Shown: in pieces, positions 1 to 52,471 of the stretch | Layout: every line of letters starts with the position of its first letter | Numbering within the stretch: the first letter of the stretch is position 1 | NCBI GenBank assembly: GCA_022574775.1 | Contig: JACZRI010000005.1 | Location: 1 to 52,471 of the forward strand | DNA from: Patescibacteria group bacterium | GTDB lineage: Bacteria; Patescibacteriota; Minisyncoccia; Minisyncoccales; RBG-13-36-15 | DNA: 52,471 nt | Direction of reading: 5' to 3' | The notes under the pieces: generated by a model | What the model saw: the letters and a program-made list of their open reading frames with translations, nothing else | What the model was told of the DNA's origin: nothing | Database searches by the model: none | Made by a program: the position numbers and the translations under genes

Positions 1-2
1 GT

Positions 3-195
3 GATTTCACGACGCGACGACAAAGGAGTGGTTGGAAACTACTTCAAGGAGGAGCAACAAAGAAATCAGCCATTTTTCAGCTTCCTTTAAGGGCGGGTGA
101 ATTCAGGCAAGCTTCTTTGTTGCTCGTCGCTTACGATGCGCTTCGGCATCGCATCACTCCTCGCGCCTCGAATCTTGCCTGAATTCGCTCCGCTC
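3..195. repeat. Pair of oppositely oriented REP/MITE-like palindromic elements
   Basis: Inverted repeat gggcgggtgaattcaggcaag (91-111) / cttgcctgaattcgctccgctc (174-195) with an inner cgatgc/gcatcg hairpin; gagcaacaaagaa (52-64) is complementary to ttctttgttgctc (113-125). Confidence 0.7.
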
Positions 196-200
196 AACTG

Positions 201-227
201 ATTCTGGTTTGAATCCTACGCTCCTAA
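201..227 (+). repeat. T-loop-like repeat, copy 1 (attctggtttgaatcctacgctcctaa)
   Basis: Near-identical to 10814-10840 and to the reverse complement of 46021-46040. Confidence 0.7.
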
Positions 228-309
228 GATCAAGGAAAAAAATAGAGTAAAGAATTTTTACTCTTTTTTAATTGAATTTTTGACCTAGAAGTGATAATCT
301 AAGCATATA

Positions 310-891
310 ATGAGAAAAAAACTTCAGAATCAATATTTTATCCTAAGACACGGTCAAACAACCCAACAGATAAAAAGAGCCGAATTTACTTATAACTGGC
401 CAGATAAGCCGCCTGTGAGATTAACAAAAAAAGGAGAAGAGCAGATTAAAATCGCGGCAAAAAAGCTTAAAAAAGAAAGAATTAATCTTATTTATTCTTC
501 AGATATTTTTCGGACGAAGCAGAGCGCTGGAATCATAGCTAGAGAATTAGGGTTAAAAATTCATTTTGATAAAAGATTGAGAGATATAAATTTAGGAGTT
601 TATCATGGGGGGCCTAAAGAAGCACTATATAAAAGTTTCCCCGATCCGAGAAAAAGATTTTATCAAAGGCCGAAGAAAGGCGAGAGTTGGTCAGATTGCA
701 GGGGAAGGATGTTGAGTTTTCTCAGACAAGTAGATAAAAAATATAAAAATAAAAGAATTTTAATCATAAGCCATGGTGACTCATTATGGCTTTTAGAAGG
801 AGCGGTAAAAGGGCTAATTAACAAGGATATTTTGGATGAGAATTTTGTAAAAGGAAATTATATAAATGTTGGCGAGCTCCGAAAACTATAA
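310..891 (+). CDS. Histidine phosphatase (phosphoglycerate mutase family)
   Basis: LRHGQT, SSD..RTKQSA, GESW and SHG motifs. Confidence 0.9.
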   Translation: MRKKLQNQYFILRHGQTTQQIKRAEFTYNWPDKPPVRLTKKGEEQIKIAAKKLKKERINLIYSSDIFRTKQSAGIIARELGLKIHFDKRLRDINLGVYHGGPKEALYKSFPDPRKRFYQRPKKGESWSDCRGRMLSFLRQVDKKYKNKRILIISHGDSLWLLEGAVKGLINKDILDENFVKGNYINVGELRKL

Positions 892-895
892 ATTT

Positions 896-3775
896 ATGGA
901 ATTGGATTTTCCAAAGATAGAGGAAAGAATATTAAAATTTTGGCGCAAAAATAAGATTTTTGACAAACTTCGCAAGAAAAACAAAGGGAAGATGCATTTT
1001 TCATTTTTAGACGGTCCCATAACCGCAAATAATCCAATGGGCGTTCATCATGCCTGGGGAAGGACATATAAAGATCTTTTCCAAAGGTACAAAGCTATGC
1101 GGGGTTTTGACCAGAGATTTCAGAATGGCTTTGATTGTCAGGGTCTTTGGGTAGAGGTGGAAGTTGAAAAAGAGCTCGGGTTCAAAACAAAGAAAGACAT
1201 CGAAAAATTCGGTATCGGAAAATTTGTCAAAGCTTGCAAAAAGAGAGCGCTGAAGTATTCAAAAATTCAGACAAGGCAATCAATCAGGCTTGGTCAGTGG
1301 ATGGACTGGAAAAATTCTTATTATACAATGTCTGACGAGAATAATTATGCAATCTGGCATTTTCTTAAAAAATGTTGGAAGAAAGGTTTGTTGTATAAAG
1401 GAAAAGATGTTGTTCCTTGGTGTCCCCGTTGCGGTACTGCTATTTCCCAGCACGAAATTTTAACAGAGGAATATAAAGAGATAGTGCACAAATCCATTTT
1501 TTTTAAATTACCAATCATTGAGCGGAAGAATACTTTTTTTCTTGTCTGGACTACTACTCCTTGGACCCTCCCAGCGAATGTTTCTTTGGCTGTCCACCCA
1601 GGATTTAGTTATGCAGAAGTGAAGAATAAGACAGGCGAAATTTTTATTTTACTCAAAGATAAATCTCATTTGGTACCCGGAGGAAAAATAATTAAGACTT
1701 TCAAAGGAAACAAATTGAAAAATCTAAAATATCAGGGATTATTTGATGAATTGCCTGCAGTTAAGAAAGCTCTTTTAAATAAAAGTCATTCGGTTATTTT
1801 CTGGAAAGAGGTTTCTAAAGAGGAAGGAACAGGGATTGTGCATATTGCACCTGGTTGTGGTCAAGAGGACTTTCAGTTAAGCAAGGAATTTAATTTATCA
1901 GTTATTGATCCTACTAATAATGAATCAATATATAATCACGGTTTTGGATTCTTGGCTGGGAAATCTGTAACTGGTATCTCCAATGTAATTTTTGAAAGTT
2001 TAAATGAAAAAAATTTAGTTTTTAAAATCGAAGATTATAAACATCGTTATCCTACATGCTGGCGATGTAAATCAGAATTGATTTTTCGGTTGGTTGATGA
2101 ATGGTATATTTCTATGGCACAGTTAAGAAAACCCTTAATAAATGTTGCAAAGGAAATAAAATGGATTCCTTCTTTTGGCTTAGAAAGAGAGATTGACTGG
2201 TTGAAAAATATGCAAGATTGGTTAATTTCTAAAAAAAGATATTGGGGTTTGGCATTGCCAATTTATGAATGCGAACACTGCGGCAATTTTGAAGTAATCG
2301 GATCAAAGGAGGAATTAAAAAAAAGAGCGGCTAAGGGGTGGAAAAAGTTTGAAGGTCATTCTCCGCATCGTCCCTGGGTAGATAAGATCAAAATAAAATG
2401 TTCAAAATGCAAGGAATTAACTTCTCGCATTACAGATGTCGGAACTCCCTGGTTAGATGCCGGAATTCTTCCTTTCTCGACCATGGGCTACTTTTCTGAC
2501 AAAGATTATTGGAAATCATGGTTTCCTGCAGATTTTATCTGCGAAGCCTTTTCTGGACAATTTAAAAACTGGTTTTATTCTCTCATTGTTATGAGTACTG
2601 TTTTAGAAAATACTTCTCCGACCAAAACAATTTTTGGGCATGCTTCCGTGCTAGATGAAAAAGGAGAGGAGATGCACAAAAGCAAAGGAAATGTTATTTG
2701 GTTTGATGAAGCGGTAAAAAGAATGGGAGCTGATTTAATGCGCTGGATGTATGCAACGCAAAATCCTATCTACAATTTAAAATTTGGCTATAGGACTGGC
2801 GAAGAAAAGAAGAGGAAATTATTAACTCTTTGGAACAACTTTGTTTTTTTTAGAACCTATATTAAGAATGATGAGTTTCCTAAAAAATGGCAGACCATAG
2901 AATCAAATAATATTTTAGATAAATGGATTACTTCTCGTTTGCATAATGTAATTGGTAAAGTTACCAAAAGTTTAGACAGATATAATGCTAAAGAAGCGAG
3001 CTTGGCTATTGAAAACTTCTTTATTAAAGACCTTTCTTTGTGGTATATCCGAAGATCTAGAAAGAGATTTCAGCAGCAAAACGGTAATCGAGATAAAAAT
3101 GAGGCAGCAGAAACACTTTATGTGATTCTTTTATATTTAGCAGTGCTAATTTCTCCTATACTTCCATTTTTATCTGAAGAGATTTATTTGCATTTAAGAA
3201 AAAAAGATATGCCAAAATCAATTCATTTATGGGATTGGCCCGAAAAAGATGAAGAAAAAGTTAATATGGAATTAGAGAAAAAAATGGCCGGTGTGCGAGA
3301 GATTGTTGCCATGGCTTTAGCTGAAAGACAGGAATATGGAATCAAGGTACGCCAGCCTCTTTTAAGGTTGAAATTAAAAAGTAAGATGTTGAGCAAAGAC
3401 AAAGAATTACTGGAGTTGATAAAAGATGAAGTAAATGTAAAGGAGATAGTTTTTGATTCTAAAACGAAGAAAGAAGTGAAATTGGATACGAAAATTACAC
3501 CAAGTTTAAAAGAGGAAGGAATGATTAGAGAAGTAATTCGCAATATTCAAGGAATGAGAAAGAGGGCTGGGTTGATGCCACGGAATAAGATTGCAGTTAG
3601 TCTATTAGCTCAACCCCGATTAAATAAAGTTTTAGAAAAGAAAAGAAATCTGATTTTAGAAAAAGTCAATGCAAAAGAGTTAAACTTTGGAAAGAAACTA
3701 AAAACAGTTTTTGATGCTGAAAAAGAGATCAAAGTCGATCAGCAAAAATTATTAATAAGAATAAAAAAACTCTAA
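896..3775 (+). CDS. ileS: Isoleucine--tRNA ligase (type 2-like)
   Basis: DGPITAN..MGVHHAW, GFDCQGLWVE, WTTTPWTLP, DWLISKKRYWG, EMHKSKGN; ATG at 896 preferred over the ORF-track start at 866. Confidence 0.96.
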   Translation: MELDFPKIEERILKFWRKNKIFDKLRKKNKGKMHFSFLDGPITANNPMGVHHAWGRTYKDLFQRYKAMRGFDQRFQNGFDCQGLWVEVEVEKELGFKTKKDIEKFGIGKFVKACKKRALKYSKIQTRQSIRLGQWMDWKNSYYTMSDENNYAIWHFLKKCWKKGLLYKGKDVVPWCPRCGTAISQHEILTEEYKEIVHKSIFFKLPIIERKNTFFLVWTTTPWTLPANVSLAVHPGFSYAEVKNKTGEIFILLKDKSHLVPGGKIIKTFKGNKLKNLKYQGLFDELPAVKKALLNKSHSVIFWKEVSKEEGTGIVHIAPGCGQEDFQLSKEFNLSVIDPTNNESIYNHGFGFLAGKSVTGISNVIFESLNEKNLVFKIEDYKHRYPTCWRCKSELIFRLVDEWYISMAQLRKPLINVAKEIKWIPSFGLEREIDWLKNMQDWLISKKRYWGLALPIYECEHCGNFEVIGSKEELKKRAAKGWKKFEGHSPHRPWVDKIKIKCSKCKELTSRITDVGTPWLDAGILPFSTMGYFSDKDYWKSWFPADFICEAFSGQFKNWFYSLIVMSTVLENTSPTKTIFGHASVLDEKGEEMHKSKGNVIWFDEAVKRMGADLMRWMYATQNPIYNLKFGYRTGEEKKRKLLTLWNNFVFFRTYIKNDEFPKKWQTIESNNILDKWITSRLHNVIGKVTKSLDRYNAKEASLAIENFFIKDLSLWYIRRSRKRFQQQNGNRDKNEAAETLYVILLYLAVLISPILPFLSEEIYLHLRKKDMPKSIHLWDWPEKDEEKVNMELEKKMAGVREIVAMALAERQEYGIKVRQPLLRLKLKSKMLSKDKELLELIKDEVNVKEIVFDSKTKKEVKLDTKITPSLKEEGMIREVIRNIQGMRKRAGLMPRNKIAVSLLAQPRLNKVLEKKRNLILEKVNAKELNFGKKLKTVFDAEKEIKVDQQKLLIRIKKL

Positions 3776-3792
3776 AAGATAGCATAAAAAAT

Positions 3793-4170
3793 ATGATTAT
3801 TTTCGGAAAAAGGCCACAAGTTCCAAGCCCGAGTGTAAAAAAACCGAAACAACCAGCTTCTCCTTTGAGTTTTTTCGAGGAAAAAAGAATATGGCGTAAG
3901 AGTATGGCGAAGAGAAAGTTTCGGCAAGGTTCACGCTTAATTCCCGGTACAGGGGGTATGCGCTACAGTCATCACAAGATGGATAAAATACTAGACGAGA
4001 GATTTTCGTGGGATATACATAAAGGCTTTATTTCTAGAGATGGTGCAATAAGATCGCTCAAAAAGCTTCGAAGAGAAGAATTCAACGCCGCTACAGGCGA
4101 AAAAAGAAGAGAGCTTAAAAGAGAAAGATTAGTTTTAGAAGAGGGATTCGGGCTTAAAGGAAAGTACTAA
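3793..4170 (+). CDS. Hypothetical basic protein
   Basis: 125-aa ORF filling the ileS-recO gap on the operon strand; no recognised motif. Confidence 0.6.
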   Translation: MIIFGKRPQVPSPSVKKPKQPASPLSFFEEKRIWRKSMAKRKFRQGSRLIPGTGGMRYSHHKMDKILDERFSWDIHKGFISRDGAIRSLKKLRREEFNAATGEKRRELKRERLVLEEGFGLKGKY

Positions 4171-4190
4171 TCACTAAATACTAAATTATT

Positions 4191-4922
4191 ATGGCTATTC
4201 GCTACCGTACGCAAGGTTTTATTTTAAAAAAAACTGATCGTGGTGAATCAGATCGGATTTTCACGATTTATACCCGAGATTTTGGAAAACTGGAGATTTT
4301 GGCTAAAGCAATACGGAAGATTAAATCAAAATTAAGGAAAGGAACTGAGATTTTTTATCTATCAGAGATTGAATTTGTCCAGGGAAAAATATACAAAACT
4401 TTAATTGATGCTGTTCTTGTTGAAAATTTTCGAAAGATCGGTAAAGATTTAAGAAAAATGGCTCTGTCTTTTCGAATTTTAGAAATTTTGGATAATTTAA
4501 TTAGAAAAGAAGAGAAAGATGAAAAAACCTGGAATTTATTAATAAACACATTTAAAGAGCTAAATCGTCAGCCATCGATAGCAAGCAATCAACAGTTGCT
4601 TTTCTACTACTTTATTTGGAATTTTCTATCAGTTTTAGGATATAAGCCAGAGCTTAATATCTGTTCTTTGTGCAATAAGAAATTAGTTCCAAAGAATCTT
4701 TATTTTAATTTCAAAGAGGGAGGAGTTACTTGCGAGGGTTGTTTCAGGAAAGCTGGAGAAGGAGAAAGAATTTCTCCAGAAACAATAAAAGTTTTAAGAT
4801 TTATTTTGGAAAAAAAATGGAGGGTTGTTTCCCGCTTGAGAATAGAAGAAGAATCTTTTATATCCCTAAAAAGAATTTCTGATTATTGGATAAAATTCCT
4901 TCCTCAAGCCGCCATATTTTAA
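4191..4922 (+). CDS. recO: DNA repair protein RecO
   Basis: ESDRIFTIYTRDFGKL..AKAIRK N-terminal OB fold; CxxC...CxxC zinc finger. Confidence 0.93.
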   Translation: MAIRYRTQGFILKKTDRGESDRIFTIYTRDFGKLEILAKAIRKIKSKLRKGTEIFYLSEIEFVQGKIYKTLIDAVLVENFRKIGKDLRKMALSFRILEILDNLIRKEEKDEKTWNLLINTFKELNRQPSIASNQQLLFYYFIWNFLSVLGYKPELNICSLCNKKLVPKNLYFNFKEGGVTCEGCFRKAGEGERISPETIKVLRFILEKKWRVVSRLRIEEESFISLKRISDYWIKFLPQAAIF

Positions 4923-4925
4923 AAA

Positions 4926-6587
4926 ATGAGCTTTAAAAAATTAACAATTTTTCTGATTCTTTTGAGTATTTTTTTGGCAGTGGCTGGATTTTGGTACTAC
5001 CAAAGGAATATTTTTTCCAGAGGGGTTTTAATGCTGGAAATTTTGGCCCCGAATGAGGTGGAGTTATTAGAAGAAATTGAATACATTGTGAAATATAAAA
5101 ATGTCGGGAATATCAGACTAGAAGAAGCAAGGCTTATTTTTGAATACCCAGAATATTCACTGGTGGAAAATGGAAAATTAAGGATTGAGGAAGAGTTGGG
5201 AGATATTTATCCAGAAGAAGAAAGGACCATTTCTTTTAAAGCAAGGCTACTAGGGGAAAAAGGAGAAACTAAAATCGCCAAAGCTTGGTTGAGTTACAGT
5301 CCTAAAAATATACAATCTCGTTATGATTCGGAAAACTCCCATACTACTACTATTACATTTGTTCCTCTTACTTTTGAGATAGATATTCCTTCAAAGATAG
5401 AGTCTGGAAAAGAATTCAGATTAAGATTGAATTATTTTTCAAATGTCAATTATCCGCTTTCTGGCTTGCGGGCAAAAATTAAGTACCCTCCAGGCTTTGA
5501 GTTTTTAGAAAGTACGCCATCGGCCATTGGAGGCAATGAATGGGAAATAGGTCTTTTGAATAAGACCGAGGGAGGAAGAATCGAGATTTTAGGAAAAATT
5601 ACTGGAGAGGTGAAAGAAGAGAAATTTTTCCGGGCTAATTTCGGAAGCTGGCAGGAAGGAGAATTCGTCTTACTTAAAGAGGCGGTTCAAGGGATAGAGA
5701 TAACCAGGCCTTTTTTGTACATCACCCAGCAGATTAATAACAATCCCAAATATGTGGTCAGCCCTGGTGATTTCCTTCATTACGAGATTTTCTTTAAAAA
5801 CTTGGGGGAGAGACCTCAATTAAATTTATTTTTAGTAGTAAGGTTAGAAGGTGATGCTTTCAATTTTCAGAGTTTAAAGACAGAACGGGGAAAGTTTGAG
5901 CCGGGCGATAATTCTCTTATTTGGGATTCCAGAGATGTTCCGCAACTTCAGTTTTTAGATTCTCAAGAAGAAGGGAAGGTTGAGTTTTGGATTGAATTAA
6001 AAGAACAATGGCCAATTTCTGGTCAAAGGGATAAAAATCCAGTAATCAAAAATAGAGTTTTTCTTAGTCAGGCAAGAAAAGAATTCATAACTAAGGTTAA
6101 TTCAAAATTGGAGATTTTGCAAAAAGGATATTTTAAGGACGAAATTTTCGGAAGCTCCGGCCCCCTCCCTCCTCAAGTTGACCAAACTACAGCCTACACC
6201 ATTTTATGGCAAGCGAAGAACTTTTATAATGATTTAAAAAACGTTAAGGTAAAAGCTACTTTGCCAAATTGGGTAAGGCTGACAGGAGAAATTTTTCCAA
6301 AAGACGCAAGGCTGACTTTTGATTCCCAAAGCAGGGAAATTATCTGGGAGATTGGAGACTTAGAAATGGGGACAGGTGTCTTAAACGAGCCTTTGACTAT
6401 TGCTTTTCAGATTGCCTTTACTCCTCCCTTGTCCCAAAGAGGCAGGACTCCTACGCTTGTCGGGCTTTCGGTAATAACTGGAGAAGATCTTTGGACCGGA
6501 AATATTATTGATGATCTGGCAAAATCAATAGATACAACTTTGCCAGATGATCCAACTGTTACTGGGCAAGAAGGAATAGTGCAATAA
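4926..6587 (+). CDS. Membrane-anchored beta-rich surface protein (DUF11-like repeats)
   Basis: N-terminal TM helix; repeated Y.I.YKN.G / W.IG.L beta-sandwich modules. Confidence 0.7.
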   Translation: MSFKKLTIFLILLSIFLAVAGFWYYQRNIFSRGVLMLEILAPNEVELLEEIEYIVKYKNVGNIRLEEARLIFEYPEYSLVENGKLRIEEELGDIYPEEERTISFKARLLGEKGETKIAKAWLSYSPKNIQSRYDSENSHTTTITFVPLTFEIDIPSKIESGKEFRLRLNYFSNVNYPLSGLRAKIKYPPGFEFLESTPSAIGGNEWEIGLLNKTEGGRIEILGKITGEVKEEKFFRANFGSWQEGEFVLLKEAVQGIEITRPFLYITQQINNNPKYVVSPGDFLHYEIFFKNLGERPQLNLFLVVRLEGDAFNFQSLKTERGKFEPGDNSLIWDSRDVPQLQFLDSQEEGKVEFWIELKEQWPISGQRDKNPVIKNRVFLSQARKEFITKVNSKLEILQKGYFKDEIFGSSGPLPPQVDQTTAYTILWQAKNFYNDLKNVKVKATLPNWVRLTGEIFPKDARLTFDSQSREIIWEIGDLEMGTGVLNEPLTIAFQIAFTPPLSQRGRTPTLVGLSVITGEDLWTGNIIDDLAKSIDTTLPDDPTVTGQEGIVQ

Positions 6588-6712
6588 AAATTCTAAGCAC
6601 TAAATCCTAAACAAATTCCAATGACCAAAATTCCAAATTCCAAACATTTTATTTGACGCATTGGAAAATTTGAATTTAGATATTGTTTAGAAATTAGATA
6701 TTAGAAATTTTC
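6586..6712. repeat. Inverted array of degenerate 7-nt repeats
   Basis: ttctaag-cactaaa-tcctaaa...ttccaaa-ttccaaa followed by the mirror arm tttgaat-ttagata...ttagaaa-ttagata-ttagaaa. Confidence 0.75.
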
Positions 6713-6719
6713 AAACATT

Positions 6720-6773
6720 ATGGATTTAATGTCAAAAATCGTTTCTCTAACCAAAAGACGCGCCGCCCGGTAG
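6720..6773 (+). pseudogene. Truncated duplicate of the glyQS N-terminus (MDLMSKIVSLTKRRAAR*)
   Basis: Aligns to TLMEKIISLCKRR of the downstream GlyRS and ends within a GC palindrome. Confidence 0.65.
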
Positions 6774-6789
6774 GGCGAGCCTCGCCTCT
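6760..6789. repeat. GC palindrome, family A (ggcgagcctcgcctct)
   Basis: The same core occurs at 36351-36366 in pth, with variants at 50065 and 38912. Confidence 0.75.
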
Positions 6790-6840
6790 TTTAGAACCTG
6801 TACTATGCAAAGAAATTATTTAAAAGGTCAACTTACTCTG

Positions 6841-8190
6841 ATGGAAAAAATAATAAGCCTATGCAAGAGGCGGGGATTTATTTTTCCTTCTTCTGAAATT
6901 TACGGAGGAATTGAGGCTTTGTGGGATTATGGCCCTTTGGGTTCTCTTTTGAAAAATAATATTAAGAAAGAGTGGCTTAAAAGGTTCGTTCAGGAGAAAG
7001 AAGATGTTGTTTTGATTGATGGGACCGTTTTAATGAATCCAAAAATCTGGGAGGCTTCCGGTCACCTTAAAAGCTTTACCGATCCTTTAGTGGAGTGTAA
7101 AAATTGTCATTCGAGATTTCGAGCAGATCATATGGAAAACGGCAGTTTTGTTGGCGAGGACAAGGCAAAATCGAAAAACCAGTGCTCGCAATGCGGCGGG
7201 AAAAATTTTACTCCTCCCAAGAATTTTAATTTAATGTTTAAGACTTTTTTAGGGCCGGTTGAGGACAAAGCCAGCATAACTTATTTGCGGCCAGAGACTG
7301 CCCAATCAATGTTCACAGATTTTAAGCTTGTCCAGGAGTCACAGCGCTTGAAAATTCCTTTTGGAATTGCTCAAATCGGGCGCTGTTTTAGAAATGAAAT
7401 TACCACGGGCAATTTTATTTTTCGCTCTCGCGAATTTGATATTGCTGAAATTGAATATTTTGTTGAGCCTGGCAAAGATGAAAAATGGTTTGATACGTGG
7501 CTTAACGAATGGGAAAAATTCTTTTTAGATTTGGGTTTAAGAAAAGAAAATCTCCGTCGCTATGAACATCCGAAAAAATCACTCGCTCATTACTCAAAAC
7601 GAACAGTGGATATTGAATATAAATTCCCTTTTGGGTGGGGAGAGCTGGCAGGAGTGGCTAATCGTACAGATTATGATTTAAAAAACCACAGTGAGTTTTC
7701 CGGACAGGATTTAAGTTATTATGATGAGGAGAAAAAAAAGAAATATTATCCTTATGTAATAGAGCCGACAGTTGGGATAGAAAGAATACTTTTGGCTGTT
7801 TTATGTGATGCTTATACTGAAGTGAAGGGCGGAAGAACGAAAACCACGACAGCTGTTAAAGAGGTTGAAATTGTGCTCAAGCTTGATAGAAAATTAGCGC
7901 CAATAAAAGTTGCTGTTTTACCCTTAGTAAAAAATAAACCGGGATTGGTGAAAAAAGCCAAAAAGGTTCATCAATTATTAAAATCTCATTTTGATTGTCA
8001 ATATGACGAATTAGGCTCTATTGGCAGAAGGTACCGCAGGCAGGATGAAATCGGTACCATCTTTTGTCTTACAGTGGATTTTGATAGCTTAAAACAAGAT
8101 GATTTAACCGTCAGGGATCGCGATACAATGAAACAAAAGAGGGTGAAAATTAATGAGTTGGTTGAGCATTTGAAAAAGAAATTGGCGTAA
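6841..8190 (+). CDS. glyQS: Glycine--tRNA ligase (alpha2 type)
   Basis: KRRGFIFPSSEIYGG, YLRPETAQ, FRNEIT, YVIEP, IGRRYRRQDEIGT; alternative start at 6805. Confidence 0.97.
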   Translation: MEKIISLCKRRGFIFPSSEIYGGIEALWDYGPLGSLLKNNIKKEWLKRFVQEKEDVVLIDGTVLMNPKIWEASGHLKSFTDPLVECKNCHSRFRADHMENGSFVGEDKAKSKNQCSQCGGKNFTPPKNFNLMFKTFLGPVEDKASITYLRPETAQSMFTDFKLVQESQRLKIPFGIAQIGRCFRNEITTGNFIFRSREFDIAEIEYFVEPGKDEKWFDTWLNEWEKFFLDLGLRKENLRRYEHPKKSLAHYSKRTVDIEYKFPFGWGELAGVANRTDYDLKNHSEFSGQDLSYYDEEKKKKYYPYVIEPTVGIERILLAVLCDAYTEVKGGRTKTTTAVKEVEIVLKLDRKLAPIKVAVLPLVKNKPGLVKKAKKVHQLLKSHFDCQYDELGSIGRRYRRQDEIGTIFCLTVDFDSLKQDDLTVRDRDTMKQKRVKINELVEHLKKKLA

Positions 8191-8290
8191 AATATAATAT
8201 GAGAAAAAGCCGTACTTAATTAAATCAAAATGACTAAACCCTAATAGCCAAAAATCTTAGATAATTCGAATAGGTATTAGAGAAATCCAA

Positions 8291-8319
8291 AAAATGGCTC
8301 ACTGAAGCGAGCCATTTTT
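8291..8319. terminator. Intrinsic terminator after glyQS
   Basis: aaaatggctc-actgaagc-gagccattttt. Confidence 0.75.
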
Positions 8320-8377
8320 GTTTATTTGAAAAGTTGGTATAATAACAGAATAACAATTTCAGTCCATTAAATGATCC

Positions 8378-8468
8378 GCATTTTTTCGCGTAGCTACCTG
8401 TCCCTCAACGGTTTGAGCCGTAAGGCGATGGCGGGTGGATCCGCGTCATTTCGCTTCTACGGAGAATG
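8378..8468. repeat. Nested palindrome in the 5' region of the M16 peptidase (family B copy at 8396-8439)
   Basis: acctgtccctcaacggtttgagccgtaaggcgatggcgggtgga aligns to the metG insert at 13184-13226. Confidence 0.75.
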
Positions 8469-9731
8469 TTCAAAAAAACACAACTTTCAAATGGTTTGAG
8501 AATTATCACTATTCCCCAAAGAGGGACTCGGGCGGTAACGGTTTTGGTTTTAGTTGCTACTGGTTCAAAATATGAGACAAAAGAAATCAGCGGCATTTCC
8601 CATTTTTTGGAACACGTATTTTTTAAAGGCACGAAAAAGCGTCCAAATACTTTAGCGATTGCAGAAACCTTAGATCGAGTAGGAGGAATGTATAACGCTT
8701 TTACCTCAAAAGAATTTACTGGATACTGGGCAAAAGTAGATGCGAAGCATTTTGATTTGGCTTTGGACTGGGTTTCAGACATCCTATTGAATTCAAAATT
8801 TGAGAAAAAAGAGTTAGAAAGAGAGAAGAAGGTGGTGATTGAAGAAATGAATATGTATTTGGACACCCCAATGAGTTATATCGGTGATTTATGGGAGAAA
8901 TTACTCTATGGAGATCAACCAGCTGGATGGATGACAATCGGCGAAAAAGCGACAATAGCAAAATTACAAAGAAAACAAGTTTTGGATTATTTGAAAAACC
9001 ATTATGTAACGAAGAATATTATTGTCTGCGTGGCAGGAAATTTAGAAGGGAAGTCCGCTGAGAGAAAAATTAAAAAATATTTTCGGGACATCAAAGTTGG
9101 AAAGCCAAAACCAAAATTAAAAGTCAGGGAGAAACAAAATCTACCCCAAAGCTTACTCCATTATAAAAAAACAGATCAAACCCATTTTTGTTTAGGAGTG
9201 AGAGCTTATAGTTTATTTCATCCCTTAAAGTACGCTCAAACTGTCTTAAGCACTATCTTGGGTGGAAATATGAGTTCTCGACTTTTTATTTCAGTTCGTG
9301 AAAGAGCGGGCCTTGCCTATTATATTCGCACCTCGGCAGAAAATGCCACAGATACCGGGTATCTTGTTACTCAAGCTGGGGTGGATAATCAAAATGTAGA
9401 AAAAGCTATTAATTTAATTCTAAAAGAGTATAAAAACCTAAAAAATAAAAACATCAAAGCGGCAGAGCTCCAAAAAGCGAAAGATTATCTCAAGGGAAAT
9501 TTGATTTTATCTCTGGAGTCTTCTGATGCAAAAGCTAATTTTTATGCTGGCCAAGAGCTATTAGAAGGGAAAATATTAATGCTTAAAGAAAAACTCAAAA
9601 AAATTGATGAGGTTACAGAAAAACAAATTAAGAATGTAGCGCGAGAGATTTTTCAACCGCAAAAACTCAATTTAACTCTCATTGGTCCATTTAAAAATAA
9701 ATCAAAGTTTCAAAAATTATTGAAAATATAA
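8466..9731 (+). CDS. M16 (pitrilysin) family zinc peptidase
   Basis: GISHFLEHVFFKGT (HxxEH), NAFTSKE, GGNMSSRLF..VRE..GLAY. Confidence 0.95.
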   Translation: MFKKTQLSNGLRIITIPQRGTRAVTVLVLVATGSKYETKEISGISHFLEHVFFKGTKKRPNTLAIAETLDRVGGMYNAFTSKEFTGYWAKVDAKHFDLALDWVSDILLNSKFEKKELEREKKVVIEEMNMYLDTPMSYIGDLWEKLLYGDQPAGWMTIGEKATIAKLQRKQVLDYLKNHYVTKNIIVCVAGNLEGKSAERKIKKYFRDIKVGKPKPKLKVREKQNLPQSLLHYKKTDQTHFCLGVRAYSLFHPLKYAQTVLSTILGGNMSSRLFISVRERAGLAYYIRTSAENATDTGYLVTQAGVDNQNVEKAINLILKEYKNLKNKNIKAAELQKAKDYLKGNLILSLESSDAKANFYAGQELLEGKILMLKEKLKKIDEVTEKQIKNVAREIFQPQKLNLTLIGPFKNKSKFQKLLKI

Positions 9732-9733
9732 CC

Positions 9734-10804
9734 ATGAATGACAACAGGGTTTTAGATATTTCTTGGACAAGTATTTTAAAGGTTGGGGTAGCAGCCGTTT
9801 CTTTTTATATACTATATTTAGTTAGGGATATTTTAATCTGGTTTATTTTTGCTCTCATTATTTCTATTTTATTCAGTCCTGTAATTGATTTTCTGCACAG
9901 AAGAAGAATTCCTCGGGTATTATCAGTTATTATCGTGTATGTCGGAACTTTTGCGGCAGTCAGTTTATTTATTTATTCAATTACGCCCATTTTTATTTAT
10001 GAAGTCCAAAAATTTTCTCAAATTTTTCCTGAATACTTTGAAAAAATCTCTCCTTCTCTAAAAGCCCTTGGAATTCAGGCATTTGTGGATATAGAAAGTT
10101 TCATTGGACTCGTCAATAAATCTTTAGAGGCAATAGCCGCTAACATTCTCTCTGCTGCTTTCGTAATTTTTGGCGGTATTTTTTCAACAATTTTTGTTTT
10201 GACTGTGGCGATTTTTATCTCTTTGGAAGAAAAAGCAGTAGAAAGAACATTATCTCTTCTTTTCCCGAAGAAATACAAGGCATACGCTTTTAATCTCTGG
10301 CAGAGGTCTCAAAAAAAGGTTACTGGTTGGTTTTTGACAAGGGTTTTAGCTTCGTTATTCGTTGGAGGAGCCTCCTATTTTGCCTTTTTGATTCTTGATG
10401 CCAAATATCCTTTTTCTATGGGATTGTTAGCGGGAGTGCTGAATTTCGTTCCCATTGTCGGACCTATCATTACTGGATTTTTAATTTTTATATTAGTTTC
10501 TTTAGAAAACACGTTGAGGGCAATTTTTGTTTTAACAGCCTTTATTTTGATTCAGCAAATTGAAAATAATATTCTCACCCCGATTTTAACGAAAAAATTT
10601 GTTAATATTCCTCCCGTTTTAGTTTTAGTCTCGCTTGTGGTCGGTGGAAAACTTTTAGGATTTCTTGGAGCGCTTTTGGCAATTCCCATAGCAGGCATCC
10701 TGTTTGAGTTTATAAGAGATTTTCTCAAAGAGAGAAAAGACTATAATTCATCCGAGGACGAGGTGTCTGGTTACTCGAGAACGCCTCGTTTCCCAACCTC
10801 ATAG
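9734..10804 (+). CDS. AI-2E (PerM) family transporter
   Basis: Multiple TM helices; LNFVPIVGP, QQIENNILTP, GALLAIP. Confidence 0.92.
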   Translation: MNDNRVLDISWTSILKVGVAAVSFYILYLVRDILIWFIFALIISILFSPVIDFLHRRRIPRVLSVIIVYVGTFAAVSLFIYSITPIFIYEVQKFSQIFPEYFEKISPSLKALGIQAFVDIESFIGLVNKSLEAIAANILSAAFVIFGGIFSTIFVLTVAIFISLEEKAVERTLSLLFPKKYKAYAFNLWQRSQKKVTGWFLTRVLASLFVGGASYFAFLILDAKYPFSMGLLAGVLNFVPIVGPIITGFLIFILVSLENTLRAIFVLTAFILIQQIENNILTPILTKKFVNIPPVLVLVSLVVGGKLLGFLGALLAIPIAGILFEFIRDFLKERKDYNSSEDEVSGYSRTPRFPTS

Positions 10805-10862
10805 GAGTGCAGAATTCTGGTTCGAATCCTGCGCTCTTAATCTCATCCGCCTATCAGCGGAC
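10755..10862. repeat. Palindrome cluster at the AI-2E 3' end, including T-loop-like repeat copy 2 (10803-10840)
   Basis: gacgaggtgt..acgcctcgtt hairpin; ggagtgcag-aattctggttcgaatc-ctgcgctcttaa; tccgcctatcagcgga. Confidence 0.7.
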
Positions 10863-10894
10863 TGACACTGAAAAATCAACAGTACTCTGAAATC

Positions 10895-10978
10895 ATTTTA
10901 GCATCTGAACGTCTAAACATTTTAGCAGATATAATCTTCTTAATTTTTGTTTAAATGTTAGAATATTAATACGTTTAT
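10895..10978. repeat. Inverted array of degenerate 8-nt repeats
   Basis: tttagcat-ctgaacgt-ctaaacat-tttagcag ... tgtttaaa-tgttagaa; similar to 48250-48327. Confidence 0.6.
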
Positions 10979-11710
10979 ATGGGTATTCTTTATATCACAG
11001 CTACCCCTATAGGTAATCTTAAAGATATCAGCCTCCGAGCTCTAGAAATATTAAAGGGGGTTGATTTAATTTTATGTGAGGATACGAGGATGACAAAGAG
11101 ATTATTAGAAAGATATAATATAAAAACGCCGACTCTAAGCTACCATCAGCATTCCAAACTAAATAAAGTAAAGTATATTATAAGTATTTTAAAAAAGGGC
11201 AAGAGTTTAGCTCTAGTTTCAGATTCAGGAACACCAGGGATATCTGACCCGGGAGAAAAATTAATCAGTGAGGCAACGAAACAATTGAGCGCTGTAAAAA
11301 TTATTCCAATTCCAGGACCCTCAGCCGTAGCCACAGCGGCTTCAATCTCTGGTTTTCCTATGGATAAATTTTTATTTTTGGGTTTTCCTCCAACTAAACG
11401 AAAAAGAAAGAAATTCTTTGAAGAAGTTTTGAGATCAAAATATCCTGTAATTTTTTACGAATCTCCCCATCGTATTATTAAAACTCTTAAAGAGCTTGAC
11501 TTAGAAGCCAAAATCTACTTATCTGCTAGTCGCCTTCTTCACTCCAGGCGATGGCAGGCGGGTAACCTAGTACCTAAAATAGTCGTTTGCAGAGAGTTAA
11601 CCAAGAAATTTGAAACAATTTATCGTGGAGAGATAGAAGCAGTGATAGAAAAAATTGAAAAAGATAAAATAAAAGGAGAATTTGTTGTGATTGTAGAAGG
11701 AAAAACGTAA
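10979..11710 (+). CDS. rsmI: 16S rRNA C1402 2'-O-methyltransferase
   Basis: LYITATPIGNLKDIS.RAL, CEDTR, SDSGTPGISDPG, YESPHR, RELTKKFE, KGEFV. Confidence 0.96.
   Translation: MGILYITATPIGNLKDISLRALEILKGVDLILCEDTRMTKRLLERYNIKTPTLSYHQHSKLNKVKYIISILKKGKSLALVSDSGTPGISDPGEKLISEATKQLSAVKIIPIPGPSAVATAASISGFPMDKFLFLGFPPTKRKRKKFFEEVLRSKYPVIFYESPHRIIKTLKELDLEAKIYLSASRLLHSRRWQAGNLVPKIVVCRELTKKFETIYRGEIEAVIEKIEKDKIKGEFVVIVEGKT
11518..11563 (+). repeat. Family B palindrome in-frame within rsmI
   Basis: ctgctagtcgcct-N10-aggcgatggcaggcgg; the 16-mer is identical to the metG insert; encodes LSASRLLHSRRWQAG. Confidence 0.8.
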
Positions 11711-11743
11711 GGTTTAATTAAAGCTACAATTGTGTTAAAACAA

Positions 11744-11765
11744 AAGGGAGGCTTATGCCTCCTTG
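11744..11765. terminator. Hairpin between convergent rsmI and the ACP pseudogene
   Basis: ggaggc-ttat-gcctcc. Confidence 0.6.
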
Positions 11766-12006
11766 TTATAGTAGAGCTGCGATTTTGTCCATTGTATCCC
11801 CAACCGTACTGATTTTTTTTAAATCTGTTTCTGATATTGTTATCATTAGTTCGTTTTCTATAGTCATTAGCATGCCAACAATTTCAAATGAATCTAAACG
11901 CAAATCTTCAATAAGTCTTGTTTCTAATTCTATTTTTTCTTCTAAATCTTTCCGATTCAGAGCTAATTATCTCTTTGAGGATGGTGAGAATTTTTTAGGG
12001 TTCCAT
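11766..12006 (-). pseudogene. acpP: Acyl carrier protein pseudogene
   Basis: AAGGAGG SD, then MEP*KILTILKEII, a frameshift, then KDLEEKIELETRLIEDLRLDSFEIVGMLMTIENELMITISETDLKKISTVGDTMDKIAALL*; D-S phosphopantetheine motif. Confidence 0.8.
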
Positions 12007-12057
12007 CACGCCTCCTTATTTTTGAGTACTTTTTGAACTTAGAAATTTTCATAACTT

Positions 12058-13572
12058 ATGTTAAGCAAAAATAAAAAGTTTTATATTACAACAAGTATAG
12101 TTTATACGAATGCTTCTCCCCATATAGGTTTTGCATTAGAATCTATCCAGGCTGATGTGATTGCTCGATATCAACAGATTTCAGGTAAAGAGGTTTTCTT
12201 TTTAACTGGGACGGATGAACATGGCGCAAAAGTAGCCAAAGCAGCAGAGGAAGAAAAGAAAGAATCAAAGGAATTTGCTGATAAAATTTCACGAAAGGTT
12301 AGAAGTTTTAAGAAAATTTTAAATCTTTCTAATGATGATTTCATTCGTACCACTGATCAAAAAAGGCACTGGCCAACGGTAAAAAAAGTTTGGTTAAAAT
12401 TAAAAGAGAATGGCGATATATACAAAAAGCAATACAAAGGGCTTTACTGCCCTGGCTGCGAAACCTTTATTACAAAAAAAGACCTGAAGGATAAAAAATG
12501 TATTATTCATAAAAAGAAACCTGAAATAATTGAAGAAGAGAATTATTTCTTTAGGCTGTCAAAATACTCGAAAAAAATCGAGAAAATTATTGCAGAAGAT
12601 AAAATTCACATAATCCCTAAGACCCGTAAAAAAGAAATTCTAAACTTTGTTCAACATGGGTTGGAAGATATCAGTTTTTCCCGTCCCAGAAAAGATTTAA
12701 AATGGGGGATTCCTGTACCTGATGATAAATCTCATACCATTTATGTATGGAGCGACGCGCTTGTAAACTATATCTCAGCTCTTAGTTATTCGAAAAATAG
12801 CAAAAAATTTCAAAAATTTTGGCCAGCTGACGTACATTGTATTGGTAAGGATATATTAAAATTTCATGGAGCAATTTGGCCGGGAATGCTTTTATCTCTT
12901 GGGTTGCCATTGCCAAAGACAATATTTGTCCATGGGTTTATTACTGTTGATGGCCAGAAAATGTCCAAATCTTTAGGTAATATTATCAATCCTTTTGAGC
13001 TAGTTAGAAAATACGGAACTGATTCGGTAAGGTATTTTCTTTTAAGGGAAATTCCTTCAACCGAGGACGGAGATTTCACATACCGGAAATTTGAGCAAAG
13101 ATATAATGCTGATTTAGCGAGTGGATTGGGGAATTTGGTAGCTCGGATTTTAACATTGGCCGAAAGATTAGCCATAAAACAATACCTGCCCGCCAGCGGA
13201 TTGAGTCGCAGGCGATGGCAGGCGGATAATCATAAAGCAATAGAACCAGAGATTGACAAAGTTTGGAGAGATTATAAAAAAGCCTTAGATGAATTTAAAT
13301 TTAACAAGGCATTGGCTGCAATTTGGAAATTAATTAGCTTTTGCGACAAATATATTGAGAAAGAAAAACTCTGGAAACAAACGAAAAATCAACAATCAAA
13401 AATTAATAATTTACTATTTGCTTTAGCTCACATCGCTCATTTACTAAAACCATTTTTACCGGAGACCTCGGAGAAAATATTAAAACAATTAGGAATAAAA
13501 TTAATTGAAAAGAAACCTTGGAAATTTAAAATTAAAAAAAGAAAATCCCTTTTCCCCAGATTTAACTCTTAA
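12058..13572 (+). CDS. metG: Methionine--tRNA ligase
   Basis: FYITT..Y.N..PHIG, GTDEHG, YVWSDALVNY, IGKDILKFH, KMSKSLGN. Confidence 0.97.
   Translation: MLSKNKKFYITTSIVYTNASPHIGFALESIQADVIARYQQISGKEVFFLTGTDEHGAKVAKAAEEEKKESKEFADKISRKVRSFKKILNLSNDDFIRTTDQKRHWPTVKKVWLKLKENGDIYKKQYKGLYCPGCETFITKKDLKDKKCIIHKKKPEIIEEENYFFRLSKYSKKIEKIIAEDKIHIIPKTRKKEILNFVQHGLEDISFSRPRKDLKWGIPVPDDKSHTIYVWSDALVNYISALSYSKNSKKFQKFWPADVHCIGKDILKFHGAIWPGMLLSLGLPLPKTIFVHGFITVDGQKMSKSLGNIINPFELVRKYGTDSVRYFLLREIPSTEDGDFTYRKFEQRYNADLASGLGNLVARILTLAERLAIKQYLPASGLSRRRWQADNHKAIEPEIDKVWRDYKKALDEFKFNKALAAIWKLISFCDKYIEKEKLWKQTKNQQSKINNLLFALAHIAHLLKPFLPETSEKILKQLGIKLIEKKPWKFKIKKRKSLFPRFNS
13184..13226 (+). repeat. Family B palindrome in-frame within metG
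   Basis: acctgcccgccagcggattgagtcgcaggcgatggcaggcgga, encoding LPASGLSRRRWQAD. Confidence 0.85.
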
Positions 13573-13595
13573 TTCCCCTCAAATTTTTTAAAAAT

Positions 13596-14447
13596 ATGTT
13601 AATTGATACTCATACCCACTTAAATTTTAATGCTTTCAAAGATGACACCAATGAAATTATAAAGAGAACTTTAGAAAATGATATATGGATGATAAATGTA
13701 GGGTCCCAATACACAACGAGTAAAAGAGCAGTTGAAATTGCTGAGAGATACGACAAAGGAGTCTTTGCGGCAATTGGCTTACATCCTATTCATTTGCAAG
13801 AGCGCAAGGTTGATGCTTCCGAAATTGATTCACAGGCAGTTTTTAAAACTCGCGCCGAAGAATTTGATTACGAAAGCTATAAAAAGTTAGCTCAAAATCC
13901 AAAAGTGGTCGCTATTGGAGAAATTGGTTTAGATTATTATTACAAGCCCAAGACAAAAAATAAATTAGAACAATTCAAACAAAAACAAAAAGAAACTTTT
14001 TTGAAACAATTCAATTTGGCGAAAGAGCTAAATCTGCCGGTCATTTTACACTGCAGAGTAGCCCACAACGATTTAATACACACACTAAATACTAAATACC
14101 AGCTACAAGATAGTGCGTTCAGTGGTGTTATTCATTGTTTTACCGGAAATTTAGAACAAACTCAAAAATTTTTAGAATTAGGATTTTACATTGGACTTAA
14201 CGGGCTGATTCTTAAAAATGTACCTGCTTTACCTGACCCGGTTGAAATTATTAACCAGATACCTTTAGAGCGAATTTTACTCGAGACAGATTCTCCTTAT
14301 CTTACTCCACCCCAAGCAAAAGAAGAAAGGAATCAGCCTGTTAACGTTCGGTATGTGGCAGAGCGAATTGCTCAAATAAAAAAAGTGAGTTATGAAAAAG
14401 TGGCTAGAATCACTACTCAAAACGCAAAAGAATTATTTAAAATTTAA
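13596..14447 (+). CDS. tatD: TatD family deoxyribonuclease
   Basis: DTHTHL, GLHP, VAIGEIGLDY, HCR, GVIHCF, LETDSPYL. Confidence 0.95.
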   Translation: MLIDTHTHLNFNAFKDDTNEIIKRTLENDIWMINVGSQYTTSKRAVEIAERYDKGVFAAIGLHPIHLQERKVDASEIDSQAVFKTRAEEFDYESYKKLAQNPKVVAIGEIGLDYYYKPKTKNKLEQFKQKQKETFLKQFNLAKELNLPVILHCRVAHNDLIHTLNTKYQLQDSAFSGVIHCFTGNLEQTQKFLELGFYIGLNGLILKNVPALPDPVEIINQIPLERILLETDSPYLTPPQAKEERNQPVNVRYVAERIAQIKKVSYEKVARITTQNAKELFKI

Positions 14448-14452
14448 AATTC

Positions 14453-15016
14453 TTATTGTTTGAAAATAGCTACTGTCGCAGTTATTTTCAGACGCTCTAG
14501 TTTTTTAAAATCTTTTTTCATAAGCTCTTTAATATAAGGAAATCTTAGGGCGGCAGCAGGATGAAAAGTGGAAAAATAAATTACTTTATCTTTTTTTAAA
14601 GTCTTTCCATGAACGTCAGAAATTTTTACTTTTCCAATTAAAGTCTTGTGTGCAACGCCACCCAGAAGAACAATTAATGTTGGTCTTATGGCCCCAATTT
14701 GTTTTAGGAGATGGATTTTTCCATGATCTATTTCTTTATCTGTCGGTGTTCTCATTCCAGGGTAGTATTTGACGGGAGAGGTGATAAAAACATCATTTCT
14801 ACCTAATTTTATTGAGTTTAGAAGTTGAGTGAGTAATTTTCCTGATCTTCCAATGAATGGTTTTCCTGTTTCTGCTTCTTTCTTTCCAGGCGCTTCTCCC
14901 ACAAAAAGAATTTTTGCTTTTGGATTTCCTTCTCCAGGCACAGCTCTGCCTGACGTTCTCTTTTTACACTCTTTGCAATTTCTAATTTCTCTAGCTATTT
15001 TTTCTAGTTTTGTCAT
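14453..15016 (-). CDS. Uracil-DNA glycosylase, family 4-like
   Basis: VPGEG, GEAPG..E..TG.PFIGRSG, TFHPAAALR. Confidence 0.92.
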   Translation of the reverse strand: MTKLEKIAREIRNCKECKKRTSGRAVPGEGNPKAKILFVGEAPGKKEAETGKPFIGRSGKLLTQLLNSIKLGRNDVFITSPVKYYPGMRTPTDKEIDHGKIHLLKQIGAIRPTLIVLLGGVAHKTLIGKVKISDVHGKTLKKDKVIYFSTFHPAAALRFPYIKELMKKDFKKLERLKITATVAIFKQ

Positions 15017-15832
15017 TTAAATAAGATAACACTTTTTTGATTTTTTAATAAGTTTGTCTTTTAGGAGAGAAGAAAGGATTTCTTTTGGAGAGTAAGATTT
15101 TTTTATTCTTTTAACTTCTTTTTCAAGAAAAGATTCAAGAGTCTTGTGAAATACTTTTTCCTCAGAGAGGAGAAATCTCACAGCTTTTGTCCGAAAATAT
15201 CGAAAAGATCCTTCAAAAGGACTCTGCCGATAATAATGACTGCTTTTTGTATTTATTCTTTTGTTTTTGAGAGCGGTGGCTCCATAATCAAAAAGAGCGT
15301 AGTGCCAGGCCTTGGGATTTCTTTTCCATACAGCTTTTTGAGCAATTTTAAGGATTTCTTTATCTGAAACCTTTTTCTTTTTAGGAAAGAAAAAATGCAG
15401 ATACACTCTGCGAATATTCGTATCCAAGAAAGCATCTTTACTTTGAAAGGCAAAGCAAGCAACAGCTCTCGCAGTATAAGGGCCGATGCCAGGAAAAGTT
15501 TCAAGTAAACGAGAGTCCTTTGGAAATTTTCCTTTATATTCTTTCAGAATTTTCTTTGCAGTTTCCTTTAAAAAAAGAGCCCTCCTCCAGTATCCCAAAC
15601 CTTTCCATATTTTGAGAAGTTTTTTATTTGAAGCTTGAGACAGGGTTTTCAGAGTAGGAAACTCGCTGAGGAATTGCTTATATTTAGGAAGAACTCGAGA
15701 AATTTGGGTCTGCTGGAGCATTACTTCTGAAACAAGAATTTTATAAGGATCTGAAGTTTTTCTCCACAGTAATTCTCTTTTATGCTGCCGATACCATTTT
15801 AGGATTTTGCTTCGGAATTTAGGAATGGTCAT
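15017..15832 (-). CDS. mutY: MutY-like HhH-GPD adenine glycosylase (short form)
   Basis: PYKILVSEVMLQQT, WKGLGY.RRA, PGIGPYTA, DTNIRRV. Confidence 0.85.
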   Translation of the reverse strand: MTIPKFRSKILKWYRQHKRELLWRKTSDPYKILVSEVMLQQTQISRVLPKYKQFLSEFPTLKTLSQASNKKLLKIWKGLGYWRRALFLKETAKKILKEYKGKFPKDSRLLETFPGIGPYTARAVACFAFQSKDAFLDTNIRRVYLHFFFPKKKKVSDKEILKIAQKAVWKRNPKAWHYALFDYGATALKNKRINTKSSHYYRQSPFEGSFRYFRTKAVRFLLSEEKVFHKTLESFLEKEVKRIKKSYSPKEILSSLLKDKLIKKSKKCYLI

Positions 15833-15858
15833 ATATTCTATTATACTTTTTTTTTAAA

Positions 15859-15887
15859 TAGACAAAAGCAGTTTCCTAAGATAAAAT
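15859..15887 (+). promoter_or_regulatory. Sigma70-type promoter for leuS (near-leaderless)
   Basis: TAGACA-17nt-TAAAAT with the ATG 8 nt downstream. Confidence 0.6.
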
Positions 15888-15895
15888 TAAAAAGT

Positions 15896-18427
15896 ATGGC
15901 CTACAACTCCCCTCGTAAAGTAGCCTCTGCGGCGACCACGAGGCAACTAAAAAAATATAATCCACAAAGGATAGAAAGGAAATGGCAGAGAGTTTGGGAG
16001 AGAGGAGATTTTTACCGCGCCAAAGATTTATCTAAAAAGCCAAAAAGCTATATTTTGGTTGAATTTCCCTATCCATCGGGTGACGGGTTGCATGTTGGAC
16101 ATTGCCGAAGCTATGTTGCCTTAGATATTGTTGCAAGGAAAAGAAGGATGGAGGGATTGAATGTTTTATTTCCGATGGGCTGGGATGCTTTCGGACTTCC
16201 AACGGAGAACTATGCGATTAAGACAGGAATTCATCCAAGAATTGTCACCAAGAAAAACACTGCTTTTTTCAAACGCCAAGAAAAAAGCTTAGGGCTTTCT
16301 TTTGATTGGAGCAGGGAAATCAACACTACCGACCCTGCTTATTATAAATGGACTCAATGGATATTTATTCAGCTTTTTAAAAAGAATTTAGCTTATAAGG
16401 CAAGGATTCCAATTAATTGGTGTCCTGACTGTAAGATTGGTTTGGCTAATGAAGAGGTGATTGATGGCCGATGTGAAAGATGCGGCAAGAGGGTTACAAA
16501 AAAAGAAAAAGAACAGTGGATGCTAAAAATCACAAAGTACGCAGAAAGATTAATTAAAGATTTAGAAAAAGTTGATTATCCAGAGAGGGTGAAAGCTTTA
16601 CAGAAAGATTGGATAGGGAAATCAGAAGGAACAACCATCAAATTTCAAATTTCAAATTTCAAATTTCAAATTGATGTATTTACTACAAGAGCCGATACTT
16701 TATTTGGCGCGACTTTTTTAGTGCTTGCTCCAGAGCATCCTGCAATCGAAAGTCTGAAGTCAAAAATAAGGAACTATAAGTTTGTGGAAAGATATATTAA
16801 AGAAGCGAGAAAGAAGACAGAAAAAGAGAGAATAATCGAGATAAGAAATAAAATAGGAGTAGAGATAAAAGGGATAAAAGCAGTTAATCCGGTGAATAAT
16901 CGGGAAATTCAAATTTTTATTGCAGATTATGTCTTGCTGCACTATGGAACCGGAGCCATTATGGCAGTTCCAGCCCATGACCAGAGAGACTTGAATTTTG
17001 CCAAACAATATAATCTTTCCATCATAGACGTTATTAAACCAATAGAATCTAGGAGTTATCCTTCGACAAGCTCAGGATCCCGAGCAGCGTCGAGGGATAA
17101 GTTAAAGTCTGATCAGGCATATGAAGGGGAGGGAGTATTAATCAATTCTGGCAGATTTAATGGAATGAAATCAGATGATGCTAAAAAAAGGATTGTTGAG
17201 TGGCTGGCAAGAGATGGAAAGGCAAAAAGAGCGGTCAGTTACAAATTAAGAGACTGGATTTTTTCTCGCCAGCGGTATTGGGGCGAGCCGATTCCAATGA
17301 TAAAATGTCAAAAATGCGGCTGGTTGTCAGCACCGGAAAAGGATTTACCAATTGAATTACCGCGAGTTAAAGAATATAAACCAACTGAAAAGGGAGAATC
17401 TCCCTTAGTAAAAGTTAAAAGTTGGGTTAACACCAAATGCCCAAAGTGTAATAGCCCAGCAGAAAGAGAAACTGATGTTATGCCAAACTGGGCTGGTTCT
17501 AATTGGTATTATCTTAGATACTGCGATCCTCGAAACAAAAAAAGCATATTCAGTCAAAAATTGCTTAAATATTGGATGCCGGTTGATTGGTATAACGGAG
17601 GAATGGAGCATGCCACATTACATTTATTATATTCCCGTTTTATCTATAAATTTCTATGGGATATTAAAGCAGTGCCAAGGTCTCTCGGGGTTGAACCCTA
17701 TAAAAAGAGAACCTCTCATGGAGTGATTCTTGGCGAGGGGGGAATCAAGATGTCTAAATCCAAGGGTAATGTTATAAGTCCAGAACAAGTTATAAAAGAG
17801 TATGGCGCAGATACCTTGAGAATCTATGAGATGTTTATAGGGCCATTTGAGCAAACAATTGCCTGGGATGCAAAAGGGATAAAAGGAGCGAGGAGATTTT
17901 TAGAGAGGGTTTGGAGATTAGCCGGTCAATTTTTTGTTACTCAAAACTCTCAAAGTTCCCCCGATCTAAAAAAATTATTCCACAAAACAATAAAAAAAGT
18001 TTCAGAAGATATTGAGTCTTTGAAATTTAATACTGCCGTAAGCTCATTGATGGAATTCTCTAATGCTTGGCAGGCAGATAGAAGAGGAGGATTAGGAAAA
18101 AAAGATTTTAAAGATTTCTTAAAAGTTTTATCACCTTTTGCCCCTCATTTAACACAAGAACTTTGGGGAAAGATAGGTTTTAAGAGCAGTATTCATAATG
18201 AAAAATGGCCAAAATATGACCCAACATTAATCAAAGAAGAAATCGCGACCTTTATTGTTCAGGTGCAAGGCAGAGTCCGAGGGAAGATTGAAGCTGAAAT
18301 AGAAATTCCTGAAGAAAAACTTAAAAAACTAGCCCTATCACAAGAAAAAATCAAAAAATGGATTATAGGAAAAAAGATTAAAAAAACAATATTCATTCCG
18401 GGAAAACTTATTAACTTTGTGCTTTAA
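15896..18427 (+). CDS. leuS: Leucine--tRNA ligase
   Basis: FPYPSG.GLHVGH, MGWDAFGLP.EN, FTTRADT, GTGAIMAVPAHDQRD, KMSKSKGN. Confidence 0.97.
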   Translation: MAYNSPRKVASAATTRQLKKYNPQRIERKWQRVWERGDFYRAKDLSKKPKSYILVEFPYPSGDGLHVGHCRSYVALDIVARKRRMEGLNVLFPMGWDAFGLPTENYAIKTGIHPRIVTKKNTAFFKRQEKSLGLSFDWSREINTTDPAYYKWTQWIFIQLFKKNLAYKARIPINWCPDCKIGLANEEVIDGRCERCGKRVTKKEKEQWMLKITKYAERLIKDLEKVDYPERVKALQKDWIGKSEGTTIKFQISNFKFQIDVFTTRADTLFGATFLVLAPEHPAIESLKSKIRNYKFVERYIKEARKKTEKERIIEIRNKIGVEIKGIKAVNPVNNREIQIFIADYVLLHYGTGAIMAVPAHDQRDLNFAKQYNLSIIDVIKPIESRSYPSTSSGSRAASRDKLKSDQAYEGEGVLINSGRFNGMKSDDAKKRIVEWLARDGKAKRAVSYKLRDWIFSRQRYWGEPIPMIKCQKCGWLSAPEKDLPIELPRVKEYKPTEKGESPLVKVKSWVNTKCPKCNSPAERETDVMPNWAGSNWYYLRYCDPRNKKSIFSQKLLKYWMPVDWYNGGMEHATLHLLYSRFIYKFLWDIKAVPRSLGVEPYKKRTSHGVILGEGGIKMSKSKGNVISPEQVIKEYGADTLRIYEMFIGPFEQTIAWDAKGIKGARRFLERVWRLAGQFFVTQNSQSSPDLKKLFHKTIKKVSEDIESLKFNTAVSSLMEFSNAWQADRRGGLGKKDFKDFLKVLSPFAPHLTQELWGKIGFKSSIHNEKWPKYDPTLIKEEIATFIVQVQGRVRGKIEAEIEIPEEKLKKLALSQEKIKKWIIGKKIKKTIFIPGKLINFVL
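16638..16672 (+). repeat. Perfect heptamer tandem repeat (TCAAATT)x5 inside leuS
   Basis: Read directly; encodes KFQISNFKFQI. Confidence 0.9.
17056..17100 (+). repeat. Family C (cttcgacaagctcag) palindrome in-frame within leuS
   Basis: 45-bp ttatccttcgac...gtcgagggataa; 24 nt identical to 21989-22012. Confidence 0.85.
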
Positions 18428-18458
18428 TCACAGATTAGATATTCAATATAAAAACAAA

Positions 18459-18488
18459 GAGGAGGTTCCATTTATGGAACCCCTTTTT
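18459..18488 (+). terminator. Terminator after leuS
   Basis: ggttccat-tt-atggaacc followed by ccttttt. Confidence 0.6.
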
Positions 18489-18554
18489 GGCTTCCATAGG
18501 AGCGTAAATCAGTTACGGGGTTGAAAAATTTCTTGAAAAAGCTATTCTCTAAAA

Positions 18555-18770
18555 TAGTTCTCATGGCCAAGAGGGAAGACCGTAGAACCAGGTAGGTGAT
18601 CTTAGCGGGCGCCTATACAGGGGAGGAGTTTCCCCTTGCTGCGGCAGGAAGAAAGCTCCTGGTGTAGCACATCCGTTTTTTCCCTCTGGCCTCCAATTTT
18701 AAGGGCGTTTGACATCATTCAGCTCTTTTTGCCCTCATTCGTTAAAGCTAAAGAGGGCTTTTCTTTTTTA
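18555..18770 (+). ncRNA. Candidate structured ncRNA A (leuS-glmS intergenic)
   Basis: TTGAAA-16-TATTCT upstream; closing stem 18565-18580/18675-18691; internal stems; c(UGCG)g tetraloop; hairpin plus U-tract at 18721-18769. Confidence 0.5.
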
Positions 18771-18811
18771 AAAAAACGATGTAGAATAGGGAAGCATGAA
18801 TAGGATTTAAT

Positions 18812-18900
18812 TTTTTAGCTTGTAGCTTATTAGGAAATGATAAGAATACGAAATACTAAAAAACTAAGAAACTAACAAGCTATTTACTAAAAAGCTAACT
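18812..18900. repeat. Inverted degenerate 7/8-nt repeat array before glmS
   Basis: ttttagc-ttgtagc-ttattag ... ctaaaaaa-ctaagaaa-ctaacaag-cta. Confidence 0.55.
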
Positions 18901-18902
18901 TT

Positions 18903-20729
18903 ATGTGCGGTATAGTTGGTTATATTGGGAAACAAAATGCAACCCCTTTTTTAATTGAGGGGCTTCGCCGTGAAAGTTATAGAGGTTATGACTCAAGCGG
19001 GATTTTAGTTTTGAATAAAAACCAGCCCCTTTGCATTAAAGCAATAGGGAAGTTAGAGAATTTAGAAAAAAAACTCGTAGGACAAAATCTTGAAGGAAAT
19101 TTAGGTTTAGGGCACGTGAGATGGGCAACGCACGGAGAGCCGAATGAAAAAAATGCCCATCCTCATTCAGATTGTAAAAAAAATATCTATTTAGTTCATA
19201 ATGGCATAATTGAGAATTATAAAATTCTCAAAGATAGGTTAAAAAAAGAAGGCCACCAATTTTCTTCAGAAACTGATACGGAAGTTTTAGCTCATTTGAT
19301 TGAAAAATTTTTTAAAGACAATCTGGAGAAAGCGGTAATTAAAGCCTTAAAATTTGTTAAAGGAACCTACGGGCTAGTAATAATTTCGAGAGATGATCCA
19401 GAAAAGATTGTTGTGGCTAAAAATTCTTCACCAATCTTGATCGGTCTGGGAGAGAAAGAATATATTGTTGCTTCAGACCCTGCGGCTATTATTGGAAGAA
19501 CAAGGAAAGTAATTTACCTTGATGATGGGGAGATTGCTGTTTTGACTCCTGAGAATTTTTTAATTACTGACCTTGCCCAAAATCAAAAAGAAAAAATAAT
19601 TGAGGAGATTAAGTGGGATTTAACTGAAGCTCAAAAGGGCGGCTACCCACATTTTATGCTAAAAGAGATAATGGAACAGCCAGAATCTATAGAAAACGCA
19701 TTGCGCGGTAGATTAATACAAAAAGATGGATTGGTGAAATTGGGAGGATTGGAGTTGGTAAAAGATAGACTGCGGGAAACCAAACGGATTATTTTCGGAG
19801 CTTGTGGGACTGCTTATTATGCTGCTCTAGTTGGAGAGTATATGAGTGAGGAGTACGCCGGTATTCCTGCTGAAACGGACTATGCTTCAGAGTTCCGTTA
19901 TAAAAAACCAATTTTTGATTCCTCTACTATTGTAGTAGTCATAAGTCAATCTGGAGAAACGGCAGATACCTTAGCAGTACTTCGTGAGGCTAAGAGAAAA
20001 AATATTCTTACTTTAGGAATTACCAATGTAATAGGAAGTATGGTTGCTCGCGAAGCAGATGCTGGAATATATAATCATGCCGGCACAGAGACGGCAGTAG
20101 CTTCAACAAAAGCTTTCACCTCCCAATTAGTTATTTTAACCCTTTTAACCTTATTTTTGGGCCGTCAACGTGATATGTCCGTGGTAACTGGTCGCCGGAT
20201 TGTTCAAGAATTAGCACTTATTCCAGAAAAAGTAAGAGAAGTCTTAAAGACAGATAGCCAGATTCAGAAAATTGCAAAGGAATATTCTCAGTATAGTAAT
20301 TTCGCTTACTTAGGCCGAAAATATAATTATCCAATTGCCCTTGAGGGCGCTATTAAACTAAAAGAAATATCCTATCTGCATGCGGAGGGATTCGCTGCAG
20401 GAGAGATGAAACACGGCCCTATTGCGATGATTGATCCAAAATTCCCCTCCGTATTTATAATTCCTTCTGATAGTGTTTATGAAAAGAACCTTAGTAATTT
20501 AGAGGAAATAAAAGCAAGAAAAGGACCAGTGATTGCCATAGCTACTCAAGGAAATAAAAAAATAAAGGATTTGGCTGATGATGTAATTTATATCCCAAAA
20601 ACATTGGAAATTTTAACCCCAATTTTAAGTGTTATTCCTTTACAGCTTTTTGCTTATCATATGGGGGTGCTTCGTGGTTGTGATGTTGACAAGCCTCGCA
20701 ACCTTGCGAAAAGCGTGACGGTAGAATAA
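18903..20729 (+). CDS. glmS: Glutamine--fructose-6-phosphate aminotransferase
   Basis: MCGIVG, YRGYDSSG, RWATHG, SQSGETADT, DKPRNLAKSVTVE. Confidence 0.98.
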   Translation: MCGIVGYIGKQNATPFLIEGLRRESYRGYDSSGILVLNKNQPLCIKAIGKLENLEKKLVGQNLEGNLGLGHVRWATHGEPNEKNAHPHSDCKKNIYLVHNGIIENYKILKDRLKKEGHQFSSETDTEVLAHLIEKFFKDNLEKAVIKALKFVKGTYGLVIISRDDPEKIVVAKNSSPILIGLGEKEYIVASDPAAIIGRTRKVIYLDDGEIAVLTPENFLITDLAQNQKEKIIEEIKWDLTEAQKGGYPHFMLKEIMEQPESIENALRGRLIQKDGLVKLGGLELVKDRLRETKRIIFGACGTAYYAALVGEYMSEEYAGIPAETDYASEFRYKKPIFDSSTIVVVISQSGETADTLAVLREAKRKNILTLGITNVIGSMVAREADAGIYNHAGTETAVASTKAFTSQLVILTLLTLFLGRQRDMSVVTGRRIVQELALIPEKVREVLKTDSQIQKIAKEYSQYSNFAYLGRKYNYPIALEGAIKLKEISYLHAEGFAAGEMKHGPIAMIDPKFPSVFIIPSDSVYEKNLSNLEEIKARKGPVIAIATQGNKKIKDLADDVIYIPKTLEILTPILSVIPLQLFAYHMGVLRGCDVDKPRNLAKSVTVE

Positions 20730-20760
20730 AATAGATTATTTTAGATAATTAATTATAAAT

Positions 20761-21720
20761 ATGAAAAACAAAAAAATAGTGGTTATAGGAGGTGGAACAG
20801 GGGTATTCACCGTTCTTTCCGGTTTAAAAAAATACCCTGTTGATCTTTCGGCGATAGTGACGATGGCAGATAATGGAGGATCAACAAGGATTTTACGAGA
20901 AGAATTTGGGATATTGCCTCCAGGAGATATTAGGCGGGCTTTAGTTGCGCTTGCCCGGTCAGAGAAAATGTTAGCTTCTTTATTTAATTATCGTTTTAAA
21001 AAAGGAGGAGGTTTAGCCGGCCATAATTTTGGCAATCTTTTGATTACTGCCCTGGAAAGAATAAAAGGAGATTTTGAAAAAGCAATTGATGAGGCAGGAA
21101 AAATCTTAAATATTAAAGGAGAAGTAATTCCGGTAACTTTAAAAAATACCAATCTTTACGCGCTTTTGGAGAATGGGAAAATCATTGAAGGGGAAGCAAA
21201 CATTGATGTTCCAAAACACAATCCTTATTTAAAAATTAAAAAAGTTTATTTAAAACCCCAAGCAAAAGCTAACAAAAGAGCAAAATCAGCTATCTTGAAA
21301 GCAGATTTAATTGTGATTGGTCCCGGGGATTTATACACGAGCATTATCCCAAATCTTTTGGTCAGAGGAATTCCCCAGGCTCTCAGACAAAGCTCAGCCA
21401 AAAAAGTTTATGTTTGTAATTTAATGACTAAATTAGGCGAAACTCATGATTTTACTTACTTAGATTTTGTTAAGCAAATTGAACGGTACCTAGGCAGAAA
21501 GGTTTTAGACTATGTGATTTTTAATTCGAAGAGGCCTTTAACTTCAAGGATTGCTAAATATGAAAAAGAAGGCGCAATATTCGTCAAATACGATAAAAAG
21601 AATTTTCCGCACGGGAGATGTAAAGTAATTGAGGGAAATTTTTTGAGGGAAAAAGGATTCATTCGCCACGATTCTGCTAAATTAACAAAAACAATTCTCC
21701 AGATTGTAAATCAGTCCTAA
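20761..21720 (+). CDS. yvcK: YvcK/GlmR family UDP-GlcNAc-binding protein
   Basis: IGGGTG, DNGGST, PPGDIR, GHNFGNL, GPGDLYTSIIPNL, RHD. Confidence 0.93.
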   Translation: MKNKKIVVIGGGTGVFTVLSGLKKYPVDLSAIVTMADNGGSTRILREEFGILPPGDIRRALVALARSEKMLASLFNYRFKKGGGLAGHNFGNLLITALERIKGDFEKAIDEAGKILNIKGEVIPVTLKNTNLYALLENGKIIEGEANIDVPKHNPYLKIKKVYLKPQAKANKRAKSAILKADLIVIGPGDLYTSIIPNLLVRGIPQALRQSSAKKVYVCNLMTKLGETHDFTYLDFVKQIERYLGRKVLDYVIFNSKRPLTSRIAKYEKEGAIFVKYDKKNFPHGRCKVIEGNFLREKGFIRHDSAKLTKTILQIVNQS

Positions 21721-21725
21721 AAAAC

Positions 21726-21755
21726 TTGACAGATAATTTGCTTTTTTGCTACGGT
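21726..21755 (+). promoter_or_regulatory. Promoter for candidate ncRNA B
   Basis: TTGACA-18-TACGGT with an extended TG. Confidence 0.55.
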
Positions 21756-21761
21756 GAAATA

Positions 21762-21939
21762 AAGTTCCTTCAGGGATACGGATTAGTTCTGGGCTTCCTA
21801 CCGAGATGTCGTTCTACCGGTAAATCCAACTGGGCGGCAAATTCGGGGATTTATTCACTGTCCCCGCCTTAGTCCAGAACTGTTCCTCCCACAGGCCCCT
21901 TCCGTCCACCTTCTGACCAGACGGAGGGGCCTTTTTTTT
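21762..21939 (+). ncRNA. Candidate structured ncRNA B
   Basis: Promoter upstream; 11-bp closing stem 21785-21795/21871-21881; internal hairpins; strong terminator; no ORF. Confidence 0.6.
21893..21939 (+). terminator. Intrinsic terminator
   Basis: aggccccttccgtc...gacggaggggcc followed by T8. Confidence 0.85.
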
Positions 21940-21988
21940 ATCTTCAATTAAATTTGTTGAAATGATATAATGAGAGAGGAGTTTATAA

Positions 21989-22090
21989 AGTTATCCTTCG
22001 ACAAGCTCAGGACACTTCAACTCTACAAGTTATTCAAAAGGATACTTGCACTGAGCGAGGATTGAGCGTAGCGAAGGACGAGTCGAAGTG
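21989..22090. repeat. Composite family C palindrome abutting the kinase start
   Basis: agttatccttcgacaagctcagga; cacttcaactc (22013-22023) pairs with gagtcgaagtg (22080-22090). Confidence 0.8.
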
Positions 22091-23031
22091 TGAAAAAAGA
22101 AAATATCAAATATGTAATTGGAGTAGATGGCGGAGGTACAAAAACAATTGCTGCTTTGGCTGATTTAAGAGGAAGGATTTTGAGCCAGAGTAAAAGTGGT
22201 TCTTCTAACCCGAGAAATATTGGGATAAAAAGAGCAGTTTTAAATATAACTAAAGCTGTTAATCCGCTTTTTAAGAGAAAAGGGATAATTGTCTCAACGG
22301 TCATTACTTTGCCAGCTATTGAGGAAGAATACCAAGATAAGAAAAAAGATATTTTAAAGCTTTTACGCATTCAAAGAAAAATTTCTAAAATTTTTAAGGG
22401 AAAAATAAAAATAAACAGTGATCAGTTAGCTGCATTCAGAGCAGGAACAGACGAAAAAGACGGAATTATACTAATTGCTGGTACAGGTTGTGTTGCTCAC
22501 GGTTGGAGAGGCAGGAAAGAGGCGAAAGCGAGCGGCTGGGGTTGGTTGGCAGATAGAGGATCTGCTTTTTGGGTAGGCCAGAGGGTTTTCCAAGCGGTTT
22601 TAAAGGATTTAGATAAAAGGGGAGAGAAGACACTTCTTACCAGGTTAGTTTTCCAAGAACTTAAAACAAAAAATATAAACGATTTCCTGAAAAAAATTTA
22701 TTCAAGAAACCCAACTACAATTATTCCTCGCATTTCTATTGTCTGCGATAAGGCGATACAAAAAGGAGATAAGATTGCCAAAAAAATAATGATTGAGGCA
22801 GGAAAAGAGGTTGCTTTAGATGCAAAAACAATAATTTATGAGCTTAATTTTCAAAAAACAAAATTTACTCTAGTTCTGGCCGGCAGTATGTTTAAAACAA
22901 AAACCTTTTTAGAAACAGTTAAAAAAAATATTAGCAAATCAATACCGAAGGCAAAATTTATAAGACTAAAAAAGGGACCGGTTACTGGCGCAGTAAAATT
23001 AGCTTTGGAACAAGTAAATATTAACTTTTAA
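22090..23031 (+). CDS. BadF/BadG-type ATPase, probable N-acetylglucosamine/MurNAc kinase
   Basis: IGVDGGGTKT, LIAGTG, GWGWLAD.GSAFW.G. Confidence 0.85.
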   Translation: MKKENIKYVIGVDGGGTKTIAALADLRGRILSQSKSGSSNPRNIGIKRAVLNITKAVNPLFKRKGIIVSTVITLPAIEEEYQDKKKDILKLLRIQRKISKIFKGKIKINSDQLAAFRAGTDEKDGIILIAGTGCVAHGWRGRKEAKASGWGWLADRGSAFWVGQRVFQAVLKDLDKRGEKTLLTRLVFQELKTKNINDFLKKIYSRNPTTIIPRISIVCDKAIQKGDKIAKKIMIEAGKEVALDAKTIIYELNFQKTKFTLVLAGSMFKTKTFLETVKKNISKSIPKAKFIRLKKGPVTGAVKLALEQVNINF

Positions 23032-23062
23032 TAGGATACTAAAGAGTGCTCAATTAATCTAT

Positions 23063-23092
23063 AAGGTCCATCAGTTTGGACCTTGTTTTTTA
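23063..23092 (+). terminator. Terminator
   Basis: aaggtcca-tcagtt-tggacctt followed by g and a T-run. Confidence 0.7.
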
Positions 23093-23124
23093 TCGAAATC
23101 TATCTTTTTGTGATATACTAAACG

Positions 23125-23718
23125 ATGAGAATCTTAAAGATGAACCAGAAAAACTTTAAAGATGCAACGGAAATAGTAATAGGGTTAATAAAAGAAGGAA
23201 AAGTAATTATTTTTCCAACTGATACTGTTTATATCCCAGTAGCCGATGCTACTAATAAAAAAGCTGTGCGGAAAGTTTTCCAGATCAAACAGCGTTCACA
23301 AAAAACTCCTTTTCCGATATTTGTTAAAGATATTAAGATGGCTAAGAAGTTTGCCAGAATAGATAAAACGCAAGAAAAGTTTTTAAAGACAGTCTGGCCG
23401 GGGAAAATAACAGTTGTTTTAAAACGACGGAAAACAAAAACAAAACTGTATGGAGTAGCTAAAGATACCATTGCTCTTCGGATTCCAGATTTTAAACCAG
23501 TTAATTTATTATCAGAGAAACTAAAGATTCCGCTCGTTGGCACCTCGGCTAATATTTCTGGCAAGCCCGCTTCAGGTAATCTTAAAAAAATTCTATCTCA
23601 ATTGAGGAATAAAGAATACCAGCCAGACCTAGTGATTGATGCTGGGAATTTACCAAAAAGTAAACCTTCAACCGTGTTGGATTTAACTACTTTACCACCA
23701 AAAATTCTCAGACCTTAA
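23125..23718 (+). CDS. tsaC: Threonylcarbamoyl-AMP synthase
   Basis: FPTDTVY, IKQR, WPG, LRIP, TSANISG, PSTVLD. Confidence 0.94.
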   Translation: MRILKMNQKNFKDATEIVIGLIKEGKVIIFPTDTVYIPVADATNKKAVRKVFQIKQRSQKTPFPIFVKDIKMAKKFARIDKTQEKFLKTVWPGKITVVLKRRKTKTKLYGVAKDTIALRIPDFKPVNLLSEKLKIPLVGTSANISGKPASGNLKKILSQLRNKEYQPDLVIDAGNLPKSKPSTVLDLTTLPPKILRP

Positions 23719-23722
23719 AATT

Positions 23723-24877
23723 ATGATTATTCTTGCTATTGAAACTTCTTGTGACGAAACAGCCATTGCTTTGGTTAAGTTCCAGAATTCGCGCTCTAAA
23801 ATTTTATCTAATATTATTTTCTCCCAGGTGGAAATCCATAAAAAATGGGGAGGAGTAGTGCCAAACTTGGCAAAAAGAGAACACCAGCGCAACCTTGTTC
23901 CGGTGCTGAAAAAAGCTTTATTGGAAGCAAGATTGCTAAAGTCAAAGATAAAAAATCAACAACCAAAAATACAAACCAAGAATAAAAAGTTAAAAGAAAT
24001 TCTTGAGAGAGAAAAAACCCTTTATCAAAAATTAAAGTTTTTTTTAGCCGACTATCAAAAGCCAAAAATCGAACTCGTTGCCGTAACAGTTGGGTTGGGA
24101 TTAGAACCCGCCTTATGGGTGGGGGTAAATTTTGCCAAAGCACTTTCTTATTTCTGGCGTTTCCCCATAATACCGGTGAACCATATTGAAGCGCATATTT
24201 TTGCTCATTTTATTAATAAAAAATTTCAAATCCAAGATAAAACTATCTTTCCTGCCCTTTCTCTATCGGTTTCTGGTGGCCATACTCAGCTTACGCTCAT
24301 TAAAGATTACGGAAAATATAAATTATTAGGAGAGACACGTGATGATACAGCAGGAGAATGCTTTGATAAGGTAGCTCGGATGTTAGGTTTAGGATATCCC
24401 GGAGGGCCCATAATTGAAAAATTAGCAACAAAAGGCAACCCCCGATTTTTTCATTTTCCAAGACCAATGATGTATACGAAAGATTACGATTTCAGTTTTT
24501 CAGGTCTCAAGACAGCTGTTTTATATTTTTTAAAGAAACAGAATAGAAATAGAATAAAAAAGCACAAAAATGATATTTGTGCCAGTTTTCAACAAGCAGT
24601 GATTGATGTTTTAATTGGCAAGACCATTAAGGCGGCAAAACAATTTAAAGTAAAGACAGTAACTCTTGGCGGGGGAGTGATGGCTAATAAAGAATTGAGA
24701 AAACAATTAAAAGAGAGTATTCGAAAAGAAATGCCAAATACGAAATATCAGGTACCAGATGTTGGATTATGTATTGACAATGCTGCAATGGTTGCCATGG
24801 CTGCCTATTTCCGCTCATTAAAAAAAGAAAGCAAAAACTGGAAAGAAATAACAACCAACGCTAATCTTAAGCTTTAA
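23723..24877 (+). CDS. tsaD: tRNA t6A threonylcarbamoyltransferase
   Basis: LAIETSCDET, GGVVP..A.REH, HIEAH, SGGHT, FSFSGLKT, DNAAM. Confidence 0.96.
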   Translation: MIILAIETSCDETAIALVKFQNSRSKILSNIIFSQVEIHKKWGGVVPNLAKREHQRNLVPVLKKALLEARLLKSKIKNQQPKIQTKNKKLKEILEREKTLYQKLKFFLADYQKPKIELVAVTVGLGLEPALWVGVNFAKALSYFWRFPIIPVNHIEAHIFAHFINKKFQIQDKTIFPALSLSVSGGHTQLTLIKDYGKYKLLGETRDDTAGECFDKVARMLGLGYPGGPIIEKLATKGNPRFFHFPRPMMYTKDYDFSFSGLKTAVLYFLKKQNRNRIKKHKNDICASFQQAVIDVLIGKTIKAAKQFKVKTVTLGGGVMANKELRKQLKESIRKEMPNTKYQVPDVGLCIDNAAMVAMAAYFRSLKKESKNWKEITTNANLKL

Positions 24878-24879
24878 AT

Positions 24880-26082
24880 ATGCCAATCCACTATTCTCCA
24901 GTATATTTTTTACATTATCTCTTAAAAAGAGAAGCTACTCAGTTTTTTACAAGCATTGCCATTCGTTACTTAGCTCTTGGAATGATTTTGATATTTGAGC
25001 CGATTTATCTTTATCTCTATTTTGGAAAATCTCTCTCTTTCACCCTTTTATTTTTTGGAACAATTCATGGCTTGTATGGGATTTTAGCTGTTTATGGAGG
25101 AAAAATAATGGCAAAAATAGGATTAAAACATAACATGCTTTTTAGTAACTTTTTTTTCTTTGGATATTACATTTGCCTGCTTTTTCTTTACCAATCATTT
25201 GTATTAGTGCCTTTTGCTATAATTTTGAAAGCCTTTGGAATGACTCTTTTTTGGCCAGCCTTTCATACTGATTTCGCTCGCTTTTCGGAAAAAGATCATC
25301 GCGGAATGGAGGTTGGAAAAATGAATATAGCAATTTTAGCTCCAGTTATTATTAGTCCGATTATTGGAGGATGGGTTTTAACTGTTTTCAATTATCCAGT
25401 TTTATTTACTTTAGTTATGTTGGTTCTTTTAGCCTCGGCGATTCCCCTATTTCTTTCCAAAGAAATTCACGAAATTTATACTGATTCTTACGAAAAAGCC
25501 TGGAGCAGAATTTTCAAAAAAGAAGACAGAAATACTTCCTTGGCTTTTGCCTTCAATGGTATGGAAGTGGCGATAAATTTTTATTTGTGGCCTTTATTTA
25601 TGACTATTTTAGCTATTCAATATTCAGTAATGGGTTGGATTACTTCTCTTTCTTTGATGTTTTCAGCTATTTTTATTTTATATATGGGGAAAATTACCGA
25701 TACGGTCAATCGGTCCAGACTTTTAAATATTGGCTCTTTTTTAACGTCTGTTGCCTGGATAATAAAATTTTTTGTGGTAACTCCTTTCAGTGTTTTTCTT
25801 TCTCATACTCTTTATAGAATTTGTAGAAGTGCGGCTGGTATTCCTTTTCAGACTATTTTTTACGAAAAAGCAGCTCTAAAAGGAGCAGAAGCTGATGAAT
25901 TTATCATTTATCGCGAGATAATTTTAAACATCTCCAGATTCTTTTTATTCTTATTTCTGGCAGGTTTGTTCTTTTTCATTCCAAAAGTAAATTTAGCCTT
26001 TATTTTAGCAGCAATATTTTCCTTAGGTTTTATGCTGTTGGAAAACCCGCCTAAATTTAGATCAAGGTTAAAAATAAGATAA
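24880..26082 (+). CDS. MFS transporter
   Basis: About 12 hydrophobic segments; FWPAFH, SPIIGG, GKITD. Confidence 0.8.
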   Translation: MPIHYSPVYFLHYLLKREATQFFTSIAIRYLALGMILIFEPIYLYLYFGKSLSFTLLFFGTIHGLYGILAVYGGKIMAKIGLKHNMLFSNFFFFGYYICLLFLYQSFVLVPFAIILKAFGMTLFWPAFHTDFARFSEKDHRGMEVGKMNIAILAPVIISPIIGGWVLTVFNYPVLFTLVMLVLLASAIPLFLSKEIHEIYTDSYEKAWSRIFKKEDRNTSLAFAFNGMEVAINFYLWPLFMTILAIQYSVMGWITSLSLMFSAIFILYMGKITDTVNRSRLLNIGSFLTSVAWIIKFFVVTPFSVFLSHTLYRICRSAAGIPFQTIFYEKAALKGAEADEFIIYREIILNISRFFLFLFLAGLFFFIPKVNLAFILAAIFSLGFMLLENPPKFRSRLKIR

Positions 26083-26086
26083 AAAT

Positions 26087-27322
26087 ATGGATGTAAATAT
26101 AATTAAGAAAATAGATCCCAAAATTACAAATCTTATTGAAAAAGAGAGAAAGCGCAATGAGGAGACTTTAAATTTGATAGCTTCTGAAAATTATCCTTCA
26201 AAAGCCGTTAGAGAAGCATTGAGTTCAATTTTTGTTGTGAAATATTCAGAGGGCAGGCCATATAAAAGATATTATGGAGGCACGGAAAATATCGATAAAT
26301 TAGAAACATTGGTTGAGGAAAGAACAAGAACACTTTTTCGTCTAAATAAGGATTGGGCTGTCAACGTGCAGCCCTATTCTGGTTCTCCTGCAAATTATGC
26401 AGTATTAAGAGGTCTTTTAAGGCCAGGCGATAAAATTATGAGCTTGGCTTTGCCTCATGGCGGGCATTTAAGCCAGGGAGCCAAAGTTTCTCTTTCCGGC
26501 AAGGACTTTAAAGTCGTCAATTATCTTTTAAATAAAAAAGGATTTTTGGAATACGATGCAATTGAAGAATTAGCCAAAAAAGAAAAGCCGAAATTGATTA
26601 TTGCGGGTTATAGCGCTTACCCAAGAAAAGTAAATTTTAAGAGATTTGCCCAAATCTCTAATAAAGTAGGAGCATATTGTATGGCTGATATCGCGCATAT
26701 CGCAGGTTTAATTATAGGCGGTGTTCATCCCAGTCCTTTTCCTTGGGTAGATGTGGTAACAATGACTACTCATAAAACTTTGAGAGGGCCGAGGGGAGCT
26801 ATAATTATTTGCAAAGAGAAGTTAAAGAAAAAAATTTTTTCAAAAGTTTTCCCGGGAATTCAAGGAGGACCTCATAATCATACAATTTGCGCTCTCGGGG
26901 TAGCTTTAAAGGAAGATCAAAGCATTAAATTTAAAAAATACACGGCTCAGGTTGTAAAAAATGCGAGGGCTTTGGCAGAAGCATTAATAAAATATGATTT
27001 TAATTTAATTTCAGGAGGGACAGACAATCATTTAGTTTTAATTGATATAACGAATAAAGGAGTTTCCGGGAAAGAGGCGCAGGAATTTTTAGAAAAAGCC
27101 GGAATAATAGTAAACAAAAATGCTATTCCCTATGATGAAAGATCTCCTTTTGATCCTTCAGGCATTAGAATAGGCACTCCAGCTTTAACCACGAGAGGAA
27201 TGAAAGAAAAAGAAATGAGGAAAATTGCTTTTTGGATGAATCAAGTAATTTCTAACCCAAAATCCTCTTTAAGGATTGAAAGGGAAGTTAAAAAACTTTG
27301 TAAGAAATTTCCCTTGCCATGA
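26087..27322 (+). CDS. glyA: Serine hydroxymethyltransferase
   Basis: LIASEN, YSEG.P.KRYYGG, TTHKTLRGPRG, GGTDNH, SGIRIGTPA. Confidence 0.97.
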   Translation: MDVNIIKKIDPKITNLIEKERKRNEETLNLIASENYPSKAVREALSSIFVVKYSEGRPYKRYYGGTENIDKLETLVEERTRTLFRLNKDWAVNVQPYSGSPANYAVLRGLLRPGDKIMSLALPHGGHLSQGAKVSLSGKDFKVVNYLLNKKGFLEYDAIEELAKKEKPKLIIAGYSAYPRKVNFKRFAQISNKVGAYCMADIAHIAGLIIGGVHPSPFPWVDVVTMTTHKTLRGPRGAIIICKEKLKKKIFSKVFPGIQGGPHNHTICALGVALKEDQSIKFKKYTAQVVKNARALAEALIKYDFNLISGGTDNHLVLIDITNKGVSGKEAQEFLEKAGIIVNKNAIPYDERSPFDPSGIRIGTPALTTRGMKEKEMRKIAFWMNQVISNPKSSLRIEREVKKLCKKFPLP

Positions 27323-28140
27323 GAATACTCAATGGCAGAAAATTAGCAGAGAAAATTCTTGAAAGAGTAAGAAAAGAGATCAAAAAATCTCATTTAAAAT
27401 TGAGATTGACAATTATTCAAGTAGGGGAAAATCCGGTTTCAGGAGTTTTTATTAAACAAAAGAAAAAGGCCTGTGAAAAAACCGGAATTGATTTCAGATT
27501 ATATAAATTTGAACAAAAAATTGCTCAAAAAAAACTTAAAACAGAGGTTGAGAAGATTATTAAAAATCCAAAAAATTCTGGAGTAATAATCCAGCTGCCA
27601 TTGCCAAAAAACAGAGATACTGACGAGATTTTAAATTTGATTCCTTTAAAAAAAGATATTGATGTTTTGGCAATTGAGAGTTTGGGGAAATTTTATCAGG
27701 GAACATCGCTAATTTTACCTCCTGTCGTAGGGGCTGTTTCTCATCTTTTGAAAGATTATAAAATAAAAATAAGAGGAAAAGGCGTGGTCTTAATTGGAGC
27801 TGGAAGATTAGTCGGCCAACCTTTAGCTTCGTGGATTTTAAGAGAAAAAGGGACTTTAGTAGTAGTTAATGAGTTCACTAGAGACATTCCCTCTTTTACC
27901 AAAAAAGCTGATATTTTAATTTCCGGAGTAGGAAAGCCGAATTTAATTCAAGGGAAAATGGTACAAAAAGGGGTAATAGTTATTGATTGCGGATCTGTCT
28001 ATCATCAAGGAAAGTTTGCTGGAGATGTTGATTTTCAAAGTGTTTCCAAAAAAGCAGGTTATATTACTCCGGTTCCAGGAGGAATAGGTCCTTTGACCGT
28101 AGCCTGTTTAATTGAAAATTTAATCAGACTAAATTCCTAA
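27319..28140 (+). CDS. folD: Methylenetetrahydrofolate dehydrogenase/cyclohydrolase
   Basis: IIQLPLP, KDID, GDVDF, TPVPGGIGPLT. Confidence 0.95.
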   Translation: MRILNGRKLAEKILERVRKEIKKSHLKLRLTIIQVGENPVSGVFIKQKKKACEKTGIDFRLYKFEQKIAQKKLKTEVEKIIKNPKNSGVIIQLPLPKNRDTDEILNLIPLKKDIDVLAIESLGKFYQGTSLILPPVVGAVSHLLKDYKIKIRGKGVVLIGAGRLVGQPLASWILREKGTLVVVNEFTRDIPSFTKKADILISGVGKPNLIQGKMVQKGVIVIDCGSVYHQGKFAGDVDFQSVSKKAGYITPVPGGIGPLTVACLIENLIRLNS

Positions 28141-28149
28141 TCCAAGGAT

Positions 28150-28674
28150 ATGGATCTATTTATTTTTCAACAAATTAATCAATTTGTTTTCAAATGGCTT
28201 TGGCTGGATACTTTTGCTATTTTTTTCGCAAAATATTTTGGATATATTTTAGTCATTTTACTAGTTTTATTTTTATTTAAAAATTTTAAAAAATACTGGC
28301 AGATGGTGGTTTCGGCTCTTTTAGCTGCTATTTTAGCCAGATTGGTAATTGTAGAAATTATCCGTTATTTCTTGCCAAGAGCTCGGCCGTTTGTTGAGAA
28401 TTCAATCAATGTATTAATCAACCATTCGCAAGAATCCGCTTTTCCTTCAGGACACGCTTCTTTCTTTTTTGCTATTGCCACAATTGTCTATTTTTACAAC
28501 AAAAAAGCCGGCATTTTCTTTTTTTTAGCCAGTTTTTTAATTGGTTTAGCCAGAGTCTTTTCTGGAATTCATTGGCCATCAGATATTTTGATTGGGGCTT
28601 TGGTTGGAATTCTTTCTGCCCATCTTTTGATAAGGATTTTAAAAAAATTTGCTTTTTTAAATAACTTTTTATAA
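28150..28674 (+). CDS. PAP2 family phosphatase (undecaprenyl-PP phosphatase-like)
   Basis: RARPF, FPSGHA, ARVFSGIHWPSD. Confidence 0.92.
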   Translation: MDLFIFQQINQFVFKWLWLDTFAIFFAKYFGYILVILLVLFLFKNFKKYWQMVVSALLAAILARLVIVEIIRYFLPRARPFVENSINVLINHSQESAFPSGHASFFFAIATIVYFYNKKAGIFFFLASFLIGLARVFSGIHWPSDILIGALVGILSAHLLIRILKKFAFLNNFL

Positions 28675-28685
28675 AATAAGATAAC

Positions 28686-29516
28686 ATGTTTGATTTTGAT
28701 TTCCAAACAATTTTGCAATCTATTCTTCAATGGTTTCTGAACCCTGGCCTGAGAATTTTCGCAATTATTATCGGCGGCATTATTGTATATAAAATTTTTA
28801 AAAAATTCAGCCTGCATTTAATAGGAGTTATAACCAAAAAAACTTACGCTGATCAAGATGAAGAGGCTTTAGAGAAAAGAACTAAAACTCTGGCTCAAAT
28901 TTTTTTGATGGCCGGAAAAATAATGATTATGTCGATAGTTGCTCTAATGATTCTTCCAGAATTCGGAATCAATATTGGAGCGCTTTTAGCTGGATTAGGA
29001 GTTTTAGGATTGGCGATCGGCTTTGGTTCTCAAAGTTTGGTCAAAGATATAGTTTCCGGCCTCTTTATTTTAATAGAAGACCAATATCGAGTGGGAGACT
29101 GGGTTAATATTGACGGCACCGAGGGAAAAGTGGAAGATATTAATCTCAGGCGAACCATTCTTCGGGGGTTGAACGGCGTTCAATATTTTATTATCCACAG
29201 TACTATCAAGAAAGTTTCTAATTTGAGTAAAGGATTTTCCCGAGTAGATATGAATATTGCTTTGGGTTATGAAGTTAATCTTGATCGGGCAATAGAAATT
29301 ATAAATAAAACCGGCAAGGCATTAGCCCAAGATACTCAATTTCGCGCCATTATTACCAAACCTCCGGAAGTTTTAGGAATAGAAAATATTGAAGGGGATA
29401 AGGTATCGTTAAGAATTCTAGGTGATACAAAACCTGGAAAACATTGGGAAGTTGCCAGAGAACTGAGAAAAAGAATCAAAGAAACATTAACTAAAGAAGA
29501 AATAACAATGAAGTAA
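28686..29516 (+). CDS. Small-conductance mechanosensitive channel (MscS family)
   Basis: GLAIGFGSQSLVKDIVSGLFILIEDQYRVGD. Confidence 0.93.
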   Translation: MFDFDFQTILQSILQWFLNPGLRIFAIIIGGIIVYKIFKKFSLHLIGVITKKTYADQDEEALEKRTKTLAQIFLMAGKIMIMSIVALMILPEFGINIGALLAGLGVLGLAIGFGSQSLVKDIVSGLFILIEDQYRVGDWVNIDGTEGKVEDINLRRTILRGLNGVQYFIIHSTIKKVSNLSKGFSRVDMNIALGYEVNLDRAIEIINKTGKALAQDTQFRAIITKPPEVLGIENIEGDKVSLRILGDTKPGKHWEVARELRKRIKETLTKEEITMK

Positions 29517-29543
29517 AAATAATATCGGAGTAATTTTAACAAG

Positions 29544-29565
29544 AAAGCCCTTTTCGGGCTTTTTT
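29544..29565. terminator. Bidirectional terminator between mscS and the tRNA
   Basis: aaagccc-tttt(c)-gggctttttt. Confidence 0.75.
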
Positions 29566-29571
29566 ATTTAG

Positions 29572-29655
29572 TGCCGCGGGAGGGACTCGAACCCACACGA
29601 CCTCTCGGTCATACGATTTTGAGTCGTACGCGTAAACCAATTCCGCCACCGCGGC
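29572..29655 (-). tRNA. tRNA-Leu (CAA)
   Basis: GCCGCGG acceptor stem, TGGCGGAATTGG D-arm, anticodon loop CTCAAAA, long variable arm, GGTTCGAGTCC; CCA not encoded. Confidence 0.96.
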
Positions 29656-29680
29656 TCATTCTAACTTATCAAATTTTCAC

Positions 29681-31783
29681 TCATTTTTCAACTTTAAAAC
29701 CGCACTCTTTATTAGAACATTTAATCTGCTTTCTCGGAGTTTCAACTAAAAGTGAGTTACATTGAGAGCATTTTTCTCCGGTAGGTCTATTCCATAAAGC
29801 AAAATCGCATTTTGGGTACGTGTTGCAGGCATAAAAAATTTTTTTCTTTCTGGTTCTTTTTTCAATAATCTCGCCATTTTCGCATTTTGGACATTTAATT
29901 CCCAAGGTTATTTTTTCAAGAGCTTCTGTGTATCTGCATTCTGGAAATTTGGAACAGGCATAAAACCTTCCAAATCTTCCTAATTTAATTATCAGAGGAG
30001 AACCGCATTCAGGACAAATTTTTTCTGTTTTTTCTTCTGCGATTTCTTTTTTTGAAACCTCTTCGTATTTTTTCTGGAGGTTTTCTTCAAAAGGGCCGTA
30101 AAATTCTTTTAAAACCTTTACCCATTGCTCCTTTCCCTGGGCTATTTTATCTAAATTATCTTCCATTCCTGCTGTAAATTTAATATCAACAATTTTTGGA
30201 AAATGATTTACCAAAAGATCGTTAACCACGGTTCCTATTTCGGTAGGTCGGAATTTTTTCTGGTCGTCTTTCTCAATATAATTTCTTTCTTGAATTACTG
30301 ATAGGGTTGGGGCGTATGTTGAGGGCCTGCCAATTCCATTCTCTTCCAGAGTTTTAATAAGAGTAGCTTCAGTGTATCTTGGAGGTGGCTGGGTGAAATG
30401 TTGAGAATTAACGAGCTTTATAAGTTCTAAGGTTTCTTTTTCCTTTAATTGCGGTAGTTTTTTCTCTTCAAATTTAATTGGGTAGATTTTTAAAAAACCA
30501 TCAAATTTTAAAATAGATCCATTTGCCTGAAAGATATAATTTTTATCTCCTGCTTTTTGTTTTTTACCTTTAGTTTCAATCTCAACTTTTGTTGAGTCAA
30601 AACTGGCTTGCGCCATTTGGCAGGCAGTAAACCTTCGCCAGATAATGTCATAGAGTTTCAATTGGTTTTGGTCTAATTTTTCCTTGCCCTTCATAGCTTT
30701 CTTGTCCGCAGAAGCTTTAGCGGAGGCGGAAGCGAAGGAGGATGGAACTCGATTCGGATACGCAGGCCTGATAGCCTCATGAGCTTCTTGTACTCTGCCT
30801 TTTGCTTTGTATTTTCTCAAAAAACCTGCCCAGTATTTTTTACCATAATTTTGAGTAATAAATTTTTTCGCAGCAAAAAGAGAAAAATCGGAAAGATTAA
30901 AAGAATCGGTCCTGTGGTACGTTGTCAGTCCCTTTTCATAGAGCTGCTGGGCAATTCTCATCGTAAATTTAACTGGAAACCTAAACCTTTTCCAAGCTTC
31001 CTGCTGCAATGTACTGGTAATGAAAGGAGGCAGGGGATTTCTATTTACTTCTTTTTTTTCAATATTTACTATTTTATATTCAGCGTTTTCTAAGTCTTTT
31101 ACGATTTTCTCTGCTTCTTTTTTTGTTTTGATTCCCAGTTTCGGAATTACTTTTCCATCCTTCTTGGCCAATAGCGCCTCAAACTTATCATCCTTTAGTT
31201 TTTGTAGTAAGGCTGCGATAGTCCAGTATTCTTGTGGAACAAAATTTTCAATTTCTCTTTCTCTTTCTACAACCAACCTTACTGTTACAGATTGCACTCT
31301 TCCTGCAGATAGTCCTCTTGCTACTTTTTTCCAAAGAAAAGGAGATAGTTTATAGCCTACAATCCGATCTAAAATTCTTCTTGCCTGCTGGGCATTGACT
31401 AGTTTCATATCAATTTTTCTTGGATTTTTTAACGCTTCTTCGATTGCCTGTTTCGTAATTTCATGGAACACAATCCTTGAGGCGTCTTTTAGTCCTAAAG
31501 CTTTCATTAAATGCCAGGCAATGGCTTCTCCTTCTCTGTCTTCATCAGTTGCCAGAATGGTTGATTCTGTATTCTGCACTGATTTTTTTAAAGATGTAAT
31601 TGTTTTTCTCGCTTTCGTGGGGATAACGTACTTTGGCTCAAAATCCTTTTCAATATCAACGCCAAATTCACCTTTTGGCAGATCTCGAATATGGCCGTAG
31701 GAAGACAAAACTAGGAATTTTTTTCCTAAAAATTGCTGAAGTGTATTTGCTTTAGTTGGGCTTTCTACTATTACTAAGTCCAT
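29681..31783 (-). CDS. topA: DNA topoisomerase I
   Basis: LVIVESP.KA, GHIRDL, ATDEDREGE, SAGRVQS, TYHRTDS, C-terminal zinc ribbons. Confidence 0.97.
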   Translation of the reverse strand: MDLVIVESPTKANTLQQFLGKKFLVLSSYGHIRDLPKGEFGVDIEKDFEPKYVIPTKARKTITSLKKSVQNTESTILATDEDREGEAIAWHLMKALGLKDASRIVFHEITKQAIEEALKNPRKIDMKLVNAQQARRILDRIVGYKLSPFLWKKVARGLSAGRVQSVTVRLVVEREREIENFVPQEYWTIAALLQKLKDDKFEALLAKKDGKVIPKLGIKTKKEAEKIVKDLENAEYKIVNIEKKEVNRNPLPPFITSTLQQEAWKRFRFPVKFTMRIAQQLYEKGLTTYHRTDSFNLSDFSLFAAKKFITQNYGKKYWAGFLRKYKAKGRVQEAHEAIRPAYPNRVPSSFASASAKASADKKAMKGKEKLDQNQLKLYDIIWRRFTACQMAQASFDSTKVEIETKGKKQKAGDKNYIFQANGSILKFDGFLKIYPIKFEEKKLPQLKEKETLELIKLVNSQHFTQPPPRYTEATLIKTLEENGIGRPSTYAPTLSVIQERNYIEKDDQKKFRPTEIGTVVNDLLVNHFPKIVDIKFTAGMEDNLDKIAQGKEQWVKVLKEFYGPFEENLQKKYEEVSKKEIAEEKTEKICPECGSPLIIKLGRFGRFYACSKFPECRYTEALEKITLGIKCPKCENGEIIEKRTRKKKIFYACNTYPKCDFALWNRPTGEKCSQCNSLLVETPRKQIKCSNKECGFKVEK
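30683..30741 (-). repeat. Family D palindrome nested in itself, in-frame within topA
   Basis: Outer cttgcccttcatagcttt^agcgaaggagg is split by the 30-bp inner cttgtccgcagaagctttagcggaggcgga. Confidence 0.85.
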
Positions 31784-31799
31784 AAATTTCAATACTTTA

Positions 31800-32663
31800 C
31801 TATTTTTTAAGAGAGTAAATTCCTCCCCCTAAATTTCTTATTTTTCCTTTGATTTCTAAAATAGCTAAGAAGGAATTTACGGTAGCAGGAGCCAGCCCTG
31901 TTTTTTTGATAATTTTATCAATGTTTAAAGCTTCCTCCATCAACATTATTAATATCAATTCTTCTTCTTTTGTATCTCCTTTCAGTTCCTTTTTTTTCCC
32001 CATTCTTGGGAGATTTAATTCTTTCAAAATGTCTTCCGCGCTTACTACTAATTTTACCCCTTTTTTGATTAAAATATGAGGGCCCCGAGAATTTGGAGAA
32101 TAAATGGAACCTGGGACAGTAAAGACTCTCCTTTTTTGTTTGAAAGCATCATTGGCCGTAATTAAAGCTCCTGACTTTTCTTTAGCTTCAACTACAAGAA
32201 CTCCGAGGGATAGTCCAGAAATTATTCTGTTTCTCCGAGGAAAATTTTGTTTCAATCCTGGAGTTCCTGGAGGATATTCTGAAATTAAACATCCCCCTGA
32301 TTCAATAATTTGTTTGGCTAATTTTACGTTTGATTGAGGATAGATGCTTTTTTCGTCAATACCAGTTCCTAAAACCGCGATAGTCCTTCCGCCATTTTCA
32401 ATAGTTGCCTGATGCGAGAAAGTATCAATGCCAGGCGCTAATCCCGACACAATAGTTAAACCAGCTTCAGCCAAATCTCCTGCAATTTCAAAAGCTACTT
32501 GTTTTCCATAGGGCGAGAATCTCCTTGTCCCAACCACCCCAAAACAGATATCATCAGGATTAAGTTCACCCTTAATATAGAGTGTTTTTGGAGGATCATA
32601 AATTTTTTTTAATAGTTTAGGATATTCTTTATCTTTTATATTCAGAGTTCTTATATCTTCCAT
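31800..32663 (-). CDS. dprA: DNA-processing protein DprA
   Basis: VGTR..S.YG, VSGLA.GID, FPRRNRIISGLS, EA.EKSGALIT. Confidence 0.96.
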   Translation of the reverse strand: MEDIRTLNIKDKEYPKLLKKIYDPPKTLYIKGELNPDDICFGVVGTRRFSPYGKQVAFEIAGDLAEAGLTIVSGLAPGIDTFSHQATIENGGRTIAVLGTGIDEKSIYPQSNVKLAKQIIESGGCLISEYPPGTPGLKQNFPRRNRIISGLSLGVLVVEAKEKSGALITANDAFKQKRRVFTVPGSIYSPNSRGPHILIKKGVKLVVSAEDILKELNLPRMGKKKELKGDTKEEELILIMLMEEALNIDKIIKKTGLAPATVNSFLAILEIKGKIRNLGGGIYSLKK

Positions 32664-32708
32664 TAAAGAGAGTGTAGCACTAAATTTAAAATTTATAAAT
32701 TTTGCAAC

Positions 32709-34694
32709 TTATAACTTGCTCTTTTTTATTTTTTCAATAGCATCAGATAGCATCTGGCAATATAAATTCAACCCCACAGCATTCATACTTCCAGACTGTT
32801 CCTTTCCTAAAATATTTCCTGCGCCTCTCATTTCCAAATCTTTTAATGCAATTTTGTAGCCAGACCCTAACTCTGTTGCTTTTTTTAAGGTTTGTAATCT
32901 TTCTTTCGCCAAGTCAGACATATGTTCACTGTGAAAGAAGTAAGCAAATCCCTGTAGATGAGACCTGCCAATTCTCCCTCTTATTTGATAAGCTTGCGCT
33001 AAGCCCAGTTTGGTTGCTTCGGCTACAATGAGAGTATTTACATTCGGTAAATCCAAGCCGTTTTCAATGATGGTGGTAGCAACTAAGATATCAGTTTTTC
33101 TATTTTGAAAATCAGTCATTACTTTTACTAATTTTTTTTCTTTTAACCTGCCATGGGCAATATCAATTATTGTCTTGGGAAACAAATTTTCCAAGAAATT
33201 TTTTACTTTTTCAATTGTTTTTACTTGATTATGCAAATAATATACTTGTCCTCCTCTTGAAATTTCTTTTTCTACAGCATTTTGAATAGTTTTCCTTGAC
33301 CAGGGCAAGACAAAAGTTTTTATTGGCAATCTTCCTACCGGAGGTGTTTGAATCAAACTGATTGTTTTAATGGAAGAAATAGATAGATATAATGTTCGTG
33401 GGATAGGGGTTGCGGAAAGAGACAAGATATCCAGTTGAGTTCTTATTTTTTTTAATTTTTCTTTTTGTTTTACCCCAAATCTTTGCTCATCATCAATAAT
33501 TAACAACCCTAACCCTTCAGCTTTTTCAAATAGGTGCGGGGCAACATCTTTAGATAAAATTCGATGAGTGCCAATTAAGATATCAGTTTTTCCTGATTTT
33601 AAATCTTCAATGATTTTTTTTTGCTCTAATTTTGTTTGAAACCTTGATAATAACTGAATTTTTATTGGGAATTTTTCTAATCTTGTTTTGAAACTTTGGA
33701 AATGCTGATTTGCTAAAATGGTTGTCGGGCAAATAATAGCTGCTTGCCTGCCGGACTTTACTGCTTTTACTGCCGCTCTTAAGGCAACCTCTGTTTTTCC
33801 AAATCCGACATCGCCGCATACCAGTCTATCCATAGGAAATTCTTTTTCCAAATCTCTTTTTATATCTTCAATAGTTTTAGCTTGATCTGGTGTTTCCAGA
33901 TATTGAAACGAGCTCGCCAATTGAAAATCAATTTCATCGTCTGGCAGATATGGAGGACGTTTTTCGATTTCTCTTTTGGCATAAATATTTAAAAGTTCTC
34001 CGGCAAATTTTATAGCATCTTCTTTTATTTTCTTTTTCGTCTTTTGCCAGGCAAGGCTTCCCAAACGTGAGACTCTTGGAGTTACAAAACCAACATAGCG
34101 GGACAGTTTTCTTTCCAAGCCTACCGGAACATATAGTTTATCTCCCTGGGCATACTCCAACTGATAGTATTGTTTACCGTTAATTATTAATTGTTGATTG
34201 TGAATTCCTATGCCGTGATCTAAATGAACTATATAATCTCCCGGTTTTAGCCCTTTCAAATCTGAAAATAACTTTTGAGATTTTAATTTCTTTTTTAAAA
34301 TTTTTTTTATTGATACTTCGTTCTCAATTTGAATTGATAGTTTTTCAATATGTTCAATTTTATTTCCAAAGAATTCAAAACGAATGGCATGATTAGAATT
34401 TATAGGGAAAACATCAATAATTCCTCCTCTCTGGGAAAACTCTCCTGGTTCTGAAACTTGGAAAACCTTTTCGTAGCCCATTTCATCTAATTTTCTCAAA
34501 AACTGAGAAAAATGATACGATTGATTTTTTTCTACAAATATAGTATTGTCTTGAAAAAAAGTTTGCGTTTTCCTAGCTTCTAAAATTTTCTCTAAATTTT
34601 TTTCAAACCAAAAATTTTCCCTTTCCAAGAAGTAAGGGGTTATACCGGCAATAAAGGCTCTCCTGATAGTATCTGTACTTGACAATTCAATCAC
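32709..34694 (-). CDS. mfd: Transcription-repair coupling factor (shortened)
   Basis: GEFSQRGGIIDVF, VHLDHGIG (CarD-like RID), MDRLVCGDVGFGKTE, DDEQRFG, QIRGRIGR, DLEMRGAGN. Confidence 0.9.
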   Translation of the reverse strand: MIELSSTDTIRRAFIAGITPYFLERENFWFEKNLEKILEARKTQTFFQDNTIFVEKNQSYHFSQFLRKLDEMGYEKVFQVSEPGEFSQRGGIIDVFPINSNHAIRFEFFGNKIEHIEKLSIQIENEVSIKKILKKKLKSQKLFSDLKGLKPGDYIVHLDHGIGIHNQQLIINGKQYYQLEYAQGDKLYVPVGLERKLSRYVGFVTPRVSRLGSLAWQKTKKKIKEDAIKFAGELLNIYAKREIEKRPPYLPDDEIDFQLASSFQYLETPDQAKTIEDIKRDLEKEFPMDRLVCGDVGFGKTEVALRAAVKAVKSGRQAAIICPTTILANQHFQSFKTRLEKFPIKIQLLSRFQTKLEQKKIIEDLKSGKTDILIGTHRILSKDVAPHLFEKAEGLGLLIIDDEQRFGVKQKEKLKKIRTQLDILSLSATPIPRTLYLSISSIKTISLIQTPPVGRLPIKTFVLPWSRKTIQNAVEKEISRGGQVYYLHNQVKTIEKVKNFLENLFPKTIIDIAHGRLKEKKLVKVMTDFQNRKTDILVATTIIENGLDLPNVNTLIVAEATKLGLAQAYQIRGRIGRSHLQGFAYFFHSEHMSDLAKERLQTLKKATELGSGYKIALKDLEMRGAGNILGKEQSGSMNAVGLNLYCQMLSDAIEKIKKSKL

Positions 34695-34707
34695 TATAAA
34701 TTATAAT
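34679..34707 (+). promoter_or_regulatory. Perfect sigma70 consensus promoter
   Basis: TTGACA(34679-84)-17nt-TATAAT(34702-07), overlapping the mfd start on the opposite strand. Confidence 0.8.
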
Positions 34708-34713
34708 ATAATA

Positions 34714-34905
34714 TTTAAGAGAAGGAGTCAAAAAAGAGATATTCTCCGGCCTGTCTGGGAGAAGCTTCCCGCCACAGTTTCTTTGAAATTGCGGATGTGG
34801 TAAAATAGGCAATCCCTCCTTCGCCTAAAGCACTTACTTAGGATTCGCTGGAAAATTTCAGTTTGATCCTAGGACTCTCAGACAGACCGGAGGGTTAGCT
34901 CTTTA
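34714..34905 (+). ncRNA. Candidate structured RNA C / long leader
   Basis: 18-bp closing stem 34744-34761/34875-34892 enclosing three hairpins, directly downstream of a consensus promoter. Confidence 0.6.
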
Positions 34906-34927
34906 TATTCTCAATAGGAGGTGGATA

Positions 34928-35514
34928 GTGAAGCAGAGTTCGTTGATTGTCATTCTGATTTCTATAATCGTTCTAGTAGTTTTAGCATTTCGTGATTTTG
35001 GCAACGAGCAGTCAATAGAGAACAGATATTTTTCTGCTAATTCAGTTCAAGAACAAGAACAGGTTATTAAGCCGCAACCGACTTTGATAGGTACGAGGTG
35101 TCCTACGGCCTCCATGTCGGACTTTGGCCTGGCACTGTTCAACGCTATCAACAATGAGCGGATACAGGCAGGGATATCAGTTTTAGGTGCTTACGGATGC
35201 GCGGTCTATGTTGCCCAACTCCGCTCCGACGACCTGGCCAGTCTCAACTATTTCGCCCACACCAGCCCGAACGGCGACACCGCGTTCTTGCTGCTGGACG
35301 CCAATCGCGTACCGCACGGCTGGGCAGGAGAGAACCTGGCCCGCAATAACTACCATGACGATCAGACGGTGGCAGTCGCTATCAGTGATTTGATGGTGAG
35401 CGAGGGTCACCGAGCGAATATCCTGAAAGCAGCTTTACTCACTTGGACGTCGCAGTGGCTATCGACGGGACAGGTATGAAATACTACACCATGATTTTCA
35501 TTGGTCCGCCCTAG
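34928..35514 (+). pseudogene. CAP/SCP-domain secreted protein, frameshifted near 35427
   Basis: INNER, YFAHTSP, GENLA, SEGHRANIL; the C-terminus SSFTHLDVAVAIDGTGMKYYTMIFIGPP* lies in another frame. Confidence 0.8.
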
Positions 35515-35544
35515 CTCATTGAAAAGGAAGAAAAAGGAGGAGAG

Positions 35545-35922
35545 ATGCAGATCTTTGAGCTGAAAAGAAGCTTGGCAAATATTTTGGAAATACCAGAAGA
35601 TCCAGTAAGGTGGGTAGGGATATCATTATTGAATCAAGAAAAGTTCCTTGGACAAAGGTCTTCCCCTAAAATGCTGGCAATGTTAGTAAGGGCTTTTTCT
35701 TTAGAATTTGTATGGGAAGAATTTGAGGAAGTATTGAAAAAAGCGGGCAAAGATTTAAATACTGAGCTTTCGCATGAGGAAATAGAAATATTAGTTGATT
35801 TAACTAAGCAGTTCTTTGATGAAGTAGAAATAGCCAGGTATGGACGAATGTCGAGTGTAGAAATTAGGAAAGATAAAGATGTGTTCCTCGAGGCGGTTTC
35901 GGTTGTTAAAAGTTCTTTATAA
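35545..35922 (+). CDS. Hypothetical protein
   Basis: AAGGAGG SD; 125 aa; terminator follows. Confidence 0.65.
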   Translation: MQIFELKRSLANILEIPEDPVRWVGISLLNQEKFLGQRSSPKMLAMLVRAFSLEFVWEEFEEVLKKAGKDLNTELSHEEIEILVDLTKQFFDEVEIARYGRMSSVEIRKDKDVFLEAVSVVKSSL

Positions 35923-35923
35923 G

Positions 35924-35952
35924 AAGGCTGGTTCTTTGAGCCAGCTTTTTTG
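35924..35952. terminator. Terminator between the hypothetical gene and pth
   Basis: ggctggttc-ttt-gagccagc followed by tttttt. Confidence 0.7.
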
Positions 35953-35954
35953 TT

Positions 35955-36614
35955 TCACTGATTATATTTTTGCCGAGCTTTTTCTATTCCTTCTTTAATT
36001 ATCATTTCAATTACGAGAAAACTTTTTTTAATAATTTCTTTTATTTTTCCCTCCTCTTTTTTGTTAAATTTTTCGAGAACAAATTTATCTACACCTTTTG
36101 GTTTAAAATCTTGAGGGCAAATTCCAATTCTTACTCTGATAAAATTTTTCGTTCCCAATTCCTTGATTATTGATTCAACTCCTTTGTGACCGGCTGATCC
36201 TCTGTCAATTGAGATTCGAACCGTTCCCAAGGGTAAATCGATGTCGTCGTGTACTACAATTAAGCTTGTATTTTGCCGCCTTTGGCGTCGCCCCTGGCGA
36301 ATCTCGCCAACGGCGGGAGTCTCGCCTCTGGCGGGTATCTTGCCGCCCTTGGCGAGCCTCGCCTCTGGCGGGTATCTTGTAGTCAGGGATTTTACTGCTT
36401 TGCCAGAATTATTCATAAAGGTTTCTGGGAGGGCAAGGATTATTTGTTTTTTATCAAGCACTCCTTTTGAAATAAGGGCATTGAGCCTTTTTTCGATTCT
36501 GAAATCTAAAAAGCGAGATGCCAGTTGCCAACTGTTTATTACCAGCCTGCCAATGTTATGACGAGTATTTTGAAATTTTTTTCCTGGGTTACCTAAGCCT
36601 ACGATTAAAAACAT
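35955..36614 (-). CDS. pth: Peptidyl-tRNA hydrolase
   Basis: LIVGLGNPG, TRHNIG, PETFMNNSG, VVHDDIDL, AGHKG, RVRIGI. Confidence 0.96.
   Translation of the reverse strand: MFLIVGLGNPGKKFQNTRHNIGRLVINSWQLASRFLDFRIEKRLNALISKGVLDKKQIILALPETFMNNSGKAVKSLTTRYPPEARLAKGGKIPARGETPAVGEIRQGRRQRRQNTSLIVVHDDIDLPLGTVRISIDRGSAGHKGVESIIKELGTKNFIRVRIGICPQDFKPKGVDKFVLEKFNKKEEGKIKEIIKKSFLVIEMIIKEGIEKARQKYNQ
36275..36379. repeat. Tandem/nested family A palindromes in-frame within pth
   Basis: ctcgcctctggcgggtatcttg occurs twice; encodes PPEARLAKGGKIPARGETPAVGEIRQGRRQRRQ. Confidence 0.9.
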
Positions 36615-36696
36615 TAATTTATTATATCATTTTTACCTTATCTTGAGCATGCCGAAGTGTTGATAAATAAAAAAAACCTGCTATAATGAAAAAGTT

Positions 36697-37452
36697 ATGC
36701 GGAATATTCTATCTTTTTTTGAAAGAAAAAAAGCAGAAAAGGGTCGGGGAAAATGGATGTTTGCCCGTGTAGAAAAACAGGCTTCCGCCACCCGCTTCGC
36801 CTCGTTTTCGCCGAGGCGAGAAGACGGAAACGTTAGAAACCGAGAGATGTCTAATGAGCGAAGCGAAGCGAATGAAGTGAGCGCCAGAACTCCGTTCTGG
36901 AAAAGCTGCGCGACTTTTATATGGGAAATTTCAAAAATTATTATTATTGCCTTAGTAATTGTTTTACCAATCCGATATTTTTTGTTTCAACCATTTATTG
37001 TGAGAGGGGCTTCTATGGAACCTAATTTTCATAATGGAGACTATCTTATTATTGATGAATTTTCCTATCGATTTTCAAATCCAGAAAGAGGAGAGGTCAT
37101 AGTTTTCAAAAATCCGAAAAATCTTTCCCAGAAATTTATCAAAAGAATTATTGGTCTTCCCGGAGAAACAATCCAGATAAATGAGGGCAAAGTAATTATT
37201 TTTCAGGATGATGAAGCACAGGTTTTAGATGAATCTTCCTACATATCTGAATTTACTGAAACTCCAGGGGGTCTTACGGTTTCTTTGGCTGAAAATGAAT
37301 ATTTTGTTCTGGGAGACAACAGATTTGCGTCTTTTGACTCTCGGAGATGGGGAGAACTGCCTAGGGAAAATATTATAGGGATGGTGTTTTTTCGGGCTTG
37401 GCCTTTTTCTGCTTTAGCTAAGGTTGAAACACCTATTTATCTAAATCCATAA
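36697..37452 (+). CDS. lepB: Signal peptidase I
   Basis: GASMEP, IKRIIGLPGE, YFVLGDNR..S.DSR. Confidence 0.95.
   Translation: MRNILSFFERKKAEKGRGKWMFARVEKQASATRFASFSPRREDGNVRNREMSNERSEANEVSARTPFWKSCATFIWEISKIIIIALVIVLPIRYFLFQPFIVRGASMEPNFHNGDYLIIDEFSYRFSNPERGEVIVFKNPKNLSQKFIKRIIGLPGETIQINEGKVIIFQDDEAQVLDESSYISEFTETPGGLTVSLAENEYFVLGDNRFASFDSRRWGELPRENIIGMVFFRAWPFSALAKVETPIYLNP
36781..36885. repeat. Palindromic inserts in the lepB 5' coding region
   Basis: tcgcctcg-ttttcgc-cgaggcga hairpin and a gagcgaagcgaagcgaatgaagtgagcg run. Confidence 0.65.
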
Positions 37453-37457
37453 TTTAT

Positions 37458-38870
37458 ATGGAAGAATATAGAGGAAGAAGAAAAAAAGGTTATCAGACGC
37501 CTACTGGAATGCATGACGTCTTGCCTCAGGATCAAAGGTATTTCCAAAAAATTTATAATATCTGCGAGAATATCGTCAGTTTTTACGGTTTTCAAAAAAT
37601 AGAAACTCCCATTGTGGAAACAGCTGAGCTTTTTTCAAAAGGAATAGGTCTGGCGACTGATATCGTGGAAAAGCAGATGTATGTTTTTAGAACGAAGGGA
37701 GGGGATTGGTTGGCTTTAAGGCCAGAGGGGACAGCTTCTGTTGTGAGAGCTTTTATTGAGCATGGTATGCAAAGCCTTCCCAAGCCTGTAAAACTTTGGT
37801 ATTTCGGCCCATTTTTCCGTTATGAACATCCCCAAGCAGGAAGGTTTAGACAATTTCACCAATTCGGTTTTGAAGCTTTTGGAGAAAAAAGCCCGGTAAT
37901 GGATGCACAGATTGTTCAAGTTTTTTATAATATCTTAAAAGAGCTCCGTTTCGACAAATTGGTTGTTGAGGTGAATAATATTGGAGACTCTCAATGCAGG
38001 CCTTATTATAAGAAACTTTTAGTCAGCTATTTGAAATACCGGTTAGGTGGCTTTTGTGCAGTCTGTAGGCAGAGGGCAAAGGAAAATCCATTGAGAATTT
38101 TCGACTGTAAAGAAGAAAAATGTCAAAGGATAAAAGCGCAGGCTCCCCAGATAATTGACCATTTGTGTGAAGAATGCCATAATCATTTTAGAGAATTTTT
38201 AGAATTTTTAGATGAATTAGAACTTCCCTATAATTTGAACCCTTATTTGGTTAGAGGATTGGATTACTATACGAAAACTGTTTTTGAAATTTTTTCCACA
38301 TCCACTGAAAACTTTAATTCTTCGCAACAAGATTCAGAATATCCTCCGAAACTTTATACGAAGGAGGATGGTGGATCCGCTGAAACTCCGCTAAAATTGA
38401 GCGAGGAAGGAGAAAAAGGATATACTTCAAAAGATGCCCTCGTTGGCGGCGGGAGATACGACAACCTTTGCAAAATTTTAGGAGGAGAGCCAACTCCAGC
38501 TTGTGGTGGAGCTGCAGGTATAGAAAGGATAGTTAAGGCTATGAAACAGAGAACCCCGAAGTTGCCACAACCGCAGTTGCCAAAAGTATTTATGGCTCAA
38601 CTGGGAAATTTGGCAAAACGGAAAAGCCTTAAGCTTTTTGAAGAATTTAGGAAAAACCGAATTTCAGTAGCTGATTCTTTTGGCAGAGATGATTTGAAAG
38701 CCCAGCTGAAAGCATCGGACAGAATTGGGGTTCAGCTCACTCTTATTTTAGGACAGAAGGAAGTTCTGGAAGGAACTATTATTATTAAGGATATGAAAAC
38801 TGGCAGACAAGAAACAGTGAAATTAGAGAAGATAATAAAAGAGGTGAAAAAGAGACTCAAGAAAGCCTGA
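37458..38870 (+). CDS. hisS: Histidine--tRNA ligase
   Basis: LRPEGTA, FRYEHPQAGRFRQFHQ, LVRGLDYY, GGGRYD. Confidence 0.97.
   Translation: MEEYRGRRKKGYQTPTGMHDVLPQDQRYFQKIYNICENIVSFYGFQKIETPIVETAELFSKGIGLATDIVEKQMYVFRTKGGDWLALRPEGTASVVRAFIEHGMQSLPKPVKLWYFGPFFRYEHPQAGRFRQFHQFGFEAFGEKSPVMDAQIVQVFYNILKELRFDKLVVEVNNIGDSQCRPYYKKLLVSYLKYRLGGFCAVCRQRAKENPLRIFDCKEEKCQRIKAQAPQIIDHLCEECHNHFREFLEFLDELELPYNLNPYLVRGLDYYTKTVFEIFSTSTENFNSSQQDSEYPPKLYTKEDGGSAETPLKLSEEGEKGYTSKDALVGGGRYDNLCKILGGEPTPACGGAAGIERIVKAMKQRTPKLPQPQLPKVFMAQLGNLAKRKSLKLFEEFRKNRISVADSFGRDDLKAQLKASDRIGVQLTLILGQKEVLEGTIIIKDMKTGRQETVKLEKIIKEVKKRLKKA
38341..38369. repeat. Degenerate family D hairpin within the hisS loop insertion
   Basis: atcctcc-gaaactttatacgaa-ggaggat resembles the topA outer element. 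Confidence 0.55.
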
Positions 38871-38879
38871 AATATGAAG

Positions 38880-38946
38880 TCTGCCGTTTTTTGCGAGTCT
38901 CTCCCGCCCAAGGCGAGGTTCGCCAGAGGCGACGCCTCTGGCGGGA
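38880..38946. repeat. Family A palindrome, intergenic
   Basis: Reverse complement of 38902-38936 matches iscS 50053-50087 at 33 of 35 positions. Confidence 0.88.
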
Positions 38947-38985
38947 ATACCTGAAGACCTTTTCTTTTCGTTTCTTCGTACTTCA

Positions 38986-39336
38986 ATGCAGTGTCTTTTT
39001 TGCAAGATCATCAATAAAGAAATACCTTCAGATATTGTTTATGAAGATGAAAAGGTTATTAGCTTCAAAGATATTCATCCTAAGGCCCCGATTCATTTTT
39101 TGATTTTACCTAAAAAGCATATTCCTTCAGTTAATCACTTGGAAGAAACAGATAAAGAATTAGTAGGAAATTTATTTTTAGTCGCAAAAAATATAGCCAG
39201 AGATAAAAATTTAAATGGATATAAGTTAATTGTAAATGTTGGGAGAGAAGGAGGTCAGTTGATTGATCATTTGCATTTGCATTTACTGGCTGGATGGAAA
39301 TCACCAGAAGAAAGAGAAATACCTAAGATGCCGTAA
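38986..39336 (+). CDS. HIT family nucleotide-binding protein
   Basis: CLFCKI, DIHPKAP.H.L..PK.H, HLHLH. Confidence 0.95.
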   Translation: MQCLFCKIINKEIPSDIVYEDEKVISFKDIHPKAPIHFLILPKKHIPSVNHLEETDKELVGNLFLVAKNIARDKNLNGYKLIVNVGREGGQLIDHLHLHLLAGWKSPEEREIPKMP

Positions 39337-39337
39337 A

Positions 39338-39420
39338 TAGCTCCTAGGTGCTAGTTTCTAGGTTTTTAGTTAATTGTATTTTACCTAGATACTGGACGCT
39401 GAAAGCTAAACATCTAAAAA
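39338..39420. repeat. Inverted degenerate heptamer array
   Basis: ctaggtg-ctagttt-ctaggtt ... ctagata-ctggacg-ctgaaag-ctaaaca. Confidence 0.65.
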
Positions 39421-39666
39421 ATGGTTTTAAAAGTCAGACGTCAACCAAGAGAAACATCGCAAAGTTTAGTTCACCGTTTTTCAAAGAAAGTCAGAAGAAG
39501 CGGAATTTTGCTTCGGGCGAGGAAAATCCGATTCCGAATGAAACCGCCAAGCCGCCAAACCAAAAAAAAATCAGCTTTGCGAAGAGAAGAATCGAGAAAG
39601 AAATATGAAAAACTGGAGAAATTAGGTAAAATGGGAGAGCAGAGTCCGTTTTTTAAAAAAAGATGA
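39421..39666 (+). CDS. rpsU: Ribosomal protein bS21-like
   Basis: V.RQ.RE...SLV.RFSKKV.RSG; basic; near hit and yqeY. Confidence 0.7.
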   Translation: MVLKVRRQPRETSQSLVHRFSKKVRRSGILLRARKIRFRMKPPSRQTKKKSALRREESRKKYEKLEKLGKMGEQSPFFKKR

Positions 39667-40037
39667 TTGAATCTGCAAAGAAACTGTTAATTGTAGAGGA
39701 TGAGAAGATGTTATCAGAGATGTATCAAGATACATTTTCTCAGGCAGGATATGAAGTCTTTGCGGCTTTTACCGTTGATGAAGGAATAAAAATTGCAAGA
39801 AATAAAAAACCTGACTTAATCTTGCTTGATATTTTACTGCCAAAAGAAAGTGGAATTGCCTTTTTACAAAAATTAAAAAAAGATCTTCATATTTCTACCA
39901 TTCCAGTGGTGGCTTTCTCCAATTACGATGACCCAAAAACAAGAAAGGAAGCTATTAACCTTGGGATCAAGGCATATTTGCTAAAAACTGATTTTACCCC
40001 AAAAGATATTGTAGAAAAAGTAAAAGAATACTTTTGA
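39663..40037 (+). CDS. Single-domain response regulator (CheY-like)
   Basis: LIVEDE, PDLILLDILLP, FSN, YLLK. Confidence 0.92.
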   Translation: MIESAKKLLIVEDEKMLSEMYQDTFSQAGYEVFAAFTVDEGIKIARNKKPDLILLDILLPKESGIAFLQKLKKDLHISTIPVVAFSNYDDPKTRKEAINLGIKAYLLKTDFTPKDIVEKVKEYF

Positions 40038-41254
40038 TGGGAACAATTGATTGGCAATTGAAAGTTCTAATGGAGGGAGTAGCCGAAATCTTACCGGCTG
40101 ATTCTTTAAAAGAGAAATTAGCCATTTCCAGAAAAGAACAAAGACCTTTAAGAGTAAAGCTGGGGGCCGATCCGACGGCCCCTGATTTGCATTTAGGGCA
40201 TGCAGTTGCTTTAAGGAAGCTCCGCCAATTCCAGAAATTAGGCCATAAAATCATAATTATCATCGGGGATTTTACTGCCCAAATTGGAGATCCATCTGGG
40301 AGGTTAAAGACAAGGCCTCATTTAACGAAAAAAGAAGTTATCTCGAATGCCAAAACTTATGTTAACCAACTTTCAAAGATACTTGATTCTGTTAAAACAG
40401 AAATAGTGTTCAATGGCAGTTGGTTGGAAAAGCTTACTTTAAGAGAAGTGATAAAATTGGCAGCTGTTTCGAGCGTCAGTAGGATGTTGGAAAGAGAGGA
40501 TTTCAAAAAAAGATACAAGAAAGGCATTGAAATTTCAATCCATGAGTTCTTGTATCCTTTATTGCAGAGTTACGATTCAGTAAAGATTAAAGCAGATGTT
40601 GAAATAGGAGGAATGGACCAAAAATTTAATCTGCTGGTAGGCAGAGATATTCAAGCAGCCTTTGACCAGTCCTCTCAATGCTGTCTTTTACTTCCTTTAC
40701 TGGAGGGAACTGATGGCAAGGAGAAGATGTCAAAGAGCTTGGGGAATTACGTTGGCTTAACCGATAAACCATCAGATATGTTTGGGAAGATAATGTCTCT
40801 TCCTGATAATTTAATGATAAAATATTTTAAGCTTTGCACTAATTTTGATGAAAAAACGATAAGAGAATTTGAAAAAAGTTTAGAGAAAAAAGAATTACAC
40901 CCAAAAGATCTTAAGACAAAATTAGCTTTTGAGATTGTGAGGATATATCATGGAAGAAAAAAAGCTGCAGAGGCTGCTGAATATTTCAAAACCGTTTTTC
41001 AAAAAAAGAAGCTTCCTCAAAAGATGCCAGAATACGCTATAAAGCAAAAGAAAGTAATTTTTTTGGCTCAATTGCTGATAAAATTTGGCTTGGCAAAAAG
41101 TAAAAGCGATGGGAAAAGATTAATTGAGCAGGGGGGAGTGAAAATGAATCAAAGAAAAGTAAAAGATATTAATCAAAAAATAGACCCCAAAAAACAAAAA
41201 GAGATAATTTTACAGGTTGGCCCCCGAAGGTTTGTGAAAGTTAAGTTCAAATAA
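40034..41254 (+). CDS. tyrS: Tyrosine--tRNA ligase
   Basis: GADPTAPDLHLGH, IGDPSG, YPLLQ.YD, KMSKSLGN, S4 domain. Confidence 0.97.
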   Translation: MMGTIDWQLKVLMEGVAEILPADSLKEKLAISRKEQRPLRVKLGADPTAPDLHLGHAVALRKLRQFQKLGHKIIIIIGDFTAQIGDPSGRLKTRPHLTKKEVISNAKTYVNQLSKILDSVKTEIVFNGSWLEKLTLREVIKLAAVSSVSRMLEREDFKKRYKKGIEISIHEFLYPLLQSYDSVKIKADVEIGGMDQKFNLLVGRDIQAAFDQSSQCCLLLPLLEGTDGKEKMSKSLGNYVGLTDKPSDMFGKIMSLPDNLMIKYFKLCTNFDEKTIREFEKSLEKKELHPKDLKTKLAFEIVRIYHGRKKAAEAAEYFKTVFQKKKLPQKMPEYAIKQKKVIFLAQLLIKFGLAKSKSDGKRLIEQGGVKMNQRKVKDINQKIDPKKQKEIILQVGPRRFVKVKFK

Positions 41255-41258
41255 ACTT

Positions 41259-41786
41259 ATGGCTTTGAAAGAAAAAATTACAGCTGATTTAAAAGACGCC
41301 TTAAAAGGAAAGAAAGAGCTTGAAGTTTCGGTTTTAAGAATGCTTTTGGCTGCTATTTTGAATAAAGAAAAAGAAAAACGGGCAAAATTAGCTAAAGAGG
41401 AAGAAGGACTGAAAGAAGAAGAATTAGCGAAAAAGAGCCAGCTTACCGATGAGGAAATGCTTGAGGTTGTTTCCTCGGAAGCAAAAAAAAGAAAAGAAGC
41501 TATTGAGGGGTTTTCCGCTCTAGGCGGACCCGCCTCGGACGGGGAGAAAGATAAAATAGAGAGGTTTATCAATAAAGAGAAGCAGGAATTAGAAATTCTT
41601 AAAGAGTATCTGCCAGAACAATTATCACAAGAAAAAATTAAAAAATTGGCTCAAGGAGCTATTGAAAAAGTCGGGGCTACCTCGTTAAAAGATATAGGAA
41701 AAGTAATGGCAGATCTTATGCCGAAAGTTCAAGGAAAAGCAGATGGAAATACGGTTTCTAAAATAGTCAAAGAATTTTTAAGTTGA
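41259..41786 (+). CDS. GatB/YqeY domain protein
   Basis: DLKDALK, KKRKEAIE, YLPEQLS, GKVM...MPKVQGKADG. Confidence 0.92.
   Translation: MALKEKITADLKDALKGKKELEVSVLRMLLAAILNKEKEKRAKLAKEEEGLKEEELAKKSQLTDEEMLEVVSSEAKKRKEAIEGFSALGGPASDGEKDKIERFINKEKQELEILKEYLPEQLSQEKIKKLAQGAIEKVGATSLKDIGKVMADLMPKVQGKADGNTVSKIVKEFLS
41514..41543 (+). repeat. Double mini-hairpin in-frame within yqeY
   Basis: tccgctctaggcgga-cccgcctcggacggg, 30 bp, encoding SALGGPASDG. Confidence 0.7.
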
Positions 41787-41870
41787 CAAATAACAATAAA
41801 AGGTTCATAAAAAAACCACTTTTATTTTTTTAAATTATATGATAGTATTTAAAGAGATTTCATCCTTGTT

Positions 41871-42341
41871 GTGATTGGAATTAATAATCTTACTACTACT
41901 TCTGTTAATGAAGAGTTTTTACAAAAGATTGTCAGAAAAGTTTTAAAAGGCGAGGGGGTAAAAGGCGAGATGGAGCTGTCCATTGCCCTTGTAGAATCTG
42001 CAAGAATAAGAGAGTTAAATAAAAGATATTTAGGAAAAGATAAAGTGACTGATGTGCTCGCTTTTGGCGAGAAGTATGAAGTAGGAAGTACGGAGAAGGA
42101 AAAGGGAATTAAGTCTCCCGGCCCATTTATTGAGTTAGGCGAAGTAATTATTTGCCCTCAACAAGTAAAAAAAAACGCGAAGAAATTCGGTTCTACTTTT
42201 GAAAAAGAACTAGCCAAAATTTTAATTCACGGAATCTTGCATCTTTTAAGCTATAACCATGAAAAATCAAGAGCCGAGGCAAAAAAAATGGAAAAAAAGG
42301 AACAAAATTATCTCTCAAGAGTCCTAGATTCTAAATTCTAA
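41871..42341 (+). CDS. ybeY: rRNA maturation endoribonuclease YbeY
   Basis: LNKRY..KDKVTDVLAF, LGEVII, IHGILHLLSYNH. Confidence 0.94.
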   Translation: MIGINNLTTTSVNEEFLQKIVRKVLKGEGVKGEMELSIALVESARIRELNKRYLGKDKVTDVLAFGEKYEVGSTEKEKGIKSPGPFIELGEVIICPQQVKKNAKKFGSTFEKELAKILIHGILHLLSYNHEKSRAEAKKMEKKEQNYLSRVLDSKF

Positions 42342-42345
42342 ATCC

Positions 42346-43554
42346 ATGCGAAGAAATACTCTAATTACTGGTGTTGATATTGGAACAGGTGGTATAAAGA
42401 TTCTTGCAGTAACGATAGGTGAAAAAGAATCAGATCCTGAAGTCTTAGGAATTACTCAAGCGCCTGTTTTGGGTGTTAGAAAAGGTACGGTGATTAATGT
42501 AGAGGAGGTCTCAAATAGTCTGCGATCTGCGCTGGAAGAATTTCAGGATGTAGTCGGTCAAAAAATCGATTCTGCAGTAATTAATCTTTCTGGAAGCCAT
42601 ATTTTCGTCACTCCTTCCAAAGGAGTGGTGGTTGTTTCTCGCGCTGATAAGGAAATTTCTCAAGAAGACATTGAAAGAGTTATGCAGGCTGCCCAGACTT
42701 TCTCGCTTCCGTCCAATAAGGAGATTTTAGAAGTTCTTCCAAAGGAATTCATTATTGACGGTGAAAAAGGGATAAAAGAGCCTCTTGGTCTTCAAGGGGT
42801 AAGGCTTGAGGTAGAAATTCTTGCTCTGGGCGGTTTTTCTCCTTATATTAAGAATTTAACCAAAGCAGTTTTAAATTCTGGCATTCAAATTTCTGATATT
42901 GCTATTTCTCCTTTGGCTTCTTCCAGGTCAATTTTAACTCCTAGGCAAAAAGAATTGGGAGTGGCGCTCTTGGATATCGGAGCTGGAACTTCAGGGCTAG
43001 CAGTTTTTGAAGAAGGGGATTTAATTCATACAACAATTTTCCCGGTGGGATCTGCGCATATTACCAATGATATCGCAGTCGGTTTAAAGACAGATATTGA
43101 TACTGCAGAAAGAATAAAAATAGAATTTGGTTCTTGCCTTTGGAAAGCATCAAAGAAAAAAGAGAAAATTAAGAAGATCGGCAAAAAAGAACCCTTAATG
43201 TTTTCTCAAAAGATGCTTGGGAATATCATTGAAGCCAGAATGTCCGAAATTTTTGACTTAACTAATAAAGAACTCAAAAAGATTTCTCGTCAAGGGAAGT
43301 TGCCTTCGGGCGTTGTGTTAACTGGTGGTGGAGTAAAATTACCAAGAATAGTAGAGTTTGCGAAAAAGGAATTAAAACTGCCATGTCAAATAGAATACCC
43401 TAGCGGGATCATTGGATTAGAGAAAGATCCTGCCCTATCTTTAGTATCTGGATTAGTTTTAAGAGGAATTGATTTGGAGGAGGACAGCCTTCCTTCTTTT
43501 CAAGGAGGATTTTTCTCTAAGTTTAAAAAAGTATTCAGAATTTTTATACCATAA
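42346..43554 (+). CDS. ftsA: Cell division protein FtsA
   Basis: VDIGT, GVRKG, DIGAGTS, ITNDIA, VLTGGG; C-terminal amphipathic helix. Confidence 0.95.
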   Translation: MRRNTLITGVDIGTGGIKILAVTIGEKESDPEVLGITQAPVLGVRKGTVINVEEVSNSLRSALEEFQDVVGQKIDSAVINLSGSHIFVTPSKGVVVVSRADKEISQEDIERVMQAAQTFSLPSNKEILEVLPKEFIIDGEKGIKEPLGLQGVRLEVEILALGGFSPYIKNLTKAVLNSGIQISDIAISPLASSRSILTPRQKELGVALLDIGAGTSGLAVFEEGDLIHTTIFPVGSAHITNDIAVGLKTDIDTAERIKIEFGSCLWKASKKKEKIKKIGKKEPLMFSQKMLGNIIEARMSEIFDLTNKELKKISRQGKLPSGVVLTGGGVKLPRIVEFAKKELKLPCQIEYPSGIIGLEKDPALSLVSGLVLRGIDLEEDSLPSFQGGFFSKFKKVFRIFIP

Positions 43555-43562
43555 ACATTTCT

Positions 43563-44501
43563 ATGAATTCTAAAATTAAAGTAGTTGGAGTGGGAGGGTC
43601 TGGCTCTAATGCCATCTCGAGAATGATGAGATCTAAGATTCAGGGGGTTGATTTGATTTCCATTAATGCTGATTTGCAGGATTTAAATAAGGCTCAAGCC
43701 CATATTAAAATTGAGATTGGTAAAAAATTGACTGGAGGATTAGGGGCTGGAATGAATCCTAATGTTGGGAGATTGGCAGCAGAAGAAAATAGGGCAGACA
43801 TTGAAGAGGTTTTAAAAGATTCAGATTTAGTTTTTATTGCCTGTGGTTTGGGTGGTGGTTGTGGGACTGGAGCTGCCCCGGTGGTGGCAGAGATTGCAAA
43901 GAAGGGAGGCGCTTTGACTATTGCGGTAGTTACTAAACCCTTTTCTTTTGAAGGTAGTCCAAGAAAAAAAATTGCTGAAACTGGGTTAGAGGCTTTGAAA
44001 AACAAAGTTGATAGCCTGATGGTTATTCCGAACGACAAATTATTGAAGATTGCTAATGAAAAAATCTCGGTTTCTGCCGCTTTTTCGCTTTGTGATGAAA
44101 TTTTAAAGCAGGCTGTACAAGGCATTTCTGACTTAATTTCGCTTCCTGGTATTGTAAATGTTGATTTTGCTGATTTGAAGACCGTTATGGGAAATTCGGG
44201 GGCTGCTATCTTTGGAGTGGGAATAGGAAAAGGGGAAAATAGGGTTGAAGAAGCTGTTCATCTTGCCCTTCGCTCTCCGCTTCTTGAGGACATCCCTCTC
44301 ATGAAAGGAGGAAGGGCAGTTTTGATTAACGTGAGCGGGGGAAAAGATTTGGCTCTTTCTGAAATTCAAGATGCAGTGGAAATGATTAAGGCTGATTTGA
44401 ATCCTCGGGCAAAGTTGATTTTTGGAGCAGTTGAAGATAAGAAATTAAAAGAAGGAGAGATTAAAATTGCTATTTTTATCACTGGTTTTGAAAAAGGTTA
44501 G
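43563..44501 (+). CDS. ftsZ: Cell division protein FtsZ (no C-terminal tail)
   Basis: VGVGGSGSNA, GLGAG.NP, GGGCGTG, PFSFEG, NVDFAD, ITGF. Confidence 0.95.
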   Translation: MNSKIKVVGVGGSGSNAISRMMRSKIQGVDLISINADLQDLNKAQAHIKIEIGKKLTGGLGAGMNPNVGRLAAEENRADIEEVLKDSDLVFIACGLGGGCGTGAAPVVAEIAKKGGALTIAVVTKPFSFEGSPRKKIAETGLEALKNKVDSLMVIPNDKLLKIANEKISVSAAFSLCDEILKQAVQGISDLISLPGIVNVDFADLKTVMGNSGAAIFGVGIGKGENRVEEAVHLALRSPLLEDIPLMKGGRAVLINVSGGKDLALSEIQDAVEMIKADLNPRAKLIFGAVEDKKLKEGEIKIAIFITGFEKG

Positions 44502-44510
44502 AGTTTAATC

Positions 44511-46010
44511 ATGACTCCTTCTAAGGTTTTTTTGTATTTCTGTCTCTCTTTTGTTGGAGGGATTTTTTTAAGCTCAATTATTACACTTTCCCAGATTCTT
44601 ATACTGGGATTTTTAATTTCAGGAATTTTTTGTATTTCTGTTTTCTGGAGGTACAAAAAGATAGCGGTTTTTGGTTTTTGTTTGCTTTTTCTCGTTGGCG
44701 GCATCTTCCGACATCAATTAGCCGAGTCAAATGTTCTGAATTCTGAATTAAGATATCACAACGATAAAGAAGAAATTATTACTTTGGTTGGAATTGTGGC
44801 AAAAGAGCCTGATGTGAGAGAGAAAAGCATAAAATTGACCGTCAATACCGAAAATATTAGTCAGACAAATCAGTACGAGAACGGTTTCCGCGCTATTACT
44901 GGAAGGGTTTTGGTCACTACTTGGAGATACCCTGGATATCAATACGGAGATAAATTAAAAATTACTGGAAAATTGGAAACTCCTCCAAAGTTCGAGGATT
45001 TTAACTATAAAGATTATCTTAAAAAAGAGGGGATTTATTCAGTAATAGGTTTTCCAGAGATTGAGTTAATTGGTAAAAATCAAGGAAATTTAGTTTATGC
45101 CGGGATTTTGTCTTTTAAAAATAAATTGAGAGGGCAGATTTATAGTTATCTTAATCCTCCCCAAAGCTCAATTTTAGGAGCGATGCTTTTGGGCGATAAA
45201 AGAAAAATTTCAGAGGAATGGAAACAAAAATTAAACGTTGCAGGTGTAAGGCATATTACCGCTATATCCGGCCTCCACGTGACTATCTTAACTGTTATTC
45301 TCATGACTCTGTTAATTGGTCTTGGTTTTTGGCGTCAGCAGGCTTTTTATTTTACTATAATTTTCATCACGATTTTCATTATTATGACGGGTTTTCAACC
45401 CTCTGCCGTTCGCGCCGGAATAATGGGAGGACTTTTTCTTTTAGCTCAACACTTGGGAAGGCAGAATGTTTCTTATCGGGCTATTGTTTTTGCAGGAGCT
45501 GTAATGCTGCTGCAAAACCCTTTTCTCTTAACTTTAGATGTTGGCTTTCAACTTTCTTTTTTAGCGATGATGGGGATAATTTATTTTTTGCCAGTATTTA
45601 GAAATTTGCTAAAATTTATTCCCGTAGATAATATAAAAACCATTTTGGCAATGACATTTTCAGCCTATCTCTTTACCTTGCCAATTTTAATTTATAATTT
45701 CGGTTATATTTCTGTCGTTTCCCCAATTACCAATGTTTTAATCATTCCTTCTCTGTACTGGATTATGATTTTCGGATTTTTATTTGTTATTTTAGGAACC
45801 ATTTCACCTGTTTTGGGATGGATTCTTTCCTTTCCAGTCTGGATTTTATTAACTTATATTGTAAAAATTGTAGATTTGCTATCTGATCTTCCTTTAGCTT
45901 CCTTGGCATTCACCAATATTCACTGGATCTGGATTCTTATTTCTTATTTAGTTTTAGGCTCTTTCGCGTTCTATTTAGATAAAAAGAGCCGGTTTCCCTC
46001 AGCTTTTTAA
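44511..46010 (+). CDS. comEC: ComEC/Rec2 competence protein (no MBL domain)
   Basis: DUF4131-like OB region, HITAISGLHV, PSAVRA, GFQLSF. Confidence 0.92.
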   Translation: MTPSKVFLYFCLSFVGGIFLSSIITLSQILILGFLISGIFCISVFWRYKKIAVFGFCLLFLVGGIFRHQLAESNVLNSELRYHNDKEEIITLVGIVAKEPDVREKSIKLTVNTENISQTNQYENGFRAITGRVLVTTWRYPGYQYGDKLKITGKLETPPKFEDFNYKDYLKKEGIYSVIGFPEIELIGKNQGNLVYAGILSFKNKLRGQIYSYLNPPQSSILGAMLLGDKRKISEEWKQKLNVAGVRHITAISGLHVTILTVILMTLLIGLGFWRQQAFYFTIIFITIFIIMTGFQPSAVRAGIMGGLFLLAQHLGRQNVSYRAIVFAGAVMLLQNPFLLTLDVGFQLSFLAMMGIIYFLPVFRNLLKFIPVDNIKTILAMTFSAYLFTLPILIYNFGYISVVSPITNVLIIPSLYWIMIFGFLFVILGTISPVLGWILSFPVWILLTYIVKIVDLLSDLPLASLAFTNIHWIWILISYLVLGSFAFYLDKKSRFPSAF

Positions 46011-46020
46011 AGAATTTCTG

Positions 46021-46053
46021 TTAAGAGCGCAGGATTCGAACCCTGCGCTCCTT
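46021..46053 (-). repeat. T-loop-like hairpin repeat, copy 3
   Basis: gagcgcagg-attcgaac-cctgcgctc; reverse complement of the 10819-10840 arm. Confidence 0.75.
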
Positions 46054-46071
46054 CTGTGTTATACTAATAAA

Positions 46072-47232
46072 ATGAGAGAATCTTTGAAATTTCCAAATGG
46101 ATTTTTATGGGGAACATCCACTTCTGCCTACCAAATTGAGGGTGGAATTGAAAATAATGATTGGTTAAAAGTATATCCAGCAGGATTAGCTTGTGACCAT
46201 TATAATCGGTATGAGGAAGATTTTGATCTCATGAAAAAACTCAATCAAAATGCCTACCGTTTTTCTATTGAATGGTCAAGGATTGAGCCAGAAGAAGGAA
46301 AGTTTAATAAAAAAGAAATTGAGCGCTATTTTAAGATTTCGCAAAGTTTGAAATCACGGGGGATAGAAATAATGGTAACTCTGCATCATTTTACTCTCCC
46401 AGTTTGGCTTGCAAAAATTGGCGGGTTTTCAAATATAAAGTCTATTTTTTATTTTTCTCGTTTTGCTAAAAAGATTTTTTTAGAGTATCAAAATTCAGTT
46501 GATTTTTGGATAACGTTTAACGAGCCTTTAATTTATGCTTCCAAAGGTTATTTAGAAGGAGCTTGGCCGCCCCAAAAAAAGAATCTAATTTTATTTTTAA
46601 AAGTTTTGAAAAATCAAATTGCCAGCCATAAAAAAATTTATCAAGATTTTCATAATACAAAAAGTAATGCAAAAGTAGGAATTGCTAAAAATAATATTTA
46701 TTTTGAGCCGGCAAACAGAAAATCTCCTTTAGATAAATTTTCTGTTTTTTTAGCTCGCTATTTTTGGAACGAATATTTTTTAAATAGAATAGGGAATCGC
46801 TTGGATTTTATCGGTCTTAATTATTATTTTCACAATAAAATCAAATTTCCTTTTCTCAAAAGAAATGAAAACAAAGTGGTGAGCGACGTTGGGTGGGAGG
46901 TTTACCCTGAAGGTATTTATTATGTTTTAAAGGGGCTGAGAAGATATAACCTACCTATATATATTACAGAGAATGGTTTAGCGGATGAGAAAGATAAACT
47001 AAGAACAAATTTTATAAAAGATCACCTTTTTTGGATTCATAAGGCAATTCAGGAAGGAGTTGATGCAAGAGGCTATTTTCACTGGTCTTTAATGGATAAT
47101 TTTGAATGGGAAAAGGGTTTTGACCCGAAATTCGGTTTGGTAGAGATTGATTATAAAACTTTAGAAAGAAAACCCCGCCAGAGCGCATTTTATTACGCGC
47201 AGGTGTGCAAGAATAATTCTTTCATAAAATAA
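46072..47232 (+). CDS. Glycoside hydrolase family 1 (beta-glucosidase-like)
   Basis: FLWG..TSAYQIEG, YRFSIEWSRI, TFNEP, ITENG, WSLMDNFEW. Confidence 0.95.
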   Translation: MRESLKFPNGFLWGTSTSAYQIEGGIENNDWLKVYPAGLACDHYNRYEEDFDLMKKLNQNAYRFSIEWSRIEPEEGKFNKKEIERYFKISQSLKSRGIEIMVTLHHFTLPVWLAKIGGFSNIKSIFYFSRFAKKIFLEYQNSVDFWITFNEPLIYASKGYLEGAWPPQKKNLILFLKVLKNQIASHKKIYQDFHNTKSNAKVGIAKNNIYFEPANRKSPLDKFSVFLARYFWNEYFLNRIGNRLDFIGLNYYFHNKIKFPFLKRNENKVVSDVGWEVYPEGIYYVLKGLRRYNLPIYITENGLADEKDKLRTNFIKDHLFWIHKAIQEGVDARGYFHWSLMDNFEWEKGFDPKFGLVEIDYKTLERKPRQSAFYYAQVCKNNSFIK

Positions 47233-48239
47233 TGCGAAAAATTTTGAAAATTTTTTCGAGGGTTTTAATACTGATATTCCTTATCATTTTAATCTTTCTC
47301 GCCTATCTTTTTATTGGAACTCCTCCGCAAGAAAAGGAACAGGCTTTTGGAGTTAATTTTTCCCAAAAACATGCTAAAGATTTAGGCCTTGATTGGAAAG
47401 AAACCTATTTGGCATTACTTGATGATTTGGGGGCAAAAAAATTAAAGGTAGCTGCGCACTGGGATTTACTTGAGCCCGAAGAAGAAAATTTCTACTTTGA
47501 GGACTTGGACTGGCAGATAAGGGAAGCTGAAAAAAGAGGAGCTAAAATTTTACTGGCCATTGGTATGAAAACTCCTCGTTGGCCAGAATGTCATCTTCCA
47601 GAGTGGGCAAAAAAATTAGAAAAGGAAAAACAGCAGGAAAAAATTTTAAAAATGCTGGAAAAAGTAGTTTTGAGGTACAAGGATTCTTCAGCCATTGAAT
47701 ACTGGCAGGTGGAAAACGAGCCCTTTTTCCGTTTCGGAGATTGCCTCTGGGTGGATAAAAGGTTTTTACAAAAGGAGATAGATTTGGTAAAATCTTTAGA
47801 TTCTTTGAAAAGGCCAATAATCATTACAGATACTGGCGAACTCTCTACCTGGATCACAGCAGCTAAAATGGGAGATAGGGCAGGCACTACTATGTATCGA
47901 AAGGTATGGGTTCGGCAAATCGGCCTTTATCTTTCCTATCCCTATCCACCGGCTTTTTACTGGAGAAGAGCCCGGATTATAAAGATGTTATTTGACAAGG
48001 AAGTAATGGTGGTTGAGCTTCAGGCAGAACCTTGGGGGCCAAAATTACTGTATGATTCTCCCTTGGAAGAACAGGAAAAGACTATGAATTTGGAGCAGTT
48101 TAAAAAGAATATTGAGTTTGCCAAAAAAACAGGCCTCAAAGAATTCTACTTATGGGGAGGGGAGTGGATTTATTGGATGAAGAAGGTTCAAAATAAGCCT
48201 GAAATATGGAATGAGGCCAAGAAGTTATTCGATTCTTAG
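47232..48239 (+). CDS. Membrane-anchored clan GH-A glycoside hydrolase
   Basis: N-terminal TM; KTPRWPECHLPEW, WQVENEP, ELQAEPW. Confidence 0.75.
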   Translation: MRKILKIFSRVLILIFLIILIFLAYLFIGTPPQEKEQAFGVNFSQKHAKDLGLDWKETYLALLDDLGAKKLKVAAHWDLLEPEEENFYFEDLDWQIREAEKRGAKILLAIGMKTPRWPECHLPEWAKKLEKEKQQEKILKMLEKVVLRYKDSSAIEYWQVENEPFFRFGDCLWVDKRFLQKEIDLVKSLDSLKRPIIITDTGELSTWITAAKMGDRAGTTMYRKVWVRQIGLYLSYPYPPAFYWRRARIIKMLFDKEVMVVELQAEPWGPKLLYDSPLEEQEKTMNLEQFKKNIEFAKKTGLKEFYLWGGEWIYWMKKVQNKPEIWNEAKKLFDS

Positions 48240-48249
48240 AAGTTTTACT

Positions 48250-48327
48250 CACTTAAACATCTGAACATTTTAACATTTAGATATATTTGGATGTTTATAT
48301 GTTTATATGCTTAAATGCTAATATGCT
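48250..48327. repeat. Inverted array of degenerate 8-nt repeats
   Basis: ttaaacat-ctgaacat-tttaacat ... atgtttat-atgtttat-atgcttaa-atgctaat-atgct; the last unit supplies the GT2 ATG. Confidence 0.7.
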
Positions 48328-49204
48328 GTCAATAATTATTCCAACTCTTAACGAAGAAAAGTATCTTCCTTTATTACTGAACTCTATTAAGGAGCAGAAT
48401 TTTAAGGATTACGAGATTATCTTGTCCGATGCGGGTTCTGAAGATAGAACGATAGAGATTGCAAAAAGTTACGGGTGTAGAGTTGTAAAAGGAGGTTTGC
48501 CTGCAAAAGGAAGAAATCAAGGGGCTCGAGTAGCTAACGGAGATTTGCTTTTGTTCTTAGATTCTGACACATTGCTTCCAGAAGGTTTCTTAAATAGGGC
48601 GTTGCAGGAGTTTACCGAAAGGGGTTTGGATGTAGCAGGATGCGGACTTGAACCAATCCAAGAAGAGTGGATGCCAAAGTTTCTTTTTCCAAAATTTGGC
48701 TATGATCTTTTCTATAATTGGCCGGCCAGGTTTTTAGAGGGTGTATTTCCTTATGCAGCCAGCCTTTTCTTGGTTAAAAGAGAAATAAATGAACGATTGG
48801 GAGGGTTTGATGAAACTATAAAAATTTCCGAAGATCATAGTTATGTGCGAAGAGCATCCAAAATTGGCAAGTTTGGTATTTTAAAGTTTTCAAAACTCCC
48901 ACTTTTTTTAAGAAGATTTCAAAAAGAAGGCATTATGAAAACTGGTTTAAAATATATTTTCTGCAATCTTTTTAATATTTCCCTGGGTGACGTGAGAACT
49001 AATATTTTTAACTACAATTTTGGGCAGTACAAACAGATAGTTTCCACAGGGGAGAAAAATTCTAAAAAACCAAACTTTTTACTGCAGTTTTTATGGATTA
49101 TTACAGGTTATGCTATTGTTGTTTTTGGTTTGATTACTTGGTTGCTAATTTTTCTGATTTTTTCTCCGAAACTTATTGCTGTACGGTTTAAGAAAAATAA
49201 CTAA
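48323..49204 (+). CDS. Glycosyltransferase family 2
   Basis: LSIIIPTLNEE, DAGSEDRT, GRNQGA, FLDSD, GGFDE, SED. Confidence 0.92.
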   Translation: MLSIIIPTLNEEKYLPLLLNSIKEQNFKDYEIILSDAGSEDRTIEIAKSYGCRVVKGGLPAKGRNQGARVANGDLLLFLDSDTLLPEGFLNRALQEFTERGLDVAGCGLEPIQEEWMPKFLFPKFGYDLFYNWPARFLEGVFPYAASLFLVKREINERLGGFDETIKISEDHSYVRRASKIGKFGILKFSKLPLFLRRFQKEGIMKTGLKYIFCNLFNISLGDVRTNIFNYNFGQYKQIVSTGEKNSKKPNFLLQFLWIITGYAIVVFGLITWLLIFLIFSPKLIAVRFKKNN

Positions 49205-49221
49205 ATACAATCCTAAAAAAC

Positions 49222-50454
49222 ATGGAAAAACAAATTTATTTAGATTATGCGGCAACCACTTCTATTGATCCCAAGGTTTTGGAGAAAATGATGCCTTATC
49301 TAAAGGCTGACTATGGCAATCCTTCTTCCATTTATACTTTGGGGCAAAAATCTTTAGCTGCAATTGATGAGGCTAGAGAAAGCATATCTCGATTTTTAGG
49401 ATGCCAGTTTTCTGAAGTTGTTTTCACGGGATCTGCCACTGAAGCCAATAATTTAGCCGTTTTTGGAGTAATCCGCCTTTGCCAAGGCTTTGGCGGACAA
49501 GTAAAAAATAGAAACCAAAAATTACATATTATTACTTCAAAAATAGATCATCATTCTGTTTTGGAGCCTTTCCAGGTTTTAAAAAAGAAAGGAGTTGAGA
49601 TAACATATCTTCCAGTAGACAGGGCGGGATTAATTAGTATATCTGATTTAGAAAAAGCTCTTTTGCCAGAAACGGTCATGGTTTCCATAATGTATGCCAA
49701 CAATGAAATCGGCACTATTCAACCCATCGCTGAAATCGGCAAAATACTAAAAGCTAAAAGCTCAAACCTGAAAGCTAAAATATATTTCCATACTGATGCT
49801 GTCCAGGCTGCAAATTATTTGGATTGTAACGTCAATCGTCTTGGAGTTGATCTCTTGACTTTAAGCGCCCACAAGACTTATGGGCCAAAAGGAGTAGGGG
49901 CTCTTTTTGTGAAGGAAGGAGTAGAAATTACGCCCTTAATTTTCGGCGGGGGTCACGAATTTGGATTTAGGTCGGGAACTGAGAATGTGGCAGGTATTGC
50001 AGGTTTTGGGAAAGCGATTGAAAAAGTGGGAAACCTGAAGCCTGCTGCTTCTGGCGTTGCCTCTGGCGAGCCTCGCCTTGGGCGGGAAGTAGAAAGAATA
50101 AAAAAATTACGAGACAGATTAATTAGTGAGATTTTGAAAAATATTTCTGGCTCAAAGCTTAATGGTTCTTTGGAGCATCGGCTTCCAAATAATACAAACT
50201 TTTCCTTTAAAGGAATAGAGGGTGAGAGTTTGGTTATTGCTTTAGATCAAGAAAGAATAGCAGTTTCCACAGGATCTGCTTGTTCCGCGAAAACTTTAAA
50301 GCCATCTCATGTTCTTTTAGCCTTAGGATTGTCTGAAAAGGAGGCTTTGTCTTCTCTGCGATTGACGCTTGGCAGGTACACTACAACAAAGGAAATTGAG
50401 ACTACTTTAAAAGTTTTGCCAAAAATTGTTGAAAGATTGAGAAAAATATCTTAA
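49222..50454 (+). CDS. iscS: Cysteine desulfurase (IscS/NifS group I)
   Basis: YLDYAATT, ANNEIGT, HTDAVQ, SAHK.YGPKG, STGSACS. Confidence 0.94.
   Translation: MEKQIYLDYAATTSIDPKVLEKMMPYLKADYGNPSSIYTLGQKSLAAIDEARESISRFLGCQFSEVVFTGSATEANNLAVFGVIRLCQGFGGQVKNRNQKLHIITSKIDHHSVLEPFQVLKKKGVEITYLPVDRAGLISISDLEKALLPETVMVSIMYANNEIGTIQPIAEIGKILKAKSSNLKAKIYFHTDAVQAANYLDCNVNRLGVDLLTLSAHKTYGPKGVGALFVKEGVEITPLIFGGGHEFGFRSGTENVAGIAGFGKAIEKVGNLKPAASGVASGEPRLGREVERIKKLRDRLISEILKNISGSKLNGSLEHRLPNNTNFSFKGIEGESLVIALDQERIAVSTGSACSAKTLKPSHVLLALGLSEKEALSSLRLTLGRYTTTKEIETTLKVLPKIVERLRKIS
49472..49501 (+). repeat. Family D palindrome in-frame within iscS
   Basis: tccgcctttgccaaggctttggcggacaag, 30 bp, colinear with the topA inner element. 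Confidence 0.85.
50041..50087 (+). repeat. Family A palindrome in-frame within iscS
   Basis: Encodes PAASGVASGEPRLGRE; matches 38902-38936 reversed. Confidence 0.88.
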
Positions 50455-50598
50455 AATAAGAAGGCCCCGCGAAGCGCGAGGCGTTTTGACAGAGAGCTCT
50501 CGTTGCTCATCTTAAAGGTACATAAAATGTTCATCCCCTGACTTGAGTCAATAGCTCTCACCTCTATTCTTCATCTAAAACGCCATTTTAAATAAATT

Positions 50599-51858
50599 AT
50601 GTCAATTTATCAGTTACCAAAATTTGAACTTTCTAAGTTGAAACCTCCGAAAATTAAAATTTCCTTACGGAGAAATAAAATTTTAACTATTATTGGTCTA
50701 ATTTTCATTTCCTCTTTCTTCGGATTTTTGGCAGGCGTCTTATCAATCAACCTTTTTTATTCAGATATTATAGACATTGCTCAAGAATCTCCATCTCAAA
50801 TTGTTGAAAAAGAGCCTGACGTATTATCTGGATATCCTCCGCAGACCATTCAAGAGCAAGCCGTAATCTCAGTAGTAAAAAGGGTTTCACCTGCCGTGGT
50901 GAGCATCATTATTACCAAAGATCTTCCTATCATTGAAGAATTTTTCATTTCTCCCTTTGAAGAGTTTAAGATTCCAAGAGGAACTCAAAAAAGAGAAATA
51001 GGCGGAGGAACTGGTTTTATTGTATCTGAAGATGGACTAATTCTAACAAACAGGCATGTGGTTTCAATTGAAGGAGCAGATTATACTATTTTAACGAATG
51101 ACGGAAGAAGACTCCCAGCTACCGTTTTAGCCAGAGATCCCGGTCAGGATTTAGCTGTAATGAAAATTGAAAGTGAAGAGATTTTTTCACAAGTTTCACT
51201 TGGCAATTCTGACAATTTAGAAATTGGACAGACTGTTATTGCTATTGGAAATTCTTTGGGGGAGTTTCGGAATACAGTTTCTGTTGGAGTAATTTCGGGC
51301 TTGGGACGAACGGTGACAGCTTCAGGCGGGGGAATAGTGGAAACTCTTACTGATATCATTCAAACTGACGCTGCTATTAATAGGGGAAATTCAGGAGGAC
51401 CTCTCTTGAATTTAAGAGGAGAAGTGATTGGGGTGAATACTGCCGTAGTTCTGGGAGCAGAAAACATTGGTTTTGCAATTCCTATTAATAAGGCCAAGAA
51501 AGATATTGAGCAGGTAAAAACCCTTGGAAAGATTGTGTATCCCTTTTTAGGAGTTCGCTATGTAATAATCACAGATGAAATTCAGAGAGAAAGTAGCTTA
51601 TCTGTAAATTATGGAGCTTGGGTTATTAAAGGATCAAGGCCAGGTGAGACAGCAATTTTTCCTGGATCCGTAGCTGAAGAAATAGGTTTGAAAGAAGGGG
51701 ATATCATTCTGGAATTTAATGGCGAGAAAATTACAACGGAGAATACTTTGGCAAAAATTATTATGAAATATAATCCAGGAGATGAGATTTCTCTGAAAAT
51801 TTTAAGAAACAGCAAAGAGATAATATTTCAAGTCACTTTGGGAGAGAAAAGTGGATAG
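50599..51858 (+). CDS. HtrA/DegP family serine protease
   Basis: N-terminal TM; GTGFI, TNRHV, DLAV, QTDAAINRGNSGGPL; PDZ domain. Confidence 0.95.
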   Translation: MSIYQLPKFELSKLKPPKIKISLRRNKILTIIGLIFISSFFGFLAGVLSINLFYSDIIDIAQESPSQIVEKEPDVLSGYPPQTIQEQAVISVVKRVSPAVVSIIITKDLPIIEEFFISPFEEFKIPRGTQKREIGGGTGFIVSEDGLILTNRHVVSIEGADYTILTNDGRRLPATVLARDPGQDLAVMKIESEEIFSQVSLGNSDNLEIGQTVIAIGNSLGEFRNTVSVGVISGLGRTVTASGGGIVETLTDIIQTDAAINRGNSGGPLLNLRGEVIGVNTAVVLGAENIGFAIPINKAKKDIEQVKTLGKIVYPFLGVRYVIITDEIQRESSLSVNYGAWVIKGSRPGETAIFPGSVAEEIGLKEGDIILEFNGEKITTENTLAKIIMKYNPGDEISLKILRNSKEIIFQVTLGEKSG

Positions 51859-51948
51859 GGTTGTCTTGAACTTTTGTTTTATGGAGGCTTTTGATAAAAT
51901 AAAGATAAACATCGACTTACCTAGAATTTAATTAATGAAAATTGAATA

Positions 51949-52083
51949 ATGCCAAAAGAGAATTTAATAAATTTTATTAAAGAGAGGTTGACCAAGGGTT
52001 TCAATAAAAAGGAAATTAAAGAAGCTCTTTTAGATACAGGATTCAGTCAAGAGGAAATAGAAGAAGCTATGAAAGGGATTTGA
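51949..52083 (+). CDS. Short or truncated helical protein (MPKENLINFIKERLTKGFNKKEIKEALLDTGFSQEEIEEAMKGI)
   Basis: Own translation; resembles a small N-terminal helical module that usually precedes a longer protein. Confidence 0.5.
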   Translation: MPKENLINFIKERLTKGFNKKEIKEALLDTGFSQEEIEEAMKGI

Positions 52084-52283
52084 CAATTAACTCTGAGAAT
52101 AAAAGTCCTTTGCAGTTATTTACTCAACGACAAGGTTTGATTGATAATTCTCAAGCTGCTGCTATTAACAAACAACAATCAGAATTACAAAAAACGATTG
52201 CTAATGGTGGGAGAAGTGAATTAGACGCAAAGTTTGCAGAAGCATTGTTTCCCAAGCAAGTTGTTACTGGAGGTGTACAATGA
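52080..52283 (+). CDS. Probable 3' fragment of a phage scaffold-like gene
   Basis: ORF track; its stop overlaps the next ATG (ATGA) and it contains that gene's GGAGGTG SD. Confidence 0.35.
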   Translation: MTINSENKSPLQLFTQRQGLIDNSQAAAINKQQSELQKTIANGGRSELDAKFAEALFPKQVVTGGVQ

Positions 52284-52471
52284 AATCGATTGCTGAATTA
52301 ATACAAAAACAAAATGCAAGAAGTCAGGCTTTGCTTGTTGCTGGTGTTACAGATCAATCTACAACTCAAATTACAGAAACTATTCCTCAGGCATGGATGA
52401 GTGAAGTTATAAAGTATGGCGAAGCTCTAAGAATTTTAGACCAGTTTGCTATTGTCAATAAAGAGTTAGTT
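52280..52471 (+). CDS. Putative phage major capsid protein, N-terminus (runs off the window)
   Basis: GGAGGTG SD; MKSIAELIQ...TETIPQAWMSEVIKYGEALRILDQFAIVNKELV resembles the HK97-fold 'IP..W...I' N-arm pattern. Confidence 0.45.
   Translation, partial: MKSIAELIQKQNARSQALLVAGVTDQSTTQITETIPQAWMSEVIKYGEALRILDQFAIVNKELV

What the first reader, a model, noticed from the sequence alone, without database searches (positions are those of the whole stretch)
6760..50087. Short palindromic elements inserted in-frame into many conserved genes, adding new peptide loops
Seen: at least four sequence families of GC-rich hairpins about 30-100 bp long stand out from the AT-rich background. They occur between genes (6760, 8396, 21989, 38880) and inside intact reading frames: rsmI 11518, metG 13184, leuS 15908 and 17056, topA 30683, pth 36275, lepB 36781, hisS 38341, yqeY 41514, iscS 49472 and 50041. 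Where the ends are clear the lengths are multiples of 3 (30, 30, 30 and 45 bp). Unrelated proteins carry the same foreign peptide, for example RRWQA in both RsmI and MetG. Known precedent: Rickettsia palindromic elements (RPEs) and REP/REPIN elements spread by HUH tyrosine transposases. Inference: a non-autonomous mobile system with several families is adding sequence to surface loops of core proteins at high density (about 11 coding inserts in 52 kb). The mobilising enzyme is not in this window.
Basis: partly seen in the sequence, partly recalled or inferred. Interest (0 to 1): 0.85.

Follow-up and report, generated by a model that had tools for sequence, protein, structure and literature searches.

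The report
Hairpin elements inserted inside essential genes
A tiny, AT-rich bacterial genome carries several families of short palindromic DNA elements that sit between genes and, in frame, inside housekeeping genes, where they add extra peptide loops; Rickettsia and a few other bacteria are already known to do this.

Summary
The window is a whole contig of a 0.70 Mb, about 36% GC genome. Stable hairpins are about six-fold over-represented genome-wide (682 vs 119 windows at -16 kcal/mol or lower).

The iscS 49472 site is not supported. Four repeat families are real. yqeY, hisS, the leuS N-terminus and topA have no second copy in this genome.

Evidence for mobility:
- The same 13-nt core sits in different genes in G000-G004.
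- One 30-nt unit is nested exactly inside another in pth.
- A contig from another study, about 97% identical in the flanks, lacks the 198-nt lepB insert.

The genome holds one Y1/HUH RAYT-like transposase, outside the window. Its own hairpin family flanks it and interrupts it in frame. Homologues occur in 18 of 31 related genomes (G000 counted), each with its own flanking hairpin. None is flanked by the GC-rich families, so their mobiliser is unproven.

Verdict: intragenic REP/RPE-like elements, a new member of a known kind, apparently in Patescibacteria.

The parts
6760..6790 (.). Intergenic hairpin with the exact family-1 core, followed by a T run (terminator-like)
8396..8448 (.). Intergenic GC-rich hairpin region. 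It is a singleton with a 14-of-16 match to the 3' arm of family 2. The spacer is 276 nt here and about 11 nt in G001.
10753..10796 (+). Hairpin (-18.5 kcal/mol) that encodes the last 14 residues of the AI-2E transporter gene. Found only in G000.
11521..11567 (+). In-frame extra segment in rsmI that carries the 3' half of family 2 (the RRWQA peptide)
13186..13227 (+). 42-nt family-2 hairpin in frame in metG (14 aa), between the catalytic and anticodon-binding domains. Absent from 13 of 13 relatives.
15896..15955 (+). N-terminal extension of leuS with a hairpin. The start codon used by G001 and G002 is missing here. Singleton.
17047..17096 (+). Family-4-related hairpin inside a variable loop of the LeuRS editing domain
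21994..22092 (.). Full intergenic copy of family 4, a long imperfect hairpin of about 78-99 nt
30690..30750 (-). topA segment of about 14-17 aa, shared with G001 only (1 of 13 relatives). G002 has its own 28-aa insert beside it. No second copy in G000.
36275..36334 (-). 60-nt family-1 block in pth: one 30-nt unit (36287-36316) nested inside another
36342..36371 (-). Single 30-nt family-1 unit in pth, lying between two heptamers that G001 also has. No target duplication.
36718..36915 (+). 198-nt family-3 composite inserted after codon 7 of lepB, with the frame open throughout. Absent from G001, G002 and a contig of run X3.
38295..38402 (+). 36-aa insert in hisS, found only in G000. AT-rich, modest hairpin (p 0.025), singleton.
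38902..38951 (.). Intergenic family-1 copy downstream of hisS, 94% complementary over 35 nt to the iscS copy
41514..41543 (+). Exactly 30-nt GC-rich hairpin insert in yqeY (10 aa), found only in G000. Singleton.
50041..50087 (+). Family-1 copy in frame in iscS. G001 has it at the same site with 18 nt more. Absent from 6 other relatives.

Best explanation
These are short, non-autonomous palindromic mobile elements of the REP/RPE type, in several families. Family 1 is a 30-nt unit, family 2 is 42 nt, family 3 is a multi-hairpin element of about 110-200 nt, and family 4 is a long hairpin of about 78 nt.

The genome is about 88% coding, so most insertions land in genes. Copies survive when their length is a multiple of three, the frame in use has no stop codon and the site is a tolerant loop or a protein end. 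They are then translated as extra peptide.

The most likely mobiliser is a single-strand-DNA, hairpin-recognising Y1/HUH transposase of the RAYT type acting in trans. It would insert without target duplication next to a short target motif. For family 1 that motif is often the boundary of a GTAG-containing heptamer.

Shown: the repeats, their absence from orthologues, different sites in different genomes, nesting, one empty site in a near-identical strain, and the presence and architecture of a RAYT-like gene.

Inferred: translation of the inserts, the link between this enzyme class and the GC-rich families, and the target rule.
For: Over-representation.

Families.

Absence from orthologues.

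Mobility:
- The family-1 core occurs 6 times in G000, 11 in G001, 5 in G002, 1 in G003 and 7 in G004, with 0 reversed-pattern control matches in those five genomes.
- 19 of 20 such sites in G001-G004 lie in long ORFs, mostly different genes.
- In pth, the two outer halves joined match a single unit at 28 of 30 positions.
- An X3 contig skips 36688-36915, with 9 differences over 308 flanking nt.
- G001 has the same four heptamers in pth without the hairpins, so there was no target duplication.
- In GatA, G000 and G002 carry the hairpin at different heptamer boundaries of one array.

Enzyme:
- PF01797 scores 41.7 bits against a cut-off of 23.
- The HUH histidines and two tyrosines are invariant in 21 homologues.
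- A profile of these homologues matches ISDra2 transposase chains.
- The gene is flanked by its own hairpin family and interrupted by it in frame.
- All 10 relatives' loci inspected show a lineage-specific hairpin near both ends of the gene, as read by eye.
- 37 of 66 public loci show the same.
- No PF01609, PF00665 or PF01385 match was found in the genome.

Tolerance: in the Pth model the insert is a low-confidence coil between two well-modelled elements.
Against: - None of the RAYT-like loci fetched (G000, 11 relatives, 80 public) contains the family-1 core.
- No RAYT homologue was found in G001 (98% complete), yet it has the most family-1 copies.
- NCBIfam's RAYT model scores 50.4 bits, below its cut-off of 80. 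No solved RAYT was hit at E 0.01 or lower.
- yqeY, hisS, the leuS N-terminus and topA have no second copy in G000.
- Genome-wide, only 3 of 42 period-7 arrays lie next to a stable hairpin. The heptamer target rule therefore rests on a handful of family-1 copies.
- Families 3 and 4 look more like classical MITEs.
- No RNA or protein data were available.
Confidence: 0.6

Rival explanations
1. The elements are classical MITEs, moved by a DDE-type transposase that recognises terminal inverted repeats and duplicates its target.
For: Families 3 and 4 are 78-200 nt long with inverted-repeat-like ends. Imperfect 7-8-nt direct repeats flank many family-1 and family-2 copies.
Against: No PF01609 or PF00665 match was found in a genome rated 100% complete. 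In pth the flanking heptamers already exist in G001, so they are not a duplication. Only these two DDE families were searched.
Confidence: 0.13
2. The singleton hairpins (yqeY, hisS, leuS N-terminus and many G002 inserts) arise locally by replication errors, such as template switching at quasi-palindromes or slippage, and not by transposition.
For: These inserts have no second copy in G000. Half of all single-genome indels are hairpin-forming in each of three genomes. Period-7 microsatellites are frequent, which points to slippage-prone replication.
Against: Both arms of the hairpin lie inside the inserted segment in yqeY and in the G002 and G001 examples. Template switching should copy an arm from pre-existing neighbouring sequence. 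Similar hairpins occur in different genes of G001 and G002. This rival does not explain families 1 to 4.
Confidence: 0.15
3. The segments are old, native variable loops kept for a function of the DNA or RNA hairpin, such as a terminator, an RNA-stability element or a protein-binding site, and are not mobile.
For: Shared copies in iscS and YchF are about 90% identical between G000 and G001. Whole-gene identity is 73-76% and third-position identity 53-60%. The intergenic copy at 6760 looks like a terminator.
Against: Most sites are empty in most relatives. The same sequence sits in unrelated genes. One unit is nested in another. A near-identical strain has an empty lepB site.
Confidence: 0.05
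4. The inserts are not translated. They are skipped by the ribosome, as with the GC-rich 'byps' of a yeast mitochondrion, or removed from the RNA.
For: They are GC-rich hairpins in coding regions of an AT-rich genome, flanked by short direct repeats. This resembles byps, which I cite from memory (Lang et al. 2014, not seen here).
Against: Every insert whose ends could be fixed is a multiple of three and open in the gene's frame: 30, 30+60, 42, 108 and 198 nt. All 38 genes aligned three ways align with both orthologues, the criterion being over 60% of query length, and none is seen split at a hairpin.
Confidence: 0.03
5. The inserts are assembly artefacts.
For: None found.
Against: Logan contigs of run X1 cover the pth and lepB inserts with 0 differences. 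X1 may be the source run, so this is a different assembler but not independent data. Orthologous copies exist in other genomes.
Confidence: 0.01

Closest known systems
Rickettsia palindromic elements (RPEs; Ogata et al. 2000, seen here only as described and cited in passages of PMC10969869)
   Same: Several families of palindromic repeats in a reduced, AT-rich genome. They are inserted in frame into many unrelated housekeeping genes, add a conserved peptide and are judged compatible with the protein fold.
   Different: RPEs are about 150 bp according to that review, whereas the main unit here is 30-42 nt. No sequence relation was tested. The host appears to be a patescibacterium and not an alphaproteobacterium. 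A hairpin-flanked Y1 transposase is present in this genome.
Intragenic REPs and REP/RAYT systems (Di Nocera et al. 2013, PMC3733652, passages read; Nunvar 2010 and Bertels and Rainey 2011 seen as search listings only)
   Same: Palindromes of 20-40 nt occur in several families per genome. A Y1 transposase gene is flanked by its own palindromes. Intragenic copies encode 10-30 aa, singly or as grouped units. A GTAG motif lies beside many family-1 copies.
   Different: REPs are mostly extragenic. Family 1 here lies in ORFs at 10 of 12 sites in G000 and 19 of 20 in its relatives. The GC-rich families do not flank the transposase gene. The enzyme scores below NCBIfam's RAYT cut-off.
IS200/IS605 Y1 transposition (ISDra2 TnpA, PDB 2XM3 and related chains)
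   Same: The protein profile matches across the HUH region. Insertion leaves no target duplication and occurs beside a short motif, and the element ends are hairpins.
   Different: The elements carry no transposase. The mechanism is inferred and was not tested.
Mitochondrial GC clusters and 'byps' of yeasts (recalled; only search listings seen)
   Same: GC-rich mobile hairpins inside coding regions of an AT-rich genome.
   Different: As I recall, byps break the frame and are bypassed. Here all the inserts keep the frame.

Membership tests
REP/RAYT system (REPtron) | A Y1/HUH tyrosine transposase gene of the IS200-like superfamily | tested here: met
   G000:C1:152453-153163 scores 41.7 bits on PF01797 (cut-off 23). 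HUH histidines H90 and H92 and tyrosines Y116 and Y149 are invariant in 21 homologues. The profile matches ISDra2 TnpA chains at E 0.002. NF047646 scores 50.4 bits, below its cut-off of 80.
REP/RAYT system (REPtron) | The transposase gene is flanked by copies of the palindrome it is associated with | tested here: met
   Met for the AT-richer hairpin family that flanks the gene: two copies upstream, one overlapping the stop codon and one in frame inside the gene. All 10 relatives' loci inspected show a hairpin near both ends, as read by eye, as do 37 of 66 public loci.
REP/RAYT system (REPtron) | The GC-rich families in the window (1-4) are the palindromes that flank a RAYT gene | tested here: not met
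   The family-1 core is absent from every RAYT-like locus fetched: L094, L096-L107 and L115-L194. Families 2 to 4 were not seen beside the G000 gene.
REP/RAYT system (REPtron) | A GTAG (or CGTC) tetranucleotide tag at one end of the palindrome (PMC3733652) | tested here: inconclusive
   Heptamers containing GTAG or GTAT abut roughly half of the family-1 copies inspected in G000-G002. The others are followed by GAAG-type flanks. This was not quantified against a control.
REP/RAYT system (REPtron) | Predominantly extragenic location | tested here: not met
   Family 1 lies inside ORFs at 10 of 12 nhmmer hits in G000 and at 19 of 20 core sites in G001-G004. Coding fraction is about 0.67-0.92 per contig.
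Rickettsia palindromic elements | Sequence membership in one of the described RPE families | not tested
   No RPE sequence was available from a tool. Only the mode of insertion was compared.
Rickettsia palindromic elements | In-frame insertion into many unrelated genes, with a conserved encoded peptide | tested here: met
   Near-identical 12-residue peptide variants, read in the same frame of family 1, occur in ArgRS, GatA, Pth and an unnamed ORF. RRWQA occurs in RsmI and MetG.
MITE (DDE-mobilised) | Target-site duplication made on insertion | tested here: not met
   In pth, G001 has the same four heptamers without the hairpin blocks. This is the only site where the point could be resolved.
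Translational bypass elements (byps) | Inserts that break the frame or carry stop codons and are skipped | tested here: not met
   All resolved inserts are multiples of three and open in frame.

The most novel reading that the evidence does not exclude
Family 1 may be a REP-like element that has shifted to living inside genes. Its unit is 30 nt, a multiple of three, and has no stop codon in any of the six frames. It lands at the boundaries of GTAG-containing heptamer microsatellites that themselves lie in coding regions. It has persisted across genera, with the palindrome more conserved than synonymous sites. If so, hairpin insertion would be a main source of new loops in the proteins of these ultra-small bacteria, since half of the lineage-specific insertions of at least 8 aa in 38 genes are hairpin-forming. 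The same may hold across Patescibacteria, where the hairpin-flanked Y1 transposase family is common.
Probability: 0.3. Interest if true: 0.7.

Novelty: new member of a known kind. Interest (0 to 1): 0.55.

Why it matters
The RPE phenomenon, in which selfish palindromes are tolerated and translated inside essential genes, is not peculiar to Rickettsia. It also shapes proteins in a free-standing lineage with a very small genome, apparently Patescibacteria.

The genome offers a tractable pairing: a single-copy Y1 transposase with its own flanking hairpins, alongside older GC-rich families. This could be used to test how such elements choose targets and why coding insertions are tolerated.

There is also a practical point. 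These inserts inflate apparent protein divergence and can mislead alignments, domain calls and start-codon annotation in metagenome-assembled genomes.

Four literature searches found no paper linking REP/RAYT or in-frame palindromic inserts with this phylum. Only the listed top results were inspected, and the library is incomplete.

Tried and rejected
- A 24-nt GC-island scan was too unspecific (424 observed against 256-280 simulated). I replaced it with folding energies.
- A perfect-stem hairpin scan missed the bulged family-1 hairpins.
- TnpB-type domains: PF07282 gave only a sub-threshold 17.4 bits and PF01385 gave nothing.
- GIY-YIG: there are two genes, one a 424-aa ORF and one a 120-aa ORF. 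Neither was examined for flanking hairpins.
- phmmer of the transposase against PDB sequences found nothing.
- Heptamer arrays as a general landing pad: only 3 of 42 arrays lie within 15 nt of a stable hairpin, against about 4% expected. The idea is kept only for family 1.
- No RNA holder was listed for the stretch, so nothing can be said about expression.
- Contigs of X2 and X4 covered only parts of the stretch. Parts without cover are not evidence.
- In one search my coordinates for the iscS and intergenic units were offset by 3 nt. Those sub-comparisons are not used; only the pth nesting result is.
- PMC6006769 has no occurrence of the patescibacterial terms I searched for.
- Supplementary files of papers are closed. 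Additional file 3 of PMC3733652, the list of intragenic REPs, could not be seen and may hold closer precedents.
- A second structure prediction and complex prediction were not used.
It does not come from a marker-gene tree.

Full report
SETTING. The window is the whole of contig C8 of a 702,600-base genome in 10 contigs, with 35-38% GC. The genome is rated 100% complete, and the relatives held are 0.3-0.9 Mb. There is no same-genus relative. G001-G003 are in the same family and the rest in the same order. The window is colinear with G001:C6 plus C28 and with G002:C1, which allowed three-way alignments of 38 genes. The closest homologues of the genome's Y1 transposase carry mostly Patescibacteria record titles. 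That is my only basis for the phylum name.

- In 40-nt sliding windows, 682 fold at -16 kcal/mol or lower, against 119 in a first-order Markov simulation. At -20 kcal/mol or lower the counts are 167 and 8.
- Merged, these windows make 264 loci: 114 inside my ORF calls, 12 at ORF edges and 138 intergenic.
- The window holds 22 such loci. Of the 13 in or at ORFs, 8 coincide with segments that orthologues lack.
- Only one tRNA and no other Rfam family lies in the window.

SITE BY SITE. Gene names are from Pfam.
- pth carries 90 extra nt, absent from 29 of 29 aligned relatives.
- metG carries 42 nt, absent from 13 of 13.
- rsmI carries an extra segment absent from 8 of 8 informative relatives.
- yqeY carries exactly 30 nt, absent from G001 and G002.
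- lepB carries 198 nt after codon 7. G001 and G002 run straight from the conserved N-terminus into the membrane anchor.
- hisS carries 36 aa found only in G000, but the segment is AT-rich.
- The iscS insert at 50041 is shared with G001 and absent from 6 others.
- The topA segment is shared with G001 and absent from 12 others, and G002 has its own insert beside it.
- leuS 17056 lies in a loop that differs in all three genomes.
- leuS 15908 is an N-terminal extension.
- iscS 49472 is only a variable loop, with no hairpin and no repeat.
- I add one site: a hairpin that forms the C-terminus of the AI-2E transporter gene.

FAMILIES.
- Family 1 is a 30-nt bulged hairpin. nhmmer gives 12 hits in G000, 10 of them inside ORFs: ArgRS (two), GatA, a pseudouridine synthase, the DNA polymerase III delta-prime-like subunit, YchF, an unnamed ORF, Pth (two) and IscS.
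- Family 2 is 42 nt, with full copies in metG and in a PMT_2 membrane protein and a half copy in rsmI.
- Family 3 is a multi-hairpin element. The lepB insert is a complete copy with an extra nested hairpin. Its two modules occur in 11 of 31 related genomes, with 20 pieces in G001.
- Family 4 is a long hairpin of about 78 nt, mostly intergenic. It includes 21994-22092, and a short variant sits in leuS. It matches in 6 of 31 genomes.
- yqeY, hisS, the leuS N-terminus, topA and the spacer at 8396 have no second copy in G000.

EVIDENCE FOR MOBILITY.
(a) The 13-nt family-1 core occurs in G000 (6 sites), G001 (11), G002 (5), G003 (1) and G004 (7), and as singles in 4 other genomes. It is absent from 22 of the 31 genomes. 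The reversed-pattern control gives 0 in those five genomes.
(b) Of 20 such sites fetched from G001-G004, 19 lie in open frames of at least 137 aa, and 18 have a G000 homologue. Most are in genes that carry no copy in G000.
(c) Three sites are shared. YchF and IscS are shared between G000 and G001. GatA is shared between G000 and G002, but there the hairpin sits at a different heptamer boundary of the same array and is read in a different frame.
(d) In pth a 30-nt unit interrupts another. The two outer halves, joined, match the neighbouring single unit at 28 of 30 positions.
(e) A 338-nt contig of run X3, from another study, aligns to both sides of the lepB insert with 9 differences in 308 nt. 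It skips 228 nt and has 27 other letters in their place, which encode an uninterrupted N-terminus like that of G001. With G001 and G002 as outgroups, the simplest reading is a recent insertion in the G000 lineage.
(f) Contigs of X1, which may be the source run, reproduce both inserts with 0 differences.

THE PHENOMENON IS NOT CONFINED TO G000. In 38 genes aligned three ways there are 26 internal insertions of at least 8 aa present in one genome only: 8 in G000, 5 in G001 and 13 in G002. Thirteen of them fold better than 95% of their own shuffles, against 40 of 342 random 54-nt coding segments. G009, in another family, has a 26-aa insert in Pth at a different site. It folds at -38.3 kcal/mol, against -16.2 ± 3.1 for shuffles.

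THE ENZYME. The genome has one PF01797 (Y1_Tnp) match, a 236-aa gene on contig C1. NCBIfam's RAYT model is its best hit but scores below cut-off. The gene is preceded by two copies of an AT-richer 31-nt palindrome and followed by one that overlaps the stop codon. It carries a further copy in frame within its own coding sequence.

Homologues occur in 18 of 31 genomes, counting G000. In all 10 relatives' loci I inspected, a lineage-specific hairpin lies near both ends of the gene, as read by eye. In the public collection 193 stretches encode a relative. Of the 66 kept loci with full flanks, 37 have the same perfect-stem hairpin on both sides. Two histidines of an HUH motif and two tyrosines are invariant in 21 homologues. 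The profile matches ISDra2 transposase chains across the HUH region. The naming of one of these tyrosines as catalytic is from memory.

No PF01609, PF00665 or PF01385 match was found in the genome.

WHAT LINKS THE ENZYME TO THE WINDOW'S FAMILIES, AND WHAT DOES NOT. For: the pth insertions left no target duplication, since G001 has the same four heptamers without them. Many family-1 copies abut heptamers that contain GTAG, the tag of RAYT-associated REPs according to PMC3733652. Against: no RAYT-like locus holds the family-1 core. G001 has 11 copies but no detected homologue. Heptamer arrays mostly stand alone. I therefore put the general reading (mobile REP/RPE-like palindromes) at about 0.85 and the specific mobiliser at about 0.45. 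The combined statement gets 0.6.

WHY CODING COPIES SURVIVE.
- The family-1 unit is 30 nt long and has no stop codon in any of its six frames. At about 77% GC that has roughly even odds by chance (my estimate), so GC-richness alone explains it.
- Family 2 and the yqeY insert do have stops in unused frames.
- Three frames of family 1 are in use. One of them gives near-identical 12-residue peptide variants in four proteins.
- In the AlphaFold model of Pth (mean pLDDT 89.1), the insert is a coil at residues 81-117 with pLDDT about 50-62. It lies between a helix and a strand that are modelled at above 90. Only this protein was modelled.
- For lepB and leuS the real start codon could lie inside or after the insert. 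In lepB there are in-frame ATG and GTG codons at residues 51 and 61, so translation of the whole insert is not certain.

COMPARISON WITH WHAT IS KNOWN. In-frame palindromic inserts are documented for Rickettsia RPEs (passages of PMC10969869). They are also documented for intragenic REPs in Opitutus terrae, R. conorii and others (passages of PMC3733652). This case is the same kind of thing in new families and in a new host lineage. It differs from typical REPs in that family 1 is not depleted from coding sequence. Four literature searches found no paper joining these topics with Patescibacteria.

VERDICT. This is a new member of a known kind, of moderate interest.

Noticed in passing
window 16638-16672 (leuS), 42071-42090, 49747-49766 (iscS); genome-wide: Tandem arrays of 7-nt units are over-represented: 42 arrays, against 6, 16 and 12 for periods 5, 6 and 8 and none for periods 9-11. 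They use a small set of related units, and 20 of them lie inside ORFs even though 7 is not a multiple of 3.
   Followed up: partly
window 1-209, 10801-10844, 46013-46064: The contig starts inside a repeat of about 300 nt, copies of whose parts lie at several other loci in the genome. Shorter hairpins that resemble a tRNA T-arm recur in intergenic spacers (24 pieces in cluster 1). ARAGORN calls none of them a tRNA.
   Followed up: no
G000 contigs C2, C3, C6, C7, C9 (not in the window): There are 23 exact copies of a terminator-like hairpin with A and T runs. They are clustered in a few regions together with other repeated modules.
   Followed up: no
G000:C1:152453-153163 (locus L094 1285-1995): The RAYT-like transposase gene is itself interrupted, in frame, by a copy of the hairpin that flanks it.
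   Followed up: yes
window 34928-35479: A 183-aa ORF has no counterpart in the syntenic regions of G001 or G002. It lies in the most GC-rich kilobase of the window (0.446) and holds three GC islands at 35213-35345, so it may be acquired DNA.
   Followed up: no
locus L003 (G009 pth): A relative from another family has a 26-aa in-frame insert at a different position in Pth, and it forms a very stable long hairpin.
   Followed up: partly
pth, window about 36372-36392 and orthologues in L002, L003, L004, L006: The stretch of pth that received the hairpins is itself a run of three to four heptamer repeats in four different families of the order, although the protein length there equals that of relatives without heptamers, such as L005 and L008.
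   Followed up: no
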